Shown: piece after piece, positions 1 through 24,260 of the stretch
Layout: the number at the start of each line of letters is the position of its first letter
How positions within the stretch are numbered: position 1 is the first letter of the stretch
From: a phage
Assembly (NCBI GenBank): GCA_018175035.1
Contig: GCA_018175035.1_4099.4
Direction: 5' to 3' (one strand)
DNA: 24,260 nucleotides
Translations under genes and position numbers: made by a program
Notes under the pieces: generated by a model
Databases searched by the model: none
Seen by the model: only the letters and a program-made list of their open reading frames with translations
Told to the model about the DNA's origin: nothing

Positions 1-668
1 TTATTTCTTGCTCTAAATGTCGGTGTCATTGAATGACAATTCGGACAAAGAATTTTTAAATTCGATAGGTCATTATTTGTTGCATCACCATCAATATGTT
101 CAACTTCGGTAAGGACTGCACCATCAACTGGATGACGTTCATCCCATCCACAATCTTCACATGCAGTTCCACGTGTTTCATGTAGGTATCTTCTCACATA
201 ATTACTAATTTTGCAAGTCTTACCAGTACAACCCAGTTTATCACCAGCAAGCCAAGACTTAACATAAGTGTCATATTGGTGCTGTTTATGGCATTTCGAA
301 TCACAATATTTCTTATCTGTTTTTCCTTTAGGTATAAATGTATTACATGATAAACAGTACTGATCCTTCACCATCTCACCTGTATGTCGGTTATAACCTT
401 TATTATTATAACTAGCAGCACAAGATTGATTGCAAAATTTCTTTACTTCAACCCCTTTACAAAAAGGTATTGAGTTATGACACATCAAACACAACGTTGG
501 ATTTTCATTATAATATCTTTCACGAAATTCTTTATTAAGATTCGACAATGTAAATCCATACTTTAATAGTATTGTATTATAAGAAGGTAGTTCTTTACAT
601 TCATTGATATCTTTTTTGGTTATATTTGATTTTTTATTTTTGTATAGATTGTACATAATCTCTTTCAT
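1..668 (-). CDS. HNH homing endonuclease (3' end runs off the left edge; alternative in-frame ATG at 677)
   Basis: Manual translation of the minus strand gives ...TEVEHIDGDATNNDLSNLKILCPNCHSMTPTFRARN, a classic HNH motif with CxxC pairs; an upstream Cys-rich region; AGGA about 10 nt before the ATG at 668. Not in the ORF track, presumably because it is edge-truncated. Confidence 0.8.
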   Translation of the reverse strand, partial: MKEIMYNLYKNKKSNITKKDINECKELPSYNTILLKYGFTLSNLNKEFRERYYNENPTLCLMCHNSIPFCKGVEVKKFCNQSCAASYNNKGYNRHTGEMVKDQYCLSCNTFIPKGKTDKKYCDSKCHKQHQYDTYVKSWLAGDKLGCTGKTCKISNYVRRYLHETRGTACEDCGWDERHPVDGAVLTEVEHIDGDATNNDLSNLKILCPNCHSMTPTFRARN

Positions 669-734
669 AACATCCATATCCTATATAAGTAATATATAGT
701 ATTTAGTGCTATGAAATAGATTCGAACTTATTTG

Positions 735-808
735 TGCCCCAATTCCGACTCGAACGGAAAAATCTCACGATTACAAATCGTGTGCATTACCAATTTTGCT
801 ATTGAGGC
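735..808 (-). tRNA. tRNA-Thr (anticodon TGT), CCA not encoded
   Basis: Hand fold: acceptor GCCTCAA/TTGGGGC (7 bp, one G-U), anticodon stem CACGA/TCGTG, loop TTTGTAA, T-arm TTCCG-TTCGAGT-CGGAA. The D-stem is imperfect and the variable region is 6 nt. Confidence 0.75.
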
Positions 809-982
809 TAATTTAGGAAGTAAGATAACCAACAAGTCTCCATACTCTTTCGCATTGAGGGGAGGTCATCTTACTGTATTATTTATCATTTTTATTTTTG
901 CTTATTTCGACGCATTAACTTGATTAAAGCAAGTGTAGGCATAGGTTGTGCTGAACAAAGTACTTCAAGCTGTTTGGCAGTC

Positions 983-1069
<87 letters not shown>

Positions 1070-1071
1070 TA

Positions 1072-1197
<126 letters not shown>

Positions 1198-1216
1198 GCA
1201 TACTCGAAGTACCTCT

Positions 1217-1322
<106 letters not shown>

Positions 1323-1366
1323 AATTGCTTTATAAGCTACTGAATCGGGAATCACAACCTCCCCAT

Positions 1367-1621
<255 letters not shown>

Positions 1622-1630
1622 TAATACCCG

Positions 1631-2032
1631 CTAGTAGTTTAAGTCTGCGGCGTTGAATACACCAAGTGAAGTCTTACCACGTAGTTTAGGTGAAAGGACA
1701 TACTTTGTCAATTTCTTTTTACCGTACCAGTGATTGAATTCGTCTTCAGTAACATGTGGGTTCTGGAAATCGTATTCACGTTTCTTATGAAGTTTTTTAG
1801 CTTGTTCTGCAATCTTAGTTCGTTGATCTTCTGGAATGTCGAATGTATTGTTACGTTTGCACCATTCGTGCACTAATGCTTCCAGAAGGAACTGTTCAGT
1901 TTCTTTGACTAGAGTGATTTTAGTCAAGCCTTTTTCGATGTTCATATAATCATCGACATATCCATTCCAAATAACAATCTCTGGATTGCCGTCAATCTCT
2001 TGAAGCATTTTGATCAAGTCATTCTTTTTCAT
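1631..2032 (-). CDS. hypothetical protein
   Basis: Track ORF, ATG start, SD TAGGAA 5 nt upstream. Confidence 0.7.
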   Translation of the reverse strand: MKKNDLIKMLQEIDGNPEIVIWNGYVDDYMNIEKGLTKITLVKETEQFLLEALVHEWCKRNNTFDIPEDQRTKIAEQAKKLHKKREYDFQNPHVTEDEFNHWYGKKKLTKYVLSPKLRGKTSLGVFNAADLNY

Positions 2033-2040
2033 TTAAATTC

Positions 2041-2298
<258 letters not shown>

Positions 2299-2322
2299 GT
2301 ATACCTCTCGTTGTTTTTTTTG

Positions 2323-2395
2323 CGACTCTGGAGGAACTCGAATCCCCAACCAATTAATTAACAGTTAATCGCACCACCTATTGTGCTACAGAGTC
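2323..2395 (-). tRNA. tRNA-Asn (anticodon GTT), CCA not encoded
   Basis: Hand fold: acceptor GACTCTG/CAGAGTC, D-arm GCAC-AATAGGTG-GTGC, anticodon stem ATTAA/TTAAT, loop CTGTTAA, T-arm GGGGA-TTCGAGT-TCCTC; 73 nt. Confidence 0.85.
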
Positions 2396-2403
2396 ATAAT
2401 TAT

Positions 2404-3108
2404 TTATAAGCCATGTCTTTTCAAAAATCTAGCAAACACATTTTTGGAAGCACCATAACTTTCATATATACTAACTTTTTTCTCACCATTATTCAAACGT
2501 TGTTTGATATCTTCTATGTTATCTTCTAAACGTTTTACGTTTGCAAATTTCTTAGATGGTATATTATTTTTGGTTCTATAATTCAGTACTGAACCTGAAC
2601 TAATATTCATTATTTTAGCAATTTCAGTATCTAATAAACCTTGGTTAATATATTCTTTTACCTTTTCATAATCAACAGATGTTTCACCACCCTTTGTATT
2701 AGAAGGAGGCTTGACCATTTTTTGTGAACACTCAACACTACAATATTTTGTATATGATTTCACTTTAGTATGCCTACGGGTAAATTCCATATTACAACAA
2801 GCACATACAAATGAATCATATCGTGCTTGCACACCATTCTTATGTGTTTTATAACGATGTTCATCAACATGAAGTATTTGCAAATTTGACAAATCATCAT
2901 TTGTGAAATCATTATCAATGTGGTCTGCTTCTTCAGACTCAGTTAAATATCTACCTTCTTGTACTGCTAATAGATATCTGGCATATTGAGTACTGCTTCT
3001 ATCAGTTGGAGAATTATAAAGTATTACAGTTCTTCTACCTTCAGGGTTTATCTGTATATACCCATTCTCCCAATCATTACTGTATGGATATTCTAATTTT
3101 ATTTTCAT
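2404..3108 (-). CDS. HNH endonuclease with C-terminal helix-turn-helix-like region, free-standing, directly downstream of the intron-containing tRNA
   Basis: Protein contains EADHIDNDFTNDDLSNLQILHVDEHRYKTH (HNH motif), CxxC pairs, and a C-terminal LLDTEIAKIMNISSGSVLNYR segment; ATG start; 234 aa. Confidence 0.8.
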   Translation of the reverse strand: MKIKLEYPYSNDWENGYIQINPEGRRTVILYNSPTDRSSTQYARYLLAVQEGRYLTESEEADHIDNDFTNDDLSNLQILHVDEHRYKTHKNGVQARYDSFVCACCNMEFTRRHTKVKSYTKYCSVECSQKMVKPPSNTKGGETSVDYEKVKEYINQGLLDTEIAKIMNISSGSVLNYRTKNNIPSKKFANVKRLEDNIEDIKQRLNNGEKKVSIYESYGASKNVFARFLKRHGL

Positions 3109-3127
3109 TATTTTATTTCAAAGTTTG

Positions 3128-3432
3128 TGAGCCATCTGTGAGTCGAACACAGTACCTAACGATTCGTATAATCTATAGTTTTCACTATAGTACGGACTAT
3201 ATCATCATCCCATAGGGATGCCGGACGCTAATGATGTATTACACAGTAAGATCGTACTGTACCATCTAGTCTCTGCACCTTCCCAATACGCTTATTGGGC
3301 TTGGCTCAGGATTGTCATCACCATTACGTGTTAAGATTTCCCTGAATTCATCCAGTTTTTCAATCACCATTACTGATGAAAGTCACCATTGTCGATGAGT
3401 CGTTTGCTCTAACCACCGTGAGCTAATGGCCC
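3128..3432 (-). tRNA. Intron-containing tRNA, anticodon CAT (Ile2-like, or elongator Met); exons 3395..3432 and 3128..3164; CCA not encoded
   Basis: 5' exon GGGCCAT-TA-GCTC-ACGGTGGTTA-GAGC-A-AACGA-CTCAT; 3' exon AA-TCGTT-AGGTA-CTGTG-TTCGACT-CACAG-ATGGCTC-A. The exons fold into a canonical 75-nt cloverleaf only after removing 230 nt from the anticodon loop. C4-G69 and C5-G68 match what I recall of the E. coli tRNA-Ile2 acceptor stem. Confidence 0.8.
3165..3394 (-). ncRNA. Group I self-splicing intron (230 nt, no ORF) in the tRNA anticodon loop
   Basis: 5' exon ends in U; intron ends in G; GUG near the intron 5' end can pair with the exon CAU (P1); core elements P-like AATTCAGGGAAA, Q-like AATCCTGAGCC, R-like CAGAGACTAGA, S-like GATATAGTCCG, with P7 pairing GACUA/UAGUC. 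Confidence 0.8.
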
Positions 3433-3439
3433 GATTTAG

Positions 3440-3676
<237 letters not shown>

Positions 3677-3682
3677 AAATTA

Positions 3683-3701
3683 ATTATATCAGTACTGAAA
3701 A

Positions 3702-3711
<10 letters not shown>
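3683..3711 (-). promoter_or_regulatory. sigma70-like promoter TGGACA-N17-TATAAT with TTCAGTACTGA in the spacer
   Basis: Minus strand: TGGACA ATAGTTTTCAGTACTGA TATAAT; the predicted start site falls at about the tRNA-Ser(GCT) 5' end (3676). Confidence 0.55.
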
Positions 3712-4091
<380 letters not shown>

Positions 4092-4170
4092 ATCACCAAC
4101 TTTAATTAAAAAAAAATGGATGGTGACGCTTTTAAACGTCGCTGTCAATTCAGCTTTATAACCACCCGTT

Positions 4171-4380
4171 TTAACTTACCTTTCGGCTACCTTGACGTGG
4201 GGCGTACAGGCTACTAAAAGCAACTTCTGTAAACATATTTCCACGCCTTACCCTTTTAAATAAAAGTCCATCCGGTTTTCCAGTTTGATGAAGGACTGTC
4301 ACCTCTAGTTTAAACCTGCTAGTCAAGTAATAATTGCCTATCGTCCAATTATCAAACCCGTCTAGGTTAACATTCACCAC
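4171..4380 (-). CDS. doubtful CDS (GTG start only), in a stretch that looks GC-richer than its surroundings
   Basis: Track ORF begins with GTG; AGGAAG lies immediately upstream with very short spacing; no in-frame ATG near the start; composition (R/G-rich) is unlike neighbouring proteins. Could instead be a non-coding transcript. Confidence 0.3.
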   Translation of the reverse strand: MVNVNLDGFDNWTIGNYYLTSRFKLEVTVLHQTGKPDGLLFKRVRRGNMFTEVAFSSLYAPRQGSRKVS

Positions 4381-4455
4381 TTCCTAGAGTACCAGAGATC
4401 TTGTTCTGGATTGCATCGACGTAACTTACACCATATACGTCTGATTGTGGAATTC

Positions 4456-4493
<38 letters not shown>

Positions 4494-4524
4494 ACAAATC
4501 TGGACGTTCATCTTTAAACATATT

Positions 4525-4550
4525 AATATCCTCAGTACTGAATTATTTAG

Positions 4551-4554
<4 letters not shown>
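4525..4554 (-). promoter_or_regulatory. degenerate copy of the TTGACT-AAATA(A/G)TTCAGTACTGA cassette (weak -10)
   Basis: Same -35 and spacer as the 4456 and 4936 copies, but the -10 is GGATAT/GATATT; overlaps the 3' end of CDS 4551..4904. Confidence 0.3.
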
Positions 4555-4964
<410 letters not shown>

Positions 4965-4968
4965 CTTT

Positions 4969-5137
<169 letters not shown>

Positions 5138-5141
<4 letters not shown>

Positions 5142-5298
5142 ATTCGTACCAGTAGTTCAATTAAGTACATTTCATATGCTGGATCGTTGATAAGTTTATC
5201 ATACATATGTGGCTCTGAAATGAATTCCCAATGATACTTTAGCCATCTACCGATACCCGAATATCTAAAATTAATGTCATTCATCCATTCTTCATGTG

Positions 5299-5302
<4 letters not shown>
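5138..5302 (-). CDS. small protein, MTHEEW family (member B, 54 aa)
   Basis: Manual translation: MTHEEWMNDINFRYSGIGRWLKYHWEFISEPHMYDKLINDPAYEMYLIELLVRI; ATGA overlap with member A; about 80% identical to A. Confidence 0.65.
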
Positions 5303-5463
<161 letters not shown>

Positions 5464-5486
5464 GGTTTTTAACCTTTAATTAAAAT

Positions 5487-5563
5487 TGGCCGAGGTAGAG
5501 GGACTTGAACCCCCAACCTAGAGATTAGAATTCTCTTGCACTATCCAATTGTGCTATACCCCG
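5487..5563 (-). tRNA. tRNA-Arg (anticodon TCT), CCA encoded
   Basis: Hand fold: acceptor CGGGGTA/TACCTCG, D-arm GCAC-AATTGGATA-GTGC, anticodon stem AGAGA/TCTCT, loop ATTCTAA, T-arm GGGGG-TTCAAGT-CCCTC, G-CCA; 77 nt. Confidence 0.85.
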
Positions 5564-5567
5564 TATT

Positions 5568-5695
<128 letters not shown>

Positions 5696-5716
5696 ATTAT
5701 ATAATGAATTAATGAT

Positions 5717-5935
5717 TTATGCAAGTGCTTTAGATACACCGACACCAATAATTCCAGTGATATCGATATGGATATTGGCAAGTTGATTACTATCATATGG
5801 GTTTGTTTCTGTAATAACCAATGTTGTATCATTGACTAAAACCACAGTACCTTTTACACGATAACCATGTAGTAGTACTTGAACCTCATCTTCAGGTTTT
5901 AATGATTGAATAACTTCAAATAAAGTTGTTTCCAT
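5717..5935 (-). CDS. hypothetical protein (start moved to the ATG with a strong SD)
   Basis: Track ORF 5717..6043 would overlap the upstream gene by 92 nt; the internal METTLF start at 5935 is preceded by AAGGAA plus 8 nt and begins right after the upstream stop. Confidence 0.6.
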   Translation of the reverse strand: METTLFEVIQSLKPEDEVQVLLHGYRVKGTVVLVNDTTLVITETNPYDSNQLANIHIDITGIIGVGVSKALA

Positions 5936-5951
5936 TTTTTGTATTCCTTGT

Positions 5952-6134
5952 TTAGTTTTGATTATTTGACTTTCTAAATGCCAGTTCGCATATAAACCAG
6001 GGTTTTCTGGTATCCAAAACATATGACCTGAAAAGATTTTCATCTCTTAATATATCATAATGTACCTGACGAATGCCATTCCCAAAGCAGTCATGTTCTT
6101 TATGCTGTTTGGACATCCATTCTTCGTGTGTCAT
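5952..6134 (-). CDS. small protein, MTHEEW family (member D, 60 aa)
   Basis: Track ORF 5952..6152 starts at TTG; the ATG at 6134 gives MTHEEWMSKQHK...; paralogous to E and F (shared FG.GI..GHYDIL and WFI.ELA.R). Confidence 0.7.
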   Translation of the reverse strand: MTHEEWMSKQHKEHDCFGNGIRQVHYDILRDENLFRSYVLDTRKPWFICELAFRKSNNQN

Positions 6135-6135
6135 T

Positions 6136-6471
<336 letters not shown>

Positions 6472-6476
6472 TCTTA

Positions 6477-6653
6477 CTATTTTTTATCTCTAATAGCAAG
6501 CTCGTAGATGAACCAGTGGTTGGAATCTTCGTCCAAAACCAATGATTCGAACGTTTTTTTATCGTTCAAAATATCATAATGGCCTTGGCGTATACCAAAT
6601 CCAAAATGATCATGTTTATATTTTAGTGACTCTATCCATTCTTCATGTGTCAT
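6477..6653 (-). CDS. small protein, MTHEEW family (member E, 58 aa)
   Basis: Track ORF 6477..6671 starts at TTG; the ATG at 6653 gives MTHEEWIESLKYKHDHFGFGIRQGHYDIL...WFIYELAIRDKK. Confidence 0.7.
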   Translation of the reverse strand: MTHEEWIESLKYKHDHFGFGIRQGHYDILNDKKTFESLVLDEDSNHWFIYELAIRDKK

Positions 6654-6734
6654 TTTATGTATCCAGTTCAATTAAGTGTTTCATTTATTCTTCTGTAAAG
6701 AAAGCATTGCAATGGACAATGGAAAAGGTTATTA
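6654..6734 (-). pseudogene. decayed remnant of a paralogue of gene 6136..6351, upstream of MTHEEW member E
   Basis: About 60 nt upstream of member E matches the DNA upstream of member D (…TGCTTTCTTTACA.AAGAA…CACTTAATTG.ACTGGATACATAAAATGACACA), but here it carries an in-frame stop (NAFFTEE*) and a 9-codon stub MKHLIELDT*, versus …SAFFTKEEMQHLIVLDT* in the intact gene. Confidence 0.5.
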
Positions 6735-6911
6735 TATTTTTTTGTCTCTAACCGCAAGCTCATAGATGAACCAACGATTTCCATTCTCATCTAGTACATA
6801 TGATTCGAACTTATATTTGTCTCGTAAAATATCGAAATGACCATCAATAAATCCATTTCCAAACTGGTCATAACGTTTTTTCATCATTGCCATCCATTCT
6901 TCATGTGTCAT
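6735..6911 (-). CDS. small protein, MTHEEW family (member F, 58 aa)
   Basis: Manual translation: MTHEEWMAMMKKRYDQFGNGFIDGHFDILRDKYKFESYVLDENGNRWFIYELAVRDKKI; ATGA overlap with the upstream gene; below the track cut-off. Confidence 0.65.
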
Positions 6912-7093
6912 CTCTTAATATCCATAACGGCTATACTAAAATATGTACCAAAATCATCACAATTGATAATGTTGTTATAGTACTCAATTGGGTTACGCAA
7001 TGATATATACAATTCAAGCTTAAAATAGTATATATCTGCTGCATTTATATTATAGTGTAGATTAAACCACTCATCAAATGTCTTAGGCTGCAT
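6908..7093 (-). CDS. hypothetical protein
   Basis: Track ORF, ATG start, stop overlaps the start of member F (ATGA). Confidence 0.6.
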   Translation of the reverse strand: MQPKTFDEWFNLHYNINAADIYYFKLELYISLRNPIEYYNNIINCDDFGTYFSIAVMDIKR

Positions 7094-7487
7094 TATATTT
7101 ATCTTTATAAAAATCCATGATTTTAGTCAACAGTACTGCAATCGTATAATCTAAATCAGGATAAAGTAAATTGTACTGAAATTCTTCCTCAACACTATAG
7201 TTAGTGGTACAGTACTGGTAATCTTTATAACCTATTGAAAAATAATTCGGATACAATGTACAACGAAAGCGATAAGCTTCATCTGTCATATAATCATTGT
7301 ATTCAACACAGAAGTATAGTGATTTTGAATTTAATTCGATAAGCTCCACGAAACCATCTGGTAATGAATGATTATAAATGGTATTATCATTATTAAACCA
7401 TTCATAATATTTTTCTAAAAAATCACTAATAGATACATCAAGACTTTGTATAGGTGGAGTTATGATAATTTGAACTTCGTTATTCAT
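7083..7487 (-). CDS. hypothetical protein
   Basis: Track ORF, ATG start, coupled to its neighbours by short overlaps. Confidence 0.7.
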   Translation of the reverse strand: MNNEVQIIITPPIQSLDVSISDFLEKYYEWFNNDNTIYNHSLPDGFVELIELNSKSLYFCVEYNDYMTDEAYRFRCTLYPNYFSIGYKDYQYCTTNYSVEEEFQYNLLYPDLDYTIAVLLTKIMDFYKDKYNAA

Positions 7488-7972
7488 TTTCTCCCCTTAT
7501 TATATTTTACATATGGGTTATCATAAAGATCATAACTTTTCTGAGCACGTTCTTTTTTGCGTTCATACATAATTCTATCATACTCCTTCGCTTTCCCATT
7601 TGCTTCATTATACAGTTTTAAAATTAGCAAAAATGTATCAAGGTCAGGGTAGTTTGCTGGATTGATAGTACTTAACATAAATCGTTCTTCTTCAGTTCTA
7701 GCAACATCAAACTCATACTTAATAGTTTTATACCCACTCCATTTATATGTGTGTATTACTTTGTTAGTAAGTACATTATATTCAACGAAATCAGTACTAC
7801 CATCAAGTACACGAGTAATCTTAATAGATGTACCAATGACAATCTGTACAGAACTCATTTCTGAAGTTTTAAAGTAATAAATGTTATTACGGCGAAGATT
7901 AACTTCTCGATCTCCAATGCGAACATGCTTAATAACTTCCATTAATGGTTCTGGTACACCACGAATTGGCAT
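7484..7972 (-). CDS. hypothetical protein, FQxST-like motif (start moved to the ATG with SD)
   Basis: Track start at 8032 overlaps the upstream gene by 59 nt; the internal ATG at 7972 (MPIRGV...) is preceded by AAGGAG plus 7 nt; contains EEERFMLSTINP. Confidence 0.65.
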   Translation of the reverse strand: MPIRGVPEPLMEVIKHVRIGDREVNLRRNNIYYFKTSEMSSVQIVIGTSIKITRVLDGSTDFVEYNVLTNKVIHTYKWSGYKTIKYEFDVARTEEERFMLSTINPANYPDLDTFLLILKLYNEANGKAKEYDRIMYERKKERAQKSYDLYDNPYVKYNKGRK

Positions 7973-7973
7973 G

Positions 7974-8192
7974 TTAATGCTCCTTTTTAATTCTATACAT
8001 TTTAACAGCACTGGTTTCCCAAAAGTCACCATCTAAGTTGCTGAATTTATATATAGTTTCGAGATTTTCACCATCAAACGAAAACAACACAACATCTTCT
8101 TGTACAGTGCCGTTATGTAACATGATATCATAAACTTCATTTCTTACAAATAATTCTTTGGCCTTAGAAATATCAAAATCAATAAATTTCAT
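7974..8192 (-). CDS. hypothetical protein (start moved to the ATG with SD)
   Basis: AGGAGG lies inside the first six codons of the track ORF, 4 nt upstream of the ATG at 8192 (MKFIDFD...). Confidence 0.6.
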   Translation of the reverse strand: MKFIDFDISKAKELFVRNEVYDIMLHNGTVQEDVVLFSFDGENLETIYKFSNLDGDFWETSAVKMYRIKKEH

Positions 8193-8240
8193 ATATCCTC
8201 CTATTATCATTATTTGTATTATATCAGAGTTTCATTGCAT

Positions 8241-8633
8241 CTACCAGCATGTTTTCATAACTTCTGTGATGTGATTCATTTTATCTTTAAGTACGTAAGG
8301 GATGCAAATTTCACCTGGGCTTAACGTTGTGTTCTTTTGAAACTCATCTTCTTCGGAATCAGCCAGGTAAAATGGGTGTGTCACAAAGGTATCATCAACT
8401 GGACGATTATGTGGTTTCATTAATGCATCATGATTGACAAAATAATAAGCATCAATATCAGGACGGAAATACAAACAATCAACCTTAATGCACGGGTGTA
8501 ACCATAAGGACAAAGAATATGTTATTTGGTTACCAATTTGTCTTGGGCCTGATGCAATTGTATTGATGTTATTTTTATCTTGTACCATTTCATAAATGAA
8601 ATCTATCATTTCGTGTAGTTCTGATTCAGTCAT
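8241..8633 (-). CDS. hypothetical protein, divergent FQxST-like motif
   Basis: Track ORF, ATG start, SD AAGGAAA; contains EEDEFQKNTTLSP. Confidence 0.7.
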   Translation of the reverse strand: MTESELHEMIDFIYEMVQDKNNINTIASGPRQIGNQITYSLSLWLHPCIKVDCLYFRPDIDAYYFVNHDALMKPHNRPVDDTFVTHPFYLADSEEDEFQKNTTLSPGEICIPYVLKDKMNHITEVMKTCW

Positions 8634-8644
8634 TTTATTTCCTT

Positions 8645-8675
8645 AAAAAAATACCCAGTACTTGACTGGGTATTT
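8645..8675 (-). terminator. rho-independent terminator-like hairpin (9-11 bp stem plus T6)
   Basis: Minus strand: AAATACCCAGT-CAAGT-ACTGGGTATTT followed by TTTTTT; sits between the small ORF 8688..8837 and the SD of gene 8241..8633. Confidence 0.6.
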
Positions 8676-8687
8676 ACAAAGTAACGT

Positions 8688-8837
8688 TTAATCAGATTTA
8701 TTTTCGTAATCTGTAAAAACAGTCAGGATTGTTGCACATAGTGAATCAACTACTGATGCACGTGTGTTATCAAGGTCTTTAGCTAGTGCTTGAATCTCTT
8801 GAAGTTTTACTACTAAGTCGATTTTTTGATTACTCAT
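8688..8837 (-). CDS. small hypothetical protein (49 aa), not in the track
   Basis: Manual translation: MSNQKIDLVVKLQEIQALAKDLDNTRASVVDSLCATILTVFTDYENKSD; SD AGGAG 5 nt upstream; followed by the terminator. Confidence 0.5.
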   Translation of the reverse strand: MSNQKIDLVVKLQEIQALAKDLDNTRASVVDSLCATILTVFTDYENKSD

Positions 8838-8859
8838 TACTTCTCCTATTGGATGTTTT

Positions 8860-9150
8860 TTAGATATTAATTTTTATACCACTAAGGTCTAGAACTTTTT
8901 TATTAGATACTGTTTCTGATTCTAATTTAGTTTCTTTTACCTCAGTGTTAATATTTACGTCATCTTTGAGAATATCAGGGATAATACCATGTTGAATATC
9001 ATCGTACATAGAAACAACGGTTTCGGCACAAGATAACATTTCACGAACTTTGTACTGATAACCCTGTGGTAACTCATTGATGATTTCCATAATATCTAAT
9101 AATTTAGTTTGGACATCAATAAGAATTTTTCTTGATTTTTCTGGTTCCAT
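8860..9150 (-). CDS. hypothetical protein
   Basis: Track ORF, ATG start, TAATG overlap with the upstream gene. Confidence 0.7.
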   Translation of the reverse strand: MEPEKSRKILIDVQTKLLDIMEIINELPQGYQYKVREMLSCAETVVSMYDDIQHGIIPDILKDDVNINTEVKETKLESETVSNKKVLDLSGIKINI

Positions 9151-9656
9151 TACTCCAACTCCACAACATTACTTTTTTTGGATTTAATCACTGATGGTGG
9201 CTCATTAACGCTTGTTTGACCACGAAGTGATTTTTCCAACGCAATGATGCGTTTTAAAGTTTTTATTGATGGTCGCTTCTTCGTCAACTCAGCTTTTGCT
9301 TCTGAATAATATTTTCTTACATATCCATAGGCATAATATTTTGAACCAATGAAAATTTCAGCAACTACTGGATTTGAGTATTGTGTATCAATCCCATTCT
9401 GTTCTGTCTCTACAGTGTAAAATGAAATATTTGTATCACATGCTGAAATTTTAGCCACCAAAAGATTTGCATCGAACTTATCTAAAATTAGAGAAATTGT
9501 TTTTTCGGCATCAGCACTATATGGCATAGCAGACATTAAAAGTTGGAATGTCTTAAAGTACTTACTTCCACTAATCATGGTATTGAAAATCAATCCAATG
9601 GTGATTAATGCAAGTGTACCAATACACACAAACAAAAACCAATATTCAACACTCAT
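9150..9656 (-). CDS. hypothetical membrane protein (N-terminal hydrophobic helix)
   Basis: Track ORF, ATG start, SD AAGAGGA; N-terminal WFLFVCIGTLALITIGLIF. Confidence 0.7.
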   Translation of the reverse strand: MSVEYWFLFVCIGTLALITIGLIFNTMISGSKYFKTFQLLMSAMPYSADAEKTISLILDKFDANLLVAKISACDTNISFYTVETEQNGIDTQYSNPVVAEIFIGSKYYAYGYVRKYYSEAKAELTKKRPSIKTLKRIIALEKSLRGQTSVNEPPSVIKSKKSNVVELE

Positions 9657-9679
9657 TTATAAATCCTCTTACTTTATAT

Positions 9680-9710
9680 GATTAAAATGCCCCATCAAAA
9701 ATGATGAGGC
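9680..9710 (-). terminator. rho-independent terminator (8-bp stem with one G-U, U-rich tail)
   Basis: Minus strand: GCCUCAUC-AUUUUU-GAUGGGGC then AUUUUAAUC; downstream of the stop of gene 9722..9931. Confidence 0.55.
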
Positions 9711-9721
9711 GGTAAGATAAA

Positions 9722-9931
9722 TTACTTACGATTTGCTTTACGCAGTTCAGATAGTTCTTCTTGAAGACTTTTCTTCCATGCAATCAAGTGAGCAAAACGG
9801 ATTGGCCTTGCACCAGTACCGTGGAATACTGCTAGAGCTTCTTCTGCTTGATGAATCTGGAATTGAATATAGTTCACAGTGCGGTCGAAGTCGGTGATAT
9901 CTAGTACTTGTGCGTTAGTTTCTTTAGCCAT
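9722..9931 (-). CDS. hypothetical protein
   Basis: Track ORF, ATG start, SD AAAGGG. Confidence 0.7.
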   Translation of the reverse strand: MAKETNAQVLDITDFDRTVNYIQFQIHQAEEALAVFHGTGARPIRFAHLIAWKKSLQEELSELRKANRK

Positions 9932-9959
9932 TTTAATACCCTTTTATTTCTTTTTTATG

Positions 9960-9980
9960 AAAAACCCTCATCATTGAGGA
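9960..9980 (-). promoter_or_regulatory. 5'-UTR stem-loop (CCUCA-AUGA-UGAGG, then G-U5) about 30 nt downstream of the promoter
   Basis: Read directly; together with the promoter at 10015..10042 it forms a promoter-plus-stem-loop cassette. Confidence 0.45.
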
Positions 9981-10014
9981 ATGGTTTGCATTTTAATATC
10001 TGCCGATAACAAAC

Positions 10015-10042
10015 ATTATATCACAATATCTGTTCTTGTCCA
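10015..10042 (-). promoter_or_regulatory. sigma70-like promoter TGGACA-N16-TATAAT
   Basis: Minus strand: TTGGACA AGAACAGATATTGTGA TATAAT, just after the stop of gene 10047..10343. Confidence 0.55.
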
Positions 10043-10046
10043 ATTT

Positions 10047-10343
10047 TTAATTATTAGAAAGAACAATTTTTGAAACTGGTAAATCTGTATTATTTACACG
10101 TTGTTCATTATATCCATTCTGTACAAGAATGTCAATAACTTTAGACTTATCAATTGTAAATGATTCTAACATATCATATCGGTAATAACCAATAGTCTGA
10201 CTGAACTCATATTTTCCTGGCTGTTGACGACAACACGTATTTGTTTCAGCCATAATCTTATTGATTAGGTAATATGTTTCAGTACTATCAATATTTGGAA
10301 TATAGATCTTATCATCAAAATGAATTACTTCATGTTTATTCAT
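10047..10343 (-). CDS. hypothetical protein (start moved from GTG to the first ATG)
   Basis: Track ORF 10047..10406 starts at GTG and overlaps the upstream gene by 70 nt; the first ATG is at 10343. Confidence 0.55.
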   Translation of the reverse strand: MNKHEVIHFDDKIYIPNIDSTETYYLINKIMAETNTCCRQQPGKYEFSQTIGYYRYDMLESFTIDKSKVIDILVQNGYNEQRVNNTDLPVSKIVLSNN

Positions 10344-10605
10344 AGAGTGATTCAATCTCCGCTTTAAGAATGGAAATAATCTCTTTCTGAAGGCCAGTAA
10401 TTTCACTGTTCAAAGATGATAGTCGCTTCGATAATGCCATGAATTGCTTTGCATCTTCTTTAGAACGGTCATTTCGTACTTTATCAGAACTCCAGTTAGC
10501 ATATGATTGCTCATCTTTCCTGTTAAGGATATCCCAGTCTAAACGTACTAGTTTACGTTCTTTCTTCAGTTCGCTTAAGCGAGATTTCATTTCTTCTTTA
10601 GTCAT
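10336..10605 (-). CDS. hypothetical protein, predicted coiled coil
   Basis: Track ORF, ATG start, SD AAAGGAA; K/E/L-rich heptad-like sequence. Confidence 0.7.
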   Translation of the reverse strand: MTKEEMKSRLSELKKERKLVRLDWDILNRKDEQSYANWSSDKVRNDRSKEDAKQFMALSKRLSSLNSEITGLQKEIISILKAEIESLYE

Positions 10606-10895
10606 TAAATTGTTCCTTTCATGAAGTCTGGAATAACGATTACGATAGGAGGATTATACTCTACATAACCATTTTTTGTCAATAGACTTTTAATATCTGA
10701 AATCACATTATCATGCTGTTCAATATCTTTATCACAAAAGATTTCCAATTCTTTCTGAAACGGTTTTTTAACCGAGATGTTTTGAGTCAGTGTTTGGATT
10801 CTCTGTAACATATCAATTGGATCTGGACTGAACTCATTACCAACATAAAGAGTACCAGATGCATCTTTTTCTAGCAAGACTTCTAAAATTTTCAT
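10605..10895 (-). CDS. hypothetical protein
   Basis: Track ORF, ATG start, ATGA overlap with the upstream gene. Confidence 0.7.
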   Translation of the reverse strand: MKILEVLLEKDASGTLYVGNEFSPDPIDMLQRIQTLTQNISVKKPFQKELEIFCDKDIEQHDNVISDIKSLLTKNGYVEYNPPIVIVIPDFMKGTI

Positions 10896-11722
10896 TTCTT
10901 ATCCTTCAATTTACTAAAGTTTTCTCGTGTAAATCCAGGAACTGGAAAATATACATCACAGTCAACATCAGGATTAATAATTATCATGTCATTACATATT
11001 ATATCACGAATTTTACTACCGTCCACGATTTTTTGCATTAAATCATTCCATTTTTTACGAGAAACAACGAATGTACTAATTATACATAAATCATGTCCAC
11101 GTTTTGAAATATATCCTAATACTTCATTATCGTAAACAACACGTATGGTAACTTTTCCAATTGTTACCCCTCTTACTGGATTAATACTAGTATCTTCAAA
11201 AATTAATTCTAATTTAAGTTTACCATTTGAAATAAGTGATGAAGTATATTTAGAAACCATTTTATCAATTTCTTGAGTCAAATCATCTCTACCTAGATAT
11301 TCAAATACAGAATAAGTTAATTCGTCTGCACCTAACTGTTGGATAGTTGGAAGCTGGGCAACCATATCTAAAGATACAGGTTCGATATATATTCTTTCAA
11401 TATCAGACGATTGTATAAATAGACAACCATCAGGTGTCGTATCTCTAACAATTTCGGCATAATATGTATAAAGATAAAAAACATTAGACTCTGATGAGTC
11501 AGTTTCTACCCAAATCTCAGATTGTTTCATTTCATCTTTATGAAGAATTCGTTGAGTAAATCCTATGTAAAAACCAAGATATAAATCATCATCAGTTTCA
11601 AACGGATTAAACATCAAATACGGATATTTGTCAAGGTACTCATTGAACTTACGCTGCACATCTCTATCACAATCCATGATATACTTTCGGAATTCAGAAA
11701 TGATTATTTTTTCTAATGACAT
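10892..11722 (-). CDS. hypothetical protein (start moved from TTG to ATG)
   Basis: Track ORF starts at TTG at 11728; the ATG at 11722 is preceded by GAGGA plus 6 nt. Confidence 0.7.
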   Translation of the reverse strand: MSLEKIIISEFRKYIMDCDRDVQRKFNEYLDKYPYLMFNPFETDDDLYLGFYIGFTQRILHKDEMKQSEIWVETDSSESNVFYLYTYYAEIVRDTTPDGCLFIQSSDIERIYIEPVSLDMVAQLPTIQQLGADELTYSVFEYLGRDDLTQEIDKMVSKYTSSLISNGKLKLELIFEDTSINPVRGVTIGKVTIRVVYDNEVLGYISKRGHDLCIISTFVVSRKKWNDLMQKIVDGSKIRDIICNDMIIINPDVDCDVYFPVPGFTRENFSKLKDKK

Positions 11723-11724
11723 AA

Positions 11725-11922
11725 TCAATCCTCAAGATGCATGTAGTACATAAACATCGCCAACCATATAAAAAAGCCGAAACAACGAAGTAAAATATCA
11801 ATTGTTGGATCTGTCCCACCATTAACTTGGTAAACGATTACTGGGATTAAAGCAATAGTAAGAGACACAGCACATAAGATGAATGCAACAAACACCTCAA
11901 ACATAAACTTAATCGTTTCCAT
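11725..11922 (-). CDS. small hydrophobic (likely membrane) protein
   Basis: Track ORF, ATG start, SD GAAGGA; two hydrophobic segments. Confidence 0.65.
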   Translation of the reverse strand: METIKFMFEVFVAFILCAVSLTIALIPVIVYQVNGGTDPTIDILLRCFGFFIWLAMFMYYMHLED

Positions 11923-12481
11923 TATTATCCTTCAGTGTGTAGTGTAGTACATCTAAAAAGTTATACATTGATTCATTACGCATAACCTTGATTGTTAAAT
12001 TACGACAACCCAACATACGTTTGAGGCGACGCTTCACCGCAGTTAAATCATGTGTACTATTCGTATACAGACCATTAACCTGACCTGGAACAGTTGGCAC
12101 ATGAAGAATGTAATCATAATTCATTAGTAAGCGTTGATTATATTTCTTTAATGCTTGCTTGTATTCTGAAATATTTTCAAAGAATGTACAATAACGGTCG
12201 TAACGATTCATTTTATTCAAAATTGAAATACGAAAAGCGTTACCACTATTCCAATCATCTTCAGTTGGGTTTGGGTTGATATGTGCCATGTTAGCTGTAC
12301 TGTACCCACCACTTGTGAAAACTTCAGAATATCCATTCTCAAAAACATACAATGTTGCTTTGTGGCCTCTGAATTCTTTACGGTACTTTGACAGTACTTG
12401 GATGTGATTACGCTTGGACTTGTACATTTCGTAACCTTCATAATCTGAACTGAATTCACAAATTTTATCAACACCAGCCAT
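11909..12481 (-). CDS. hypothetical protein
   Basis: Track ORF, ATG start, SD GAGGA plus 8 nt. Confidence 0.7.
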   Translation of the reverse strand: MAGVDKICEFSSDYEGYEMYKSKRNHIQVLSKYRKEFRGHKATLYVFENGYSEVFTSGGYSTANMAHINPNPTEDDWNSGNAFRISILNKMNRYDRYCTFFENISEYKQALKKYNQRLLMNYDYILHVPTVPGQVNGLYTNSTHDLTAVKRRLKRMLGCRNLTIKVMRNESMYNFLDVLHYTLKDNNGND

Positions 12482-12513
12482 TTCGTATATCCTCGTTTAA
12501 TTAATATAGGAGT

Positions 12514-12542
12514 ATTATACATACTCCATTTTCATGTGTCAA
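12514..12542 (-). promoter_or_regulatory. consensus sigma70 promoter TTGACA-N17-TATAAT; the -10 lies in a 7-bp stem (GGAGTAT/ATACTCC)
   Basis: Minus strand: TTGACA CATGAAAATGGAGTATG TATAAT ACTCC; the TGA inside TTGACA is the stop codon of the small ORF 12539..12682. Confidence 0.6.
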
Positions 12543-12682
12543 GCTTTATAATACGGAAGACTTTTTACTAAAGATTCAGACGTATTATTTTTTACCCATG
12601 TACTACCGTTGTCATTAGATACGTATCCAGTACCATTAATAAATTTACGCATAATACCAGTAAAAATATTAGTATACACCAT
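12539..12682 (-). CDS. small hypothetical protein (47 aa), not in the track
   Basis: Manual translation: MVYTNIFTGIMRKFINGTGYVSNDNGSTWVKNNTSESLVKSLPYYKA; TAATG overlap with the upstream gene; AGGA 9 nt upstream. Confidence 0.4.
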   Translation of the reverse strand: MVYTNIFTGIMRKFINGTGYVSNDNGSTWVKNNTSESLVKSLPYYKA

Positions 12683-12852
12683 TACTCAGTATCCTTTGGT
12701 TTAGAATGTAAACCATACTTTTCATCATAACGATCATAGGTAGTACCATTAGTACTAGCTTTGATGCTTTCAGTACGATTGATTGGTTCAATCTTAACAC
12801 CACGATAACCAATCTCTTCTTTAAATTGTTCCCATGATTCACGTAAACTCAT
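12682..12852 (-). CDS. hypothetical protein (start moved from GTG to ATG)
   Basis: Track ORF starts at GTG at 12879; the ATG at 12852 (MSLRESW...) is preceded by AAAGGGG plus 5 nt. Confidence 0.55.
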   Translation of the reverse strand: MSLRESWEQFKEEIGYRGVKIEPINRTESIKASTNGTTYDRYDEKYGLHSKPKDTE

Positions 12853-12866
12853 TTTAGCCCCTTTTG

Positions 12867-13010
12867 TTATTTCATACACTCACGTAGGTCAATCTTTTCT
12901 ACTGACCCACCGAGCACTAGATAGTGAAAATTAGAATCTTTGTTTGCCATATTCAAAAGATCTGCTTTCTGTTGAAGCGTAAAGCGTGAAGTACTGTTAC
13001 GTACTGGCAT
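12867..13010 (-). CDS. small hypothetical protein (47 aa), not in the track
   Basis: Manual translation: MPVRNSTSRFTLQQKADLLNMANKDSNFHYLVLGGSVEKIDLRECMK; SD AGGAG plus 5 nt. Confidence 0.5.
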   Translation of the reverse strand: MPVRNSTSRFTLQQKADLLNMANKDSNFHYLVLGGSVEKIDLRECMK

Positions 13011-13012
13011 AG

Positions 13013-13456
13013 TTACTCCTTAAAGTAGATATCACGAATTTGTTTAATCATCTCTAACTCTTGAAGTCCTATCATACCGAAGTTTTCTTGCACTGTCAAC
13101 TGTTGGAAGTACATTTCCTCTAAATTATTATAAGGAATATCCACTAATGATAAAGGAACACTTTCACCACGGTATAGCAGATCTTCAACGAAAAGTTTTA
13201 AAATCATGATAGAAAATGAATCTTTTTGGATATGAAATTTGTAAAATGTTTGGTTAGTACTGAACATTGTATTTGATGGATTGAAACCCATTTCAACAAA
13301 TACTGTATCTTTATCATTATGTGTGACATATGTACATCTTGAATTCGCAAGAACTTTAGATTTTGGGAAATAAAAATCACCCATCAACTTCTGTCGTTTC
13401 CAATCCTCGTATACAACTGGATGCTTAACCTTCTTCAATTGGTGCAGTACTGTCAT
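13013..13456 (-). CDS. hypothetical protein, FQxST-motif family
   Basis: Track ORF, ATG start; LEEMYFQQLTVQEN. Confidence 0.7.
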   Translation of the reverse strand: MTVLHQLKKVKHPVVYEDWKRQKLMGDFYFPKSKVLANSRCTYVTHNDKDTVFVEMGFNPSNTMFSTNQTFYKFHIQKDSFSIMILKLFVEDLLYRGESVPLSLVDIPYNNLEEMYFQQLTVQENFGMIGLQELEMIKQIRDIYFKE

Positions 13457-13836
13457 AGTTTTTTCCAGTCCAATGAATCGAAATCGATTTGCTCAGGATT
13501 ATCAACAGCGACAACTCGTGCATTATGAAGAGTTTCAAAGTAGCCGTTCCACGGTGTTCGTAATGGAACTGTCACATCGCCAACTTTAACCAAGAATGAA
13601 TATTCTGGTGATATTGGGTCAAACCACTCTTTTTGTTTAGCATTTTCAACGATAGTTTCGTGTTCTTTAGTATAGCAATTATCTTGCTTCATATAAAACA
13701 CCCAATGCTCTTTTAGGCACTGTAAAGCAGCAACTGCTTCCTCTTTAGAAGACCATTGAATATCAATTGTATTAAGAACGTCATAACAATTTTCAGTGTC
13801 CCCTGTAGTGTAATGTACTTCAATGCTGTATTTCAT
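13453..13836 (-). CDS. hypothetical protein
   Basis: Track ORF, ATG start, ATGA coupling. Confidence 0.7.
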   Translation of the reverse strand: MKYSIEVHYTTGDTENCYDVLNTIDIQWSSKEEAVAALQCLKEHWVFYMKQDNCYTKEHETIVENAKQKEWFDPISPEYSFLVKVGDVTVPLRTPWNGYFETLHNARVVAVDNPEQIDFDSLDWKKL

Positions 13837-14291
13837 TAATCATCGCCTTTTAGTAATTTACAAATTTCAATCATATGATAATAACATGTATTCCAAAATT
13901 GTCCATTAGTACTTCCAACATCATGCACAGTACTTTGTTGGAAAACATATTCATCGTTGAACATCATTTTAATATCATCAATGTAAAATTCTGGTTTTGA
14001 ATCATTATTGTATTCAATACTCGTTTCACCATCTGGATCAAGTGAAATTGATGATATGTCGTGAATTCCTCTCGGATTTGTTGGATAAATTCTCAACGTA
14101 AGAGGATAGAAGTCTGGATCGGTTTCATAAGTATATTCGATTATGTAATAACCATCACCAGTAATTGATTGATATTTAAATGTAGTTTCAATTGAATTTG
14201 AGATGTTAAATCCCAGTTTCTTTATCTCATGTAGATGTGATAATATTTTATGTAAAGATCCTAAAACATGAATCAAATTATCAATTTTCAT
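13836..14291 (-). CDS. hypothetical protein, FQxST-motif family
   Basis: Track ORF, ATG start; NDEYVFQQSTVHDV. Confidence 0.7.
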   Translation of the reverse strand: MKIDNLIHVLGSLHKILSHLHEIKKLGFNISNSIETTFKYQSITGDGYYIIEYTYETDPDFYPLTLRIYPTNPRGIHDISSISLDPDGETSIEYNNDSKPEFYIDDIKMMFNDEYVFQQSTVHDVGSTNGQFWNTCYYHMIEICKLLKGDD

Positions 14292-14803
14292 TTACGATCC
14301 TTTGAAAAGTTCAGTTTAAAAGTTTTACCAAATTCCATTGTAGCTTTACCCAGATTGTTAATATTTTCTTTCAACATTTCTTGCATCTTCCTAATACTTT
14401 CAATCCAGGCTTCTTCTTCGATACGAAGAATTGGTCGCAATCGTTCCTGAATATCGTTAAAACGTGTATTGAGTTCAACCAATGATTCATATGTGAAATC
14501 TTTCATATCGATAATAGTACTTCTTTGAAAGAATTCTTCTTCAGACAAATTACTTAAAATGATTTTATCACGACCAATAGATAATGTCAATTCATCATCT
14601 TTATTTTTTTTAATTACAATACTGATAGGTGTTTTTAATGTAATGCAAATATCATGATTATTAAATGTTTCAGTTTGGTTTGACATTCTGAATTGAAGTT
14701 TCCCAGATAAAGCATGTACTGGTGATGGTTGCTTTTTACCAGTAATAACATCTTCCCATGAATCGAGAATATTATTAATAATTTTAACATAAGGAATTGG
14801 CAT
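14288..14803 (-). CDS. hypothetical protein, FQxST-motif family (start moved from TTG to ATG)
   Basis: Track ORF starts at TTG at 14830; the ATG at 14803 is preceded by AGGTG plus 5 nt; SEEEFFQRSTIIDM. Confidence 0.7.
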   Translation of the reverse strand: MPIPYVKIINNILDSWEDVITGKKQPSPVHALSGKLQFRMSNQTETFNNHDICITLKTPISIVIKKNKDDELTLSIGRDKIILSNLSEEEFFQRSTIIDMKDFTYESLVELNTRFNDIQERLRPILRIEEEAWIESIRKMQEMLKENINNLGKATMEFGKTFKLNFSKDRK

Positions 14804-14816
14804 ATATGCACCTATG

Positions 14817-14839
14817 AAAAATCCACGCAATGCGTGGAT
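14817..14839 (-). terminator. rho-independent terminator-like hairpin (GC-rich 8-bp stem plus U4)
   Basis: Minus strand: AUCCACGCA-U-UGCGUGGAU then UUUU; between the stop of 14846..15376 and the SD of 14288..14803. Confidence 0.5.
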
Positions 14840-14845
14840 TTGTAA

Positions 14846-15376
14846 TTATTCAAGTATAGTAATTTCAATTAAACGAATTTCGATAAACTCGTTTTCAGTT
14901 TCCCATGACGTGCCAAATTTCTTTTCAAGTTCAGATTTCACATCACTTTTAAATTTTCCCATAGTATTAGGAATAATTTGTTTGGTTAATTTGTCATAAC
15001 CACAATAAAACATAGGTTTCTCCCTTCGAGATATTAGCTGAACAAAATCTTTTGGATATGCAGGTATGTTATGCATCACTTCATGAATACACTCAGTACT
15101 TGAATCTTGTACTTTGTACATTACATTAAGTTTACCTCTGAAATTTGCGGTCATATCAACAATAGTTCCTTTACCCGATTTAAGTAAAGTTCCATTCTTT
15201 GAATGAGAGCAATAAAATACCTCATCACCAATATTAGGATAATACAAATTAAATTCTAATTCAGATTTTACAGCCAGCCGTTTGAAACTTTCTGTACGTT
15301 TTATATAAGTTTGGTGTTTGTTTATGTTCAAAAGAATATATCTCGTAGTAAGTGTGATATAACTGGCATAGTCCAT
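14846..15376 (-). CDS. hypothetical protein (start overlaps the methyltransferase 3' end by 49 nt)
   Basis: Track ORF with ATG start; no alternative internal ATG nearby. Confidence 0.55.
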   Translation of the reverse strand: MDYASYITLTTRYILLNINKHQTYIKRTESFKRLAVKSELEFNLYYPNIGDEVFYCSHSKNGTLLKSGKGTIVDMTANFRGKLNVMYKVQDSSTECIHEVMHNIPAYPKDFVQLISRREKPMFYCGYDKLTKQIIPNTMGKFKSDVKSELEKKFGTSWETENEFIEIRLIEITILE

Positions 15377-17217
15377 CCATTCCCAAGCATTTTGTATGCT
15401 TGTGTTGAACTACTAACTTTGAAGTAGTTTACATCAATTCCTTGCAACATGCAACACTCTTGTACTGTTAAATGACGATAGTCCACATTTCGCTTACCAT
15501 GTTCAATAAGGAAATCCCTATCGATATCAGGTTCTTTGAAAACAATTTGTCTTCTTGATTTATTAAAGTACTGGTTACAATCACCACCCTTAAAATAGTT
15601 AGCATCTATACAGTACGAAGCGGTTCTGTCAGTGTACCAACCATCTTCAATAATATCTTGAAGTTTAGGTGCATTTGATAATGCAGGTGGTATAAAAAGT
15701 TTATCAGTACTGTACCAGTAATATCTCTGCCTGAAGTGAGGCGTATAATGCTGGGAATTTATCAGTACTGGTGTCATCTCAAGAACACTATTAATGTATT
15801 GCTTGAAATCTTCTTTCATCTTAACATTCTCAAAGAGAACTTTCAAGTTAGGATTTAAACTTTTTATGTGTTGGTAGATATCAACCATCGTGTGAAACAA
15901 CATTCCACGTGGGTCATTTATACCACCCTGTTTACCAGCAACTGACCATGCTTGACAATTGTGAACAACTATATTATTTGCAGTGTACGTGTTATCAACA
16001 GCAACTTCAAAATTATATACAGTTTTCCATTCTCCAGTATGAGTGCTAGTTTTTACACCTTTAACCCACGAATAATTTTTGTCATAAAAAGCTTCCTCTT
16101 TTTTCGGTTGGTCTTTTTTATATGACAAAACATAATAAGGTTTTTGGTTAACAACTCGATTTTCAATAACTTTGGTATTCTCTGGTTGAGTATAGCTTAT
16201 ATTGGAATGCCTTCCATATACGTTCATTATCAATTGTTGAATACCCAATACACAGTTTATTGATGTTGTAGTGAATTTATAACATCCACTATCAATATGT
16301 CCATCAGCGTCAAAGTAACCATCAAGAAATGCTTTTTGGTTTTTTATGCATTCCGTGAATAGTTCTGGGTGTACTTGTTTGTTAGAAGCACCCTTTCCCA
16401 TTTGTTCACAAAATTCAACCAGATCTTTTGAACATATATAAAATTTATATGAAGTTCTTTCTTTAACATAATTATATTTCATATTCATACCATCAAAACA
16501 TGAAACTAATTCATTAAATTCGTCATGTGCACAACAGATGAAAACTCTATATTGGTAACTATTGGTTCTATTGTTACGTTTTACTTTATATGTCCATCCA
16601 TCACCCATAAAGCGACCCATAAAATACCAGAATTTTTCATCTTTCGTTGATTTGTTAGATTCAACTGATTTAACATTACACAGAAAATGGTCATATGTCA
16701 AATCATGTGCCTCTACCCATTCTGGTTCAGAAAAATGACGTTCATATTGTCTAATGTTGTTATTCCACATAGACGTCATTTTTCTTGAATAAAAGGGATG
16801 ATTATCGGTACATTCAATTGGAAGGTGACCTTGACCTGTAATAATACGAGTGGGAGCATTTTTAACACCAGTACTCAAAACTGGATGATATTTACCAGTA
16901 TGTGTCAGTACCATGTCACCAACTTGAATGTCTTTTATATCTTTATGACCTTTGTCTGTCATAATCATGGTTCCTGCTGGGAAGCATGGAAATCCACCCA
17001 TTAATAAATCTATTTTATCCCACTCAATATCCCATTCTCTCCATTTAGTTACATCACCCAATTGGGTGATATCAGGAAAGTTAGCTTGAGATTCAGCTAT
17101 TGCGTACTTGTCAATTTCGGATGAATAATATTTTTCAACAGGGATACCAGCATCTTTTAATGCCATGTATCCAACACTCATCCCATTAAAAAGAGATAGT
17201 ACTCGGATAGGTTTCAT
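15328..17217 (-). CDS. DNA (cytosine-5)-methyltransferase precursor interrupted by an intein
   Basis: Motif I LSLFNGMSVG; GGFP (res 74-77) then, after 343 aa, CQAWSVAGKQGG, which rejoins to the PCQ motif; motif VI LFENV; C-terminal LTVQECCMLQG and LGNGWTMPVISHL. ATG start, SD AAAGGA. Predicted spliced extein about 286 aa. Confidence 0.85.
   Translation of the reverse strand: MKPIRVLSLFNGMSVGYMALKDAGIPVEKYYSSEIDKYAIAESQANFPDITQLGDVTKWREWDIEWDKIDLLMGGFPCFPAGTMIMTDKGHKDIKDIQVGDMVLTHTGKYHPVLSTGVKNAPTRIITGQGHLPIECTDNHPFYSRKMTSMWNNNIRQYERHFSEPEWVEAHDLTYDHFLCNVKSVESNKSTKDEKFWYFMGRFMGDGWTYKVKRNNRTNSYQYRVFICCAHDEFNELVSCFDGMNMKYNYVKERTSYKFYICSKDLVEFCEQMGKGASNKQVHPELFTECIKNQKAFLDGYFDADGHIDSGCYKFTTTSINCVLGIQQLIMNVYGRHSNISYTQPENTKVIENRVVNQKPYYVLSYKKDQPKKEEAFYDKNYSWVKGVKTSTHTGEWKTVYNFEVAVDNTYTANNIVVHNCQAWSVAGKQGGINDPRGMLFHTMVDIYQHIKSLNPNLKVLFENVKMKEDFKQYINSVLEMTPVLINSQHYTPHFRQRYYWYSTDKLFIPPALSNAPKLQDIIEDGWYTDRTASYCIDANYFKGGDCNQYFNKSRRQIVFKEPDIDRDFLIEHGKRNVDYRHLTVQECCMLQGIDVNYFKVSSSTQAYKMLGNGWTMPVISHLLRDIFF
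15958..16986 (-). mobile_element. Intein (343 aa) with LAGLIDADG homing-endonuclease motifs, inserted before the catalytic Cys of the PCQ motif
   Basis: N-terminal block CFPAGTMIMTDKG...; C-terminal ...NNIVVHN followed by +1 Cys; internal FMGRFMGDGW and KAFLDGYFDADGHI. Codon boundaries checked against the nucleotide sequence (TGC at 16986-16984, AAT at 15960-15958, TGT +1 at 15957-15955). Confidence 0.8.
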
Positions 17218-17245
17218 ATAAAATCCTTTTTATATTGTTAAGGTA

Positions 17246-17263
17246 CTATAATATATTATAGCA
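17246..17263 (-). promoter_or_regulatory. Extended -10 promoter element (TGC-TATAAT) inside a 16-bp perfect palindrome CTATAATATATTATAG, upstream of the methyltransferase
   Basis: Palindrome read directly at 17246-17261; minus strand reads TGCTATAAT; the -35 is weak; about 30 nt upstream of the methyltransferase ATG. Confidence 0.45.
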
Positions 17264-17269
17264 TCTTAT

Positions 17270-17521
17270 TTAGAAATCTTCCAAACTTTTTTCATCACAC
17301 CATCGTGATGTACAGATGATTGCAGATGCCAGAATTGAAGCACTTGCACGTCCTCCACCAAGTAAGTACTGGCTAATTACACCAATCATATTGAACACTT
17401 TATCATACTCGGTTAGTTGTTCAAAACCTTTCTTCCAATGCTGATATTCTTCTTCTGTGACATTAAACTCACCATCAAGTTCCTTTAAAATCTTTTTAAG
17501 CACAGCACTATGTTCACTCAT
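17270..17521 (-). CDS. hypothetical protein (start uncertain; the track start at 17560 is GTG)
   Basis: Several in-frame ATGs; the ATG at 17521 (MSEHSAVLKK...) is preceded by GGAG plus 6 nt; an acidic 25-codon upstream ORF (17514..17591, MSEKPKEPLDRDDDFYDERYGDDDE) with a strong SD overlaps it. Confidence 0.5.
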   Translation of the reverse strand: MSEHSAVLKKILKELDGEFNVTEEEYQHWKKGFEQLTEYDKVFNMIGVISQYLLGGGRASASILASAIICTSRWCDEKSLEDF

Positions 17522-17599
17522 CATCATCTCCATATCGTTCGTCATAAAAATCATCATCACGATCTAATGGTTCTTTTGGCTTTTCAGACATATATTTCC

Positions 17600-17860
17600 T
17601 CACATGGTAAAGGTATTATCACCATCCATATCTTCATCAGTTGCTTCAGCTAATGTCTTGATTGTAAGTAATCCACGCTTCACGTACAACATGAAGACCT
17701 TTTCATAATTACCAAACATAATCTCAGGTGACATGTAATTCTCTGTTACAATGACGATTGGACGGCCCTGTGAAAGCATACGAAACATAGTACGATATTT
17801 GTCAAATGTACGAAATTCATCCATGTTCATCATGTGGCGTTTACGAACTACTTTAGTCAT
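17600..17860 (-). CDS. hypothetical protein
   Basis: Track ORF, ATG start, SD AAAGGTAA. Confidence 0.7.
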   Translation of the reverse strand: MTKVVRKRHMMNMDEFRTFDKYRTMFRMLSQGRPIVIVTENYMSPEIMFGNYEKVFMLYVKRGLLTIKTLAEATDEDMDGDNTFTM

Positions 17861-17874
17861 CTTATTACCTTTAG

Positions 17875-18315
17875 TTAATTGAACTCTACTTCTGGATAAT
17901 GATTATAGAACATCTCACGAACTGCGTCAAGATGTTCTTGAAATTGTTTTATATCTTCTAATGATGGTGCATCAATAACAGTACTAAGTTGAAACAACGA
18001 TTCTTCTGTGTTATATAGTGACATATCAAATGAGTTATTGTTGTCATCAGTTATGATATTATCACAAATTTCGTAAGTGTCAATACAAACATCATCAAGT
18101 GTTGTATTATCATATACAGTGTATACGAATACAAAAATAAAAGAAGAATGTTCTTTACCATAACGCGGTGGGTCATATGTCACATAGCATTTGTGGTCAA
18201 ATGTATCGAGTTCCATAGACACCACCCCAGCTTCACGATATTCATTAGTTTCACTGGTAAGATCCGGTATTGATGTTATCGAAAGTAAGTGGAGAAATTT
18301 ACTTGGATTTAGCAT
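17875..18315 (-). CDS. hypothetical protein, FQxST-motif family
   Basis: Track ORF, ATG start; TEESLFQLSTVIDA. Confidence 0.7.
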   Translation of the reverse strand: MLNPSKFLHLLSITSIPDLTSETNEYREAGVVSMELDTFDHKCYVTYDPPRYGKEHSSFIFVFVYTVYDNTTLDDVCIDTYEICDNIITDDNNNSFDMSLYNTEESLFQLSTVIDAPSLEDIKQFQEHLDAVREMFYNHYPEVEFN

Positions 18316-18764
18316 TTCACCACCATTGGATTTTGCGACTGTATATTAAAAAGGGATAATACAAAAGTACTCAATTTTTCGAAACAATCTACTAATACAT
18401 TTAACTCATCATAACTAACACCAATTTCACGAATAAGCGATTGTTGAAAGAATCCTTCTTCGGTTAACGTTAAACTACTAACCTCAGTTATGTTATAATA
18501 ACTGTGGGATGTTGTGGTTGATATTAGTTGTATTGCAATCGTATCTGATGTTGTGTTGTACAGATATAAATATTTTGTTTTTCTTTCCAATGGATCTATA
18601 CATGAAAGATCGATCATGTCATAGGTTTTTCCAATAAAAATATTACAATCATCTGACAATTCACAACAAATGCGTATATGTTCTTTCGGGTCATGAACAC
18701 GTTGTGTGTCAAATTCACATGACATTGCAATTTCAAAATGATTTTTTATTTCGTCAACATTCAT
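18309..18764 (-). CDS. hypothetical protein, FQxST-motif family (start moved from GTG to ATG)
   Basis: Track ORF starts at GTG at 18770; ATG at 18764 with GGTGGGTG upstream; TEEGFFQQSLIREI. Confidence 0.7.
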   Translation of the reverse strand: MNVDEIKNHFEIAMSCEFDTQRVHDPKEHIRICCELSDDCNIFIGKTYDMIDLSCIDPLERKTKYLYLYNTTSDTIAIQLISTTTSHSYYNITEVSSLTLTEEGFFQQSLIREIGVSYDELNVLVDCFEKLSTFVLSLFNIQSQNPMVVKC

Positions 18765-19138
18765 CTGCACCCACCATTAATTCTTATATTTGTATAGTTT
18801 AATGCTTTTTTAATAATACCAATTTCTGTAATTCCTATTACATTTTTCTCAATCAATGACAATTGGAATAGTTCCTCTTCGGAAATATCAATACTGTGGA
18901 TTCTTGTACAATAATCGTTGAAGTCATATACATATCGTATTGTATAGTCGTTTATAGAAACTGATACAATTGCAATCCCATCATGGATGTAAGTTAGTTC
19001 ATTTGAGTATCTATTAAAAATTAACCTATCTGGTGAACCTATTGGTAGTTGAAATGTATTTCTAGTATCTTGAACAATAACAAAATCATCATCTATATTT
19101 CTACTCAGAACACCCAAAATATCATATATAGTAGTCAT
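18761..19138 (-). CDS. hypothetical protein, FQxST-motif family
   Basis: Track ORF, ATG start; SEEELFQLSLIEKN. Confidence 0.7.
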   Translation of the reverse strand: MTTIYDILGVLSRNIDDDFVIVQDTRNTFQLPIGSPDRLIFNRYSNELTYIHDGIAIVSVSINDYTIRYVYDFNDYCTRIHSIDISEEELFQLSLIEKNVIGITEIGIIKKALNYTNIRINGGCR

Positions 19139-19139
19139 G

Positions 19140-19544
19140 TTATTCTTTACCTTCAGCAGTTCTGATAATTTTCATAACTTCTCTGGATAGTGCGTATATT
19201 TTTTTATAGTACTCAAATGTAACTGAACCAAAATCATTAATAGTACTAGCCATGAAGAACGATTCTTCTGTATATAGTTCATTTGACAAAGCAACCAGTT
19301 CTTGGTGAAATTTTGCGTCCTTCCAATAACGAAATTCAAAAACAAATTGTCCGTCATGACCGACTCTACAACATTCAGAACGATCACTGTCTACACAGCT
19401 AAACACAATATCCCTTTCAGAGTCGTACCAGATATTTCCAATATTTGTTTCAATAACAGCATAATCAATTTTTTTAGAATTTGGAATTAAACCTTTTTTC
19501 ACCAGCACTAAACTGGTATTATCAATATCTAGTAAACTTACCAT
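19140..19544 (-). CDS. hypothetical protein, FQxST-motif family
   Basis: Track ORF, ATG start, SD GGGGAA; TEESFFMASTINDF. Confidence 0.7.
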   Translation of the reverse strand: MVSLLDIDNTSLVLVKKGLIPNSKKIDYAVIETNIGNIWYDSERDIVFSCVDSDRSECCRVGHDGQFVFEFRYWKDAKFHQELVALSNELYTEESFFMASTINDFGSVTFEYYKKIYALSREVMKIIRTAEGKE

Positions 19545-19545
19545 A

Positions 19546-19956
19546 TCAATTCCCCATTACTAAAGTGTTTTTAATCTCCAACAATTCACTATACATATTC
19601 TTCAATTGTAATATATCTTCAAAAGTAATACCACCAAGATCATCAACTAATGAACGTTGGAATAAAGATTCACTTGTTTGTAATGTATCTAAATCGGTGA
19701 TTTTTAATAAAGAACTTGGATTAAGTGTTTCGACTAGTAGTATGTTTTTGTATGGTACATATGTGATCTTGATGTTCTTTTTATAATTAATCTTATAAAA
19801 TCGCATAATTGACGATTCATCACTTAGTTGGATAATTGGGTCGTCTTGATCATTAGACCACCATACAGTACTAGTCATATGATTGACGTGGTGGTTCAAT
19901 TCTGATATGTCCAAATCTAAAAAATATTTTAGTTCATTGTGTAAATCTAAACTCAT
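19546..19956 (-). CDS. hypothetical protein, FQxST-motif family
   Basis: Track ORF, ATG start, SD GAGGA plus 7 nt; SESLFQRSLVDDL. Confidence 0.7.
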   Translation of the reverse strand: MSLDLHNELKYFLDLDISELNHHVNHMTSTVWWSNDQDDPIIQLSDESSIMRFYKINYKKNIKITYVPYKNILLVETLNPSSLLKITDLDTLQTSESLFQRSLVDDLGGITFEDILQLKNMYSELLEIKNTLVMGN

Positions 19957-19986
19957 AAATTTATCCTCAATGCAGCATCATCATGT

Positions 19987-20015
19987 ATTGTAGGATAAAC
20001 CCACAATAATGTCAA
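19987..20015 (-). promoter_or_regulatory. sigma70-like promoter TTGACA-N17-TACAAT
   Basis: Minus strand: TTGACA TTATTGTGGGTTTATCC TACAAT; the TGA within TTGACA is the stop codon of gene 20012..20407; upstream of gene 19546..19956. Confidence 0.55.
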
Positions 20016-20407
20016 GATGTAAAATAATTATACCAGTAATATAGTTCTTTTAATTCTTCAGTACTGAACAATACTTCTTCTATTGTAGATTGTTGAAAGT
20101 GATATTCATCATTTAGATACATAGAAATATTACTATATACTTTCCTATTGTATTGACATAAAAAAGAAGTTTTTTGATTAATGTATTCCGTAAATGTTAA
20201 TTTATCTAACTCAATATCGAATGATAATTTAATAATATGACTATTATCATTTACATACATTAGTTTCTTTGAAAAATGATCAATTGTAATATATTCTTTA
20301 TGAGAGAACTGAAATATATTATTAAATTTATTACCATTTGTGCTTCTAAATTTTTCAAGGTAATAAGAAAGTGGTTTAATTATTGAAGTTCCAATATTGT
20401 TCTTCAT
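20012..20407 (-). CDS. hypothetical protein, FQxST-motif family
   Basis: Track ORF, ATG start, SD GAGGA; NDEYHFQQSTIEEV. Confidence 0.7.
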   Translation of the reverse strand: MKNNIGTSIIKPLSYYLEKFRSTNGNKFNNIFQFSHKEYITIDHFSKKLMYVNDNSHIIKLSFDIELDKLTFTEYINQKTSFLCQYNRKVYSNISMYLNDEYHFQQSTIEEVLFSTEELKELYYWYNYFTS

Positions 20408-20424
20408 ATATCCTCAATTTTAGA

Positions 20425-20451
20425 TAAGAAAAATGCCCCGATCTTCGGGGC
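20425..20451 (-). terminator. rho-independent terminator (GC-rich 6-bp stem GCCCCG/CGGGGC, U-rich tail)
   Basis: Minus strand: GCCCCGAAGAUCGGGGC then AUUUUUCU; between gene 20568..21119 and gene 20012..20407. Confidence 0.65.
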
Positions 20452-20567
20452 AGTACTAAAATGATTTTGTACCAAAAGGGGAATAAGAACAAAATGAAAA
20501 TATAATAACGCATCATTATTATGTAAGGGAGGAAAGTAACATGATATGTTAACCATTTCTGGTATAT

Positions 20568-21119
20568 TTATTTATCATTTAATTCTTTAAGTTGGGTTTG
20601 TATATCTTTAGTTATATTTCGAATTTTCTTAAAGCAATAAACACTATCGTCCAATTCGATTTTAAGTTCATGTGTAAATGCATACAGAAGTTCAGCAAAT
20701 ACTAAATCTTGACGCATCCAGTTTCCATCTTTATATAAAGTCATTACACAATATGGGCATTCACTATTAGAAGTTTGCTTTCCAATAAAAACACTTTGAA
20801 TTGATTCATGCTTAAAGCCAATAAAACTTTCATTTATTTTTTTAATTTCAGTACTGATATCGAATTTAGCACTGGTGTTGATTGCAAAAATTTTATTTCC
20901 ACTTTCATCAGTATTGATGTTGAGTTCAATATCACTACCTAGTTTACGTACTGCTAGAGTATAAAGAAGTAATTCATACATGTCGTAACTTGTTACATTA
21001 CCATTTGGTGCAATTACATCAACACTAACACCGTGCATTTTTACTTCTGTATTAAATCCATCTTTATCAGAAAGAAAATCAGTGATTTGCTTTGTAAGGA
21101 TTTTAATTTGGTCTATCAT
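20568..21119 (-). CDS. hypothetical protein
   Basis: Track ORF, ATG start, SD AAGGAAA. Confidence 0.7.
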   Translation of the reverse strand: MIDQIKILTKQITDFLSDKDGFNTEVKMHGVSVDVIAPNGNVTSYDMYELLLYTLAVRKLGSDIELNINTDESGNKIFAINTSAKFDISTEIKKINESFIGFKHESIQSVFIGKQTSNSECPYCVMTLYKDGNWMRQDLVFAELLYAFTHELKIELDDSVYCFKKIRNITKDIQTQLKELNDK

Positions 21120-21140
21120 ATTTCATTTCCTTATGTGATA

Positions 21141-21164
21141 AAAGCCTCCATGATGGAGGCTTTT
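21141..21164 (-). terminator. rho-independent terminator-like hairpin (AGCCUCCA-UGA-UGGAGGCU, flanked by A/U tracts)
   Basis: 8-10 bp perfect stem read directly; between gene 21173..21601 and the SD of gene 20568..21119. Confidence 0.55.
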
Positions 21165-21172
21165 ATATTTAC

Positions 21173-21601
21173 TTAGAGAGATTCTTCGTATTCAGCAACA
21201 ATCTCAACCATTTCATTAATGAACTTGATGTGAGAATGTGTCACTGTACGGAAGTCGTAAACAAGTGACTGTTGGAAAAATACATCTTCATCAAGAGAAC
21301 CATCAAAGTTCAAATCAATGTTTTCATCGTCATTGCTTGGTGCAACTTTAATATTCAGAAGATTTTCATCAACTGCAAGTTTTACAACACAACCCAGTGC
21401 AATGGCAAGAACATATGCTGGTTTCTTAGCTTTTTCATTACGGAATGGTGCACGTAGAGCACAAAAAGTACTGCTAATCTCATCATTTGGTTCTTTGTAT
21501 TTAACATTGACCATTAGTTCTTCGATTTTGACGCTCTCAATAACACGACCAGTTTCTGGAGCGAAGAAAGAATGTTCACGGATAGTTTGTTCGATATTCA
21601 T
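21173..21601 (-). CDS. hypothetical protein, FQxST-motif family
   Basis: Track ORF, ATG start, SD AAGGAA; DEDVFFQQSLVYDF. Confidence 0.7.
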   Translation of the reverse strand: MNIEQTIREHSFFAPETGRVIESVKIEELMVNVKYKEPNDEISSTFCALRAPFRNEKAKKPAYVLAIALGCVVKLAVDENLLNIKVAPSNDDENIDLNFDGSLDEDVFFQQSLVYDFRTVTHSHIKFINEMVEIVAEYEESL

Positions 21602-21604
21602 ATA

Positions 21605-21799
21605 TTATTCCTTATTTAGATTGCTAAAAATACGAAGATTGCGGTTTGCTTTAAACTGTTTCAAATCACCAAATCTATCATCAACGATGAAAGTTGCTGA
21701 TTTCTTTGACTGACATATTGTACAAATCAACATACCTTGTATTGTATACTCAGTTGAGCAATTTGTACAGTACTTTTTTTCATAAAGTTCAGTACTCAT
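21605..21799 (-). CDS. small Cys-rich (zinc-ribbon-like) protein
   Basis: Track ORF, ATG start; CxxC ... CxxC (YCTNCS ... ICTICQ). Confidence 0.6.
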   Translation of the reverse strand: MSTELYEKKYCTNCSTEYTIQGMLICTICQSKKSATFIVDDRFGDLKQFKANRNLRIFSNLNKE

Positions 21800-22131
21800 A
21801 AAACCTTCACATCAGTACGTTTTTCTCTTTGTTCTTTTTTAACCTCATCAGTTCTAGTATCTTCTAATTGTAACACAACTTCTTTTAGAATGTCAACATC
21901 AATTGTTGCTTCTACATATTGATAGTCGTTTACACCAAAAACATACTTTACTGCAACCCATACACGGTTATACCATTTTAAAAAAGGATTTAAACGCATA
22001 CTTATCAGACATTGACCAAGTTTATCATCTCCATATTCCTCTGTCAAGTCAAATTGTGCAATGTGAACGCAATGCTCCATTTTATCGCCACAAGAACAAC
22101 GTAAAATATACTCTTTACTATCTTCACTCAT
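21796..22131 (-). CDS. hypothetical protein
   Basis: Track ORF, ATG start, ATGA coupling on both sides. Confidence 0.65.
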   Translation of the reverse strand: MSEDSKEYILRCSCGDKMEHCVHIAQFDLTEEYGDDKLGQCLISMRLNPFLKWYNRVWVAVKYVFGVNDYQYVEATIDVDILKEVVLQLEDTRTDEVKKEQREKRTDVKVL

Positions 22132-22550
22132 ACTGGATAAGCCTTTAAAAATTGTTTAAGAACTCCAAACTTAGATGAATCGTAATCGTATTGATAGTTA
22201 AGCTCTCGCTTATCATTCATACGATACACCATATGAAAATTTGGATAACCAATTCTAACAGGTTTTTTAGGATTAGCAAGTAAAATTGCCCATTCTTTTA
22301 CAGGAAATACGTTTTCAGACAGCATTTTGATATTTGTTTCAAAATACTTCATGGCTTGCTTTCCGTGCTTGTAATCTTCTTCACTAATCTCTTGACAATC
22401 AATTCTATGTGTTTCGGTATCTAACACCCATTGTTGATCTTCGGTATATAAATCAATTACATCATCAATAGTATAACTATCAGGTAAATCATAAAATACC
22501 CAATGAGATAAACCAGAACTTACACTAATTCGAATTTTAAAGAACTTCAT
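22128..22550 (-). CDS. hypothetical protein
   Basis: Track ORF, ATG start. Confidence 0.7.
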   Translation of the reverse strand: MKFFKIRISVSSGLSHWVFYDLPDSYTIDDVIDLYTEDQQWVLDTETHRIDCQEISEEDYKHGKQAMKYFETNIKMLSENVFPVKEWAILLANPKKPVRIGYPNFHMVYRMNDKRELNYQYDYDSSKFGVLKQFLKAYPV

Positions 22551-22708
22551 TCTTTATCACCTTTTACATAATTATAACACACGACACAGTGAATTACAAG
22601 AAGAATTATTTCCACAATATTAAGAGACAATACATGACTCTGCGGTGTGAAAAGTGCCAATAACAACATTATAGCAGGTATTGTGAATATTTTCCAAGTT
22701 TTTTTCAT
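22547..22708 (-). CDS. small membrane protein (start moved to the internal ATG with SD)
   Basis: Track ORF 22547..22852 overlaps gene 22710..22940 by 143 nt in another frame; the internal ATG at 22708 (MKKTWKIFTIPAIMLLLALF...) is preceded by AAGGA plus 5 nt. Confidence 0.5.
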   Translation of the reverse strand: MKKTWKIFTIPAIMLLLALFTPQSHVLSLNIVEIILLVIHCVVCYNYVKGDKE

Positions 22709-22709
22709 T

Positions 22710-22940
22710 TTATTCCTTTGTATATGCATATGGTAAAAATAAAACCTCTGCATTAGGAATGCATTGTGCCAATCCTTCAACAATAGATTTGTTTTTATTA
22801 CATTGCCAAACTTTAGTAATTTTATGTCTAAATACTTTTTTATCAACGACAATCCAGTACATGTCCATTTTAACAGTACTGTTATCAGATGGTGTTAGTA
22901 AAGTATCGATGTCATATGTATCAAAGATTTTGTCGTTCAT
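22710..22940 (-). CDS. hypothetical protein
   Basis: Track ORF, ATG start, SD AGGAG plus 5 nt. Confidence 0.65.
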   Translation of the reverse strand: MNDKIFDTYDIDTLLTPSDNSTVKMDMYWIVVDKKVFRHKITKVWQCNKNKSIVEGLAQCIPNAEVLFLPYAYTKE

Positions 22941-23202
22941 ATAATCTCCTAATAAAATATTCTCGATTCTCTCTTATATACCCAGATACACAGTTAGTTG
23001 TGGCTTGGTTAGTGAATGAAATCTCACTATTGGACACGCCATTTGCATCACACAAAGGACATATTCCCATGTACTTGGGGGTCGGGTAGGTGTCCAATTT
23101 GTATTTTCCATTACATACCATGTACTGCTGTGGCAATACATCTAATATTATTTCATATTCTTCATCAAACACCTTGAAGCATACCCAACATTTACCCATC
23201 AT
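22921..23202 (-). CDS. small Cys-rich zinc-binding-like protein
   Basis: Track ORF, ATG start; CWVCF ... CPLCD. Confidence 0.6.
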   Translation of the reverse strand: MMGKCWVCFKVFDEEYEIILDVLPQQYMVCNGKYKLDTYPTPKYMGICPLCDANGVSNSEISFTNQATTNCVSGYIRENREYFIRRLYERQNL

Positions 23203-23683
23203 AGTTTTCCTTTAACACAGTTCTTATATATTCGAATGTTTTAACAAACCAATCATGTTCGTCGGATACATCTACAACTTTACCACCATATACATAGTAA
23301 TGGTAAAAAGGCAACTTGCTTTTTCTTAATCTTTCGGCTAACTCTGGATTTTGAATTATTTTAGCACAAATAGCATCTTGAATAATAGAAATACAATCAT
23401 CCGTCATTTCAATTCGATCATGCATATATTTGTTAGCGGCTGCTTTTGCTGCTGCACCAGATACTTTTCTAAGGTCATCATGTTTTTGCCCAGTTAAAAA
23501 CCAAAAGTAAAATGTTTCAACTGAAGGGAACCAACCATATGGTTCAAGTGTGAAGCTATGCGAAGAAAAGTTAGATAGATCTCTACCTAACTTCGTTCTG
23601 GCTTTACTATAAATGTTAATATGTCGGTATCCATCATCAGTAGGGTCAATGAAGTTAAATGACTCTTCTGGGAATTCAAACAT
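23192..23683 (-). CDS. NADAR (YbiA/DUF1768-like) domain protein, candidate ADP-ribosyl hydrolase
   Basis: Pattern I.IYS...LSNFS...F.L..YGWFPSVETFYFWFLTGQK...RKVSGAAAKAAANK resembles the NADAR/YbiA signature (FSNF ... W.[ST].E..[YF] ... R.VS....A) as I recall it; ATG start. Assignment is by motif recall, not by search. Confidence 0.5.
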   Translation of the reverse strand: MFEFPEESFNFIDPTDDGYRHINIYSKARTKLGRDLSNFSSHSFTLEPYGWFPSVETFYFWFLTGQKHDDLRKVSGAAAKAAANKYMHDRIEMTDDCISIIQDAICAKIIQNPELAERLRKSKLPFYHYYVYGGKVVDVSDEHDWFVKTFEYIRTVLKENYDG

Positions 23684-23685
23684 AA

Positions 23686-24039
23686 TTATTCTTCTTCTCC
23701 TGAAGGTGTTCCACGTAGTTTATCAAAATCAACCCAAATACCATGCTGGTTTTTAAATCGACATTTCTCATAGTACCAACTATAGTCTGTTTCAACACCT
23801 TGTGAAATAGAACGCACACTACAATCATACATATTATATAAATGTTCCCTGACAATATATGTATTAATCAGTACAACGAATAATACAATAATACCACAGA
23901 TTTTAGGATGGTCCATAATCAAGTCAAGTACTGAACTAGTTTCAGAACTATCAATCTTACTTCTACAAATAGCAACAATTTTAAGAACAGCGAATGATAC
24001 CAGTAATGAAATTACAATAACACTTAAATAAATTAGCAT
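23686..24039 (-). CDS. hypothetical membrane protein (two hydrophobic segments)
   Basis: Track ORF, ATG start, SD GGAG plus 8 nt. Confidence 0.65.
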   Translation of the reverse strand: MLIYLSVIVISLLVSFAVLKIVAICRSKIDSSETSSVLDLIMDHPKICGIIVLFVVLINTYIVREHLYNMYDCSVRSISQGVETDYSWYYEKCRFKNQHGIWVDFDKLRGTPSGEEE

Positions 24040-24042
24040 AAA

Positions 24043-24183
24043 TTACACTCCTACACCAAAACGTAAAATAATATTATTAACAAACACTAAATCAAAAGGT
24101 GACTTTGGTTCAGATACTGAGTACTGAAATGATTCTGCTGCGAAATTTTCTCTATTATACCATGTTTCAGAATTTATTAGCAT
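24043..24183 (-). CDS. small hypothetical protein (46 aa), not in the track
   Basis: Manual translation: MLINSETWYNRENFAAESFQYSVSEPKSPFDLVFVNNIILRFGVGV; GGTGA upstream of the ATG; stop 3 nt before the next ATG. Confidence 0.35.
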   Translation of the reverse strand: MLINSETWYNRENFAAESFQYSVSEPKSPFDLVFVNNIILRFGVGV

Positions 24184-24260
24184 TTTTTTATCACCAATCG
24201 TCACTGAATGTAATGGAACATTTGAAGAAGAATTTATTGAATATGCATTAAGATTACCGT

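Follow-up and report, generated by a model that had tools for sequence, protein, structure and literature searches.

A probable self-splicing group I intron in the anticodon loop of a tRNA(CAU) gene of RaK2/121Q-like jumbo phages

Phage group I introns have been studied since the td intron of phage T4, and a tRNA gene that lies in two pieces within a phage tRNA cluster raises the question of whether such a ribozyme can also occupy a phage tRNA gene, what the restored tRNA would decode, and how the intron might have reached it. According to a 2014 review, every group I intron of phages lay in a protein gene, even though phages carry many tRNA genes (PMC3984707). We have analysed here a 24,260-nucleotide stretch of DNA (the window, by which we mean the whole of that stretch) from a RaK2/121Q-like jumbo phage of E. 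coli, and we conclude with good confidence that its split tRNA(CAU) gene contains a self-splicing, ORF-less, 230-nt group I intron of IA-like type, inserted at position 36/37 of the tRNA.

The split gene occupies positions 3128..3432 on the minus strand, exactly the interval given in an earlier note on this DNA, which had described two tRNA halves 230 nt apart that fold into a cloverleaf only when the insert is removed. The 5’ exon (3432..3395, minus strand; 38 nt, GGGCCATTAGCTCACGGTGGTTAGAGCAAACGACTCAT), assigned by direct reading and by ARAGORN on the spliced sequence, corresponds to tRNA positions 1-36 and comprises the acceptor 5’ strand GGGCCAU, the D arm, the anticodon stem 5’ strand AACGA, and the loop residues CUCAU, ending at U36. 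The 3’ exon (3164..3128, minus strand; 37 nt, AATCGTT...ATGGCTCA), assigned by the same means and by allele alignment, supplies positions 37-73, with AA followed by the anticodon stem 3’ strand UCGUU, the variable loop, the T arm CUGUG-UUCGACU-CACAG, the acceptor 3’ strand AUGGCUC, and the discriminator A. Joined, the two exons are recognized by ARAGORN as a canonical 75-nt cloverleaf with anticodon CAT, in agreement with the earlier description. The comparison with intronless homologues that the note had recommended is equally clear, as the uninterrupted alleles of the related phages ELP-22 and RaK2 align across the junction and have a CTCATAA loop identical to that of the spliced product; the 5’ exon also aligns with E. 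coli tRNA-Ile(CAT). The same arrangement is present in seven independent genomes from different countries and hosts, and on this ground we reject an assembly artefact; the likeness of the seven genomes and the alignment of intronless alleles over the junction likewise lead us to reject two independent half-elements. We also note that the window allele is slightly less canonical than its relatives, having a G2·U71 wobble in the acceptor stem and no encoded CCA.

The gene is not called on the window by ARAGORN in its default mode. The intron mode does find it, placing the intron at 33/34 with an anticodon of ACG, and we reject this placement because the intron would then end in U and break the U·G and terminal-G rules, and because the uninterrupted homologues read CAT. 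Upstream lies tRNA-Ser(GCU) (3587..3676, minus strand) and downstream tRNA-Asn(GUU) (2322..2395, minus strand), both called by ARAGORN, the latter being only 4 nt after tRNA(CAU) in phages with neither the intron nor the HNH ORF described below. The highest-ranking promoter-like site of the region (3711..3683) is situated ahead of tRNA-Ser(GCU) and could be a start for co-transcription of the tRNA cluster, although promoter matches as a class are not above chance.

The intervening sequence (3394..3165, minus strand; 230 nt, CGACAATGGTGA...TATACG) begins with CGACAAUGGUGA and has its terminal G at 3165, and its identification draws on both Rfam RF00028 and covariation. The covariance-model search proposed in the earlier note matches Intron_gpI (RF00028) at 99.1 bits (E = 7e-25), covering the model in full (1-253), against a curated gathering score of 50 bits, and the copy of the intron in phage Turkey5 scores 95.1 bits. 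The largest ORF inside it has only 34 codons’ worth of protein (34 aa) and none is of meaningful size, so that the small, ORF-less character claimed for it is upheld by the Rfam score, the covariation, and the ORF list together. The Rfam alignment assigns P1/P2 to a hairpin at 3487..3433, upstream of the tRNA and reached through a 90-nt insertion, and we discount this as an alignment artefact, since the covarying P1 uses the anticodon loop.

P1 is formed with the internal guide sequence G-GUGA (3383..3387, minus strand; intron nt 8-12, by direct reading), in which GUGA (intron nt 9-12) pairs with exon U33-C34-A35-U36 and leaves a U36·G9 wobble at the splice site. An additional pair between G8 and intron C1 lengthens P1, and this pair covaries, being C-G in the window, G-C in the relative OU509535, and A-U in bacterial relatives. 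The exon-final U, the intron-final G, and the guide pairing to the exon CAU that had been noticed earlier are thus all seen; all copies end in G, and in none of the three exon contexts in which the intron is found has the U·G wobble or the terminal G been lost. P2 (3364..3379, minus strand; intron nt 16-31) is the hairpin UCAUCA-GUAA-UGGUGA, capped by a GNRA tetraloop and with compensatory changes at five of its six pairs among 11 family members. The P3 5’ strand, P4, P5, and P4’ follow (3306..3355, minus strand; intron nt 40-89), placed by the Rfam alignment and pair counts, and then P6/P6a (3277..3305, minus strand; intron nt 90-118), with compensatory changes at six of ten pairs, to which P6a contributes five of its seven and P6 one of its three. 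The P7 5’ strand GAGACUA (3267..3273, minus strand; intron nt 122-128) forms a pseudoknot with P3 and has its partner at 3194-3199; five P7 pairs are invariant and the outer pair covaries (GC/AU/UA).

Between P7 and P3’ is an extra P7.1-like hairpin of 34 nt (3233..3266, minus strand; intron nt 129-162), which all 11 aligned family members share, with compensatory changes at nine of ten pairs and a conserved GUAAUAC internal loop. The remainder of the core (3194..3227, minus strand), again placed by the Rfam alignment and pair counts, consists of the P3 3’ strand (3221-3227), the P8 hairpin (3206-3220), J8/7, and the P7 3’ strand UAGUCC (3194-3199). The P, Q, R, and S-like elements that had been picked out in the note prove in the Rfam alignment to form P4, with ‘P’ AAUUCAGGGAAA and ‘Q’ AAUCCUGAGCC as its strands, and P7, with ‘R’ CAGAGACUAGA and ‘S’ GAUAUAGUCCG as its strands. 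P9 (3173..3190, minus strand; intron nt 205-222), CUAUAG-UGAAAA-CUAUAG, shows three compensatory pairs among the phage copies and is followed by AUUAUACG, which closes with the terminal G. P10 is weak, with about two base pairs.

The structure is under selection. Across the 11 family members, pairing is kept in 98.1% of cells and compensatory changes are seen at 29 of 52 pairs, compared with 5–12 in slid controls; across the five distinct phage copies the corresponding values are 98.2% and nine compensatory pairs (in P1, P2, P5, P7.1, P8, and P9), compared with 0–1 in slid controls. The folding z-score of -2.2 is modest when taken alone. The intron is real and probably functional.

Seven RaK2/121Q-like jumbo phages, infecting either E. 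coli or Klebsiella, carry the same intron without annotation, and it resides in three different tRNA(CAU) bodies that have only the junction flanks in common, with sister phages such as ELP-22 and RaK2 carrying uninterrupted alleles. The lineages that infect E. coli and those that infect Klebsiella have both maintained the intron-bearing gene, with 86-89% identity, and in Turkey5 it is the sole tRNA(CAU) within 49 kb of the tRNA cluster, where it is not obviously redundant. The window exons are chimeric: the acceptor stem is close to the ELP-22 type (16/17 and 7/8), and the anticodon arm matches the type found in Muenster phage at 16/17 positions versus 10/17 for ELP-22, as would be expected if co-conversion had occurred around a homing site. 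Not one copy of the intron was found in 5,426 complete E. coli genomes, and we reject direct capture from an E. coli host on this basis; an exact 42-mer of the intron core likewise had zero matches in IMG/VR. Relatives were sought with a core 19-mer, which gave 10 loci, and with a three-block pattern, which gave many more. Neither ARAGORN in intron mode nor brute-force splicing, the two screens used for split tRNAs, detected the Muenster-type alleles or a long intron in a viral contig (L085), and both were recovered by scanning for a T arm downstream of each ribozyme.

The earlier note likened the exons to tRNA-Ile2, and this is borne out. In 5,426 of 5,426 E. coli genomes, the best match of the spliced tRNA and of the Klebsiella-phage version is a CAT-anticodon gene annotated as tRNA-Ile, and all three share the 13-nt sequence CGACTCATAATCG and the pairs C4-G69 and C5-G68, which are TilS determinants. 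The anticodon arm CGACUCAUAAUCG is the same as that of ileX. The window and Muenster alleles have both pairs, and the OU509535 exon has A4-U69 in place of C4-G69. In the window ORFs, AUA occurs 20.5 times per 1000 codons and accounts for 25% of the isoleucine codons. We consider an Ile2-type tRNA most likely, which would then decode the rare isoleucine codon AUA.

These observations suggest a pathway that begins with transcription of the tRNA cluster from the minus strand and folding of the intron, in which the guide GUGA would pair with anticodon-loop residues U33-U36 to form P1 with its U36·G wobble, and the anticodon stem AACGA/UCGUU would hold the two exons together. Exogenous guanosine would attack after U36, the terminal G230 would then enter the G site of P7, and the free 3’-OH of U36 would attack after G230, ligating the exons and restoring an intact CUCAUAA loop. 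Host enzymes would be expected to trim the ends and add the CCA that the window allele does not encode, and host TilS to convert C34 to lysidine such that the tRNA reads AUA. At the DNA level, the intron would be mobile among tRNA(CAU) genes containing the site CGACUCAU followed by AAUCG, probably moving by recombination or double-strand-break repair during co-infection, perhaps with help from a neighboring HNH protein.

There are several other interpretations of function to consider. The intron could be a decaying relic that does not splice, leaving the split tRNA as a pseudogene carried passively in the cluster. The lost CCA and the acceptor-stem G·U of the window allele, the weak P10, and the many relatives without the intron (some apparently without this tRNA) are in accord with this, but we find it very hard to reconcile with catalytic-core positions that are all invariant among the phage copies, with other differences that are overwhelmingly compensatory, with exons that are still perfect cloverleaves and retain the U·G wobble and terminal G in all three contexts, and with persistence of the gene in phages of both hosts. 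A splicing intron within an elongator tRNA-Met is the more serious alternative, although still an unlikely one. It takes its support from the CAT anticodon, from the tRNA-Met labels given to uninterrupted alleles by ARAGORN and in GenBank records, and from the missing C4-G69 in OU509535. However, such tools are unable to separate Ile2 from Met by anticodon, the best match in every E. coli genome is tRNA-Ile(CAT) and not metT/U, the ileX-like arm and the two TilS pairs of the window and Muenster alleles indicate Ile2, and the use of AUA is high. It has also to be considered that the interruption is adaptive and not merely selfish, delaying or gating an AUA-decoding tRNA or shielding the gene or pre-tRNA from anticodon-directed nucleases. 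The exact placement in the anticodon loop is circumstantially in keeping with this, and phage tRNA clusters are battlegrounds with host tRNA-cleaving defenses (PMC13096335), but close relatives thrive with uninterrupted alleles, there is no sign in the sequence of ligand sensing or of a regulated ribozyme, and selfish spread accounts for the patchy distribution, such that we consider an adaptive role improbable. We thus favor a splicing-competent intron within an Ile2-type tRNA gene.

How this intron moves is a separate matter, to which the adjacent ORF is relevant. It starts 20 nt beyond the 3’ end of the tRNA and encodes a free-standing, 234-aa protein resembling HNH homing endonucleases (2404..3108, minus strand; PHROG 14913 ‘HNH endonuclease’, 5e-56), in which an HNH motif is accompanied by a Cys-rich segment and, at the C terminus, by an HTH-like region. 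It has no match in Pfam, and a sequence search of the PDB gave nothing useful; it is 71% identical to RaK2 ORF219, and its catalytic domain has 36% identity with that of an HNH protein of the same PHROG encoded within the L085 intron, which interrupts a tRNA-Leu(UAA) gene and belongs to the same ribozyme family. The ORF may be linked to the intron and help in its mobility, and one version of this proposes a collaborative pair homing in trans, in which the HNH protein would cut the intronless tRNA(CAU) gene of a co-infecting phage, repair would copy both elements, and the intron would shield its own genome. The proximity of an ORF-less intron to a free-standing HNH ORF invites this reading, as do the occurrence, in four genera of jumbo phages, of HNH homologues immediately 3’ of tRNA(CAU) genes, the HNH protein within the tRNA-Leu intron, the lack of either element in ELP-22 (where tRNA(CAU) abuts tRNA-Asn), and the chimeric exons, and the pathway itself is already described (PMC3984707). 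Against it, Muenster-type phages have the intron without this HNH, and in RaK2 the HNH ORF adjoins an unoccupied site with identical flanks, which counts against a simple model of HNH cutting at that site; the two cases together indicate that intron and HNH assort independently. We regard homing in trans as quite possible, but short of probable.

The closest relative of the intron lies within a viral DNA polymerase gene (L060). In a neighbor-joining tree of a 154-column core, the phage tRNA introns form a clade (95%) that is sister to the DNA polymerase intron (79%) and the bacterial tRNA-Ile2 introns form a separate clade (77%), with the deep nodes at 5% support. Same-family introns are situated at the identical site, between CGACTCAT and AATCG and all with a GUGA guide, in six gammaproteobacterial chromosomal tRNA-Ile2 genes (Vibrio sinaloensis, Vibrio sp. 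10N.286.49.B1, Alteromonas lipotrueiana, A. oceani, Rheinheimera lutimaris, and Paraglaciecola arctica), and a proteobacterial MAG has one between GGACTCAT and AATCC. The distribution of bacterial tRNA introns has long been noted to be sporadic and laterally transferred, and most lack endonuclease genes. We raise tentatively, and with more doubt than conviction, the idea that phage tRNA genes act as shuttles, with one promiscuous family of small IA-type ribozymes moving between the protein and tRNA genes of phages and the chromosomal tRNA-Ile2 genes of bacteria, the universally conserved anticodon stem-loop CGACUCAU/AAUCG providing the landing site and a single family of HNH proteins, either intron-encoded or free-standing, providing the motor. 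If true, this would account for the sporadic lateral distribution in bacteria, and it could be tested in the cultured E. coli and Klebsiella phages.

The earlier note suspected that a group I intron in a phage tRNA gene would be novel, and this stands in part. No report of one was found in full-text searches of papers outside subscription journals, which agrees with the 2014 review (PMC3984707), but the finding is less isolated than the note implied in light of the same-site bacterial tRNA-Ile2 introns and of introns in the tRNAs of Lak megaphages. The window intron is a clear counter-example to the generalization that phage group I introns are confined to protein genes, with the novelty residing in a phage tRNA as host gene; the ribozyme type and mechanism are conventional, and same-family introns exist at the same bacterial site. 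It connects three groups that have been treated apart, namely phage protein-gene introns, bacterial tRNA introns, and HNH endonucleases of the free-standing and intron-encoded kinds, and it points to a specific means by which tRNA introns could spread laterally. Direct tests of splicing, of the identity of the tRNA, and of homing are possible, because the jumbo phages that carry it, which infect E. coli or Klebsiella, are in culture. The gene is unannotated in all seven phage records, which implies that phage tRNA inventories under-count split tRNAs of this kind, and this touches inferences on codon usage and host range that are built on phage tRNA content.

Among known systems, the Lak megaphages offer one case, with unclassified tRNA introns reported in 2019 by Devoto et al. 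(PMC6784885). Like the window intron, these are intervening sequences in phage tRNA genes that are present or absent among related phages, but they are termed ‘enigmatic’, were tested against Rfam according to the methods, and are discussed in a text from which group I is absent; one may itself encode a tRNA (PMC6784885), whereas the window intron is an unambiguous group I ribozyme. For the arrangement with the HNH ORF, the parallels are the cyanophage psbA intron with F-CphI and the Aeromonas phage Aeh1 nrdA intron with MobE, both examples of trans homing (PMC3984707). These too pair an ORF-less intron with a free-standing endonuclease, as does the window with its HNH ORF 20 nt after the tRNA; here, however, the host gene is a tRNA, the intron and HNH are also found apart (in Muenster and RaK2 respectively), and the HNH target is only putative.

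By sequence, the best comparison is with phage protein-gene introns (Vibrio phage terminase, cyanophage psbA, Staphylococcus Twort/K-like phages, and marine viral contigs), which are homologous end to end with core identities of 74-86% and share the P2 GUAA loop and the P7.1-type hairpin. Those introns sit in mRNAs (terminase, DNA polymerase, and psbA), whereas the window intron is flanked by tRNA halves and not ORFs; with a tRNA as host, there is no reading frame to restore, and P1 draws on the anticodon loop. By location the intron recalls the IC3 introns (Azoarcus tRNA-Ile, cyanobacterial tRNA-Leu, and tRNA-fMet), which are also in anticodon loops, with those of Azoarcus and cyanobacteria being similarly small and ORF-less and that of Azoarcus residing in the same tRNA type. 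The Azoarcus intron has the same CAU/GUG pairing in P1. In the Michel-Westhof scheme, the IC3 architecture has no P7.1/P7.2 element between P7 and P3’, and the window intron departs from it in having the covarying 34-nt hairpin there and in grouping by sequence with phage protein-gene introns. From that hairpin and from the closest relative in a viral DNA polymerase gene, we read the ribozyme as IA-like and not of the Azoarcus/cyanobacterial IC3 kind. Introns of the Azoarcus type use a two-step guanosine-initiated mechanism (PMC13168695), which is presumably the same here. A further close match is with the bacterial tRNA-Ile2 introns, and IA-type introns in this gene are mentioned for Pseudomonadota in a 2026 survey (PMC13011429). 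They have in common with the phage copies the tRNA species, the 36/37 insertion point, the flanks CGACUCAU and AAUCG, the GUGA guide, the helix set including the P7.1-type hairpin, and the lack of an ORF at a similar length (239-243 nt versus 230 nt), but they are chromosomal and not in a phage genome, and their core identity to the phage copies is only 75-78%.

We have described here a phage tRNA gene split by a group I intron. The tRNA(CAU) gene lies on the minus strand of the window exactly at the coordinates reported in the earlier note (3128-3432), and consists of a 5' exon (3432..3395, GGGCCATTAGCTCACGGTGGTTAGAGCAAACGACTCAT), a 230-nt intron (3394..3165, CGACAATGGTGA...GATTATACG), and a 3' exon (3164..3128, AATCGTTAGGTACTGTGTTCGACTCACAGATGGCTCA), all read from the sequence. 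The split gene is absent from the ARAGORN calls on the window, which include six other tRNAs, and the joined exons are recognized by the same program as a canonical 75-nt tRNA with anticodon CAT, as the cloverleaf proposed on intron removal had suggested. The assignment to group I, made at first from sequence features, holds against the Rfam Intron_gpI covariance model (99.1 bits, E = 7e-25, with a gathering score of 50), and the four core motifs on which it drew are both P4 strands and both P7 strands in the Rfam alignment. The intron ends in G (G230), as had been noted, and since its largest internal ORF is 34 aa, it indeed lacks an ORF of meaningful size. The pairing of a guide with the U-terminated exon is also recovered, with P1 formed between exon U33-C34-A35-U36 and intron G9-U10-G11-A12, a U36·G9 wobble at the splice site, and an extension by the intron pair C1-G8. 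The Rfam alignment places its 5' end upstream of the tRNA, and we regard this as misplaced, the real P1 being that between the anticodon-loop exon (U33-U36) and intron nt 9-12. The observation of a group I intron splitting this phage tRNA(CAU) gene is thus confirmed, and its interpretation as such is supported.

The P1-P9 model, based on the Rfam alignment together with the sequence, contains P2 (UCAUCA-GUAA-UGGUGA), P3, P4, P5, P6/P6a, P7, P8, P9, and the terminal G230, with P7 forming a pseudoknot with P3 and an additional 34-nt hairpin separating the 5' strand of P7 from the 3' strand of P3. The thermodynamic folding z-score is by itself modest (-2.2); the case for structure is one of covariation and not of energy. 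Across the six phage copies aligned (five distinct), 98.2% of cells are paired and nine pairs have changes on both sides, against 0-1 in slid controls. These pairs are spread over P1, P2, P5, P8, P9, and the extra hairpin, and the core helices P3, P4, and P7 are invariant. A wider alignment of 11 family members has compensatory changes in 29 of 52 pairs with 98.1% of cells paired, and covariation is seen in both halves of the extra hairpin. An element at this position, between P7 and P3', is a mark of subgroup IA. A 2014 review lists P7.1/P7.2 among the peripheral elements that classify group I introns, and confirms that much of the rule (PMC3984707). We also note that the intron has three copies of the octamer AAUGGUGA, at 3383-3390 (the guide), 3364-3371 (the P2 3' strand), and 3318-3325 (L5/P5), all on the minus strand, and that the P2 5' strand UCAUCA is similar to the exon-intron junction CUCAU/C; these could provide alternative pairings, or be coincidence.

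The likeness of the exons to tRNA-Ile2, remarked upon previously, is borne out. The spliced window tRNA and that of Klebsiella phage Muenster both match, in each complete E. coli genome, the gene annotated as tRNA-Ile (anticodon CAT, GGCCCCTTAGCTCAGTGGTTAGAGCAGGCGACTCATAATCGCTTGG...), with an identical 13-nt segment CGACTCATAATCG in the phage and E. coli tRNAs, and the phage tRNA has C4-G69 and C5-G68, the acceptor pairs by which E. coli TilS tells tRNA-Ile2 from tRNA-Met. AUA makes up 25% of Ile codons in window ORFs of at least 100 aa (20.5 per 1000, several-fold above E. coli usage), and no tRNA(CAU) other than the split gene is present in the 49 kb around the Turkey5 tRNA cluster. Together, these features make it likely that the spliced product is an Ile2 tRNA. 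In the route we propose to it, the tRNA cluster would be transcribed, the best promoter-like site being upstream of tRNA-Ser (3711..3683) and such matches as a class being not above chance. The ribozyme would fold with the anticodon stem bridging both exons, guanosine would attack after U36, G230 would dock in the G site, and the exons would be ligated. Host enzymes would process the ends and add CCA, which the window tRNA allele does not encode, and TilS would probably make lysidine from C34.

The window phage is a member of the RaK2/121Q-like jumbo phages, and the split gene is found in Escherichia virus TH47 (100% identity), Turkey5 (99.3%), Klebsiella phages Muenster, KP13-7, RCIP0023, and phiKp_21 (~89%), and OU509535 (86%), with no annotation of it in any of these records. 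Despite exons that differ between phage groups, both in acceptor stems (GGGCCAU, GGCCCCU, and GGGACUG) and in T arms, the junction flanks are constant (CGACTCAT upstream and AATCG downstream). Comparison with intronless homologues, as the earlier note had proposed, is afforded by ELP-22 and RaK2. The ELP-22 locus has tRNA-Ser, an uninterrupted tRNA(CAU), and tRNA-Asn; the window, TH47, and Turkey5 have tRNA-Ser, the split tRNA, an HNH ORF, and tRNA-Asn; the Muenster group has tRNA-Ser, the split tRNA, and tRNA-Asn; and RaK2 has tRNA-Ser, an uninterrupted tRNA(CAU), an HNH ORF, and tRNA-Asn. The RaK2 (JQ513383 / NC_019526) tRNA(CAU), at L005:2311-2388 on the minus strand, is unannotated in GenBank and RefSeq. 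The window tRNA is mosaic, with an acceptor stem of ELP-22 type (16/17 and 7/8 positions), and an anticodon arm (16/17, versus 10/17 for ELP-22) and T arm (21/22) of Muenster type; co-conversion around a homing site would be expected to leave such a pattern.

The tRNA is followed, after 20 nt, by the HNH ORF (234 aa, 2404-3108, minus strand). Pfam gives no match for this ORF; it matches PHROG 14913 'HNH endonuclease' (5e-56), has an HTH-like region at its C-terminus as well as a DHID...N...H motif, and is 71% identical to RaK2 ORF219. Four genera of RaK2-like jumbo phages have homologues 20-26 nt downstream of tRNA(CAU): the window group, RaK2/K64-1 (L005:1584-2291), Pectobacterium phage CBB (L159:1201-1605), and Yersinia phage fHe-Yen9-04 (L158:1201-1602). 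It is therefore best read as a putative homing endonuclease, free-standing and tied to tRNA(CAU) genes. A pathway of collaborative homing has been described (PMC3984707), and the intron could plausibly home in this way with the neighbouring HNH; we stop at plausible because the two also occur apart (the intron without this HNH in the Muenster group, the HNH without the intron in RaK2) and the RaK2 HNH lies beside an unoccupied site with flanks identical to the intron junction.

Several other features of these genomes were noted. In fHe-Yen9-04, the HNH ORF is preceded by another unannotated tRNA(CAT)-like gene (L158 ~1106-1182), which has an unusual D arm and is missed by ARAGORN, and the same tRNA cluster in this phage (L158:561-636) and CBB (L159:345-417) includes a tRNA with anticodon CTA, labelled Sup or Pyl and of the amber suppressor type. 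Two annotations in public records, a 110-nt 'tRNA-Val(GAC)' in CBB (L159:723-832) and a 119-nt 'tRNA-Leu' in Turkey5 (L160:24029-24147), exceed any canonical tRNA length and are reproduced by neither ARAGORN nor Rfam; each may be an artefact of annotation or one more interrupted tRNA. The window also carries three tandem, slightly overlapping 54-aa paralogous ORFs (4977-5463, minus strand), all starting MTHEEWM and 32-34% identical to the first copy, with the same triplet in Turkey5.

A three-block pattern of invariant core positions, used to scan genomes, matches 19 loci in bacterial and archaeal assemblies (one genome per species) and more than 120 loci in IMG/VR, and these were screened for tRNA halves. 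Among the ~85 viral-contig family members examined, only one is located in a tRNA gene, on a 68.6-kb viral contig (L085, IMGVR_UViG_3300033146_001150) encoding a tail fibre protein and a dUTPase. There, a tRNA-Leu(UAA) (1285-2095) within a Met, His, split Leu, Met cluster carries at 34/35 a group I intron of 724 nt that falls in this ribozyme family, and inside the intron is a 156-aa HNH ORF (L085:1331-1801) that belongs to the same PHROG as the window HNH and is 36% identical to it over the catalytic domain (E = 3e-14). Introns of the family also reside in chromosomal tRNA(CAU) genes of Vibrio sinaloensis, Vibrio sp. 10N.286.49.B1, Alteromonas lipotrueiana, A. oceani, Rheinheimera lutimaris, and Paraglaciecola arctica (contigs L022, L029, L030, L032, L036, and L037). 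These are 239-243 nt long, occupy the identical site with a GUGA guide, and have ileX-like exons (GGCCCC...GGGGCCACCA); a proteobacterial MAG has a like arrangement with slightly different flanks (GGACTCAT and AATCC). They agree with the 'tRNA-Ile2 ... introns from Pseudomonadota' that a 2026 survey, covering 333 bacterial tRNA introns, assigned to the IA clade (PMC13011429). The phage intron has no copy in the 5,426 complete E. coli genomes. Ribozyme cores were also compared in a neighbour-joining tree with bootstrapping, in which the phage tRNA introns form one clade (95%) whose sister (79%) interrupts a viral DNA polymerase gene (PHROG DNA polymerase I, 2e-35), and the bacterial tRNA-Ile2 introns fall in a separate clade (77%), the deep nodes having no resolution.

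According to a 2014 review, every phage group I intron known at that time interrupted a protein-coding gene, although phages have many tRNA genes (PMC3984707). Devoto et al. (2019) described 'enigmatic' unclassified introns in Lak megaphage tRNAs and stated that there were no earlier reports of any; by their methods the sequences were tested against Rfam, and group I is never mentioned in the text (PMC6784885). No published group I intron in a tRNA gene of a phage came to light in our full-text search, which took in few subscription-journal papers, and this is absence of evidence only. The suspicion of novelty in the earlier note stands: the mechanism and intron family are already known, and what appears to be new is the setting in a phage tRNA gene. 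The intron offers a clean, experimentally tractable exception to the textbook generalisation about phage group I introns and, with conventional biochemistry, a suggestive link in the spread of tRNA introns.

The tRNA introns of Azoarcus and cyanobacteria, which are of the IC3 type, lack an element between P7 and P3', and the phage intron, with its hairpin there, differs from them. Its nearest non-tRNA relatives by sequence, the Vibrio phage terminase, cyanophage psbA, and Staphylococcus Twort/K-like phage introns, are kin in the ribozyme and sit in phage protein genes. As an observation on the first of these, the terminase large-subunit gene of Vibrio phage vB_VpaM_R16F (L004:770-2798) is in at least five annotated pieces, broken by four group I introns of the family (72-94 bits each). 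The introns in tRNA-Ile2 genes of Vibrio, Alteromonas, Rheinheimera, and Paraglaciecola share the site, flanks, GUGA guide, and family of the phage intron, but are chromosomal and bacterial. The Lak megaphage tRNA introns are unclassified (PMC6784885), whereas the window intron matches Rfam Intron_gpI.

Follow-up and report, generated by a model that had tools for sequence, protein, structure and literature searches.

The tRNA clusters of phages have long been known to carry stable RNAs that are not tRNAs and whose role is unexplained, first the species 1 and 2 RNAs of T4 and later GOLLD and ROOL. We know of no explanation to date for the function of the T4 species 1 and 2 RNAs, and GOLLD and ROOL occur mainly in other bacterial groups. 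The T4 RNAs (rnaC and rnaD), small and distinct from tRNAs, are encoded within the tRNA cluster of a virulent phage and on the strand of its tRNA genes (NC_000866 annotation). GOLLD and ROOL are elaborate, pseudoknotted noncoding RNAs (ncRNAs) of phages and prophages, of unexplained function and often near tRNA islands; ROOL is described as large, and many GOLLD members exceed 800 nt (PMC5737381, PMC12286853). In PA5oct, a jumbo phage related to 121Q and RaK2, ncRNA001 and ncRNA002 are highly transcribed, lack ORFs and are of unexplained function (PMC7318152). The ncRNA arrays of UG27 reverse transcriptases consist of repeated ~150-nt units with a pseudoknot, beside the reverse-transcriptase gene in prophages of other phyla (bioRxiv 10.64898/2026.09.22.753630). 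A catalogue of phage candidate structured RNAs, the candidate lists of which lay outside our comparison, describes candidates of 29–151 nt (PMC10690425); in the remaining literature searched, nothing was found on the RNAs described below in Asteriusvirus or RaK2 phages.

In a 24,260-nt stretch of phage DNA (the window; contig GCA_018175035.1_4099.4 of assembly GCA_018175035.1), we consider it likely that positions 4454–4109 of the minus strand hold two adjacent, independent ncRNA genes (modules A and B) of an Asteriusvirus-type jumbo coliphage, for which we propose a promoter, a 3′ end and mobility as cassettes. The features at the level of the whole locus are the following.

4525..4554, minus strand: predicted second (tandem) promoter of the same type as the next, 70 nt upstream, from the promoter scan and a motif copy
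4456..4484, minus strand: predicted early sigma-70-type phage promoter (TTGACT, 17-nt spacer, TAAAAT, TG-extended), directly upstream of module A
4265..4454, minus strand: module A, a structured RNA of ~190 nt with helices P1–P7 and three pseudoknots
4109..4252, minus strand: module B, a structured RNA of ~145 nt, from the RNAalifold consensus and covariance model R2

Like T4 species 1 and 2, module A is located inside a phage tRNA cluster on the tRNA strand, and in Bragavirus and Ishigurovirus phages it takes the equivalent tRNA–RNA–tRNA place to that of rnaC and rnaD. It is longer (~190 nt vs. 139 and 119 nt) and has no tRNA-like part, whereas T4 rnaC ends in a tRNA-like T arm. Neither the covariance model for module A (R1) nor that for module B (R2) matched the T4 tRNA region, and blastn in distant mode gave no T4 match; homology to rnaC or rnaD was rejected for want of a sequence or structure match. 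Compared with GOLLD and ROOL, the modules are short (190 and 145 nt), are carried by virulent phages of Enterobacterales and Aeromonas, and match no GOLLD or ROOL Rfam model. The PA5oct ncRNAs differ in lying outside tRNA arrays, and were rejected as homologues after R1, run over the PA5oct region with filters off, gave no match better than E = 1.2. UG27 arrays were likewise set aside, as nothing of that arrangement is present at the locus. The last elements of module A are two directly adjoining H-type pseudoknots (P5/PK2 and P6/PK3), a likeness to the pseudoknot strings of the tmRNA type, and the A+B unit, at ~345 nt, is near tmRNA length; it differs from tmRNA in having neither a tRNA-like domain nor a tag reading frame, and in that A and B are separable. 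The ARAGORN tmRNA search detected no tmRNA, and there was no Rfam tmRNA match.

A preliminary description, made from the sequence of the window, had proposed an Rfam scan to follow up a structured-RNA reading of the segment; the scan places neither module in any Rfam 15 family. Over the whole window, only tRNAs and one group I intron elsewhere exceeded the gathering threshold, and between 3680 and 4600 a search at E up to 10 returned only four chance-level matches and none to the tRNA model. In nine related loci only tRNAs were matched, and no family was found for module A, module B, RaK2 "module C," or the Kuravirus region. In modules A and B, both of the window and of RaK2, nothing was detected by ARAGORN in its standard mode or in its metazoan- and mammalian-mitochondrial modes; with a relaxed score, it made only one sub-threshold call with a nonsensical 2-nt anticodon.

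The same description had singled out positions 4150–4450 as richer in G+C, judged by eye, than the rest of the window. Calculation bears this out (41.5% vs. 32.4%): the G+C fraction of the segment is 0.415, the window mean is 0.324 (sd 0.033 over 301-nt windows; z = 2.8), and only 0.5% of equal-sized windows are as rich. The other two G+C-richest windows are both RNA genes, namely the group I intron at ~3132 and a tRNA-Arg/Ser pair at ~5359. A 69-codon ORF with a GTG start is present in the segment, as had been reported.

4171..4380, minus strand: 69-codon GTG ORF, a chance ORF across parts of modules A and B and not a gene

That the segment encodes a small basic protein from this ORF is very improbable and close to refuted already. 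Some GenBank records of relatives annotate hypothetical proteins over the module A/B stretch, and the product gave a marginal PHROG match (E = 0.008), albeit without a significant stretch; no Pfam family was matched. Outside Asteriusvirus, in which alone the frame is open, eight of the nine relatives examined carry stops in it, and it closes after 2–17 codons in RaK2, L028, L026, PM2, SdyM006, Mm5, and both L051 copies, in DNA that is still 80–92% identical. The ORF runs from the interior of module A to the interior of module B, two modules that are separate in other phages; its GTG "start codon" lies within the 3′ strand of pseudoknot PK1 (GUGG, 4377–4380); and the substitutions in module A track base-pairing, not codons. 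Because the frame is closed in relatives with high DNA identity and straddles separable modules, we read the ORF as a chance occurrence, and on these comparisons the interpretation of 4150–4450 as a small protein gene is rejected.

The structured-RNA alternative held and was extended, to two separate RNA genes rather than one, both with covariation-supported structures. Folding of the single sequence, which had been suggested as a check, is only modestly better than that of shuffles (z = −1.9), so that the support for structure comes from comparison with relatives, that is, from RNAalifold and from pair counts with homologues. Module A, which scores 212 bits against R1, is composed as follows.

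4447..4450, minus strand: PK1 5′ strand CCAC, at the 5′ end of module A, with its partner GUGG in the P3 loop
4415..4445, minus strand: P1 hairpin, AUC-A-GACGUA/UACGUC-GAU, with GGYG in the loop
4392..4409, minus strand: P2 hairpin, CCAG/CUGG, of differing length between lineages
4361..4388, minus strand: P3 hairpin, UCUAGG/CCUAGA, then conserved CGGG
4377..4380, minus strand: PK1 3′ strand GUGG, in the P3 loop
4329..4353, minus strand: P4 hairpin, GAUAAUUG/CAAUUAUU, with the invariant loop GACGAUA
4305..4328, minus strand: P5 (ACUUG/CAGGU) and PK2, in which loop CUAG (4319–4322) pairs with downstream CUAG (4305–4308)
4265..4303, minus strand: P6 (GGUGA/UCAUC) and PK3, in which loop AGUCC (4293–4297) pairs with 3′-terminal GGACU (4265–4269)
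4272–4283, minus strand: P7 hairpin, within the P6/PK3 region

Across 18 distinct sequences, the 56 pairs of these 11 helices are 90.6% paired, against 27–42% when partners are slid; 36 pairs show changes on both sides, and none of 500 shuffles reached any of the observed measures. Both-sided changes affect eight of the nine P1 pairs and all six of the P3 pairs, the latter being 99% paired. P2 is shorter in SdyM006 and the T5-like Proteus phage, and longer with a UUCG loop in L009. Pair counts support all three pseudoknots one by one: PK1 covaries as CCUCA/UGAGG in L072, GCAC/GUGC in Aeromonas phages and CUACA/UGUAG in L009; PK2 retains pairing in its variants CAAG/CUUG and CUGG/CCAG (PK2 is 100% and P5 98.9% paired); and in PK3, GUCC/GGAC is replaced by ACCC/GGGU in PM2 and by AUCC/GGAU in L009. 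The fold that emerges for module A would consist of seven helices locked by three pseudoknots, with the 5′ end held in the P3 loop (PK1) and the 3′ end in the P6 loop (PK3).

Several pairs of module A are invariantly or frequently G-U (for instance columns 160/170, UG in all 18 sequences), and these conserved wobbles, together with exchanges of G-U for A-U or G-C, fit only the minus-strand transcript. They bear on the exceedingly improbable reading that the conservation reflects a role of the DNA itself (as an origin, or as a packaging or recombination site). An invariant TTGAC inside module A, equal to the −35 core of the phage promoters, could be cited for a DNA site, but there is no −10 element at usable spacing from it, G-U conservation works only in the transcript, and the orientation is always that of the tRNA genes.

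Module B, with an R2 score of 160.6 bits, is 96.7% paired (33–48% when slid), counts that are inflated by the tRNA-overlapping fitted matches in alignment A7 and that draw on a small diversity of five full-length types. Its components are listed below.

4194..4247, minus strand: long irregular hairpin, with closing stem GGCGUGG/CCACGUC, then UACAG/CUGUA, then GUUGC/GUAGC
4178..4187, minus strand: short hairpin capped by a GAAA (GNRA) tetraloop, from RNAalifold
4118..4167, minus strand: Y-shaped 3′ domain (Y domain), a 7-bp stem GGGUGGU/ACCAUCC around the hairpins GCUG-AAUUGA-CAGC and GACGUU-UAAA-AGCGUC
4108..4116, minus strand: U9 tract, 1 nt past the closing stem of the Y domain, a putative terminator-like 3′ end

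The internal complementary stretches noticed earlier thus correspond to a stem, GGCGTGG (4247–4241) pairing with CCACGTC (4200–4194). Compensatory changes in the long hairpin occur in L026 (C-G to U-A) and in Kuravirus XT18, and a G-U pair of the GAAA hairpin in the window is G-C in RaK2, JNE01, and L026. A switch, in which GGCGUGG would have two mutually exclusive covarying partners, was considered and dropped in favor of the simpler single long hairpin given by RNAalifold. The short hairpin and T9 run noted at the end of the segment were found as described (hairpin 4140–4125, then ACCATCCA, then T9 at 4116–4108).

The Y domain and U9 (4167–4108) would probably serve as a leaky terminator and as a protector of the 3′ end. 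The resemblance to intrinsic terminators lies in the 7-bp, G+C-containing stem followed by U9, and in a RaK2 copy that closes a tRNA unit: in RaK2, the Y domain ends "module C" and also follows tRNA-Ser, where a U-rich tract and then the next promoter come after it; the closing stems in RaK2 are GGAUGAU/AUUAUCC and GGAUAGU/ACUAUCC. RaK2 thereby appears to reuse the Y domain as a terminator-like end module. Unlike in intrinsic terminators, the Y stem surrounds a three-way junction from which two conserved hairpins emerge (loop AAUUGA), and downstream genes or RNAs need read-through in several places. No terminator was called at the Y domain and U9 by the consensus scan, since what precedes the T run is the stem closing a branched structure rather than the small hairpin. 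The spacing between stem and U tract is 1 nt in the window and AAA in RaK2-like phages, and between RaK2 module C and module A, which lies downstream of it, no promoter-like sequence was seen by eye; both observations make a purely terminating role of the Y domain doubtful.

In the Y domain, as read from its sequence, the 7-bp stem is stacked on a hairpin in the manner of an acceptor/T minihelix, but without a T-loop motif. A role for the domain as a D-armless, tRNA-like punctuation mark was rejected: ARAGORN returned nothing, and the resemblance is loose.

Transcription of both modules would start from the conserved early promoter at 4484–4456, possibly also from that at 4554–4525. The proximal promoter, which had been proposed at 4456–4484 from the start, was recovered by the promoter scan (10 of 12 matches) and is one of three copies in the window of a 23-nt phage promoter motif, CTTGACTAAATAGTTCAGTACTG, with 0 expected by chance. 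The same promoter lies directly ahead of module B alone in JNE01 and ahead of the downstream gene in phAPEC6. Its predicted start site, 5–9 nt past the −10 hexamer (~4451–4447), falls within or just before the PK1 5′ strand, so that PK1 may be incomplete in transcripts from the proximal promoter, unless the upstream promoter and processing are used; transcripts from the promoter at 4525..4554 could be trimmed afterwards, so that their 5′ end coincides with the start of module A. The gene at 3702..4091, downstream of module B, has no promoter-like site of its own and would have to be transcribed by read-through of the Y domain and U9.

This arrangement raises the alternative that A and B form a cis-acting 5′ leader of the riboswitch or attenuator type, with the Y domain and U9 as the control point for read-through into 3702..4091. 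The Y domain and U tract stand directly before a promoterless gene in the window, JNE01, RaK2, and L026, in phAPEC6 the same promoter is fused directly to that gene, and GGCGUGG of module B could pair with either ACGCC or CCACGUC. We nevertheless regard a leader as unlikely: module A of T4-like and T5-like phages has a tRNA to either side and no ORF after it, the RaK2 Y domain also stands after tRNA-Ser and before a promoter, the downstream genes differ between phages rather than belonging to one family with the modules consistently before it, and the "alternative" module B pairing is a single long hairpin by RNAalifold.

The reading as two independent ncRNA genes draws further on their distribution. 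Module A was found in RaK2-like jumbo phages, in T4-like phages of Proteus, Morganella, Shigella, and Aeromonas, in T5-like Proteus phages, and in metagenomic contigs. All copies are within tRNA arrays, often directly between two tRNAs, and in the orientation of the tRNA genes; this context recurs in Straboviridae (Bragavirus and Ishigurovirus), Demerecviridae (Novosibvirus), and Alcyoneusvirus, as well as in metagenomic contigs L026, L072, and L051 (the last with two copies around one tRNA). Pattern scans of IMG/VR added only the copies in L009 and Aeromonas phages (L012 and L014 being chance matches), and of 60 stretches from the metagenome scan, only L023, L026, L028, L046, L051, and L072 were real. 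No module A or B match was present in 5,426 Escherichia coli genomes; among GTDB species representatives, the pattern scan produced nothing beyond chance matches, all rejected by R1; and R1 found nothing at E < 0.07 over ~470 kb of unrelated loci (including the GTDB pattern-matching stretches). A host origin or prophage copies were rejected on the E. coli and GTDB results. The module A family thus appears confined to the tRNA arrays of virulent T4-like, T5-like, and RaK2/121Q-like phages of Enterobacterales and Aeromonas.

The modules occur together or apart. Bragavirus phages have module A only, filling the gap from tRNA-Gly to tRNA-Asp; RaK2 has a 42-nt insert with a promoter between A and B; module B is behind its own promoter in RaK2, L028, and L026; and JNE01 has B without A, whereas phAPEC6 keeps a 38-nt stub of A. 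The same locus in sister phages thus holds A+B, B alone, or neither. Both modules are absent from some Asteriusviruses (phAPEC6, G17, and Sharanji) and are accordingly dispensable, at least on laboratory hosts. The A/B element is 96.7–98% identical in, for example, PBECO4, 121Q, fEgEco12, and CMSTMSU, against 90–92% for the whole 921-nt region, and module A is 85–91% identical between unrelated phage families, falling to ~75% with L009 and Aeromonas phages. The modules appear to behave as cassettes moving between phages. Of the earlier suggestion of a horizontally acquired small gene, the horizontal part survives in spirit, in the cassettes and their 85–91% identity across families, and the small gene does not. 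For modules A and B, the relatives compared establish conservation at the RNA level, the folded structures, modularity, and a context of tRNA arrays.

Mobility of this kind could also mark selfish or neutral passengers, carried by the homing endonucleases of tRNA regions and structured for stability, with no phage function. Variable presence at one locus, absence from some Asteriusviruses, near-identical copies across unrelated phage families, and endonuclease genes nearby in the window (HNH, 2404..3108), SdyM006 (segD-like), ZPAH1, and XT18 are in keeping with passengers. The chances of this being so seem low to us, as the A/B element evolves more slowly than the neighboring protein genes, the loops are strongly conserved, and the 36 pairs are kept by compensation down to ~75% identity (L009 and Aeromonas phages); loop conservation and compensated pairs point to selection on the folded module A RNA itself.

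The complexity of module A (three pseudoknots and many invariant unpaired nucleotides in ~190 nt) is typical of ribozymes and aptamers, and a ribozyme or tRNA-array processing element might, for example, cut at its 5′ boundary and so release the 3′ CCA end of the tRNA before it, or act on tRNA transcripts in some other way. Module A starts 0–5 nt past an encoded tRNA CCA in PM2, SdyM006, the T5-like Proteus phage, Aeromonas phages, L051, and L072, and its 5′ end forms part of the fold through PK1, as seen in ribozymes with 5′-edge cleavage. Such an element is nonetheless hardly probable: no Rfam model of a self-cleaving class (HDV-like, hammerhead, twister, pistol, hatchet, or glmS) was matched, the CCA–PK1 distance is variable (2–5 nt), the A/AAUU junction resembles an ordinary RNase E site, and in jumbo phages module A follows a promoter and not a tRNA, so that cleavage would be unneeded there.

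For modules A and B as independent ncRNA genes, we infer that the products are stable RNAs that act in trans and are linked to the tRNA array. Module A would be freed from tRNA-array or promoter transcripts by host tRNA-processing nucleases, with RNase P acting at the downstream tRNA, and RNase E and exonucleases at the AU-rich 5′ junction, and would then accumulate as a stable RNA protected from exonucleases. It may act in trans by binding a conserved component of host tRNA metabolism or translation, or a tRNA-targeting defence nuclease, a putative decoy or binding role suggested by the genomic context. Bolder, and in our estimation rather unlikely, is the proposal that module A represents a new class of catalytic or ligand/protein-binding RNA, a cassette traded within the tRNA arrays of virulent phages, either as a ribozyme acting on the array transcript or tRNAs or as a decoy against a host tRNA-targeting defence nuclease.

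Module A adds a compact new example to the non-tRNA RNAs of phage tRNA clusters, with three pseudoknots in ~190 nt, strong covariation, and clear boundaries. The analysis also corrects database annotation, given that several GenBank records call hypothetical proteins across the A/B stretch. Module A is found in phages of E. coli, Proteus, Klebsiella, and Aeromonas that are easily grown, and natural alleles of a single locus carry A+B, B only, or neither, which makes the role of these RNAs directly testable. RNA cassettes of this kind appear to move between unrelated phage families, and, if module A does represent a new catalytic or binding class, phage tRNA islands would hold counter-defence or processing devices made of RNA alone.

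The source phage is a jumbo coliphage of the Asteriusvirus type, with 99.2% identity to phage JP4 across window region 3680-4600 and 91-99% to SP27, slurp01, PBECO4, and 121Q. Genes are oriented on the minus strand, and the surroundings of the RNA element are tRNA-rich, with six tRNAs (ARAGORN) and a group I intron (Rfam). The preliminary description had judged 4150-4450 GC-richer by eye, and this observation is confirmed: G+C is 0.415 vs. 0.324 for the window (z = 2.8), a value reached by only 0.5% of 301-nt windows, and the remaining G+C peaks are RNA genes too (the intron near 3132 and a tRNA pair near 5359). The features listed for the segment are also present, namely a 69-codon GTG ORF (4171..4380, minus strand), the complementary stretches GGCGTGG and CCACGTC, a short hairpin (4140-4125) and T9 run (4116-4108), and a promoter (4484-4456), which was recovered by promoter scan.

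The segment had been read as either a small protein gene or a structured RNA. The element (4095-4460) retains 96.7-98% identity in phages with flanking genes at only ~90-92% over the same 921 nt. With the homologous GTG located in relatives and the frame read from there, the 69-codon frame is open only in Asteriusvirus; it runs into a stop after 16 codons (RaK2, metagenomic contig L028), 5 (metagenomic contig L026), 2 (PM2, SdyM006), 10 (Mm5), or 17 and 3 (the two copies of metagenomic contig L051). Because the frame is closed outside Asteriusvirus, its product has no Pfam family (the PHROG match is marginal only), and it straddles two modules found separately in other phages, we conclude that this is a chance ORF and not a small protein gene. 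The structured-RNA alternative is supported by compensatory changes in two folded modules, A (4265..4454, minus strand) and B (4109..4252, minus strand). Over these modules, several GenBank records place CDSs labelled 'hypothetical protein' (JP4_CDS0108, 121Q gene 129; in the JP4 locus, 4023-4565, and in records of other relatives), which look like mis-annotated RNA genes.

The element divides in two when the window is aligned with RaK2, PM2, and SdyM006. Module A, the 5' half, is 85-91% identical to a ~187-nt stretch of T4-like Bragavirus phages that takes up exactly the space from tRNA-Gly to tRNA-Asp; module B, the 3' half, is absent from these phages. In RaK2, a 42-nt insert carrying a TTGAAC...TATAAT promoter lies between A and B. 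The same locus reads promoter-B-gene in JNE01, and in phAPEC6 it has the promoter followed by 38 nt of A and the gene. Together, these arrangements show that A and B are separate cassettes.

The module A model was hand-built from compensatory changes and tested on a covariance-model alignment of 20 sequences (18 distinct).

Predicted elements of module A, 5' to 3' (minus strand)
PK1: 5' tail CCAC (4450-4447), pairing with GUGG in the P3 loop
P1, P2, P3, then a conserved CGGG
P4: invariant loop GACGAUA
P5 and PK2: P5 loop CUAG, pairing with CUAG downstream
P6 and PK3: P6 loop AGUCC, pairing with the 3'-terminal GGACU (4269-4265)
P7: small hairpin within the PK3 linker

Standard pairs make up 90.6% of the 56 pairs vs. 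27-42% with partners slid by 1-3 columns, both sides change in 36 of the 56, and none of 500 shuffles reached any of five measures. Every helix shows compensatory changes, each pseudoknot included; for PK1, the variants by lineage are CCAC/GUGG, GCAC/GUGC, CCUCA/UGAGG, and CUACA/UGUAG. RNAalifold independently recovered P1, P3, P5, and P6. The conserved G-U pairs are compatible only with a minus-strand transcript, and both ends are locked in pseudoknots (PK1, PK3) in the model.

Module B was folded with RNAalifold from five full-length versions.

Predicted elements of module B (minus strand)
4247-4194: long irregular hairpin
4187-4178: GAAA-capped hairpin
4167-4118: Y-shaped domain with a 7-bp closing stem, then U9

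Module B is 96.7% paired vs. 33-48% when slid, a figure inflated by model-fitted rows overlapping tRNAs; real diversity is small. Its covariance model recovered all module B copies, as well as the Y domain alone in three further RaK2-type contexts: ending another RNA ('module C') between tRNA-Gly and module A; in RaK2 after tRNA-Ser, with the next promoter directly downstream; and in L028 after another tRNA. The closing stem covaries (GGGUGGU/ACCAUCC, GGAUGAU/AUUAUCC, GGAUAGU/ACUAUCC). We interpret the Y domain as an end module that can be reused, resembles a terminator, and protects the 3' end; since several genes downstream have no promoter, it must be leaky.

Module C (2834-2995 of the RaK2 locus) is unannotated, matches no Rfam family, and has a 5' part that looks pseudoknotted (GUGUAC/GUACAC crossing GGGUUA/UAACCC); matches of 75-87% occur in Erwinia phages, T5-like Proteus and Klebsiella phages, T4-like coliphages, and even Cellulophaga phages. 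The minus strand of L026 has two additional non-coding stretches (~590-770 and ~1060-1130), promoter-driven or flanked by tRNAs, with long closing stems (UUUAUCAACGGUGAGUAACAUUG...CAAUGUUACUCACCAUUGAUAAA and GCGGCAU...AUGCCGC). Phages of this type seem to have a whole series of RNA genes, unannotated and interspersed with their tRNAs. Among phiEco32-like phages, Kuravirus XT18 has ~790 nt without annotated genes (2014-2802 of its locus), parts of which are conserved in >200 Kuravirus and Gamaleyavirus-type records; 2501-2560 resembles the module B long hairpin, with compensatory changes.

The promoter at 4484-4456 belongs to a 23-nt early-promoter motif set (CTTGACTAAATAGTTCAGTACTG, minus strand), with three copies in the window vs. 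0 expected by chance; the same motif lies upstream of RNA and tRNA units in JNE01, phAPEC6, RaK2, L026, and L028.

Early-promoter motif copies (minus strand)
4463-4485
4533-4555
4942-4964

Two of the copies, 70 nt apart, make up a tandem promoter that encloses a 9-codon mini-ORF, ATGTTTAAAGATGAACGTCCAGATTTGTAA (~4520-4491). The expected start site of the proximal promoter (~4451-4447) touches PK1. Module A is most conserved at 4321-4326, CUUGACUAGCAGG, where UUGAC is invariant across all lineages; this stretch has 9 nt in common with the -35 region in promoters of this phage, ACTTGACTA. A usable -10 element is missing downstream of it, so the likeness may be coincidence. Modules A and B are shown to be two RNA genes, structured, strand-specific, and cassette-like, and they lie downstream of a strong predicted early promoter.

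The neighboring tRNA region has further features.

Other features (minus strand)
3432-3395, 3394-3165, 3164-3128: 5' exon, intron, and 3' exon of a split tRNA-Met(CAT) gene
2404..3108: HNH endonuclease ORF
4977..5141, 5138..5302, 5299..5463, 5952..6152, 6477..6671: MTHEEWM ORF family

The anticodon loop of the tRNA-Met(CAT) gene (3128-3432) is interrupted by a 230-nt group I intron; ARAGORN does not call the gene, its exons, once joined, fold into a tRNA of 76 nt, and L026 has the same tRNA without intron. The HNH ORF lies immediately downstream. The small tandem MTHEEWM ORFs (54-66 codons; phrog_10970, function unknown) are interleaved with tRNA genes and share this motif, which opens the three tandem copies and occupies residues 7-13 of the other two.

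Module A was searched for by blastn, pattern scans, and its covariance model. It occurs in jumbo phages (Asteriusvirus, RaK2-like Alcyoneusvirus), Bragavirus (Proteus, Morganella, Shigella), T5-like Novosibvirus of Proteus (flanked by tRNA-Leu and tRNA-Ser), ~20 Aeromonas T4-like phages (3' of tRNA-Pro), an IMG/VR contig (L009), and metagenomic contigs L026, L028, L051 (two copies around one tRNA), and L072. Every copy lies inside a tRNA array, on the same strand as the tRNAs; module A is tied to such arrays across unrelated virulent phages. The covariance model gave no match at E < 0.07 in ~470 kb of unrelated loci, including all GTDB species-representative pattern matches, and blastn gave none in 5,426 complete E. 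coli genomes.

Rfam 15 scans returned no family for A, B, or relatives, and ARAGORN found no tRNA, armless tRNA, or tmRNA in A or B. T4 rnaC and rnaD have a position in T4 comparable to that of module A but are not homologous to A or B; identity with the PA5oct ncRNAs (not homologous) and with UG27 reverse-transcriptase arrays (other architecture, other context) was also rejected. Phage tRNA islands are already known to encode stable, structured RNAs whose function is unknown. T4 species 1/2 are of this kind, and so are GOLLD and ROOL (PMC5737381, PMC12286853). The literature searched, a set that leaves out one large catalogue of candidate short RNAs from phages, has no description of families A and B.

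Within arrays, nucleases maturing neighboring tRNAs would free module A: RNase P may cut at the downstream tRNA and an RNase E-type enzyme in the A/AAUU junction 3' of the upstream CCA, with exonuclease trimming then proceeding as far as PK3. Module A would accumulate as a stable RNA because both ends are buried in pseudoknots. Module A may instead act as a ribozyme that takes part in processing the array. The features of module A fit a trans-acting RNA with a host-component target, since its loops are strongly conserved across phages sharing only host range (Enterobacterales, Aeromonas), and since it is dispensable in some strains and has spread horizontally. The conserved host component that module A may bind in trans would belong to tRNA metabolism or to translation, or would be a defence nuclease directed at tRNA.

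Follow-up and report, generated by a model that had tools for sequence, protein, structure and literature searches.

The short frames of this accessory region are for the most part genuine genes, and one of them, a 25-residue acidic micro-gene (E), corresponds, as judged from homology and gene order, to the C-terminal tail of a larger phage protein, PHROG 24806, but stands alone; only this tail is left in the Asteriusvirus, RaK2-like, Munch-like and Hallingskeid-like phages. The explanation that best accounts for all data (probability roughly 0.6) is that A, B, X, C, E and a 53-aa gene at 22547-22708 (Table 1) are real genes, that frame D is the end of a longer gene, and that E would act in trans as a free tail motif. 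The finding is mostly ordinary: the real ORFs are already in GenBank, each as 'hypothetical protein' in at least one relative, and one frame (D) is an edge artefact. New is the homology between E and the PHROG 24806 tail, and the wider interest lies with E only, as a conserved short motif that a larger protein carries as its tail and that has a putative conserved partner.

The window (the whole stretch of DNA analysed, 24,260 nucleotides) is that of an Asteriusvirus jumbo coliphage of the 121Q/PBECO4/phAPEC6 type (97-98% identical); the minus strand carries all of its genes. Perfect sigma-70 consensus promoters (12/12 matches, three in the region) were found on the gene strand only, intrinsic terminators separate short operons, and hypothetical genes are in large excess across the region, so that it resembles an early or accessory block, in line with an earlier description made from the letters alone (the sequence-only reading), which called small proteins typical of such phage regions; it is a densely packed accessory region with sigma-70 consensus promoters. 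Start overlaps are normal throughout this genome. There is a DNA methyltransferase in the neighbourhood, two genes away from E.

The sequence-only reading had listed A, B, C, D and E as genes with good ribosome-binding sites or coupling that are missing from the ORF track, and the coordinates and translations of all five were as given. They are indeed absent from the track, but solely through its length cut-off, and A, B, C and E had already been annotated in relatives. As a chance baseline, ATG-ORFs of 25-59 codons between positions 8000 and 24260 were compared between the gene strand and the antisense strand. An SD-like motif preceded 5 of the 38 such ORFs on the gene strand and 2 of the 47 on the antisense strand; ORF length alone is uninformative in this interval. 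The five SD-bearing ORFs of the gene strand coincide with the conserved set: A, B, X, C and E. They keep start, stop and an intact frame in relatives with a DNA identity of 78-98%, they differ mostly at third codon positions, and their pN/pS is 0.0-0.27, save in one comparison with few substitutions; these ORFs are under purifying selection and, together with the 53-aa gene, are real protein-coding genes. The combination of SD and frame conservation cleanly sorts real from spurious short ORFs in this genome. The frame of the negative control, an ORF annotated as 121Q gp82, is broken in relatives, and gp82 is probably a spurious annotation rather than a gene.

A, B, C and E have intact frames in relatives and are under purifying selection, with an SD in A, C and E and coupling in B; D has a weak GGTGA only. 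The frame of D is stop-free up to the window end, so that the small ORF proposed at 24043-24183 was rejected: it represents the C-terminal 46 residues of 121Q gp71, and UE-S1, ph0011, TH47 and G17 have Ile or Leu in place of its supposed start Met. On the other hand, there are two real genes of fewer than 60 codons beyond those listed earlier, X and the 53-aa gene, the latter concealed within a 101-aa TTG ORF in the ORF list. The products of the window are 98-100% identical to 121Q gp109, gp99, gp98, gp97 and gp76 and to phAPEC6 gp125c, which are found at the same positions.

Table 1. Features of the window referred to in the text
Feature	Position	Strand	Description	Evidence or context
Hairpin	8648..8671	-	terminator-like, ACCCAGT-caagt-ACTGGGT + T-run	directly downstream of A
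A	8688..8837	-	49 aa, acidic, helix-prone; 121Q gp109; PHROG 22175	AGGAG SD, 6 nt before ATG
Promoter	12514..12542	-	perfect sigma-70 consensus, TTGACA-17-TATAAT	directly after B
B	12539..12682	-	47 aa, basic; 121Q gp99; PHROG 2381; phi92 gp213 family	TAATG overlap, AGGA upstream
X	12682..12852	-	56 aa; 121Q gp98; PHROG 6110/5441	frame conservation, PHROG match; new relative to the sequence-only reading
C	12867..13010	-	47 aa, basic; 121Q gp97; PHROG 26722	AAGGAG SD, 5 nt before ATG
gp90 homologue	17270..17521	-	short form, 83 aa; PHROG 27090	ATG within last codons of E
E	17514..17591	-	25 aa, acidic micro-gene, MSEKPKEPLDRDDDFYDERYGDDDE; phAPEC6 gp125c	GAGGA SD, 6 nt before ATG
gp89 homologue	17600..17860	-	86 aa, basic N-terminus; PHROG 4868	upstream neighbour of tail motif
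Negative control	20404..20556	-	ORF annotated as 121Q gp82	spans intrinsic terminator 20452-20434
53-aa gene	22547..22708	-	predicted membrane protein; 121Q gp76	49-100% aa identity in all relatives
D frame	24043..24260	-	3' end of 121Q gp71 homologue (190 aa in 121Q), truncated by window edge	open frame to edge

A, B, X and C fall into established phage protein families, all of unknown function, with significant full-length PHROG matches (A at 4e-32, B at 1.7e-9, X at 6.5e-22 and 6e-15, C at 1.8e-33). A is the last gene of its own operon and is followed by a hairpin and T-run, at a position for which the G17 record has an annotated terminator at the equivalent place; it is annotated in 121Q, G17 and UE-S1 and intact in UE-S1, TH47, A4 and JNE01 (63-98% aa identity). 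The start of B overlaps the stop of X; its pN/pS is 0-0.22 and its family comprises 234 phage records. ph0011 lacks A and A4 lacks B, so that both can be considered dispensable accessories. The SD of C overlaps the stop of the upstream gene, and C shows 77-100% aa identity across all relatives (pN/pS 0.02-0.27). X has a core, SIKASTNGTTYDRYDxK[YF]GLH, in common with proteins of T5-like and T4-like phages (Eps7 AGC_0080 and Merlin gp155). The AF2 models of X (pLDDT 60, conserved core unstructured) and B (pLDDT 51) were too poor for use. B contains a single Asp-box-like SNDNGSTW; an assignment to the BNR/Asp-box repeats was rejected, as PF02012 scored 14.3 bits against a cut-off of 27 and such motifs usually come as several repeats.

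E is annotated in phAPEC6 (gp125c, with exactly its 78-nt extent) and in BAU.Micro_ELP-22, and is called as 29 aa from an upstream GTG in some records; most records lack it, as gene callers usually apply minimum lengths above 78 nt. Its core, PLDRDDD[FY]xDERYG followed by an acidic end, is nearly invariant over at least five jumbo-phage lineages. Among 17 distinct 48-nt cores, 12 of the 14 residues from Pro to Gly are invariant, and synonymous variants occur at 12 of the 14 codons, including CGN/AGA and CTN/TTR switches (pN/pS 0.07-0.16). In RaK2, Munch, Hallingskeid and EJP2, 14-16 of 16 core residues are identical, with gp89 just 39-45% identical in the same phages. E is selected as a peptide and conserved far more strongly than its neighbours, which makes it a short linear motif candidate that, over at least five jumbo-phage lineages, surpasses every neighbouring protein in conservation.

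In the 121Q and UE-S1 records E is not annotated and gp90 begins at GTG 17560 instead, as if the E region were an N-terminal extension of gp90 and not a separate gene. It is true that the gp90 frame has no stop over the 16 codons that precede the E stop, and that the long form is the one annotated in two records. Nevertheless, variable sites by codon position number 6/3/12 when read as E and 3/12/6 when read as gp90, so that they fall mostly on second positions of the latter, the resulting variation is non-conservative (IVMMIFMTNDMEMMMS, TVMMITTTNVMVIKMS, IVMTISMMNVMVILMF), the last ATG alone is conserved, and the short start is used in G17, ph0011, phAPEC6 and ELP-22. We give an extension practically no credence; the gp90 start in 121Q and UE-S1 is an over-extension and should be corrected. 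The gp90 ATG lies inside the end of E (G-ATG-AGT-GA, an 8-nt overlap), and at every locus read the ATG of the next gene falls within a span from 17 nt ahead of the E stop to 1 nt past it. Since the last codons of E hold the SD and ATG of the next gene, a probable secondary effect is that translation of E is coupled to that gene. The downstream gene itself varies, belonging to the gp90 family in some lineages and to the EE.FFQ family or others elsewhere (RaK2 and Munch lack gp90). On the upstream side, all RaK2-like jumbo phages have the gp89 homologue as the conserved neighbour of this motif.

In Mimasvirus and Eneladusvirus it is a PHROG 24806 protein of about 120 aa, with body and tail, that sits directly after the gp89 homologue, and E, which has the identical syntenic slot, is homologous to its C-terminal tail (shared motif [LI]D[RKP]DD[DA][YF]xDE[RK]YG plus an acidic end). 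An HMM that was built from free-standing peptides only and searched against 12,560 ORFs finds the fused tails of L032 (2e-9), L034 (1e-6), CBB (7e-5), Yen9-04 (3e-4), XbC2 (1e-3) and SNUABM47 (5e-3); the GAP32 tail reaches E=0.25 only with this HMM, and the Kaldavass tail is degraded. The motif thus appears to be constrained unequally, less strictly when fused and better conserved when free. The PHROG 24806 proteins (e.g. GAP32_388, CBB gp582, Yen9-04 g400 and XbC2_399) share slot and C-terminal motif with E, but have less strict tails and an N-terminal body of about 100 aa (MSWNNRV...LKxxLExMLEAV...) that the genome type of the window lacks. This body was searched for in the window and is absent from it, and it is found in 18 phage records only, none of them Asteriusvirus, RaK2-like, Munch-like or Hallingskeid. 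As the body is absent, E is a tail homologue and not a member of PHROG 24806 as defined. In most lineages the free-standing tail is preceded by an SD and starts at an ATG that belong to it (in RaK2 there is no separate SD-ATG for it outside the preceding gene), and the motif is also found at the C-terminus of 64-aa and 53-aa forms with good SDs.

Our best guess for the role of E is that of a trans-acting binding motif. E would be a short linear motif, a peptide of acidic-aromatic type with a docking site on a conserved partner from the phage or the host, and by itself would do the job of the tail in the full-length protein or compete for the same site. More specifically, and only tentatively, with the odds somewhat against it, E may be a 'tail-only gene', in which a protein of about 120 aa was cut down to its 20-residue C-terminal docking motif, now an autonomous and strongly selected peptide of 21-25 residues that would still engage the same conserved partner (a host factor, or the basic protein of the gp89 family whose gene lies immediately upstream) and serve as a minimal effector or decoy. 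The direction of change, loss of the body and not fusion of tail to body, is assumed here and unproven. A strict DNA pattern search found no host protein segment resembling the motif. T4 Stp is a phage peptide of 26 residues that acts on a host restriction enzyme; it resembles E in being phage-encoded and of about 25 residues, it functions in trans, and E lies two genes from a DNA methyltransferase, but there is no sequence similarity, and E seems derived from, or shared with, the tail of a larger protein. Single-stranded-DNA-binding proteins have acidic C-terminal tips (such as DDDIPF in E. coli SSB) that serve as docking peptides on a linker from a small globular body. E is likewise a short acidic-aromatic C-terminal motif, but the motif is distinct and its end is not aromatic, and no OB-fold or SSB similarity was detected in the PHROG 24806 body.

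The constant overlap with the start of the next gene and the D/E/P-rich N-proximal sequence of E also fit a cis-acting role. E could be a regulatory leader ORF, the nascent chain of which destabilises or stalls the ribosome (intrinsic ribosome destabilisation, IRD, as in MgtL, or a MifM-like acidic arrest) and so sets the number of ribosomes that arrive at the stop codon and reinitiate on the overlapping downstream gene. The risk of IRD is reportedly maximal for N-terminal DE/P-rich sequences and Mg2+-responsive, and a nascent chain that fills the tunnel reportedly suppresses it (bioRxiv 10.1101/2021.02.02.429294). Like MgtL-type leaders E is very short, directly precedes another gene and is enriched in D/E/P in its first residues (12 of 25 residues are D or E, and prolines occupy positions 5 and 8; MSEKPKEPLDRDDD...), the exit tunnel being longer than the whole ORF; at all loci its last codons contain or adjoin the SD and ATG of the downstream gene, and relatives have a gene for a PTH2 peptidyl-tRNA hydrolase at a distance of a few genes upstream. 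In contrast to such leaders, the motif is not confined to N-proximal positions: it is conserved at residues ~45-64 of the 64-aa form and ~100-120 of PHROG 24806, where a filled tunnel suppresses IRD. Moreover, invariance is just as strict at its non-acidic positions (P, L, R, F/Y, R, Y, G) as at the acidic ones, lineages differ in the gene that follows, overlapping starts are the genome-wide norm, and no attenuator RNA structure was found at E (z = -1.05). We consider a leader unlikely, and E, called an upstream ORF by the sequence-only reading, is on present evidence not one in the regulatory sense, given its homology to the tail of a larger protein. A functionless fragment of a decaying PHROG 24806 gene, to which the absent body and the roughly 20 remaining homologous codons might point, is very improbable and already contradicted by the substitution pattern: E is near-invariant over the 17 nucleotide versions at the low pN/pS given above, is kept in at least five lineages, in most of them with an SD and ATG that belong to it, and shows stronger conservation as a free peptide than as a fused tail.

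According to the sequence-only reading, small phage proteins often serve in host takeover or anti-defence; such a role for A, B, X and C is a guess from context and, in our view, rather doubtful. No match to a characterised anti-defence or takeover protein was found: a PADLOC search of A, B, X, C, gp89, gp90 and GAP32_388 gave zero matches, Pfam, NCBIfam and PDB searches of the small proteins gave none either (PF02012 for B being below threshold), and no usable structure was obtained. In favour of such a role are the early-type promoters, the small size, the patchy presence of A and B in relatives and the suggestive DNA methyltransferase neighbourhood. Furthermore, the families of B (phi92/rV5-like phages) and X (T5-like and T4-like phages) are spread over unrelated virulent enterobacterial phages, a pattern that one would expect of modules directed at a host in common.

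Five short ORFs of the window (A, B, C, D and E in the table) had been proposed as small genes in a sequence-only reading, the translations of which were correct as stated. ORF length alone is no evidence in A+T-rich DNA such as this (G+C about 32%), since over 8000-24260 (16 kb) the antisense strand alone holds 47 ATG-started ORFs of 25-59 codons. An SD-like motif preceded two of these 47 and five of the 38 such ORFs on the gene strand, namely A, B, C, E and X (an ORF directly preceding B). AGGAG is located 6 nt upstream of the ATG of A, AAGGAG precedes C and GAGGA precedes E; the start of B overlaps the stop codon of the gene before it (TAATG) and has an AGGA upstream, and D is preceded by GGTGA only.

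The ORFs were located by local tblastn in 121Q, G17, UE-S1, TH47, ph0011, CMSTMSU, A4 and JNE01, and A, B, X, C and E retain start, stop and frame in these relatives. Differences from JNE01 are dominated by third codon positions (9/10/25 at positions 1/2/3 for B, 9/4/22 for C and 3/1/13 for E), and pN/pS ranged from 0.0 to 0.27 for all five, with the exception of A compared to TH47, where substitutions are few. A is absent in ph0011 and B in A4, indicating that both are dispensable. For D the proposal failed: its frame is free of stops up to base 24260, its translation runs on as ...GNLNAYSINSSSNVPLHSVTIGDKKMLINSE... and matches the C-terminal part of 121Q gp71 (190 aa), and its supposed initiator Met is replaced by Ile or Leu in UE-S1, ph0011, TH47 and G17. 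As a small ORF, D is a window-edge artefact. The proposal thus stands for four of the five (A, B, C and E, each with an SD or coupling and a conserved frame), and two further genes of fewer than 60 codons were not in the list, X and a conserved gene for a predicted membrane protein, the sixth real gene of this size. Taken together, the observation is partly confirmed and its interpretation partly supported. An ORF examined as a control, annotated as 121Q gp82 and as ELP22_0484, carries stops and frameshifts in UE-S1, ph0011, JNE01 and CMSTMSU and has a strong intrinsic terminator inside it; it is probably not a gene.

Coordinates of the features discussed, with amino-acid identity to JNE01, the most distant relative, where determined
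Feature	Position	Strand	Length	121Q counterpart	PHROG	Identity to JNE01
A	8688-8837	-	49 aa	gp109	22175	63%
B	12539-12682	-	47 aa	gp99	2381	72%
X	12682-12852	-	56 aa	gp98	6110/5441	84%
C	12867-13010	-	47 aa	gp97	26722	77%
D (3' end of gp71 homologue)	24043-24183	-	46 codons	gp71		
E	17514-17591	-	25 aa			84%
gp89 homologue, upstream of E	17600-17860	-		gp89		
gp90 homologue, after E	17270-17521	-	83 aa	gp90		
Predicted membrane protein gene	22547-22708	-	53 aa	gp76		
Control ORF	20404-20556	-		gp82		
Terminator in control ORF	20452-20434					
Perfect sigma-70 promoters	12514-12542, 10653-10682, 10107-10135	-				
Methyltransferase with intein	15328-17217	-				
Group I intron (RF00028)	3173-3487	-				
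Six tRNA genes	734-6449					
ORF adjoining intron	2404-3108	-	234 aa			
EE.[FY]FQ paralogues	3702-4148, 4551-4904, 7484-8032, 8241-8633, 13013-13456, 13836-14291, 14288-14830, 17875-18315, 18309-18770, 18761-19138, 19140-19544, 19546-19956, 20012-20407, 21173-21601	-	117-182 aa			
Six MTHEEW genes	4977-6911	-	54-66 aa			

The short ORFs had also been described as missing from the track. They are indeed absent from it, but this reflects the cut-off of the track only, as every feature is annotated in some record. Nearly every record has annotations for A, B, X and C, and phAPEC6 has one for E (gp125c, 78 nt, identical extent), while BAU.Micro_ELP-22, SD-1_S14, BF17 and RCIP0023 contain a 29-aa version of E starting at an upstream GTG, so that no feature is unannotated everywhere and A, B, X, C and E are themselves already in public annotation. 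E has no annotation in 121Q, G17, UE-S1, ph0011, A4 and JNE01. In 121Q and UE-S1 the gp90 gene was started at a GTG at 17560 (96 aa), running across E (window 17522-17560, minus strand); the start that is conserved, and that G17, ph0011 and phAPEC6 use, is the ATG at 17521. The longer form is wrong (over-extended), since the gp90-frame sequence over E shows non-conservative changes and the sole ATG kept is the last one, located two codons before the E stop.

A stretch of 47 nt inside E was the sole megablast match of 8000-24260 to RaK2-like Klebsiella phages. The RaK2 counterpart is located between gp343 (the gp89 homologue) and the next gene and reads ...KEPLDRDDDFYDERYGESEE up to its stop codon. 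Using the gp89 homologue as an anchor, protein searches (with two natural E variants in tandem as the query) and DNA patterns, we collected the E locus from more than 20 phages and uncultured contigs. Among 18 loci, 17 distinct versions of the 48-nt core were found; in the 14-residue stretch from Pro to Gly, 12 residues are invariant, and synonymous variants occur in 12 of the 14 codons, including CGN/AGA (Arg) and CTN/TTR (Leu). Variable sites at codon positions 1/2/3 number 6/3/12 when read in frame with E and 3/12/6 when read in frame with gp90. The core is identical at 14-16 of 16 positions in RaK2, Munch, Hallingskeid and EJP2, and the adjacent gp89 protein at 39-45%. By sequence comparison E is demonstrably a protein-coding micro-gene with its own ribosome-binding site, constrained at the amino-acid level. 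An RNA element at this position is ruled out by the synonymous variation, an unremarkable fold (z = -1.05) and the lack of any Rfam match at E.

Two details of the collected loci were observed besides. In RaK2-like phages (RaK2, locus L004, 2985-3075, minus strand) the tail ORF lacks a start codon outside the gene before it; the 3' end of gp343 contains its sole in-frame ATGs, and these are in the +1 frame. In EJP2 (L019, about 1755-1900) and in L020 (about 2850-2990) a conserved frame, ...YYNAWSYAIEFCRKYDICTSTKKWKPWEKKFFF..., is found between the gp89 homologue and E, with no counterpart in the window; it differs from the frame annotated as EJP02_361, and this difference suggests a mis-called small gene.

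Another finding concerns the genomes from which E is at first sight missing. In Mimasvirus (GAP32, CBB, XbC2) and Eneladusvirus (Yen9-04, SNUABM_47) a gene for a protein of about 120 aa that starts MSWNNRV (PHROG 24806, with an N-terminal body of about 100 aa and a C-terminal tail) directly follows the gp89 homologue. In two uncultured jumbo phages the MSWNNRV protein ends with ...LDRDDDYMDERYGDEDA, and the proteins of the cultured phages end with ...VLDKDDAYMDEKYDEED (GAP32), ...VLDKDDAYMDEKYGEED (CBB), ...VIDPDDDYMDEKYGD (XbC2), ...VLDRDDAYLDEKYGDE (Yen9-04) and ...VLDPDDAYLDEKYGDNDD (SNUABM_47), in each case directly before the stop codon. From a set of 12,560 ORFs, an HMM trained on the free-standing peptides only recovered these tails at E-values of 2e-9 to 5e-3, and that of GAP32 at 0.25. 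The alignment establishes, at the level of sequence, that E is homologous to the tail of the PHROG 24806 proteins, a relation that is undescribed as far as the literature and libraries searched show, and the only part of this analysis that deserves follow-up.

The body was found in 18 phage records only (Mimasvirus, Eneladusvirus and Erwinia phage Kaldavass). No genome with a free-standing peptide carries it, nor does the window. It had no match in Pfam or PDB, and a presumed resemblance to HicB was not supported by any search. Kaldavass and Hallingskeid were considered as a close pair from which the direction of body loss might be read, but at the E locus they are not close relatives. Other architectures are proteins of 64 and 53 aa with good SDs, a differing N-terminal part and the same C-terminal motif; in all cases the motif is at the C-terminus of its product. 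It is confined to jumbo-phage DNA: a strict pattern was found in 0 of 185,579 bacterial and archaeal species genomes, and beyond the three architectures already described, pattern scans of metagenomes and bacterial genomes yielded chance matches only, with nothing in the bacterial genomes. No fusion to a recognisable domain was found; the E-family profile gave no informative match and no known-domain fusion against PDB and 1.84 billion representative proteins, nor did the body-plus-tail profile give an informative match against PDB.

At every locus the start codon of the following gene is located within or directly after the last codons of E. E could accordingly be read as a cis-acting leader of the intrinsic-ribosome-destabilisation type, which is the main rival explanation. 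This reading is weakened in three respects: the motif is also conserved in longer homologues, far from their N-terminus, the non-acidic residues of E are invariant, and the downstream gene differs between lineages. The latter is a gp90 family member in the window, Hallingskeid and several contigs and another gene in RaK2, Munch and EJP2; a link of E to gp90 was rejected, as RaK2 and Munch carry E without gp90. We favour a short linear docking motif that would act in trans, by itself in this phage and attached to a body in others, and the translational coupling to the next gene would be a secondary consequence of dense gene packing. A candidate partner of such a motif is the basic gp89 family protein, the gene of which is found before the motif in every case within the RaK2-like group. 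Beyond this group the link to gp89 was not upheld, as the tail motif is missing from the vicinity of the distant gp89 homologues in phages of about 145 kb.

The families matched by A, B, X and C (see the table) are all of unknown function, and no match was found in Pfam, NCBIfam or PADLOC. B belongs to the phi92 gp213 family (234 phage records, mainly phi92/rV5-like phages) and contains a single Asp-box-like SNDNGSTW that scores under the Pfam threshold. The C-terminal core of X, SIKASTNGTTYDRYDxK[YF]GLH, recurs with about 85% identity, across 289 records, in T5-like phages (for example Eps7 AGC_0080) and in part of the T4-like phages (Merlin gp155). X also contains TYDRYDEKYG, which is similar to the [FY]xDE[KR]YG of E and the PHROG 24806 tail; X orthologues were the best non-family matches of the E peptide HMM (E = 4-8, not significant), and the Glu is not kept in the T5-like and T4-like homologues. 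A and C are restricted to Asteriusvirus, and A had no BLASTP match to its neighbour gp108, of which it had been considered a paralogue. AlphaFold2 models were of low confidence (pLDDT 51 for B and 60 for X). No paper on A, B, C, D or E was found in the literature searched, and the role in host takeover or anti-defence proposed for them is a guess from context.

At least 80% of 8000-24260 was covered by 33 phage records in megablast, all from jumbo coliphages of Asteriusvirus, among them 121Q, PBECO4, phAPEC6 and G17; the nearest relatives are 97-98% identical and further clades about 90%, 85% and 78%. The minus strand holds every plausible gene. Three perfect sigma-70 consensus promoters (TTGACA, a spacer of 17-18 nt and TATAAT) were found on this strand only, the first directly after B, and all six 11/12 matches are on it likewise; the total of promoter-like sites was no higher than in shuffled controls. 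Short operons are separated by terminators, for instance directly after A. The gene-strand promoters and inter-operon terminators fit an early or accessory block.

Several other features were observed. An intein splits the C5 DNA cytosine methyltransferase, in which Pfam recognises three stretches of DNA_methylase together with Hint_2, LAGLIDADG_3 and Intein_splicing; the gene is uninterrupted in 121Q, G17 and phAPEC6 (861 nt) and long in UE-S1, ph0011, A4 and JNE01, and probably also in TH47 (unannotated). A full-length group I intron (Rfam, 99 bits) is located in the tRNA gene cluster, and the adjoining ORF has H-N-H-like sequence and no Pfam match. The members of a large paralogous family have in common, in the C-terminal third, a motif like EE.[FY]FQ[QLR]S[TL][VI], which we take to resemble a TEV-type protease site (ExxYFQ-S/G); the family is also found in Munch_395, EJP2_362 and uncultured contigs. 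Finally, six small genes interleaved with the tRNA genes have MTHEEW at or near the N-terminus; the first copy had no Pfam match, and the A4 and JNE01 records list these genes as CDSs of 165 nt.

Follow-up and report, generated by a model that had tools for sequence, protein, structure and literature searches.

At two junctions in the early region of a jumbo coliphage, the -35 hexamer of a putative promoter contains the stop codon of the gene that precedes it. This arrangement raises the question of whether the overlap is a specialized form of compaction or an ordinary consequence of tight gene packing. The window, by which we mean the whole stretch of DNA analysed, comprises 24,260 nt of the phage GCA_018175035.1 (GCA_018175035.1_4099.4), and both junctions lie on its minus strand. 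It shares 96-98% identity with E. coli phages of the Asteriusvirus group and corresponds to the early-gene region of one such jumbo coliphage, of the 121Q/PBECO4/G17 type. When the two downstream proteins were used as queries in scans of IMG/VR, 121Q was the sole phage returned. Relatives for comparison were taken from the GenBank phage collection, and genome-wide counts were made in ECO103 4-12-1, a 352-kb relative. A comparison with the tRNA-Met gene of G17 did not reveal which gene hosts the group I intron. The features of the two junctions, termed A and B, are as follows.

12537..12542, minus strand: junction A -35 hexamer TTGACA, containing TGA (12539-12541), the stop of the upstream 47-aa gene
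12514..12519, minus strand: junction A -10 hexamer TATAAT, after a 17-nt spacer
12509..12527, minus strand: stem-loop GGAGTAT-GTATA-ATACTCC with a 7-bp stem, enclosing the junction A -10
12539..12682, minus strand: upstream 47-aa gene ending in LPYYKA, with its stop within the junction A -35; matches phrog_2381
11909..12494, minus strand: GAGGA ribosome site (12490-12494) and 190-aa gene (ATG 12481), downstream of the junction A promoter
20010..20015, minus strand: junction B -35 hexamer TTGACA, containing TGA (20012-20014), the stop of the upstream 131-aa gene
19987..19992, minus strand: junction B -10 hexamer TACAAT, after a spacer of 17 nt
19986..20008, minus strand: possible 9-bp stem TATTGTGGG/CCTACAATA, covering the junction B spacer and -10
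20012..20407, minus strand: upstream 131-aa gene ending in FTS, flanked by a terminator and the junction B promoter; matches phrog_33313
20434..20452, minus strand: hairpin TGCCCCGAAGATCGGGGCA resembling an intrinsic terminator, with TTTTT after it, preceding the 131-aa gene
19546..19968, minus strand: GAGGA ribosome site (19964-19968) and 136-aa gene (ATG 19956), downstream of the junction B promoter

The initial annotation had reported a minus-strand TTGACA holding the upstream stop at each junction, followed by 17 nt and TATAAT (12542-12514) or TACAAT (20015-19987), and these coordinates and sequences are all correct. The reading that we favor, with a probability of about 0.7, is that both sites are early promoters of the host sigma-70 type within a packed gene array, that the stop overlap is a by-product of this packing, and that the unit at junction A is akin to the promoter-early stem-loop (PeSL) cassettes found in T4-like phages. 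Each promoter would drive the next small gene of a long one-directional early-gene array. With such tight packing, promoters would come to lie over or within the 3' end of the ORF before them, and a stop in the -35 would then be expected for approximately one-third of the overlapping promoters.

The sequence TTGACA contains TGA, and therefore an ORF entering the -35 in the corresponding frame is bound to stop there. In about half of the strong promoters of the region there is overlap with the end of the preceding ORF, as at the following five sites.

10107..10135, minus strand: perfect TTGACA-N17-TATAAT within the 3' end of ORF 10047..10343
10653..10682, minus strand: perfect TTGACA-N18-TATAAT within the 3' end of a 96-aa gene
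13071..13099, minus strand: promoter-like TTGACA-N17-TATGAT within the final 87 nt of a 147-aa gene
17902..17930, minus strand: promoter-like TTGACG-N17-TATAAT within the final 56 nt of a 146-aa gene
21867..21896, minus strand: promoter-like TTGACA-N18-TACAAT within the 3' end of a 111-aa gene, in the frame xTT GAC A

Nine promoter sites in the window are reached by an upstream ORF. Their frames are split 3:4:2, with two of the nine in the frame that places TGA in the -35. Among 21 junction promoters of ECO103, seven (33%) carry a stop in the -35 and 14 are read through. Genes ending in T-TGA-CA number 11 genome-wide, compared with ~3.4 expected, and seven of the 11 lie on the main coding strand with a -10 matching at 5-6 of 6 positions at the right spacing. 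Because TGA falls in one frame of three and the observed share agrees with this fraction, the overlap is best viewed as a by-product of packing rather than as a special design. The initial annotation had described the arrangement as extreme compaction that occurs twice with the same geometry. Both occurrences are real, but they match the prediction of the null model, and the claim of special compaction does not survive the frame counts. The overlap is also conserved, with the stop retained in TTGACA at the homologous junctions of relatives in both cases. The -35 is unchanged at junction A in G17, 121Q, ph0011, EC.P1, UE-S1, TH47, JNE01, A4, Munch and 7t3, and at junction B in ph0011, EC.P1, UE-S1, TH47 and JNE01. 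The stop/promoter overlap is real but ordinary, occurring about as frequently as chance predicts in a tightly packed genome.

The stop within the -35 could instead be selected in its own right, either as a built-in portable stop through which the cassette cleanly ends any ORF shuffled in upstream, or through selection for minimal length that favors sharing of the three bases. Such a role would accord with the diversity of genes that end at the orthologous junction A -35, where the same TGA terminates three unrelated upstream genes: a 47-aa gene ending in YYKA (window and JNE01), a 56-aa gene ending in KKED (A4) and an 82-aa gene ending in DTEH (Salmonella phages Munch and 7t3). A third site with a stop in the -35 likewise keeps its arrangement at 81-85% identity, and at both junctions the upstream gene is present in some relatives and absent from others. 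JNE01 lacks the 131-aa gene, such that the retained junction B promoter comes immediately after the terminator, and A4 lacks the 47-aa gene, although the number of relatives missing a gene that adjoins a promoter is small. Similarity among promoter pairs also begins at the -35, with 48 and 34 pairs alike from this hexamer onward and 3 pairs alike upstream of it. Approximately 30 promoters of a relative's genome form a single similarity-connected family with homology from the -35, whereas junction A has a single partner promoter (ECO103 276844) and junction B has none. At a distance of 15-20 nt upstream of the -35, 26 promoters exhibit only a mild excess of A over a background of 66% AT.

Against selection of the stop, the frame counts fit the neutral one-third both in the window and genome-wide, and the three contexts at a single promoter are a small sample picked post hoc. 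Moreover, many promoters have the stop a few nucleotides upstream of the -35 or an ORF that runs through it. Positions at which identity between relatives breaks down do not coincide exactly with promoters, contrary to what recombination between cassettes would suggest, and the identity drop in UE-S1 starts ~90-135 nt inside the downstream gene. We therefore regard selection of the stop as unlikely, and the three unrelated genes that end in one orthologous -35 are suggestive only. A broader form of the idea is that the early-promoter cassette serves as a universal right-hand gene boundary, with homology starting at the -35, TGA acting as a portable stop, and unrelated small genes being swappable upstream. 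If true, it would account for the ending of three unrelated genes within one orthologous TTGACA, but we consider it unlikely.

At junction A, the initial annotation had embedded the -10 in a 7-bp hairpin at 12514-12530. The hairpin is conserved, but that range was approximate, and the structure extends from 12527 to 12509. Its RNA has a minimum free energy of -9.4 kcal/mol (z -2.9). JNE01, A4 and Munch keep the hairpin, with two compensatory pair changes over four lineages and a loop of 5, 6 or 7 nt. Covariation was scored over six distinct sequences, and the observed score was reached by 46 of 500 shuffles. A literature search for the palindrome CAGTACTG returned only primers.

The inverted repeat around the junction A -10 might be a protein operator, at which a phage or host regulator occludes the -10, rather than a nucleic-acid stem-loop. 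It overlaps the -10, which is the classic position for a repressor, and its arms are conserved across genera. Conversely, the spacing of the arms differs with loop length, the register of the arms has moved outward in JNE01 and A4, and one G-C pair has become A-T through changes on both sides. The varying loop, shifted register and paired change are more consistent with base-pairing than with a dimer site of fixed spacing. Other promoters showed no palindrome of this kind, and we judge an operator distinctly unlikely.

As a stem-loop, hairpin A shares some features with intrinsic terminators. It follows directly after a stop codon, is succeeded by a U/A-rich stretch, and was flagged in a scan as weakly (borderline) terminator-like. 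However, only three of its seven stem pairs are G-C, and its AT-rich sequence is followed by the tail UAUAUUAAUU, which lacks a continuous U-tract. In A4 the tail is UCUUUU and the free energy is -12.8 kcal/mol. True terminators nearby, such as that at 20452-20434, are GC-rich with T5 tails. Hairpin A has neither the GC-rich stem nor the U-tract of a canonical intrinsic terminator, and fits that class poorly.

Hairpin A may form in RNA that is read through from upstream promoters, and could attenuate or stabilize those transcripts, while the junction A promoter would re-initiate transcription just downstream of it. Transcripts that pass through three tiny genes to hairpin A probably originate at the site at 13071..13099. 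The possibility that these three ORFs (12539-13010) represent a frameshifted pseudogene was rejected, as three separate ORFs are kept in JNE01 at ~75% identity. Each matches its own PHROG family, and a separate CDS is annotated for the 47-aa gene in G17, ph0011, EC.P1, UE-S1 and JNE01.

At junction B, the 61-nt fold has a free energy of -15.1 kcal/mol (z -2.4), and 81% of cells in the stem are paired in relatives. Covariation of this stem among relatives does not exceed that of shuffles, and the data thus lend weak support to a real structure. More generally, stable structure (z < -2) is found at 21-30% of promoters, which is no excess over other gene ends (20%), and both classes are above random windows (5%). 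These fold z-scores replaced a cruder tally of perfect hairpins (6 bp or longer), in which promoters (40%) were not distinct from other gene ends (37.5%) or random windows (32%).

Both junctions look like genuine sigma-70-type promoters, and we infer their activity from several sequence characteristics. The junction A hexamers match the sigma-70 consensus at 12 of 12 positions and those of junction B at 11 of 12, each with N17. At each junction, GAGGA is located 7-8 nt before the ATG, which in turn lies 30-32 nt after the -10. Predicted transcription start sites are near A12507 and near 19980, respectively. The downstream 190-aa and 136-aa genes match phrog_21435 and phrog_24941, both of unknown function. 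The 131-aa gene has no promoter of its own, and the hairpin that precedes it carries a terminator annotation in G17 and UE-S1.

Enrichment and strand bias point in the same direction. The pattern TTGACA-N16-18-TANAAT occurs seven times in the window, compared with 0.37 expected (~19-fold), and every occurrence is on the minus strand. All 12 sites with at least 11 of 12 matches in the window are on the coding strand. In ECO103 there are 108 such sites, compared with 19-29 in Markov simulations (~4-fold), and 97 of these are on the main coding strand and 11 on the other. In relatives at 75-80% overall identity the -35 is invariant while the spacers have diverged. The -10 is nearly invariant at junction A, being TATAAT or GATAAT in every lineage that has the promoter, and is variable at junction B, where it is TACAAT, TACACT, TAAAAT or TATAAT. 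Searches of the literature did not find transcription-start or reporter results for Asteriusvirus, or a list of early promoters for Asteriusvirus genomes.

Recognition mainly by a phage-encoded factor of the sigma-70 family rather than by host sigma-70, which would place the sites in a later temporal class, appears quite improbable. The early region of CBB does encode a sigma factor with regions 2-4 (PMC5259590). Nonetheless, the hexamers, and the 17 nt between them, agree exactly with the E. coli consensus, and the sites reside among small genes of unknown function, in the kind of array that the authors of the CBB study regard as the early region (PMC5259590). It is very improbable that the matches only resemble the consensus by chance in AT-rich DNA, because even though weak matches (at least 9 of 12) are no more common than in shuffles (116 versus 120), the near-perfect matches have the ~19-fold enrichment, 12:0 strand bias, ~4-fold genome-wide excess (97:11 strands), preserved hexamers amid drifting spacers, and suitably placed ribosome site and ATG described above.

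Taken as host-type early promoters in a packed array, these sites provide a concrete and testable early-promoter map for a group of 350-kb coliphages that is unstudied and is being considered for phage therapy. The overlap of stop and promoter introduces no new principle, but illustrates how the TGA in TTGACA automatically ends in-frame ORFs.

Early promoters of this kind have counterparts in other phages. RpoD-like early promoters have been predicted in the RaK2-like jumbo phages CBB and GAP32 (PMC5259590), and the related phage PA5oct depends on host RNA polymerase, with TTGAC and TATAATA motifs at start sites mapped by RNA-seq (PMC7318152). As in the window, host-type consensus promoters are concentrated among short hypothetical genes, and the clade relies on host RNA polymerase. 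Overlap with upstream stops or associated stem-loops is not described in those reports.

A closer resemblance is to the PeSL cassettes known from the T4-like phages RB49/phi1, PST/T4 and nt-1/KVP40 (Arbiol et al. 2010, PMC2839356; Comeau et al. 2014, PMC4122927). In both systems, a near-perfect TTGACA-N17-TATAAT early promoter lies between an upstream stop and a downstream ribosome site and ATG, and arrays of small genes of unknown function are involved. Many paralogous promoter copies per genome, and differences in neighboring genes among close relatives, may be further shared traits. The stem-loop of PeSL cassettes is mostly between the boxes or overlaps the -10, as at junction A, which thus combines promoter and stem-loop in the PeSL manner; at junction B, comparative data support the 9-bp stem only weakly. 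The differences are also clear. The present phage is an Asteriusvirus (RaK2-like jumbo phage) rather than T4-like, its stems are AT-rich and 7-9 bp long whereas PeSL stems are of the form Gn-loop-Cn, and its upstream stop is inside the -35 whereas that of PeSL cassettes is drawn in the AT-rich region before it. Junctions A and B also fall outside the large repeated cassette family. For PeSL cassettes, termination or attenuation by the stem-loop and recombination to mini-circles have been discussed (PMC2839356), and the likeness seen here is one of sequence features. By these features the junction A unit resembles a PeSL cassette, in which the hairpin might play a comparable role. This resemblance suggests that PeSL-type promoter/stem-loop architecture may extend from T4-like to RaK2-like jumbo phages.

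The sequence at both minus-strand junctions reads exactly as the initial annotation described: a stop codon lies inside a TTGACA -35 box, which is followed by a 17-nt spacer and then TATAAT or TACAAT. The hairpin reported around the -10 box of junction A is also present, but its placement at 12514-12530 was only approximate, with the stem-loop actually spanning 12527-12509.

Features of junctions A and B (window positions)
12542-12537, minus: junction A -35 box TTGACA; TGA at 12541-12539 is the stop of the 47-aa ORF 12539..12682
12519-12514, minus: junction A -10 box TATAAT, after a 17-nt spacer
12527-12509, minus: hairpin A, GGAGTAT-GTATA-ATACTCC, enclosing the junction A -10 box
12494-12490, minus: junction A ribosome site GAGGA; ATG of the 190-aa ORF at 12481
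20015-20010, minus: junction B -35 box TTGACA; TGA at 20014-20012 is the stop of the 131-aa ORF 20012..20407
19992-19987, minus: junction B -10 box TACAAT, after N17
19968-19964, minus: junction B ribosome site GAGGA; ATG of the 136-aa ORF at 19956

Judged from their sequence, these two sites are very probably early promoters. Their hexamers and spacing are the exact consensus of the host E. coli. The pattern TTGACA-N16-18-TANAAT occurs seven times in the window versus 0.37 expected, every time on the minus strand, which carries all plausible genes of the window, and all 12 sites with at least 11 of 12 matches are on the coding strand. Weak promoter-like matches in the window are not enriched (116 versus 120), and thus the signal is specific to near-consensus sites. 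ECO103 4-12-1 (OR844650), a 352-kb relative 96-98% identical to the window, has 108 near-consensus sites versus 19-29 in Markov simulations, with 97 on the strand that holds 514 of 612 crude gene calls. In the wider clade, RpoD-like early promoters have been predicted in the short-gene region of CBB (PMC5259590), and PA5oct depends on host RNA polymerase and has TTGAC/TATAATA motifs at start sites mapped by RNA-seq (PMC7318152). For Asteriusvirus, our literature search turned up no mapped transcription starts, and promoter activity at the junctions is therefore inferred.

The overlap of stop codon and -35 box, presented as extreme compaction, is a by-product to be expected where genes are packed this densely. 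TGA occupies one of the three frames of TTGACA, such that an ORF arriving in that frame must stop while the other two read on. Nine strong sites in the window are reached by an upstream ORF, and these are read as TTG ACA (three), xTT GAC A (four) or with TGA in frame (two); the binomial null model (nine trials, p = 1/3) has an expectation of 3. That the arrangement occurs twice in 24 kb with the same geometry is thus in line with the null model. In our own count for ECO103, limited to coding-strand sites that have an upstream stop within 150 nt and a start codon following the -10 box within 130 nt, seven ORFs stop in the -35 box and 14 read through (33%), so that both window and relative fit one-third. 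Predicted ECO103 genes end in T-TGA-CA 11 times versus ~3.4 expected from context, an excess explained by promoters that sit at gene junctions; seven of the 11, on the main coding strand, have a -10 box matching at 5-6 of 6 positions at a spacing of 17 ± 1.

The stop remains in the -35 box of the orthologous junction A promoter in the related phages JNE01, A4, Munch and 7t3, where three unrelated upstream genes end in this TGA.

Genes ending in the -35 TGA of the orthologous junction A promoter
Window and JNE01: 47-aa gene, ...LPYYKA*
A4, with the 47-aa gene removed precisely: 56-aa gene, ...EEVKKED*
Munch and 7t3: unrelated 82-aa gene, ...VIDTEH*

Together with cassette homology that starts at the -35 box, this is suggestive and leaves room for a reading in which the cassette brings along a stop codon that serves whatever gene is shuffled in. 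Nonetheless, we consider such a role unlikely, since it receives no support from the frame statistics and the three genes are a small sample examined post hoc. The by-product reading is preferred.

The promoters themselves are conserved to differing extents. At junction A, the -35 box, -10 box and hairpin arms are kept in JNE01 (~75% identity), A4 and the Salmonella phages Munch and 7t3, while the remaining spacer diverges. Klebsiella RaK2-type phages and Erwinia phage Hallingskeid have a homologue of the 190-aa gene, with the promoter absent and the genes abutting. At junction B, the -35 box is invariant in ph0011, EC.P1, UE-S1, TH47 and JNE01; the -10 box takes several forms (TACAAT, TACACT, TAAAAT, TATAAT), and drift is seen in the spacer. 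In JNE01 the 131-aa gene is missing and a GC-rich terminator hairpin leads straight into TTGACA-N17-TATAAT, which argues that the junction B promoter belongs with the downstream gene, independent of the upstream ORF. A third site, ECO103 276844, also keeps its stop within the -35 box in relatives that are 81-85% identical.

The 47-aa ORF upstream of junction A is one of three tiny genes (47, 56 and 47 aa) in three different frames at 12539-13010 (minus). JNE01 keeps all three separate (~75% nucleotide and 72-88% protein identity) and the three match three different PHROG families, so the 47-aa ORF is a real small gene; a single broken gene is ruled out on the same grounds. A 70-nt stretch of the middle gene (phrog_6110/5441; roughly 12699-12768) is common to many T5-like Salmonella and Escherichia phages at 81% identity, and this match suggests that the gene may travel between unrelated phages.

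Across window bases 11000-21000, 33 complete phage genomes match at 95-98% identity, all of them Asteriusvirus jumbo coliphages or Salmonella-hosted relatives (121Q, PBECO4, vB_EcoM_G17 and phAPEC6 among them). The syntenic G17 region consists of short hypothetical genes and tRNAs, with a few predicted terminators, lined up on one strand without a break. Of 28 window genes compared with the syntenic JNE01 locus, two, encoding 131 and 171 aa, lack a homologue there; a terminator hairpin lies directly 5' of each (20452-20434 and 14841-14819, respectively). Identity of neighboring proteins to JNE01 ranges from 27% to 94%, indicating strong mosaicism. Three 54-aa ORFs of 165 nt each lie in tandem at 4977-5463 with 4-nt overlaps, and ~83% nucleotide identity between adjacent copies identifies them as a tandem paralogue array.

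Other features of the window
20012-20452, minus: 131-aa gene and terminator, with no promoter between terminator and ATG
14288-14841, minus: 171-aa gene and terminator, without JNE01 homologue
4977..5141, 5138..5302, 5299..5463, minus: tandem 54-aa ORFs
15955-16983, minus: intein within ORF 15328..17217 (Hint_2, LAGLIDADG_3, Intein_splicing; residues ~77-420)
3173-3487, minus: group I intron, flanked by tRNA-Ser (3587-3676) and tRNA-Asn (2322-2395)
355, 1252, 1373, 2212, 2584, 3690, 4463, 4533, 4942, 7131, 7210, 13445, 15705, 15763, 20059, 20849, 22874: copies of CAGTACTG

The intein, an in-frame 1029-nt insertion with a LAGLIDADG homing endonuclease, interrupts a C5 cytosine DNA methyltransferase gene. 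The window shares it with ph0011, UE-S1 and JNE01, whereas ECO103, G17 and EC.P1 lack it. The group I intron is full-length (Rfam 99 bits, E = 7e-25) and lies in a tRNA cluster, with a 234-aa ORF (2404..3108) lacking a Pfam match downstream; the tRNA-Met gene that G17 carries between its tRNA-Ser and tRNA-Asn has no sequence match in the window.

Copies of the 8-bp palindrome CAGTACTG number 17 in the window versus 0.2 expected. The 352-kb relative has 204 copies versus 3.4 expected from composition (~59-fold), and no other 8-bp palindrome there comes close to this over-representation; 171 copies lie wholly inside predicted genes, and in 15 places (12 minus, three plus) it stands 0-2 nt 5' of a TAnAAT -10 box. 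The small RaK2, Munch and Hallingskeid loci contain it as well. Our searches found no literature on this sequence, a candidate binding site or highly iterated palindrome, and its ~60-fold excess may be more interesting than the stop-in-promoter arrangement.

Hairpin A has a predicted folding energy of -9.4 kcal/mol (z -2.9), and the versions in JNE01, A4 and Munch fold at -10.2, -12.8 and -13.3 kcal/mol. In a comparison of six distinct sequences, base pairing holds in 85% of cells and both partners differ at two pairs (G-C to A-U; U-A alongside G-C); in JNE01 the inner pair is lost and a pair is added on the outside, and loops are of 5, 6 or 7 nt. The comparison favors a putative nucleic-acid structure rather than a fixed-spacing operator, in a small sample for which 46 of 500 shuffles score as high for covariation. 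With only three G-C pairs and no U-tract, hairpin A is not a canonical terminator. The predicted start (~12507) is downstream of the stem, and thus the hairpin would exist only in upstream read-through RNA, such as transcripts started at the embedded promoter-like site 13099-13071. At junction B, a 9-bp stem spans the spacer and -10 box (-15.1 kcal/mol, z -2.4), which covariation does not support. Folds with z < -2 are found at 21% of ECO103 promoter sites (30% of plausible ones), versus 5% of random windows and 20% of other gene ends.

Among described systems, the closest is the promoter-early stem-loop (PeSL) cassette known from T4-like phages. Its copies recur in hyperplastic regions, where they are implicated in the shuffling of genes without assigned function (PMC2839356; PMC4122927); the literature we searched contained no description of PeSLs outside T4-like phages. 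Junction A matches in anatomy and, as read from its sequence, has a conserved PeSL-like stem-loop. Upstream neighbors vary, with the 131-aa gene absent from JNE01 and the 47-aa gene from A4. ECO103 promoters behave as cassettes, with homology from the -35 box onward: 48 pairs share at least 70% similarity in the spacer and 34 share at least 60% over the 30 nt that follow the -10 box, versus almost none (three pairs) 5' of the -35 box. About 30 link into one similarity-connected family with the core TTGACA-...(C)AGTACTG-TATAAT-AGTTTACATCAA and a GGGGAGAA/TTCTCCCC hairpin; core members share (aagta)TTGACA, CAGTACTG abutting TATAAT and the conserved AGTTTACATCAA start region. Cassettes of the family lie at ECO103 302-322 kb. 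Window sites 4963 and 3711 (4936-4963 and 3683-3711, minus), the latter just 5' of a tRNA gene, carry the CAGTACTG-TATAAT part of the cassette. What speaks against counting them as full PeSLs is a weak AT-rich upstream element, identity breakpoints between relatives that do not fall at promoters, and the position of junctions A and B themselves outside the large cassette family.

Follow-up and report, generated by a model that had tools for sequence, protein, structure and literature searches.

What is the long coding segment that separates the two halves of the catalytic motif of a C5 DNA methyltransferase in a jumbo coliphage, and by what process might it have come to lie there? The gene in question is found in a stretch of 24,260 nucleotides (hereinafter the window), whose source is an Asteriusvirus of the 121Q/PBECO4 type. 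An earlier sequence-only reading of the window had proposed that the segment is an intein with LAGLIDADG motifs, positioned such that the catalytic cysteine of the methyltransferase would also serve as the +1 nucleophile for splicing. We examined this proposal using profile searches, structure prediction followed by fold comparisons, and alignments with intein-bearing and intein-free alleles from related phages.

An interrupted C5 DNA methyltransferase gene

The whole precursor gene (15328–17217, stop codon included; minus strand, as are all features given below) appears in the ORF list as coding for a protein of 629 aa and 73.4 kDa, which combines a C5 DNA methyltransferase with the intein. 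Profile searches with its product recovered PF00145 (E 5e-30) and also TIGR00675, and an identical protein is already public (NCBI HBC8437004.1), labeled only as 'DNA cytosine methyltransferase'. The best promoter-like site in the region (TTGGAA-18-TATAAT with an upstream TG; 17255–17284) and a Shine-Dalgarno-like AAAAGGA situated 7 nt upstream of the methyltransferase ATG are both matches to consensus only. Scans of the 40 ORFs no shorter than 90 aa (30 compared with Pfam and 10 neighbors with PHROGs) for a restriction-modification partner found no nuclease or other annotated function near the gene; we therefore treat the methyltransferase as an orphan.

The N-extein (16987–17217; aa 1–77) runs from motif I (LFNGMSVG) to the GGFP of motif IV, with a proline as its –1 residue, and aligns with residues 1–77 of 121Q gp91, an intein-free allele from a related phage. 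The C-extein (15328–15957; aa 421–629 and the stop codon) starts at Cys+1, the catalytic cysteine of motif IV (CQAWS), followed by motifs VI (FENV), VIII (RQRYYW), and X (GNGWTMPV). When joined, the exteins amount to 286 aa, which equals the length of 121Q gp91 and agrees with the spliced product of about 286 aa expected in the sequence-only reading. The joined sequence scores 125 bits against PF00145 (cut-off 22), as opposed to 105 bits for the interrupted protein, and 117 bits against TIGR00675 (cut-off 100.65). It displays all of motifs I, IV (PC), VI (ENV), VIII (QxRxR-like), and X, with LFNGMSVG starting at aa 9, GGFPCQAWS at 74, FENV at 119, RQRYYW at 153, and GNGWTMPV at 269. GGFPCQAWS aligns with GGSPCNDLS of DNMT3B, and thus with the PC motif of DNMT3A/B; M.HhaI and M.HaeIII were also matched. 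Since the insert sits between the proline and the cysteine of motif IV, Cys+1 is the very residue that aligns with the catalytic cysteine of DNMT3A/B and M.HhaI, which upholds the earlier suggestion that the +1 nucleophile is the cysteine of PCQ. The best structural relatives of the methyltransferase are DNMT3A/B, a relationship that does not define its specificity. It is plausible that the phage forms 5mC on its own DNA as an anti-restriction measure.

The insert displays the anatomy of a class 1 intein

The insert (15958–16986) is a 343-aa, 40.1-kDa segment that starts CFPAGTMIMTDKG, finishes NNIVVHN, and lies between Pro77 and the motif IV cysteine, flanked by GGFP and CQAWSVAG. Its coordinates, ends, and length in the ORF translation are exactly those of the sequence-only reading. 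The probability of a frame staying open over 343 codons by chance, as calculated from the base composition of the window, is about 1.6e-13. A group I or group II intron and a free-standing endonuclease gene are excluded by the continuity of the frame over both junctions together with the Hint ends. We found no foreign-composition signal, the GC content of the intein (32.4%) being equal to that of the window (32.4%); hence, composition does not point to recent acquisition from a source of different GC content.

Together, the Pfam matches, the AF2 model, the Foldseek comparisons, and the intein-free alleles delineate a LAGLIDADG endonuclease domain that interrupts a Hint splicing domain. Of the models in the profile search, a check suggested along with the initial proposal, Hint_2 (34.2 bits; cut-off 28.4) and LAGLIDADG_3 (31.1 bits; cut-off 22.5; spanning intein aa 217–280) both passed the Pfam gathering thresholds, while Intein_splicing (27.5 bits) and the C-terminal model TIGR01443 (11.9 bits) fell below their cut-offs. 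A multiple alignment of 62 family members showed that C1, T60, H63, D331, H342, N343, and C+1 are invariant. These comprise Cys1, the first nucleophile, in block A (CFPAGTMIMTDKG; 16948–16986); Thr60 and His63 of the TxxH motif in block B (IECTDNHPFY; 16789–16818); and Asp331, His342, and Asn343 in blocks F and G (VYNFEVAVDNTY..ANNIVVHN; 15958–16020). Thus, the hallmarks of a class 1 intein are all in place, namely Cys1, T60-D-N-H63 in block B, and a C-terminal His-Asn followed by Cys+1. Both LAGLIDADG-like motifs noticed earlier are located within the intein: the first (FMGRFMGDGW; 16594–16623; intein aa 122–131) bears the putative catalytic Asp129 and the second (FLDGYFDADGH; 16297–16329; intein aa 220–230) the putative catalytic Asp228, with the two Asp-Gly pairs (D129-G130 and D228-G229) kept in at least 90% of the 62 family members.

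The fold predicted by AF2 (pLDDT 96.2, pTM 0.93) points in the same direction: the top Foldseek matches are the inteins PI-SceI (E 4e-18), TliVMA (TM 0.70), and PI-PfuI, and the endonuclease core matches I-DmoI (E 2e-8, target TM 0.65–0.70). PI-SceI and other intein structures were reached by this fold search and not by a sequence search of solved structures; the latter reached a single solved structure, gp41-1 (PDB 6QAZ; E 2e-4), through the N-terminal splicing region. With the Hint profile match, all splicing blocks, and a predicted fold like that of characterized inteins, the identification of the insert as an intein is well founded. Comparisons of the window allele with those of TH47, JNE01, and A4 yielded dN/dS values of about 0.08 in the LAGLIDADG domain and 0.05–0.18 in the Hint parts, and the exteins of intein-bearing alleles gave 0.02–0.18; purifying selection acts on all parts of the precursor.

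Intein-free alleles and a recombinant patch around the insertion site

About 30 Asteriusvirus relatives carry an intein-free allele of 285–286 aa, and the gap in their alignment with the window protein corresponds exactly to the insert. The comparison with intein-less homologs proposed earlier thus speaks against the insert being a native, non-excised domain. One such relative, phage G17, is nearly identical to the window: the flanks are 100.0% and 99.2% identical, whereas the C-extein is only 83% identical. The divergence defines a recombinant patch (15316–17197, intein included) that reaches from –211 to +642 nt about the insertion site, outside of which the two genomes are nearly identical. 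There is one difference in the ~2,800 nt further upstream, followed by 12 between –211 and –4 and 107 between +9 and +642, after which differences drop to about one per 150 nt. Accordingly, ~850 nt of extein sequence about the insertion site are foreign relative to G17.

Two further near-isogenic pairs, TH47 (with the intein) and Ecwhy_1 (without), and JNE01 (with) and Turkey5 (without), bring the number of pairs, including the window and G17, to three. Each of these displays 23–26 differences in the first 100 nt downstream of the insertion, and in JNE01/Turkey5 the difference is almost wholly confined to this segment. A C-extein stretch of ~100 nt is common to all intein-bearing alleles; at the protein level, G[IV]NDPRGMLFHTMVDIY is shared by all six intein-bearing alleles (6/6), with GLNDIRGQLFLVMV[ED]IF in four intein-free alleles. 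EJP2, a divergent phage, is intein-free and yet has the C-extein signature otherwise found only with the intein; the signature is therefore not strictly tied to the presence of the intein. A search of the 30 nt to each side of the junction for bases that consistently set intein-bearing alleles apart from intein-free ones, and so might mark sites resistant to the endonuclease, found none, except for an AGC-GTA Ser-Val codon variant in Turkey5. Taken together, the near-isogenic pairs, the divergence clustered at the site, the shared C-extein tract, and the dN/dS of 0.08 are consistent with the sequence signature of homing with co-conversion. In principle, the patch could also have arisen by ordinary homologous recombination between co-infecting phages instead of endonuclease-initiated repair, and the patchy presence of the intein could in part reflect loss instead of gain.

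Proposed mechanism and competing explanations

In light of these observations, we regard it as highly probable that the window encodes a class 1 intein harboring a LAGLIDADG homing endonuclease at the motif IV P|C of an orphan C5 methyltransferase, which splices and homes with co-conversion. Translation would yield a 73-kDa precursor, in which the catalytic loop of the methyltransferase is interrupted. Cys1 would then attack the Pro77-Cys1 peptide bond (N-S acyl shift), the resulting thioester would be handed to Cys+1, cyclization of Asn343 would free the 40-kDa intein, and an S-N shift would produce the 33-kDa, 286-aa enzyme with a restored GGFPCQAWS. By this scheme Cys+1 would be used twice, initially as the splicing nucleophile and later as that of the methyltransferase. 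Upon co-infection with an intein-free relative, the endonuclease of the freed intein would cut the empty site coding for GGFP|CQAWS, and repair off the intein-bearing allele would copy the intein along with flanking extein sequence. The anatomy, the family memberships by profile and predicted fold, the alleles lacking exactly the insert, the purifying selection, and the recombination pattern are shown directly by the data, whereas splicing itself, endonuclease cleavage, inactivity of the precursor, and the methylated motif with its anti-restriction role are inferred.

An intein that splices with an inactive endonuclease, inherited vertically or spread by general recombination alone and late in its homing cycle, is unlikely. 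The span of the patch over almost the whole gene is what ordinary recombination between co-infecting phages could yield, and the mini-inteins (136–300 aa) found at this position demonstrate that members of the family can lose the endonuclease; however, both catalytic aspartates are retained here, as in 90% or more of the family, the dN/dS of the LAGLIDADG domain is as low as that of the splicing domain, and the excess of differences directly downstream of the insertion recurs in three independent near-isogenic pairs. Still further from the evidence is a permanent, non-excised domain or dead intein, which would leave a disabled gene or a fusion protein with some other role. A proline at –1 could hinder the first splicing step, but all class 1 splicing residues are present and invariant across the family, the extein dN/dS values in intein-bearing alleles are unexpected for a gene disabled at its catalytic loop, and the intein-free homologs lack exactly the insert; we hold such an explanation to be extremely improbable.

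The location of the insert raises another possibility, that the intein was co-opted as a conditional switch, with the thiols of Cys1 and Cys+1 allowing splicing, and with it methyltransferase activity, to be gated by redox state or the timing of infection. Circumstantially, insertion at the catalytic nucleophile would mean that the enzyme cannot act before splicing, and other inteins, such as that of RadA (PMC4513877), are documented to splice conditionally. Nevertheless, the intein-free allele suffices for the majority of close relatives, which gives no hint of a regulatory need; the insert is distributed and recombines in the manner of a selfish element; and nothing in the sequence specifically points to regulation, making a switch very unlikely. 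A broader proposal appears quite improbable to us: here the P|C inteins would constitute a large, essentially undescribed class of alleles, obligatorily splicing with a –1 proline onto the catalytic thiol of the host, and in jumbo phages would perhaps act as a redox- or time-gated switch delaying genome methylation, or provide a useful splicing scaffold that naturally tolerates Pro(–1).

Inteins at the motif IV site of other methyltransferases

The sequence-only reading had implied, while marking the point as unverified, that inteins are uncommon in Dcm-type methyltransferases. This was not borne out: public databases contain many inteins at this exact site, some of them in other published phage genomes, and a 2025 actinophage intein survey (bioRxiv 10.1101/2025.01.02.630785) has the C-5 methylase (IPR001525) among intein hosts. 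The P|C position is occupied by an intein in at least 213 retrieved proteins; in those with both junction motifs, the –1 proline, Cys1, and Cys+1 are each present in 213/213, and the terminal HN in 210/213. In several inteins used in engineering, a proline at –1 disfavors the initial acyl shift; given its occurrence in every one of the 213 members, the P|C-site family evidently tolerates it. The family, always following a proline and splicing onto the catalytic cysteine of the host, could show how inteins handle an unfavorable –1 residue. The window intein is real, and is another member of this already common kind and not a new kind; the current understanding of inteins is unchanged by it. Our literature searches turned up no paper that reports an intein either at the PCQ motif or in an Asteriusvirus, several seeming matches being chance co-occurrences of terms, and the UE-S1 and Sharanji genome papers leave it unmentioned. 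Databases list this gene, along with hundreds of others of its kind, under no more than 'DNA cytosine methyltransferase' or 'hypothetical protein', and anyone who overlooks the intein will be misled by their length and domain content. Asteriusvirus offers three natural near-isogenic pairs with and without the intein, with visible co-conversion tracts; as these phages are cultivable on E. coli, the pairs are convenient for measuring the homing and the cost of an intein in lytic jumbo phages.

The same insertion point (..G.P | C....HN | C[QK]..S) is occupied in five other published phages, namely the P1-like RCS47 (Dmt), Lactobacillus phage Nyseid, Erwinia jumbo phage Y3, Propionibacterium phage B22 (gp50), and Mannheimia phage 587AP2. 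Their inteins (312–357 aa) share the architecture of the window intein and 25–32% full-length identity with it; they differ in the host methyltransferase and the phage, are annotated simply as methyltransferase, and, in the case of 587AP2, the C-extein looks decayed. Related inteins were also detected by tblastn in actinobacteriophages. In the published accounts (Kelley et al., 2016, PMC5050341; Gosselin et al., 2023, PMC9957025; bioRxiv 10.1101/2025.01.02.630785), the methylase inteins of these phages are, like that of the window, LAGLIDADG inteins in DNA methylase genes with a patchy presence and within-gene recombination; none of the three deals with Asteriusvirus, and the motif IV site did not come up in the parts searched. 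The DNMT-1/2 of Kelley et al. are N6_N4 methylases, unlike the C5 enzyme of the window. The related intein of mycobacteriophage DocMcStuffins occupies a different, non-PCQ site.

Among inteins of solved structure, PI-SceI (Sce VMA1), TliVMA, and PI-PfuI come closest in fold (E 4e-18 to 2e-13, TM up to 0.70). Like the window intein, they combine a Hint domain interrupted by a two-motif LAGLIDADG endonuclease with Cys1, TxxH, His-Asn, and Cys+1, and occupy a conserved insertion site of the host enzyme. In contrast, sequence identity is only 13–18%, the hosts are a V-ATPase or ribonucleotide reductase instead of a C5 methyltransferase, and the window intein is shorter than PI-SceI (343 versus 454 aa). 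The cyanophage-like gp41-1, which resembles it in the sequence of the N-terminal splicing region, differs in being a naturally split mini-intein with no endonuclease and a DnaB-like helicase as host.

An intein interrupts the catalytic motif of a C5 DNA methyltransferase

A single ORF of 629 codons (15328..17217, minus strand) spans both the methyltransferase and the insert: its product opens with motif I of a C5 methyltransferase, continues up to ...DLLMGGFP, passes into a 343-aa segment (CFPAGTMIMTDKG...TANNIVVHN) and then resumes the methyltransferase with CQAWSVAGKQGG... and the remaining motifs. Given the base composition of the window, the chance of a 343-codon open frame is about 1.6e-13. 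The bounds proposed for the insert in the sequence-only reading (15958..16986) matched exactly, and both LAGLIDADG-like strings that it quoted were found, at intein residues 122-131 and 220-230. In profile searches, PF00145 (DNA_methylase) matched both flanks of the insert, with 105 bits for the whole protein and 125 bits for the joined flanks, which also matched TIGR00675 (117 bits; cut-off 100.65). The insert itself matched the splicing-domain model Hint_2 at its start (34.2 bits; cut-off 28.4) and the homing endonuclease model LAGLIDADG_3 further in (31.1 bits; cut-off 22.5); matches to Intein_splicing, Hom_end_hint and the C-terminal model TIGR01443 fell under their thresholds. The residues of a class 1 intein are complete (Cys1, block B T60-D-N-H63, block F Asp331, His342-Asn343 and Cys+1), and an alignment of 62 family members showed the defining residues to be invariant, while the Asp-Gly pairs closing both LAGLIDADG motifs (D129/G130, D228/G229) are kept in at least 90% of these members. 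With the 62-member alignment as input, AlphaFold2 gave a very confident model of the intein and Cys+1 (mean pLDDT 96.2, pTM 0.93). Its top solved-structure matches are the intein-endonucleases PI-SceI (miniprecursor 1EF0, E 3.6e-18), TliVMA (7QSU, TM 0.70) and PI-PfuI, followed by many I-DmoI entries that match the endonuclease core alone; by sequence alone, the gp41-1 mini-intein was the only solved relative found.

Most of the window shares 96-98% identity with the 121Q/PBECO4-type jumbo coliphages of the genus Asteriusvirus, and in about 30 Asteriusvirus genomes the orthologous gene is only 858-861 bp (285-286 aa). Protein alignment revealed that 121Q gp91 is without exactly the 343 residues of the insert and is otherwise missing nothing, a precise gap being the strongest operational criterion for an intein. 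The same gap rules out the alternative that the segment is a native domain of the enzyme. The insert is a genuine intein, as the sequence-only reading had proposed.

A search of the joined exteins against solved structures put the DNMT3B/3A catalytic domains first (E 8e-24) and M.HhaI and M.HaeIII next. Since GGFPCQAWS of the joined exteins aligns over the PC motif of DNMT3B (GGSPCNDLS), Cys+1 is the catalytic nucleophile of the methyltransferase, bearing out the earlier suggestion that one cysteine serves both reactions. For the 286-aa spliced enzyme (15328..15957 plus 16987..17217), these mammalian de novo methyltransferases, of the same domain length, outrank the bacterial M.HhaI and M.HaeIII (E about 1e-17), and its deposited relatives carry labels as varied as HaeIII-like, Dcm and DNMT2. 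The exact 629-aa protein is public: it is NCBI HBC8437004.1 of an E. coli assembly, where its sole annotation is 'DNA cytosine methyltransferase'.

The insertion site is widespread although poorly documented

Inteins had been suspected to be uncommon in C5 methyltransferases, a view contradicted by abundant protein-database matches with an intein at the same P/C site, between the proline and catalytic cysteine of motif IV. The best 120 matches in a 90%-clustered protein collection all combine PF00145 and Hint, down to 32% identity (E 1e-96); regular expressions recovered the ..P/C.. N junction in all of them and the ..HN/C.. C junction in most. When 1.84 billion representatives at 50% identity were searched exhaustively, nearly all of the best 150 matches (E <=3e-69) span the junctions. 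Both junction motifs occur in 213 of the 255 retrieved proteins; in these the median intein length is 344 aa, with 11 mini-inteins of <300 aa, and Cys+1 is followed by Q (183), T (28) or K (2). Of the P/C-site intein genes, we inspected the surroundings of two, which were mobile-element or phage-like. Five published phage genomes have a related intein (25-32% identity) at exactly this site, namely the P1-like RCS47 (Dmt), Lactobacillus phage Nyseid, Erwinia jumbo phage Y3, Propionibacterium phage B22 and Mannheimia phage 587AP2, and further related inteins were found in N6/N4 methylase, NrdD and thymidylate synthase genes.

The RCS47 dmt gene (1801..2823), annotated as a DNA methyltransferase, holds a 341-aa intein at GGTP/C...HN/CQAFS. 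Dmt is likewise interrupted in some other P1-like phages (one P1 record and Ro157c2YLVW), and we found no mention of this intein in the searched literature. In Mannheimia phage 587AP2 (901..2010), HN/CQ is followed by SDKGG... and a stop, and the methyltransferase annotation is split into two CDSs; this host gene may be decayed or frameshifted.

The kind of element is already known: inteins have been described in mycobacteriophage N6_N4 methylases (Kelley et al., 2016; PMC5050341) and in an actinophage methylase family with other insertions and within-gene recombination (Gosselin et al., 2023; PMC9957025), and a 2025 actinophage survey (bioRxiv 10.1101/2025.01.02.630785) counts C-5 methylase (IPR001525) among intein hosts. 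The searched literature yielded no paper describing the motif IV insertion site or any Asteriusvirus intein, and in the UE-S1 genome paper the gene appears simply as a methyltransferase. The value of the present case lies in gene annotation and in giving the study of homing in lytic jumbo phages a natural system that is easy to work with.

Selection and recombination around the insertion site

Five deposited Asteriusvirus genomes (TH47, JNE01, A4, UE-S1 and ph0011) bear an intein at the P/C site; the window allele is identical to none of them, with a best gene-level match of 87% nucleotide identity. Between the window and TH47, JNE01 and A4, dN/dS is about 0.08 for the LAGLIDADG domain, 0.05-0.18 for the Hint parts and 0.02-0.18 for the exteins, values in keeping with an element and a host gene that are both functional.

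A comparison across eleven phages took in the intein, both exteins and the 3 kb flanking the gene on either side. Against intein-free G17, the window is 100.0% identical in the upstream flank and 99.2% in the downstream one, whereas the N-extein is 94.8% and the C-extein only 83.2% identical. There are 12 differences from -211 to -4 relative to the insertion site and 107 from +9 to +642, as against one in about 2,800 nt further upstream and about one per 150 nt beyond +642; this clustering delimits a foreign patch of approximately 15316..17197, with the intein at its centre. This patch has a mosaic make-up: the stretch between about +140 and +660 hardly differs from UE-S1 (dS 0.06), while the first 35 C-extein codons encode a protein 100% identical to that of UE-S1 with saturated synonymous sites (dS 1.8). 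The same pattern is seen between intein-bearing TH47 and intein-free Ecwhy_1 (flanks 97.7% and 96.4% identical), and JNE01 differs from intein-free Turkey5 (flanks 98.0% and 97.9%) almost only by the intein and by 26 substitutions within 100 nt of its downstream end. At the protein level, G[IV]NDPRGMLFHTMVDIY directly follows the junction in all six intein-bearing alleles and GLNDIRGQLFLVMV[ED]IF in four intein-free ones, with the caveat that the distant intein-free phage EJP2 has the 'intein-type' tract. With that caveat, the allele pattern appears to be that left by gene conversion which an endonuclease starts and in which flanking markers are co-converted, and is evidence that the intein is, or recently was, mobile.

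The methyltransferase ORF overlaps the 3'-adjacent ORF (14846..15376 in its longest reading) by 49 nt (15328..15376), an overlap also annotated in G17 and Ecwhy_1, and the recombinant patch ends within it. In the Turkey5 allele, Ser-Val after CQAW is coded AGC-GTA and not TCN-GTT; this synonymous change of several bases lies 13-18 nt away from the intein insertion point and could affect endonuclease recognition. The inteins of UE-S1 (3232..4251) and ph0011 are 69-74% identical to that of the window at their Hint ends but only 43% in the LAGLIDADG core (dN/dS 0.46-0.47), next to a C-extein with 96% nucleotide identity. This suggests replacement or rapid divergence of the endonuclease core, possibly with a change of target specificity.

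Predicted splicing and genomic context

The gene has a promoter-like site of its own (TTGGAA-18-TATAAT, with TG in front) as well as a Shine-Dalgarno-like sequence. On what is known of inteins and C5 methyltransferases, translation would yield a 73.4-kDa precursor, predicted to be inactive with its catalytic loop interrupted. Class 1 splicing would proceed by an N-S shift at Pro77-Cys1, trans-thioesterification to Cys+1, and Asn343 cyclisation followed by an S-N shift, releasing a 40.1-kDa intein and a 33.4-kDa methyltransferase, with a layout identical to 121Q gp91, that would methylate DNA. In a mixed infection, the intein, once free, would cleave empty sites and be copied into them. Unusual is the proline at -1, present in all 213 family members because it is part of the methyltransferase PC motif; in several engineered inteins proline at this position is a poor residue for the first splicing step.

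Directly upstream of the methyltransferase gene, a short AT palindrome, TATAATATATTATA (17255..17270, minus strand), contains the -10 element of the best promoter-like site. The thirty other ORFs of at least 90 aa, all on the minus strand, gave no Pfam match at E <= 0.01 except for two sub-threshold ones, MutS_IV (14288..14830, minus strand) and DUF6097 (23686..24039, minus strand). For the ten ORFs neighbouring the methyltransferase, also on the minus strand, matches were confined to PHROGs families of unknown function. Six tRNA genes, with small ORFs between them, form a cluster at 734..6449 on the minus strand: Thr-TGT, Asn-GTT, Ser-GCT, Arg-TCT, Ser-TGA and Gly-TCC.

Follow-up and report, generated by a model that had tools for sequence, protein, structure and literature searches.

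The window analysed here, a stretch of 24,260 nucleotides, derives from an Asteriusvirus jumbo coliphage of the 121Q/PBECO4 group and is 95% identical to 121Q, PBECO4 and G17. Its genes are carried by the minus strand and are all co-directional. One of them (15328–17217, minus strand) encodes a C5 cytosine DNA methyltransferase of 629 amino acids (Pfam DNA_methylase), for which the DNMT3 catalytic domains, M.HaeIII and M.HhaI are the nearest solved structures. The coding sequence is interrupted by an intein of 343 amino acids with a LAGLIDADG endonuclease (DNA positions 15958–16986; Pfam Hint_2, LAGLIDADG_3 and Intein_splicing) that is inserted directly before the catalytic Cys of motif IV (GGFP|C...VVHN|CQAWS); the 121Q orthologue, of 286 amino acids, is intein-less. 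Position 1 of the DNA_methylase profile corresponds to residue 4 and motif I (LFNGMSVG) follows from residue 9, and the Pfam profile alignment reveals no N-terminal DNA-binding domain. The adjacent upstream gene is an ORF of 96 amino acids (17270–17560, minus strand), a homologue of 121Q gp90 that has no Pfam match and belongs to PHROG 27090, a family without functional annotation. Its structural model is all-alpha (pLDDT 76.6), and comparison with the PDB yielded nothing at E ≤ 0.001. No Pfam match was obtained for the two ORFs upstream or for one ORF downstream, all of which fall into PHROGs without functional annotation. A nuclease domain was found in none of the 13 neighbouring ORFs scanned with Pfam, which diverse restriction enzymes can escape. 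Judging from its gene neighbourhood, the methyltransferase is a stand-alone enzyme without a partner restriction enzyme.

The gap between the 96-aa gene and the methyltransferase gene comprises 52 nt and holds the palindrome. Read on the minus strand, the order is TAA (17272–17270, the stop codon of the 96-aa ORF), ATAAGA, TGC, TATAAT (17260–17255), AT, ATTATAG, TACCTTAACAATATAAAAAGGATTTTAT and the ATG of the methyltransferase gene (17217–17215). The original prediction had described a perfectly symmetric element at this site, and the symmetry is indeed exact over 16 bp: CTATAATATATTATAG (17246–17261), which reads the same on either strand, has a left arm formed by C and the -10 hexamer, AT at its centre and ATTATAG as its right arm (17246–17252, minus strand), and it stops at the unpaired flanking bases A at 17245 and C at 17262. 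That the palindrome contains the extended -10 holds for C+TATAAT, which lies inside, but not for the TG at 17263–17262, which lies just outside. The predicted distance of about 30 nt from the start codon agrees with a -10 that ends 37 nt, and a palindrome that ends 28 nt, before the ATG. The right arm covers the discriminator and the region where transcription is predicted to start; a -10-like TATAGT and a GTAC site (17243–17246) overlap with it. Each strand of the palindrome has a single cytosine (contexts GCT and GTAC|T), and GGCC, CCGG, GCGC and CCWGG are absent.

The left arm belongs to a predicted promoter whose elements can be followed on the minus strand from the upstream gene to the start codon. 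An A-tract, AAAAAA (17287–17292), which resembles an UP element, and downstream of it a -35-like box, TTGGAAGA (17277–17284), identified by a promoter scan as well as by the family logo and member list, are both carried by the 3' end of the 96-aa ORF. The consensus promoter scan reads this box as TTGGAA (17284–17279) with an 18-nt spacer to the TG-preceded TATAAT; alternatively, it can be read as TGGAAGA, which matches the family sequence TGGGACA at five of seven positions and in register. The extended -10, TGCTATAAT (17255–17263), is apparent from the sequence and from the promoter scan, consists of TG and a perfect TATAAT, and is invariant in all seven aligned haplotypes of the palindrome cassette. 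The leader AACAATATAAAAAGGATTTTATATG is unchanged across seven aligned haplotypes, and a ribosome-binding site, AAGGA (17224–17228), is positioned 6 nt before the ATG. TGn-TATAAT with a -35-like box 16–18 nt away, on the correct strand and in the correct position, is the arrangement of a sigma-70 extended -10 promoter. From sigma-70 geometry, transcription would start at the A at 17249 or 17247, 6–8 nt after the -10.

This promoter is a member of a family that recurs in the phage genome. Aligned sites yield the consensus A-tract, tGGGACA, 16 nt, TGnTATAAT, and TGNTATAAT has 77 sense-strand occurrences where 25.6 are expected (about 3-fold), compared with 18 on the opposite strand (24.4 expected). 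Intergenic DNA, which makes up 9% of the genome, contains 39 of the 77 sense-strand sites (7.1 expected, 5-fold). The A content of the family is about 50% at -30 to -22 relative to the TG, the very position of the A-tract in front of the methyltransferase gene. The assignment of the site as the promoter of the methyltransferase gene is thus upheld, since its -10, its -35-like box and its A-tract are all in register with the family and TGCTATAAT does not vary. The family definition should be useful for the annotation of early transcription units in Asteriusvirus.

Early promoters of T4 are of the sigma-70 extended -10 type with UP-like A-tracts. The methyltransferase promoter has in common with early promoters of large lytic phages the TG, the perfect TATAAT, a -35-like box at 17–18 nt, the A-tract and the AT-rich discriminator, and also its location between co-directional small early genes and its membership in a family repeated in the genome. 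It differs from early promoters with TTGACA in that the -35 of the family is tGGGACA, of which the methyltransferase member, TGGAAGA, is a weaker version. RpoD-like promoters with UP-like elements have been described for the related phage CBB, where they cluster in CBB_390-546, the presumed early region; the methyltransferase of CBB is CBB_399 (PMC5259590). In PA5oct, which is also related, TTGAC/TATAATA promoters are present and the host polymerase is used (PMC7318152).

We consider it probable that the site is an ordinary host-type early promoter of the methyltransferase gene and that the palindrome is incidental, its symmetry having no function of its own. An internal promoter of the sigma-70 type, built from the A-tract, TTGGAAGA and TGcTATAAT and located in the early-gene region, would be recognised by the host RNA polymerase; its use by host sigma-70 and its early timing are predicted. 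The methyltransferase would in this way obtain a transcript of its own, with a leader of about 30 nt and the AAGGA, in addition to read-through from upstream promoters, and this promoter of its own would let the enzyme, which presumably has a protective role, be made early. The palindrome would result from the AT-rich stretch past the -10 (ATATTATAG, discriminator and start site), which happens to be the reverse complement of C+TATAAT. Taken by itself the finding is of little weight, one more predicted host-type early promoter in a jumbo phage.

Chance is a sufficient source of such symmetry. The original prediction had allowed that a palindrome of this length can arise by chance in AT-rich DNA, and it was right to do so: dinucleotide-preserving shuffles of the window contained a mean of 0.84 perfect palindromes of at least 16 bp, 57% of the shuffles had at least one, and the window itself has three. 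In a close relative with a genome of 352 kb, 12 of 777 TATAAT hexamers (1.5%) have an inverted copy nearby (arms of at least 6 bp at a distance of 0–6 nt), and the same applies to two of 95 extended -10 sites, against about 1.5 predicted. The exact palindrome is present once in that genome, and only one other site comes within two mismatches. Given this base composition, a conspicuous AT-rich palindrome at a -10 box is to be expected by chance.

A comparison of haplotypes in related phages bears on the question of what is conserved. TTATAG is kept in five of eight haplotype classes (121Q, BF17, L124, Turkey5/JNE01/L118 and L122), and in these the spacer between the -10 and TTATAG varies both in sequence and in length (3, 4 or 5 nt). 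In L123, ph0011 and the A4-like phages, all of which keep the -10, TTATAG has been altered or is missing. The sequence of ph0011, ATATCAGAG, has two changes in the right arm; L123 has lost the outer palindrome pair and the GTAC; A4 and L116 retain the homologous promoter (TTGACG, 17 nt, TATAAT G), and the right arm is absent. The palindrome cassette as a whole is missing from EJP2, RaK2, GAP32, CBB, XbC2 and Hallingskeid. At the level of sequence, these natural variants indicate that the symmetry is dispensable, and ph0011, L123 and the A4-like phages represent natural 'symmetry mutants' with which the idea of an operator can be tested. Directly after the -10, five of the eight classes have G, which is also the commonest base at this position in the promoter family. 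A perfect palindrome thus requires a derived G-to-A substitution, and the exact symmetry appears to have arisen recently, as a derived state. Note that the comparison has little power either way because the haplotypes are closely related (80–97% identity) and show no compensatory changes. The retention of TTATAG at variable spacing fits a start-site constraint and an operator equally well. A scan of IMG/VR with the methyltransferase protein yielded nothing beyond RaK2 (63% identity) and distant relatives, and so added no gap haplotypes. A metagenome scan with the leader and start AAAGGATTTTATATGAAACC gave 11 loci, of which one was related, and this one was identical to the window.

The conserved part of the right arm might have a promoter function of its own that is independent of the symmetry, either as start site and initial transcript (T|A in TTATAG), as a second -10-like hexamer, TATAGT, or as an AGTAC element that forms part of the genome-wide (C)AGTACT(G) motif. 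Across the three spacing classes, the A of TTATAG falls within the normal start window, at 6, 7 or 8 nt past the -10. TATAGT, on the other hand, has neither a usable -35 nor a TG. For an AGTAC element one may cite that ph0011 keeps AGTAC despite its broken arm, that no other 6-mer in the genome is as over-represented as AGTACT and that GTAC is found nine times at 5–9 nt past extended -10 hexamers where 2.7 are expected; but this enrichment concerns one 5-nt bin of twelve, disappears in a broader promoter set and is unproven, and AGTAC is missing in L123. We regard a separate task of the right arm as rather unlikely.

The original prediction had tentatively proposed that the palindrome is an operator for autoregulation or temporal control. 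A dimeric phage or host protein bound to CTATAA-N(4-6)-TTATAG would block RNA polymerase at the -10 and in this way shut off or time the methyltransferase. The dyad does overlap the -10 and the start site, the classic place for steric repression, and its 6-bp arms persist in five classes despite the turnover of the centre, the pattern expected of an inverted repeat with a free centre. However, the left arm is the -10 itself and would be conserved anyway, the centres measure 4, 5 and 6 nt, a variation of 2 nt that a rigid dimer would tolerate poorly, and compensatory changes are lacking. The palindrome occurs at chance level and as a single copy in 352 kb, and in isolates that keep the -10 the symmetry is broken (ph0011 and L123) or absent altogether (A4/L116, promoter retained), and EJP2 and other genera do without the cassette. 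No candidate for the binding protein stands out either: the methyltransferase has no N-terminal DNA-binding domain, no C-box is present, and a helix-turn-helix signature was not detected in the neighbouring proteins. An operator function is accordingly not supported, and we judge it very unlikely. A slightly less probable form still is a single-copy operator, at which a phage or host protein that has so far escaped recognition binds CTATAA-N(4-6)-TTATAG and turns the early promoter off once the phage DNA is protected; such a protein may lack a recognisable DNA-binding domain. If true, the operator would serve to time a phage methyltransferase that stands alone, and would be unrelated to C-proteins or to regulators of the SsoII type.

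Both of these known systems place a dyad at the promoter of a methyltransferase. In C-protein systems such as PvuII (PMC2175313) and Esp1396I (PMC3758141) a dyad likewise covers a promoter beside the methyltransferase gene, and the C-box consensus from PvuII is GACT-N3-AGTC (PMC2175313). No match to this consensus was found at or near the site, and the window contains one match with a single mismatch against 6.2 expected. The suggestion that the palindrome works as in the timing of restriction-modification systems could not be sustained, as neither a C-box nor a controller gene nor a restriction enzyme gene was found nearby; a divergent layout is also missing, and the methyltransferase is, unlike those of C-protein systems, a stand-alone phage gene in a long co-directional array. 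In methyltransferases of the SsoII/Ecl18kI type, an N-terminal helix-turn-helix region mediates repression of the enzyme's own promoter (PMC3978073, PMC2760811); in M.SsoII this region comprises about 71 residues before the catalytic domain (PMC3978073). The phage enzyme resembles them in that it, too, is a C5 methyltransferase whose promoter carries a palindrome. In contrast to SsoII, however, its catalytic domain begins at residue 4 without an extension of about 70 amino acids and leaves no room for an operator-binding part, and the neighbouring genes all point in one direction, with no gap between opposed R and M genes as in SsoII/Ecl18kI.

Two further candidates for a regulator were considered and rejected. 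The gp90 homologue has no family or fold match to suggest a controller, and its association with the palindrome does not extend to other phages, in which its homologues are located beside other genes and without a palindrome. As for a host factor, none of the consensus sequences for Fis, IHF, the ArgR box and the NrdR box fits the site in an informal and therefore weak comparison.

A hairpin in read-through RNA or a DNA cruciform, acting as processing site, stability element or weak terminator before the methyltransferase gene, is hardly credible. The symmetric sequence is placed directly after the stop codon of the upstream gene and an A-U stem of 7–8 bp is predicted, but this stem would be weak (z = -1.37 against shuffles for an 84-nt RNA; -2.1 kcal/mol for the DNA hairpin), has no G-C pairs and no T-run, and is absent from the list of a terminator scan. 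Transcripts begun at the methyltransferase promoter would moreover lack the left arm, and the haplotypes show no compensatory changes. PeSL (promoter-early stem-loop) cassettes of T4-type phages, reported by Arbiol et al. in 2010, are short mobile elements that carry a promoter and are placed between small early genes. In PeSLs the promoter is paired with a strong G+C-rich terminator hairpin. The present locus resembles them in that related phages may carry, replace or lack a promoter-bearing module of about 35 nt between one and the same pair of genes, and differs from them in that its hairpin is weak and made of A-T only and the genome contains no second copy of the module. Still less plausible are overlapping face-to-face promoters, in which an antisense polymerase would interfere with transcription of the methyltransferase gene: TATAAT is indeed present on both strands (17255–17260 minus, 17247–17252 plus), but the plus-strand hexamer has no TG and faces CCTTTT or TCCTTT at the -35 position, the promoter scan offers only a weak alternative (TTTATA, 17 nt, TATATT), and antisense extended -10 motifs are not enriched (18 against 24.4 expected).

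A separate observation concerns the AGTACT motif. The literature searched contained nothing relevant on CAGTACTG or AGTACT in phages. (C)AGTACT(G) is over-represented 9- to 46-fold, genome-wide and throughout the phage clade, and this is a more intriguing lead than the palindrome.

The 3.5-kb stretch around the site is ~95% identical to Asteriusvirus jumbo coliphages (121Q, PBECO4, G17, slurp01, phAPEC6 and others), and all plausible genes of the window run along the minus strand. Among them is a tandem array (17875-20407 and 13836-14830, minus strand) of small paralogous ORFs, at least eight in number and 125-180 aa long, with the common C-terminal motif (E/D)E-x-(F/L)F-Q-x-S-(T/L)-(I/V), for which no significant Pfam match and one sub-threshold MutS_IV match were obtained. 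The gene downstream of the site (15328-17217, minus strand) encodes a C5 cytosine methyltransferase of 629 aa that harbours a 343-aa intein with a LAGLIDADG homing endonuclease (15958-16986, minus strand; both assigned by Pfam). The intein is inserted directly before the catalytic cysteine of motif IV (GGFP/C...VVHN/CQAWS), so that the active-site cysteine is also the +1 splice residue. It is carried by the phage of the window, TH47, JNE01, A4 and ph0011 and is absent from 121Q, G17, PBECO4 and most others; the intein-less form of most relatives comprises 286 aa, as does the orthologue 121Q gp91 (1764-2624 of the 121Q locus L001). Among solved structures, gp91 most resembles the catalytic domains of mammalian DNMT3A/B/C (E about 1e-23); M.HaeIII and M.HhaI rank behind them. 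GenBank labels of this small methyltransferase are inconsistent ('HaeIII', 'HpaII', 'Dcm', 'DNMT2').

The 52-nt gap between the upstream 96-aa ORF and the methyltransferase gene reads, on the coding strand, TAA(stop) ATAAGA TGC TATAAT AT ATTATAG TACCTTAACAATATAAAAAGGATTTTAT ATG. The sequence CTATAATATATTATAG (17246-17261) is perfectly symmetric and overlaps the -10 box as originally described, given that all features lie on the minus strand. A consensus promoter scan lists TTGGAA (17284-17279), an 18-nt spacer and TATAAT (17260-17255) with the TG of an extended -10. The reading as methyltransferase promoter is supported by an in-register match to a genome-wide family that is enriched on the sense strand and between genes. 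As comparison genome we used the close relative EC22.5-2, which is assembled whole (351,992 bp) and matches the window at 100% across the 101 nt surrounding the site. There, the sense strand contains 77 copies of TGNTATAAT where 25.6 are expected, compared with 18 on the opposite strand, for which the expectation is 24.4. Of the 77 sense-strand copies, 39 fall between genes against 7.1 expected, intergenic DNA making up 9.3% of the genome. Alignment of these sites relative to the TG reveals an A-rich tract (-30 to -22), tGGGACA (-20 to -14), TGnTATAAT and often a following G; the methyltransferase site fits this register with gAAAAAAgtt TGGAAGA ... TGCTATAAT. At least 18 clear members with this unusual -35 box are present among the extended -10 sites of EC22.5-2, for example at 121506, 143342, 154442, 173451, 250082, 250158, 317871 and 343446, and no description of the A-tract/tGGGACA/TGnTATAAT(G) family for Asteriusvirus was found in searchable papers. 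In the related phage CBB, RpoD-like promoters after UP-like elements have been reported to cluster in CBB_390-546, its presumed early region; the CBB methyltransferase is CBB_399 (PMC5259590). The more distant PA5oct has RNA-seq-supported promoters with TTGAC and TATAATA boxes and needs the host polymerase for transcription (PMC7318152). We infer that the methyltransferase promoter is an early promoter read by the host polymerase. The site is probably an ordinary promoter of a known type whose symmetry is incidental.

That such a palindrome can arise by chance was borne out by dinucleotide-preserving shuffles of the window: perfect palindromes of 16 bp or longer numbered 0.84 per shuffle on average and turned up in 57% of shuffles, and the real window has three. 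The EC22.5-2 genome has 16 such palindromes. An inverted copy with arms of 6 bp or more lies 0-6 nt away from 12 of its 777 TATAAT hexamers (1.5%) and from 2 of its 95 TGnTATAAT sites; one palindromic -10 per ~95 such promoters is therefore expected from composition alone. The longest perfect palindrome of the window, the 18-bp ATCACCCAATTGGGTGAT (17053-17070), lies within the N-terminal coding region of the methyltransferase (DITQLGD); it is present exactly in TH47, was not found in ten other relatives by a codon-degenerate pattern search, and has imperfect symmetry in EC22.5-2.

Natural variants of the site form a series. The 121Q type, CTATAAT-AT-ATTATAG counted from the C before the -10, is the perfect palindrome; it is represented by 22 GenBank records that do not differ from the window across 101 nt, and the same palindrome occurs in TH47, ELP-22 and the metagenome contig L110. 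The BF17 group (nine records, plus CMSTMSU) has a mismatch in the centre (CTATAAT-GT-ATTATAG), and arms of 6 bp enclose a centre of 4 nt in relative L124 (CTATAA-TGTT-TTATAG), of 5 nt in Turkey5, JNE01 and L118 (CTATAA-TGAAT-TTATAG) and of 6 nt in L122 (CTATAA-TGGATG-TTATAG). Relative L123 lacks the outer pair and the flanking GTAC (TATAATATATTATAA), the right arm of the isolated phage ph0011 has two changes (TATAATATATCAGAG), and A4 and L116 retain the homologous promoter (TTGACG, 17 nt, TATAAT-G) with the right arm absent, followed by a 290-bp insert. In EJP2 the upstream stop codon directly adjoins the ribosome-binding site, and RaK2, GAP32, CBB, XbC2 and Hallingskeid have short, promoter-less gaps. 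Across the seven aligned palindrome-bearing haplotypes, TGCTATAAT and the leader with the ribosome-binding site are invariant, while variable positions cluster in the palindrome centre, the right arm and a few bases beyond. Since a G follows the -10 in 5 of 8 haplotype classes and is also commonest there in the promoter family, the perfect palindrome seems to have arisen recently, through a G-to-A change in the 121Q lineage. The stretch TATCAGAG just 3' of the -10 is common to ph0011 (41-156 of its sequence) and the A4-like phages (800-840 of A4; L116), and both carry the intein allele, which hints that the ph0011 right arm changed by recombination with A4-like sequence and not by point mutation.

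A role of the right arm intrinsic to the promoter is unlikely, though it fares best among the alternatives to incidental symmetry. What favours some function of the right arm is that TTATAG is kept in five haplotype classes despite turnover of the centre in sequence and length. This argument is weakened in two ways. Conservation of the left arm has a cause of its own, and compensatory changes were not seen, so that evolution has put symmetry as such to no test. Moreover, the A of TTATAG falls 6, 7 or 8 nt past the -10 across the three spacing classes, which is where sigma-70 starts transcription; selection on the start site or on the first transcribed bases would account for the retention equally well. 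The adjacent AGTAC is retained even in ph0011. At 5-9 nt past extended -10 boxes, GTAC shows a mild enrichment (9 occurrences, 2.7 expected) that is not seen in a broader promoter set.

The original prediction that the palindrome is an operator, serving autoregulation or timing of the methyltransferase, found no support, and we regard a true operator as very improbable. The palindrome is single-copy in 352 kb, with one further site at up to two mismatches, and hence does not belong to a group of similar sites that could be controlled together; palindromic -10 boxes occur at the rate predicted by composition; and the -10 is retained where the right arm is changed or lost (L123, ph0011, A4/L116). 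A candidate binding protein was found neither in the methyltransferase nor in the neighbouring ORFs. A helix-turn-helix region of ~70 residues enables M.SsoII and M.Ecl18kI to act as repressors at their own promoters (PMC3978073, PMC2760811), whereas the phage enzyme starts at motif I, with position 1 of the Pfam profile at residue 4, and thus lacks such a region. A C-box of the form GACT-N3-AGTC is absent, and a regulator or nuclease domain was detected in none of the 13 neighbouring ORFs. The upstream 96-aa protein, confined to this phage group, has an all-alpha predicted fold (pLDDT 76.6) that matches no PDB structure at E<=0.001; elsewhere it is also encoded beside unrelated genes and without the palindrome. 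An RNA or DNA hairpin (z-score -1.37; DNA hairpin -2.1 kcal/mol; no T-run) and an antisense promoter (opposite-strand TATAAT without TG or -35 box) were rejected.

The most over-represented 6-mer of EC22.5-2 is AGTACT (919 against 119 expected from base composition; 9x the dinucleotide expectation) and the top 8-mer is CAGTACTG (204 against 3.4; 46x). The motif was followed in the whole window, the whole of EC22.5-2 (L015-L022) and the loci L005-L013. The window holds 61 AGTACT and 17 CAGTACTG, e.g. at 1252, 1373, 2584, 20059 and 22874. AGTACT is spread genome-wide and found in all three reading frames, with a 2x intergenic density; short samples of RaK2, GAP32, CBB, XbC2, EJP2 and an Erwinia relative show ~10x enrichment, which is absent from an unrelated contig. 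A literature search found no paper describing (C)AGTACT(G) over-representation; speculatively, it may be linked to the target of the phage methyltransferase (GTAC or AGTACT). Extended by symmetric flanks that vary, CAGTACTG accounts for many of the genome's longest perfect palindromes, and several copies (3690-3697, 4463-4470, 4533-4540 and 4942-4949, minus strand of the window) occupy the spacer of the repeated promoter TTGACTaaatagttCAGTACTGaTATAAT. In this cassette, TTGACTaaata(g/a)ttCAGTACTG(a)TATAAT-like, the AGTACT palindrome is the spacer and its last TG doubles as the TG of the extended -10. The copies at 4463, 4533 and 4942 lie within ~500 bp of each other, the 3690 copy has TGGACA replacing TTGACT, and another copy is found at 319010 in EC22.5-2.

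What the first reader, a model, noticed from the sequence alone, without database searches (positions are those of the whole stretch)
23192..23683. NADAR/YbiA-like protein: candidate ADP-ribosyl hydrolase that could counter DarT-type DNA ADP-ribosylation defence
The 163-aa protein shows the motif arrangement I associate with NADAR (DUF1768/YbiA) domains: I.IYS ... LSNFS ... GWFPSVETFYF ... K ... RKVSGAAAKAAANK. From memory, NADAR domains have been reported to remove ADP-ribose from guanine and phage copies were proposed as counter-defence; I cannot verify the details here. It sits beside two small Zn-ribbon-like proteins and a membrane protein in an accessory block.
Basis: partly seen in the sequence, partly recalled or inferred. 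Interest (0 to 1): 0.6.

Follow-up and report, generated by a model that had tools for sequence, protein, structure and literature searches.

The report
Divergent NADAR-fold hydrolase in jumbo phage
A small jumbo-phage gene labelled 'hypothetical' in every database encodes a divergent member of the NADAR enzyme family, which strips ADP-ribose from DNA bases, so it is a plausible but untested phage countermeasure against bacterial ADP-ribosylation defences.

The parts
23192..23683 (-). Complete gene for the 163-aa NADAR-fold protein (orthologue of phAPEC6 gp139c / JP4 CDS0057 / QAY00367.1)
23603..23635 (-). Codons D17-K27 (DGYRHINIYSK): N-terminal strand motif. 'INxYS' matches YbiA 'IINFYS'. 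D17, H21 and N23 are family-specific invariants.
   Evidence: Alignments; profile-to-YbiA alignments.
23564..23578 (-). Codons L36-S40 (LSNFS): the NADAR-superfamily 'LSNF' substrate-cleft motif
   Evidence: L36 84/85, S37 80/85, N38 84/85, F39 81/85. Aligned to LSNF of PnNADAR and T4 AdfN and to the corresponding FSNF of YbiA.
23516..23518 (-). Codon E56: equivalent of PnNADAR E43 / T4 AdfN E36 (distal-ribose-coordinating Glu)
   Evidence: 85/85 invariant. Aligned to E36 and E43. Role taken from PMC11543638 and PMC11825919.
23495..23497 (-). Codon L63: the position where canonical NADARs carry the diphosphate-binding Lys (PnNADAR K50, AdfN K43, YbiA K55). Here it is Leu, so the Lys is missing.
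   Evidence: Column is L31 G16 S14 A5 T4 K4 in the family, versus K 104/108 in gp30.3 and 111/111 in YbiA.
23429..23458 (-). Codons G76-K85 (GAAAKAAANK): 'G-x-x-A-K-x-x-G-R' helix. G76 and K80 are retained. The family's G83-R84 (equivalent to PnNADAR R79) is A83-N84 in this subclade.
   Evidence: G76 85/85, K80 84/85, G83 77/85, position 84 R43/K18/N4; alignment to AKKLGR of 8BAU.
23294..23302 (-). Codons H128-Y129-Y130: invariant 'HYY' at the start of the last beta-hairpin. H128 aligns with T4 AdfN H123, the His that marks phage NADARs.
   Evidence: H128 85/85, Y129 and Y130 84/85; hhalign to gp30.3; H123 108/108; strand 129-132 in the model.
23222..23251 (-). Codons W145-R154 in the C-terminal helix (the helix whose loss inactivates RB69 AdfN)
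   Evidence: W145 84/85, R154 71/85; helix 144-162; RB69 truncation data in PMC11825919.
23686..24039 (-). Context only: upstream 117-aa probable two-TM membrane protein (PHROG 8041, unknown function). Its TAA lies 2 nt before the NADAR-like ATG.
   Evidence: TM character is my reading of the sequence. No evidence of a functional link.
22921..23202 (-). Context only: downstream 93-aa CxxC...CxxC Zn-ribbon-like protein (PHROG 35738, unknown function), overlapping the NADAR-like stop by 8-11 nt
   Evidence: No evidence of a functional link.

Best explanation
The gene encodes a standalone, intracellular NADAR-superfamily enzyme. It belongs to a large phage-centred clade that I call the 'HYY' clade (PHROG 652/11222), whose nearest characterised relative is T4 gp30.3/AdfN. 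Shown: the YbiA/NADAR fold, profile-level homology, invariance of the ribose-positioning Glu (E56) and the phage-type last-strand His (H128), and membership of the Macro/SLOG/DUF4326/NADAR fusion network. Inferred: it is expressed from a tightly packed co-directional block of small accessory genes. It binds an ADP-ribosyl adduct in the LSNF/E56/H128 cleft and hydrolyses the N-glycosidic bond between ADP-ribose C1'' and its acceptor, releasing free ADP-ribose. The best single candidate for the acceptor is guanine-N2 on phage DNA modified by DarT1-type (or pierisin-like) ADP-ribosyltransferases, which would make it an AdfN-like counter-defence enzyme. Sub-probabilities: NADAR fold and superfamily about 0.97; catalytically active ADP-ribosyl glycohydrolase about 0.7; physiological substrate is DarT1-type G-ADPr DNA about 0.35-0.4.
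Against: There is no Pfam, NCBIfam or PADLOC hit for the protein itself. The conserved Lys is missing family-wide. Mutating that Lys impairs G-ADPr hydrolysis in E. coli C7 NADAR and partly disables AdfN. No equivalents of PnNADAR W89/R93 or of the D130..W133-G motif are evident, and this subclade also lacks the GR arginine. No ART or DarT gene recurs next to family members in 91 loci. P0097 carries a canonical NADAR as well as this domain, which suggests the two are not redundant. The experimentally validated AdfNs are in other clades. No activity data exist for any member of this clade, as far as I could find.
Confidence: 0.6

Rival explanations
1. Same NADAR-fold hydrolase, but its physiological substrates are soluble ADP-ribose derivatives made by host immunity. 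Candidates are cADPR isomers from TIR/Thoeris-type systems, ADPr-1''-phosphate, and other NAD-derived signals or toxins. It would work alongside the phage's separate SLOG, Sir2 and Nudix proteins and would not repair DNA.
For: Iyer et al. 2021/2022 propose exactly this for phage NADARs, citing the orthologue QAY00367.1. The family is repeatedly fused to SLOG/YAcAr, Macro and DUF4326, a predicted ribose-phosphate phosphatase. JP4 encodes Sir2, a Nudt16-like Nudix and a SLOG-like protein elsewhere. The remodelled phosphate-binding residues (no Lys, no GR in this subclade) fit a different ligand geometry. The tandem canonical NADAR plus this domain in P0097 implies a division of labour. There is no ART neighbour.
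Against: No NADAR has yet been shown to cleave a soluble immune signal. Every biochemically tested NADAR acts on base-linked ADPr (PMC11125620, PMC12945103). The nearest characterised relative, AdfN, acts on DNA.
Confidence: 0.28
2. An N-glycosidase acting on non-ADPr ribosyl compounds: YbiA-like cleavage of reactive riboflavin intermediates, or hydrolysis of a nucleotide or modified nucleotide as part of phage nucleotide metabolism.
For: YbiA's first assigned activity is an N-glycosidase on riboflavin intermediates (PMC11543638 discussion). Neighbours of family members often encode nucleotide-metabolism enzymes such as RNR, thymidylate synthase, TK, dUTPase and IMPDH/GMP reductase.
Against: The fusion partners are ADPr-centred (Macro, SLOG, DUF4326), not riboflavin enzymes. 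Nucleotide-metabolism neighbours are common in any large phage genome. The window neighbourhood itself shows no such genes.
Confidence: 0.07
3. A catalytically dead NADAR-fold protein that only binds (sponges or shields) ADP-ribose, ADP-ribosylated DNA or an ART toxin.
For: Loss of the conserved Lys, of the W/R pair and of the D..WG motif. Other anti-DarT factors (AdfA, AdfB) act by binding DarT.
Against: Absolute invariance of polar residues E56, H128, D17, H21 and N23 across 85 diverse sequences is typical of an active site. The His-type gp30.3 family, which also lacks D..WG, is catalytically active.
Confidence: 0.05

Closest known systems
T4 gp30.3 / AdfN (Pfam PF08010 Phage_30_3), the 'phage NADAR' family
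   Same: Best profile-profile match (97.9%, E 5.9e-13, near full length). Standalone phage protein of about 150-160 aa. LSNF motif, catalytic Glu (E36/E56), G-x-x-A-K helix, invariant His in the last strand (H123/H128), no D..WG motif, and a C-terminal helix.
   Different: The window protein does not hit PF08010 at all, and relatives reach it only below threshold. K43 of AdfN is replaced by L/G/S. There are family-specific invariants: D17, H21, N23, Y129, Y130, W145. It is found in jumbo phages, Ackermannviridae and Vibrio/Erwinia phages, not T4-like phages. There are no activity data.
Canonical NADAR domain (Pfam PF08719): E. coli YbiA (2B3W), Phytophthora NADAR+ADPr (8BAU), Geobacter DarG1-NADAR (8BAT), AdfN-Bas60
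   Different: About 17% identity and no PF08719 hit. His replaces Glu/Asp in the last strand. It lacks K50, W89, R93, D130 and W133 equivalents. AdfN-Bas60 is a clear PF08719 member (3.5e-36) and scores only 8.8 bits on this family's HMM.
QAY00367.1 (Asteriusvirus protein cited by Iyer et al. 2021 as an example of a jumbo-phage NADAR domain)
   Same: Same orthologue group: 94% identical over 162 aa and in the same 90%-identity cluster.
   Different: That paper gives a one-line computational assignment and proposes soluble ADPr-signal degradation. It gives no clade analysis, active-site comparison or experiment. Public records still say 'hypothetical protein'.
Macrodomain anti-DarT2 factors (DarG2-like proteins of chimalliviruses)
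   Same: Analogous logic: an orphan antitoxin-like hydrolase carried by a jumbo phage to erase DNA ADP-ribosylation (PMC13309987).
   Different: Unrelated fold (Macro vs NADAR) and thymine-ADPr specificity.

Membership tests
NADAR superfamily (YbiA fold) | [quoted passage not shown] | tested here: met
NADAR superfamily (YbiA fold) | Detectable sequence homology to accepted NADAR families | tested here: met
   Family profile vs PDB gives only NADAR chains (1.1e-4, 4.8e-4). hhalign gives 97.9% to gp30.3 and 96.2% to YbiA, equal to the gp30.3-YbiA calibration of 97.5%.
NADAR superfamily (YbiA fold) | Hit to Pfam PF08719 above the gathering score | tested here: not met
   No hit at E<=10 for the protein. 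5 of 27 relatives give weak hits, best 0.024. This is a limit of model sensitivity and not a biological criterion.
NADAR superfamily (YbiA fold) | Conserved Glu coordinating the distal ribose (PnNADAR E43 / AdfN E36) | tested here: met
   E56 is 85/85 and aligned to E43 and E36.
NADAR superfamily (YbiA fold) | Charged catalytic residue in the last strand (Glu in YbiA, Asp in DarG1/BC4488, His in phage NADARs) | tested here: met
   H128 is 85/85, lies at the start of strand 129-132 and aligns to T4 H123. Against YbiA the sequence alignment puts it opposite H126, one residue after E125. The exact register needs a structural superposition.
NADAR superfamily (YbiA fold) | Conserved diphosphate-binding Lys seven residues after the Glu (PnNADAR K50, C7 K95, AdfN K43, YbiA K55) | tested here: not met
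   The position is L63 here. The family column is L31 G16 S14 A5 T4 K4, versus K in 104/108 gp30.3 and 111/111 YbiA sequences.
NADAR superfamily (YbiA fold) | Arg of the 'LGR' motif (PnNADAR R79) and the W89/R93, D130/W133 contacts | tested here: not met
   The family has R/K at position 84 in 61/85 sequences, but this protein has A83-N84. No W/R pair or D..WG motif is alignable.
NADAR superfamily (YbiA fold) | ADP-ribosyl (guanine) glycohydrolase activity | not testable with these tools
   Needs biochemistry. No experimental member of this clade was found in the literature searched.
gp30.3 / AdfN family (PF08010) | Hit to PF08010 above the gathering score (36 bits) | tested here: not met
   No hit for the window protein. 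Relatives are sub-threshold, with best hits of 27 bits / 4.4e-6. My own gp30.3 HMM finds nothing in the window or in the JP4 genome at E<=10.
gp30.3 / AdfN family (PF08010) | Invariant His in the last strand with loss of the D..WG motif | tested here: met
   H128 aligns with H123.
gp30.3 / AdfN family (PF08010) | Neutralises DarTG1 during infection | not testable with these tools
   Requires plaque and toxicity assays as in PMC11825919.
DarTG1-type toxin-antitoxin (DarG1 antitoxin) | NADAR gene adjacent to a DarT1 ADP-ribosyltransferase | tested here: not met
   There is no ART in the window neighbourhood. No ART family appears among the listed Pfam families for 148 neighbour and fusion ORFs from 91 loci (only the top 25 of 48 families are shown, so a single occurrence cannot be excluded). 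PADLOC gives no hit. This gene is an orphan.

The most novel reading that the evidence does not exclude
The Lys-less 'HYY' clade is a functionally distinct branch of the NADAR superfamily whose remodelled phosphate-binding site targets something other than DarT1's guanine adduct. The target could be a soluble NAD-derived immune signal or toxin, or a different base or RNA ADP-ribose adduct. That would make it an unrecognised anti-defence enzyme class present in more than 500 sequenced large phages, including Ackermannviridae and Rak2-like, Asteriusvirus and Erwinia jumbo phages.
Probability: 0.3. Interest if true: 0.7.

Novelty: new member of a known kind. Interest (0 to 1): 0.42.

Why it matters
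ADP-ribosylation of DNA (DarTG) and NAD-derived signalling are major bacterial anti-phage strategies. Phage NADARs (AdfN) have only recently been shown to erase DarT1 marks. This work places an unannotated protein family firmly in the NADAR superfamily, next to AdfN. The family comprises 2,089 sequence clusters and occurs in 506 phage genomes, many of them jumbo phages and Kuttervirus-type phages considered for therapy. The work also identifies the catalytic residues to mutate (E56, H128) and flags a clear active-site difference, the missing Lys, that could mean a new specificity. If the protein is active on G-ADPr, it would help predict which phages escape DarTG1. If it is not, the clade is a good place to look for a new ADP-ribose-based immune signal or adduct. 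Practically, PHROG 652/11222 and the corresponding GenBank entries could be re-annotated as 'NADAR-like'.

Tried and rejected
(1) Direct family searches found nothing informative. Pfam and NCBIfam gave no hit at E<=10, PADLOC gave none, and PHROGs returned only 'unknown function' families. Single-sequence phmmer against the PDB gave none.
(2) I looked for a toxin-antitoxin-like pairing with an ADP-ribosyltransferase. The genome-contig scan found only 11 cellular loci. No ART family appears among the listed Pfam families for 148 neighbour and fusion ORFs from 91 loci. Rejected.
(3) I checked whether the protein is packaged in the virion. phAPEC6 gp139c is absent from the 62-protein virion list. 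Rejected for that dataset.
(4) I looked for a second NADAR in the same genome. A six-frame scan of all 370,741 bp of JP4 with family, gp30.3 and YbiA HMMs found only the orthologue. No DarG1/BC4488-specific HMM was available.
(5) I tested whether the validated AdfN-Bas60 belongs to this clade. It is a canonical PF08719 NADAR. Rejected. AdfN-Bas32 could not be checked because no accession was found.
(6) The promoter scan was not above shuffled expectation (40 vs 32.4 +/- 6.2), so I make no promoter call. The only terminator-like sites are at 20452-20434(-) and 21138-21166.
(7) Supplementary tables of PMC11825919 and PMC9503650, which might list this protein, are not held.
(8) I could not superpose residues on 8BAU because model coordinates are not exposed. 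The active-site mapping therefore rests on profile alignments.

Full report
OBSERVATION. The coordinates 23192..23683 hold an ATG-to-TAA ORF of 163 aa on the minus strand. The plus-strand frame is broken by many stops. The window comes from an Asteriusvirus-type jumbo coliphage: the 20000-24260 stretch is 99.0-99.8% identical to phAPEC6, SP27, JP4 and 121Q. The gene is phAPEC6 gp139c / JP4 CDS0057 and is annotated 'hypothetical protein' in every record. Its ATG lies 2 nt after the TAA of an upstream 117-aa ORF that looks like a two-TM membrane protein. Its own stop overlaps the start of a downstream 93-aa CxxC...CxxC ORF by 8-11 nt. No terminator-like hairpin occurs before about 21.1-20.4 kb. 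The gene therefore sits mid-way in a tightly packed co-directional block of small genes. Every neighbour falls in a PHROG of unknown function, apart from one 'virion structural protein'.

THE FAMILY. Direct library searches fail. Pfam and NCBIfam give nothing at E<=10, PADLOC gives nothing, and the only matches are PHROG 652 (5e-45) and PHROG 11222 (3e-31), both 'unknown function'. Homologues are nevertheless abundant. tblastn finds 506 phage records. These include Salmonella, Klebsiella and Escherichia phages of about 150-160 kb (such as SJ2, 0507-KN2-1 and PH4), jumbo phages K64-1, Serratia BF and Xanthomonas XbC2, Erwinia Ea35-70, Vibrio phages and Proteus Myduc. An exhaustive profile search finds 2,089 50%-identity cluster representatives at E<=1e-3, of which 646 have E<=1e-30. 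Pattern-based scans found 170 loci in IMG/VR but only 11 in about 185,000 species genomes, so the family is overwhelmingly viral. G33 L36 S37 N38 F39 ... G50 F52 E56 ... G76 K80 ... H128 Y129 Y130 ... W145 R154.

IS IT A NADAR? Four independent lines say yes.
(i) A profile of 27 homologues searched against all PDB sequences at E<=10 returns exactly two chains, both NADARs: Phytophthora NADAR 8BAU (1.1e-4) and E. coli YbiA 2B3W (4.8e-4).
(iii) I ran profile-profile comparison with alignments of 85 family members, 108 gp30.3 (PF08010) proteins and 111 YbiA (PF08719) proteins. The results are 97.9% (E 5.9e-13, 129 columns, nearly full length) to gp30.3 and 96.2% (E 2.7e-9) to YbiA. The calibration pair, gp30.3 vs YbiA, are both accepted NADARs and score 97.5% (E 6.6e-12).
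(iv) Context. Of 84 multidomain relatives, 25 carry DUF4326, 18 YAcAr-SLOG, 6 Macro and 6 DUF488-N3a. One (P0097, 1,415 aa) carries a canonical PF08719 NADAR at residues 10-143, this domain at 550-698 and DUF4326 at 1185-1274. Other explicit architectures are Macro-DUF4326-[family], [family]-SLOG-DUF4326, [family]-Macro and Metallophos-[family]. This is the fusion network that Iyer et al. describe for viral NADAR domains (PMC7824862, PMC9503650).

ALREADY IN THE LITERATURE. The 90%-identity cluster of this protein contains QAY00367.1, which is 94% identical to the window protein. This is the accession Iyer et al. 2021 give as their example of a NADAR domain in jumbo phages, which they propose degrades soluble ADPr signals. 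The superfamily assignment of this orthologue is therefore published as a one-line computational statement, although no database annotation reflects it.

ACTIVE SITE. I used the contact list from the PnNADAR-ADPr structure (E43, K50, R79, W89, R93, E125, D130, W133; PMC11543638) together with the alignments.
- E56 corresponds to E43 / AdfN E36 and is invariant (85/85).
- H128 aligns with T4 AdfN H123 (108/108). This is the His that the literature says replaces the YbiA Glu and the DarG1 Asp in phage NADARs. It sits at the start of the last hairpin.
- Against YbiA the sequence alignment places H128 opposite H126, one residue after E125. The exact register needs a structural superposition, which I could not do.
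- The Lys seven residues after the Glu is missing. That Lys is K50 in PnNADAR, K43 in AdfN (104/108) and K55 in YbiA (111/111). Position 63 here is Leu, and the family column is L/G/S with only 4/85 Lys.
- That Lys binds the diphosphate. Its mutation impairs G-ADPr hydrolysis in E. coli C7 NADAR and gives partial loss in AdfN.
- The 'GR' arginine (R79) is R/K in 61/85 family members but is A83-N84 in this Asteriusvirus subclade.
- No W89/R93 pair or D..WG motif is alignable.
- Other near-invariant basic residues (K27, R34, K80, K108) could take over phosphate binding. This is inference.

WHAT IT PROBABLY DOES. All four NADAR families tested so far hydrolyse guanine-ADPr on DNA in vitro. T4 AdfN, AdfN-Bas32 and AdfN-Bas60 neutralise DarT1. 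The nearest characterised relative of this clade is AdfN. The protein is the only NADAR-type gene I can detect in a complete 370,741-bp Asteriusvirus genome. It was not among the 62 virion proteins of phAPEC6, so it most likely acts inside the cell after expression. I therefore favour an ADP-ribosyl N-glycohydrolase used for counter-defence, with DarT1-type G-ADPr on phage DNA as the leading single substrate hypothesis (about 0.35-0.4).

The main rival (about 0.28) is the Iyer et al. model, in which phage NADARs, with SLOG, Macro, DUF4326 and Nudix partners, destroy soluble NAD-derived signals or toxins. Several findings favour it:
- the fusion partners;
- the phage's separate Sir2, Nudt16-like Nudix and SLOG-like genes;
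- the remodelled phosphate site;
- the coexistence of a canonical NADAR and this domain in one polyprotein;
- no ART family among the listed Pfam families for neighbours in 91 loci.
A non-ADPr N-glycosidase and an inactive binder are minor rivals.

DIRECT CHECK AGAINST VALIDATED AdfNs. DELTA-BLAST seeded with AdfN could in principle reach this clade, so I fetched Bas60 (MZ501100.1). Its bas60_0111 is a canonical PF08719 NADAR (3.5e-36) with the complete E..K / LGR / W..R / E..D motif set. It scores only 8.8 bits on this family's HMM. I know of no experimentally characterised member of this clade. Bas32 could not be checked.

VERDICT. The NADAR assignment is strongly supported but not new: it is published for a 94%-identical orthologue. 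What this analysis adds is the following:
- the protein belongs to a very large, database-invisible clade sister to AdfN;
- the catalytic Glu and the phage-type His are invariant;
- the canonical Lys is systematically absent;
- the gene is an orphan and the sole NADAR in its genome;
- the validated anti-DarT1 NADARs lie in other clades.
The anti-DarT role is a reasonable, directly testable hypothesis and not a finding. I rate it a new member of a known kind with some variant features, of moderate interest.

Noticed in passing
window 15328-17217 (-): The 629-aa ORF is a C-5 cytosine DNA methyltransferase (PF00145, 5e-30, in three stretches) interrupted by an intein with Hint and LAGLIDADG homing-endonuclease domains. 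The corresponding JP4 gene is annotated as a 287-aa intein-less 'DNA methyltransferase', so intein presence varies among near-identical Asteriusviruses.
   Followed up: partly
window 22921-23202 (-): 93-aa protein with CWVC...CPLC (Zn-ribbon-like), PHROG 35738 of unknown function. Its start overlaps the NADAR-like stop by 8-11 nt, which suggests translational coupling. There is no Pfam hit.
   Followed up: partly
window 23686-24039 (-): 117-aa protein with two hydrophobic stretches that look like TM segments (my reading of the sequence), PHROG 8041, and a weak sub-threshold DUF6097 hit (0.0087). Its stop lies 2 nt before the NADAR-like ATG.
   Followed up: partly
window 21796-22131 (-): 111-aa Cys-rich protein (CSCGDKMEHC) in PHROG 12660, 'virion structural protein', embedded in the same block of otherwise non-structural small genes. 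JP4 annotates its orthologue the same way.
   Followed up: no
window 21138-21166 (+) and 20434-20452 (-): The only two terminator-like hairpins in 19.5-24.26 kb. One is a 13-bp near-perfect palindrome in the 21119/21173 intergenic gap. The other is a GC-rich 8-bp stem plus T-run after the gene ending at 20568. They may delimit transcription units of the accessory block.
   Followed up: no
P0097 (1,415-aa metagenomic protein): Polyvalent protein carrying a canonical PF08719 NADAR (10-143), the family domain studied here (550-698) and DUF4326 (1185-1274). Two different NADAR-type modules sit in one polypeptide.
   Followed up: partly
L100 32432-33732 (JP4 228432-229732); L101 41781-42374 (JP4 286781-287374): The same phage genome encodes an overlapping Sir2 (PF02146, 3.6e-20) and Nudt16-like Nudix (1.3e-18) gene pair, and a 'DprA-like' protein with a weak YAcAr-SLOG match next to thymidylate synthase. 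These NAD/ADPr modules are fused to this family in other viruses but are encoded as separate genes here.
   Followed up: partly
L098/L099 (JP4 about 123.9-142.8 kb vs about 144.0-162.9 kb): By its annotation, JP4 appears to carry a direct duplication of about 20 kb of small genes: CDS0257-0321 recur in the same order and with the same sizes as CDS0325-0389. This may be an assembly artefact or account for part of its larger genome (370.7 kb vs 348.5 kb for 121Q). It is not in the window.
   Followed up: no
L105 10888-12454 (Bas60 59888-61454): Bas60 encodes a Macro-domain protein (2e-7) overlapping a ComF-like PRTase_3 phosphoribosyltransferase (2.9e-41). This is another ADPr/PRPP-related pair in a phage that also carries the validated AdfN-Bas60 NADAR.
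   Followed up: no
BFVD hit A0A173GE06 (Erwinia phage RAY): A fusion of this family with a SLOG domain is annotated 'DprA-like protein' in UniProt. PHROG-based 'DprA-like DNA recombination-mediator' labels in phage genomes may often be SLOG/YAcAr NAD-network proteins, not recombination mediators.
   Followed up: no
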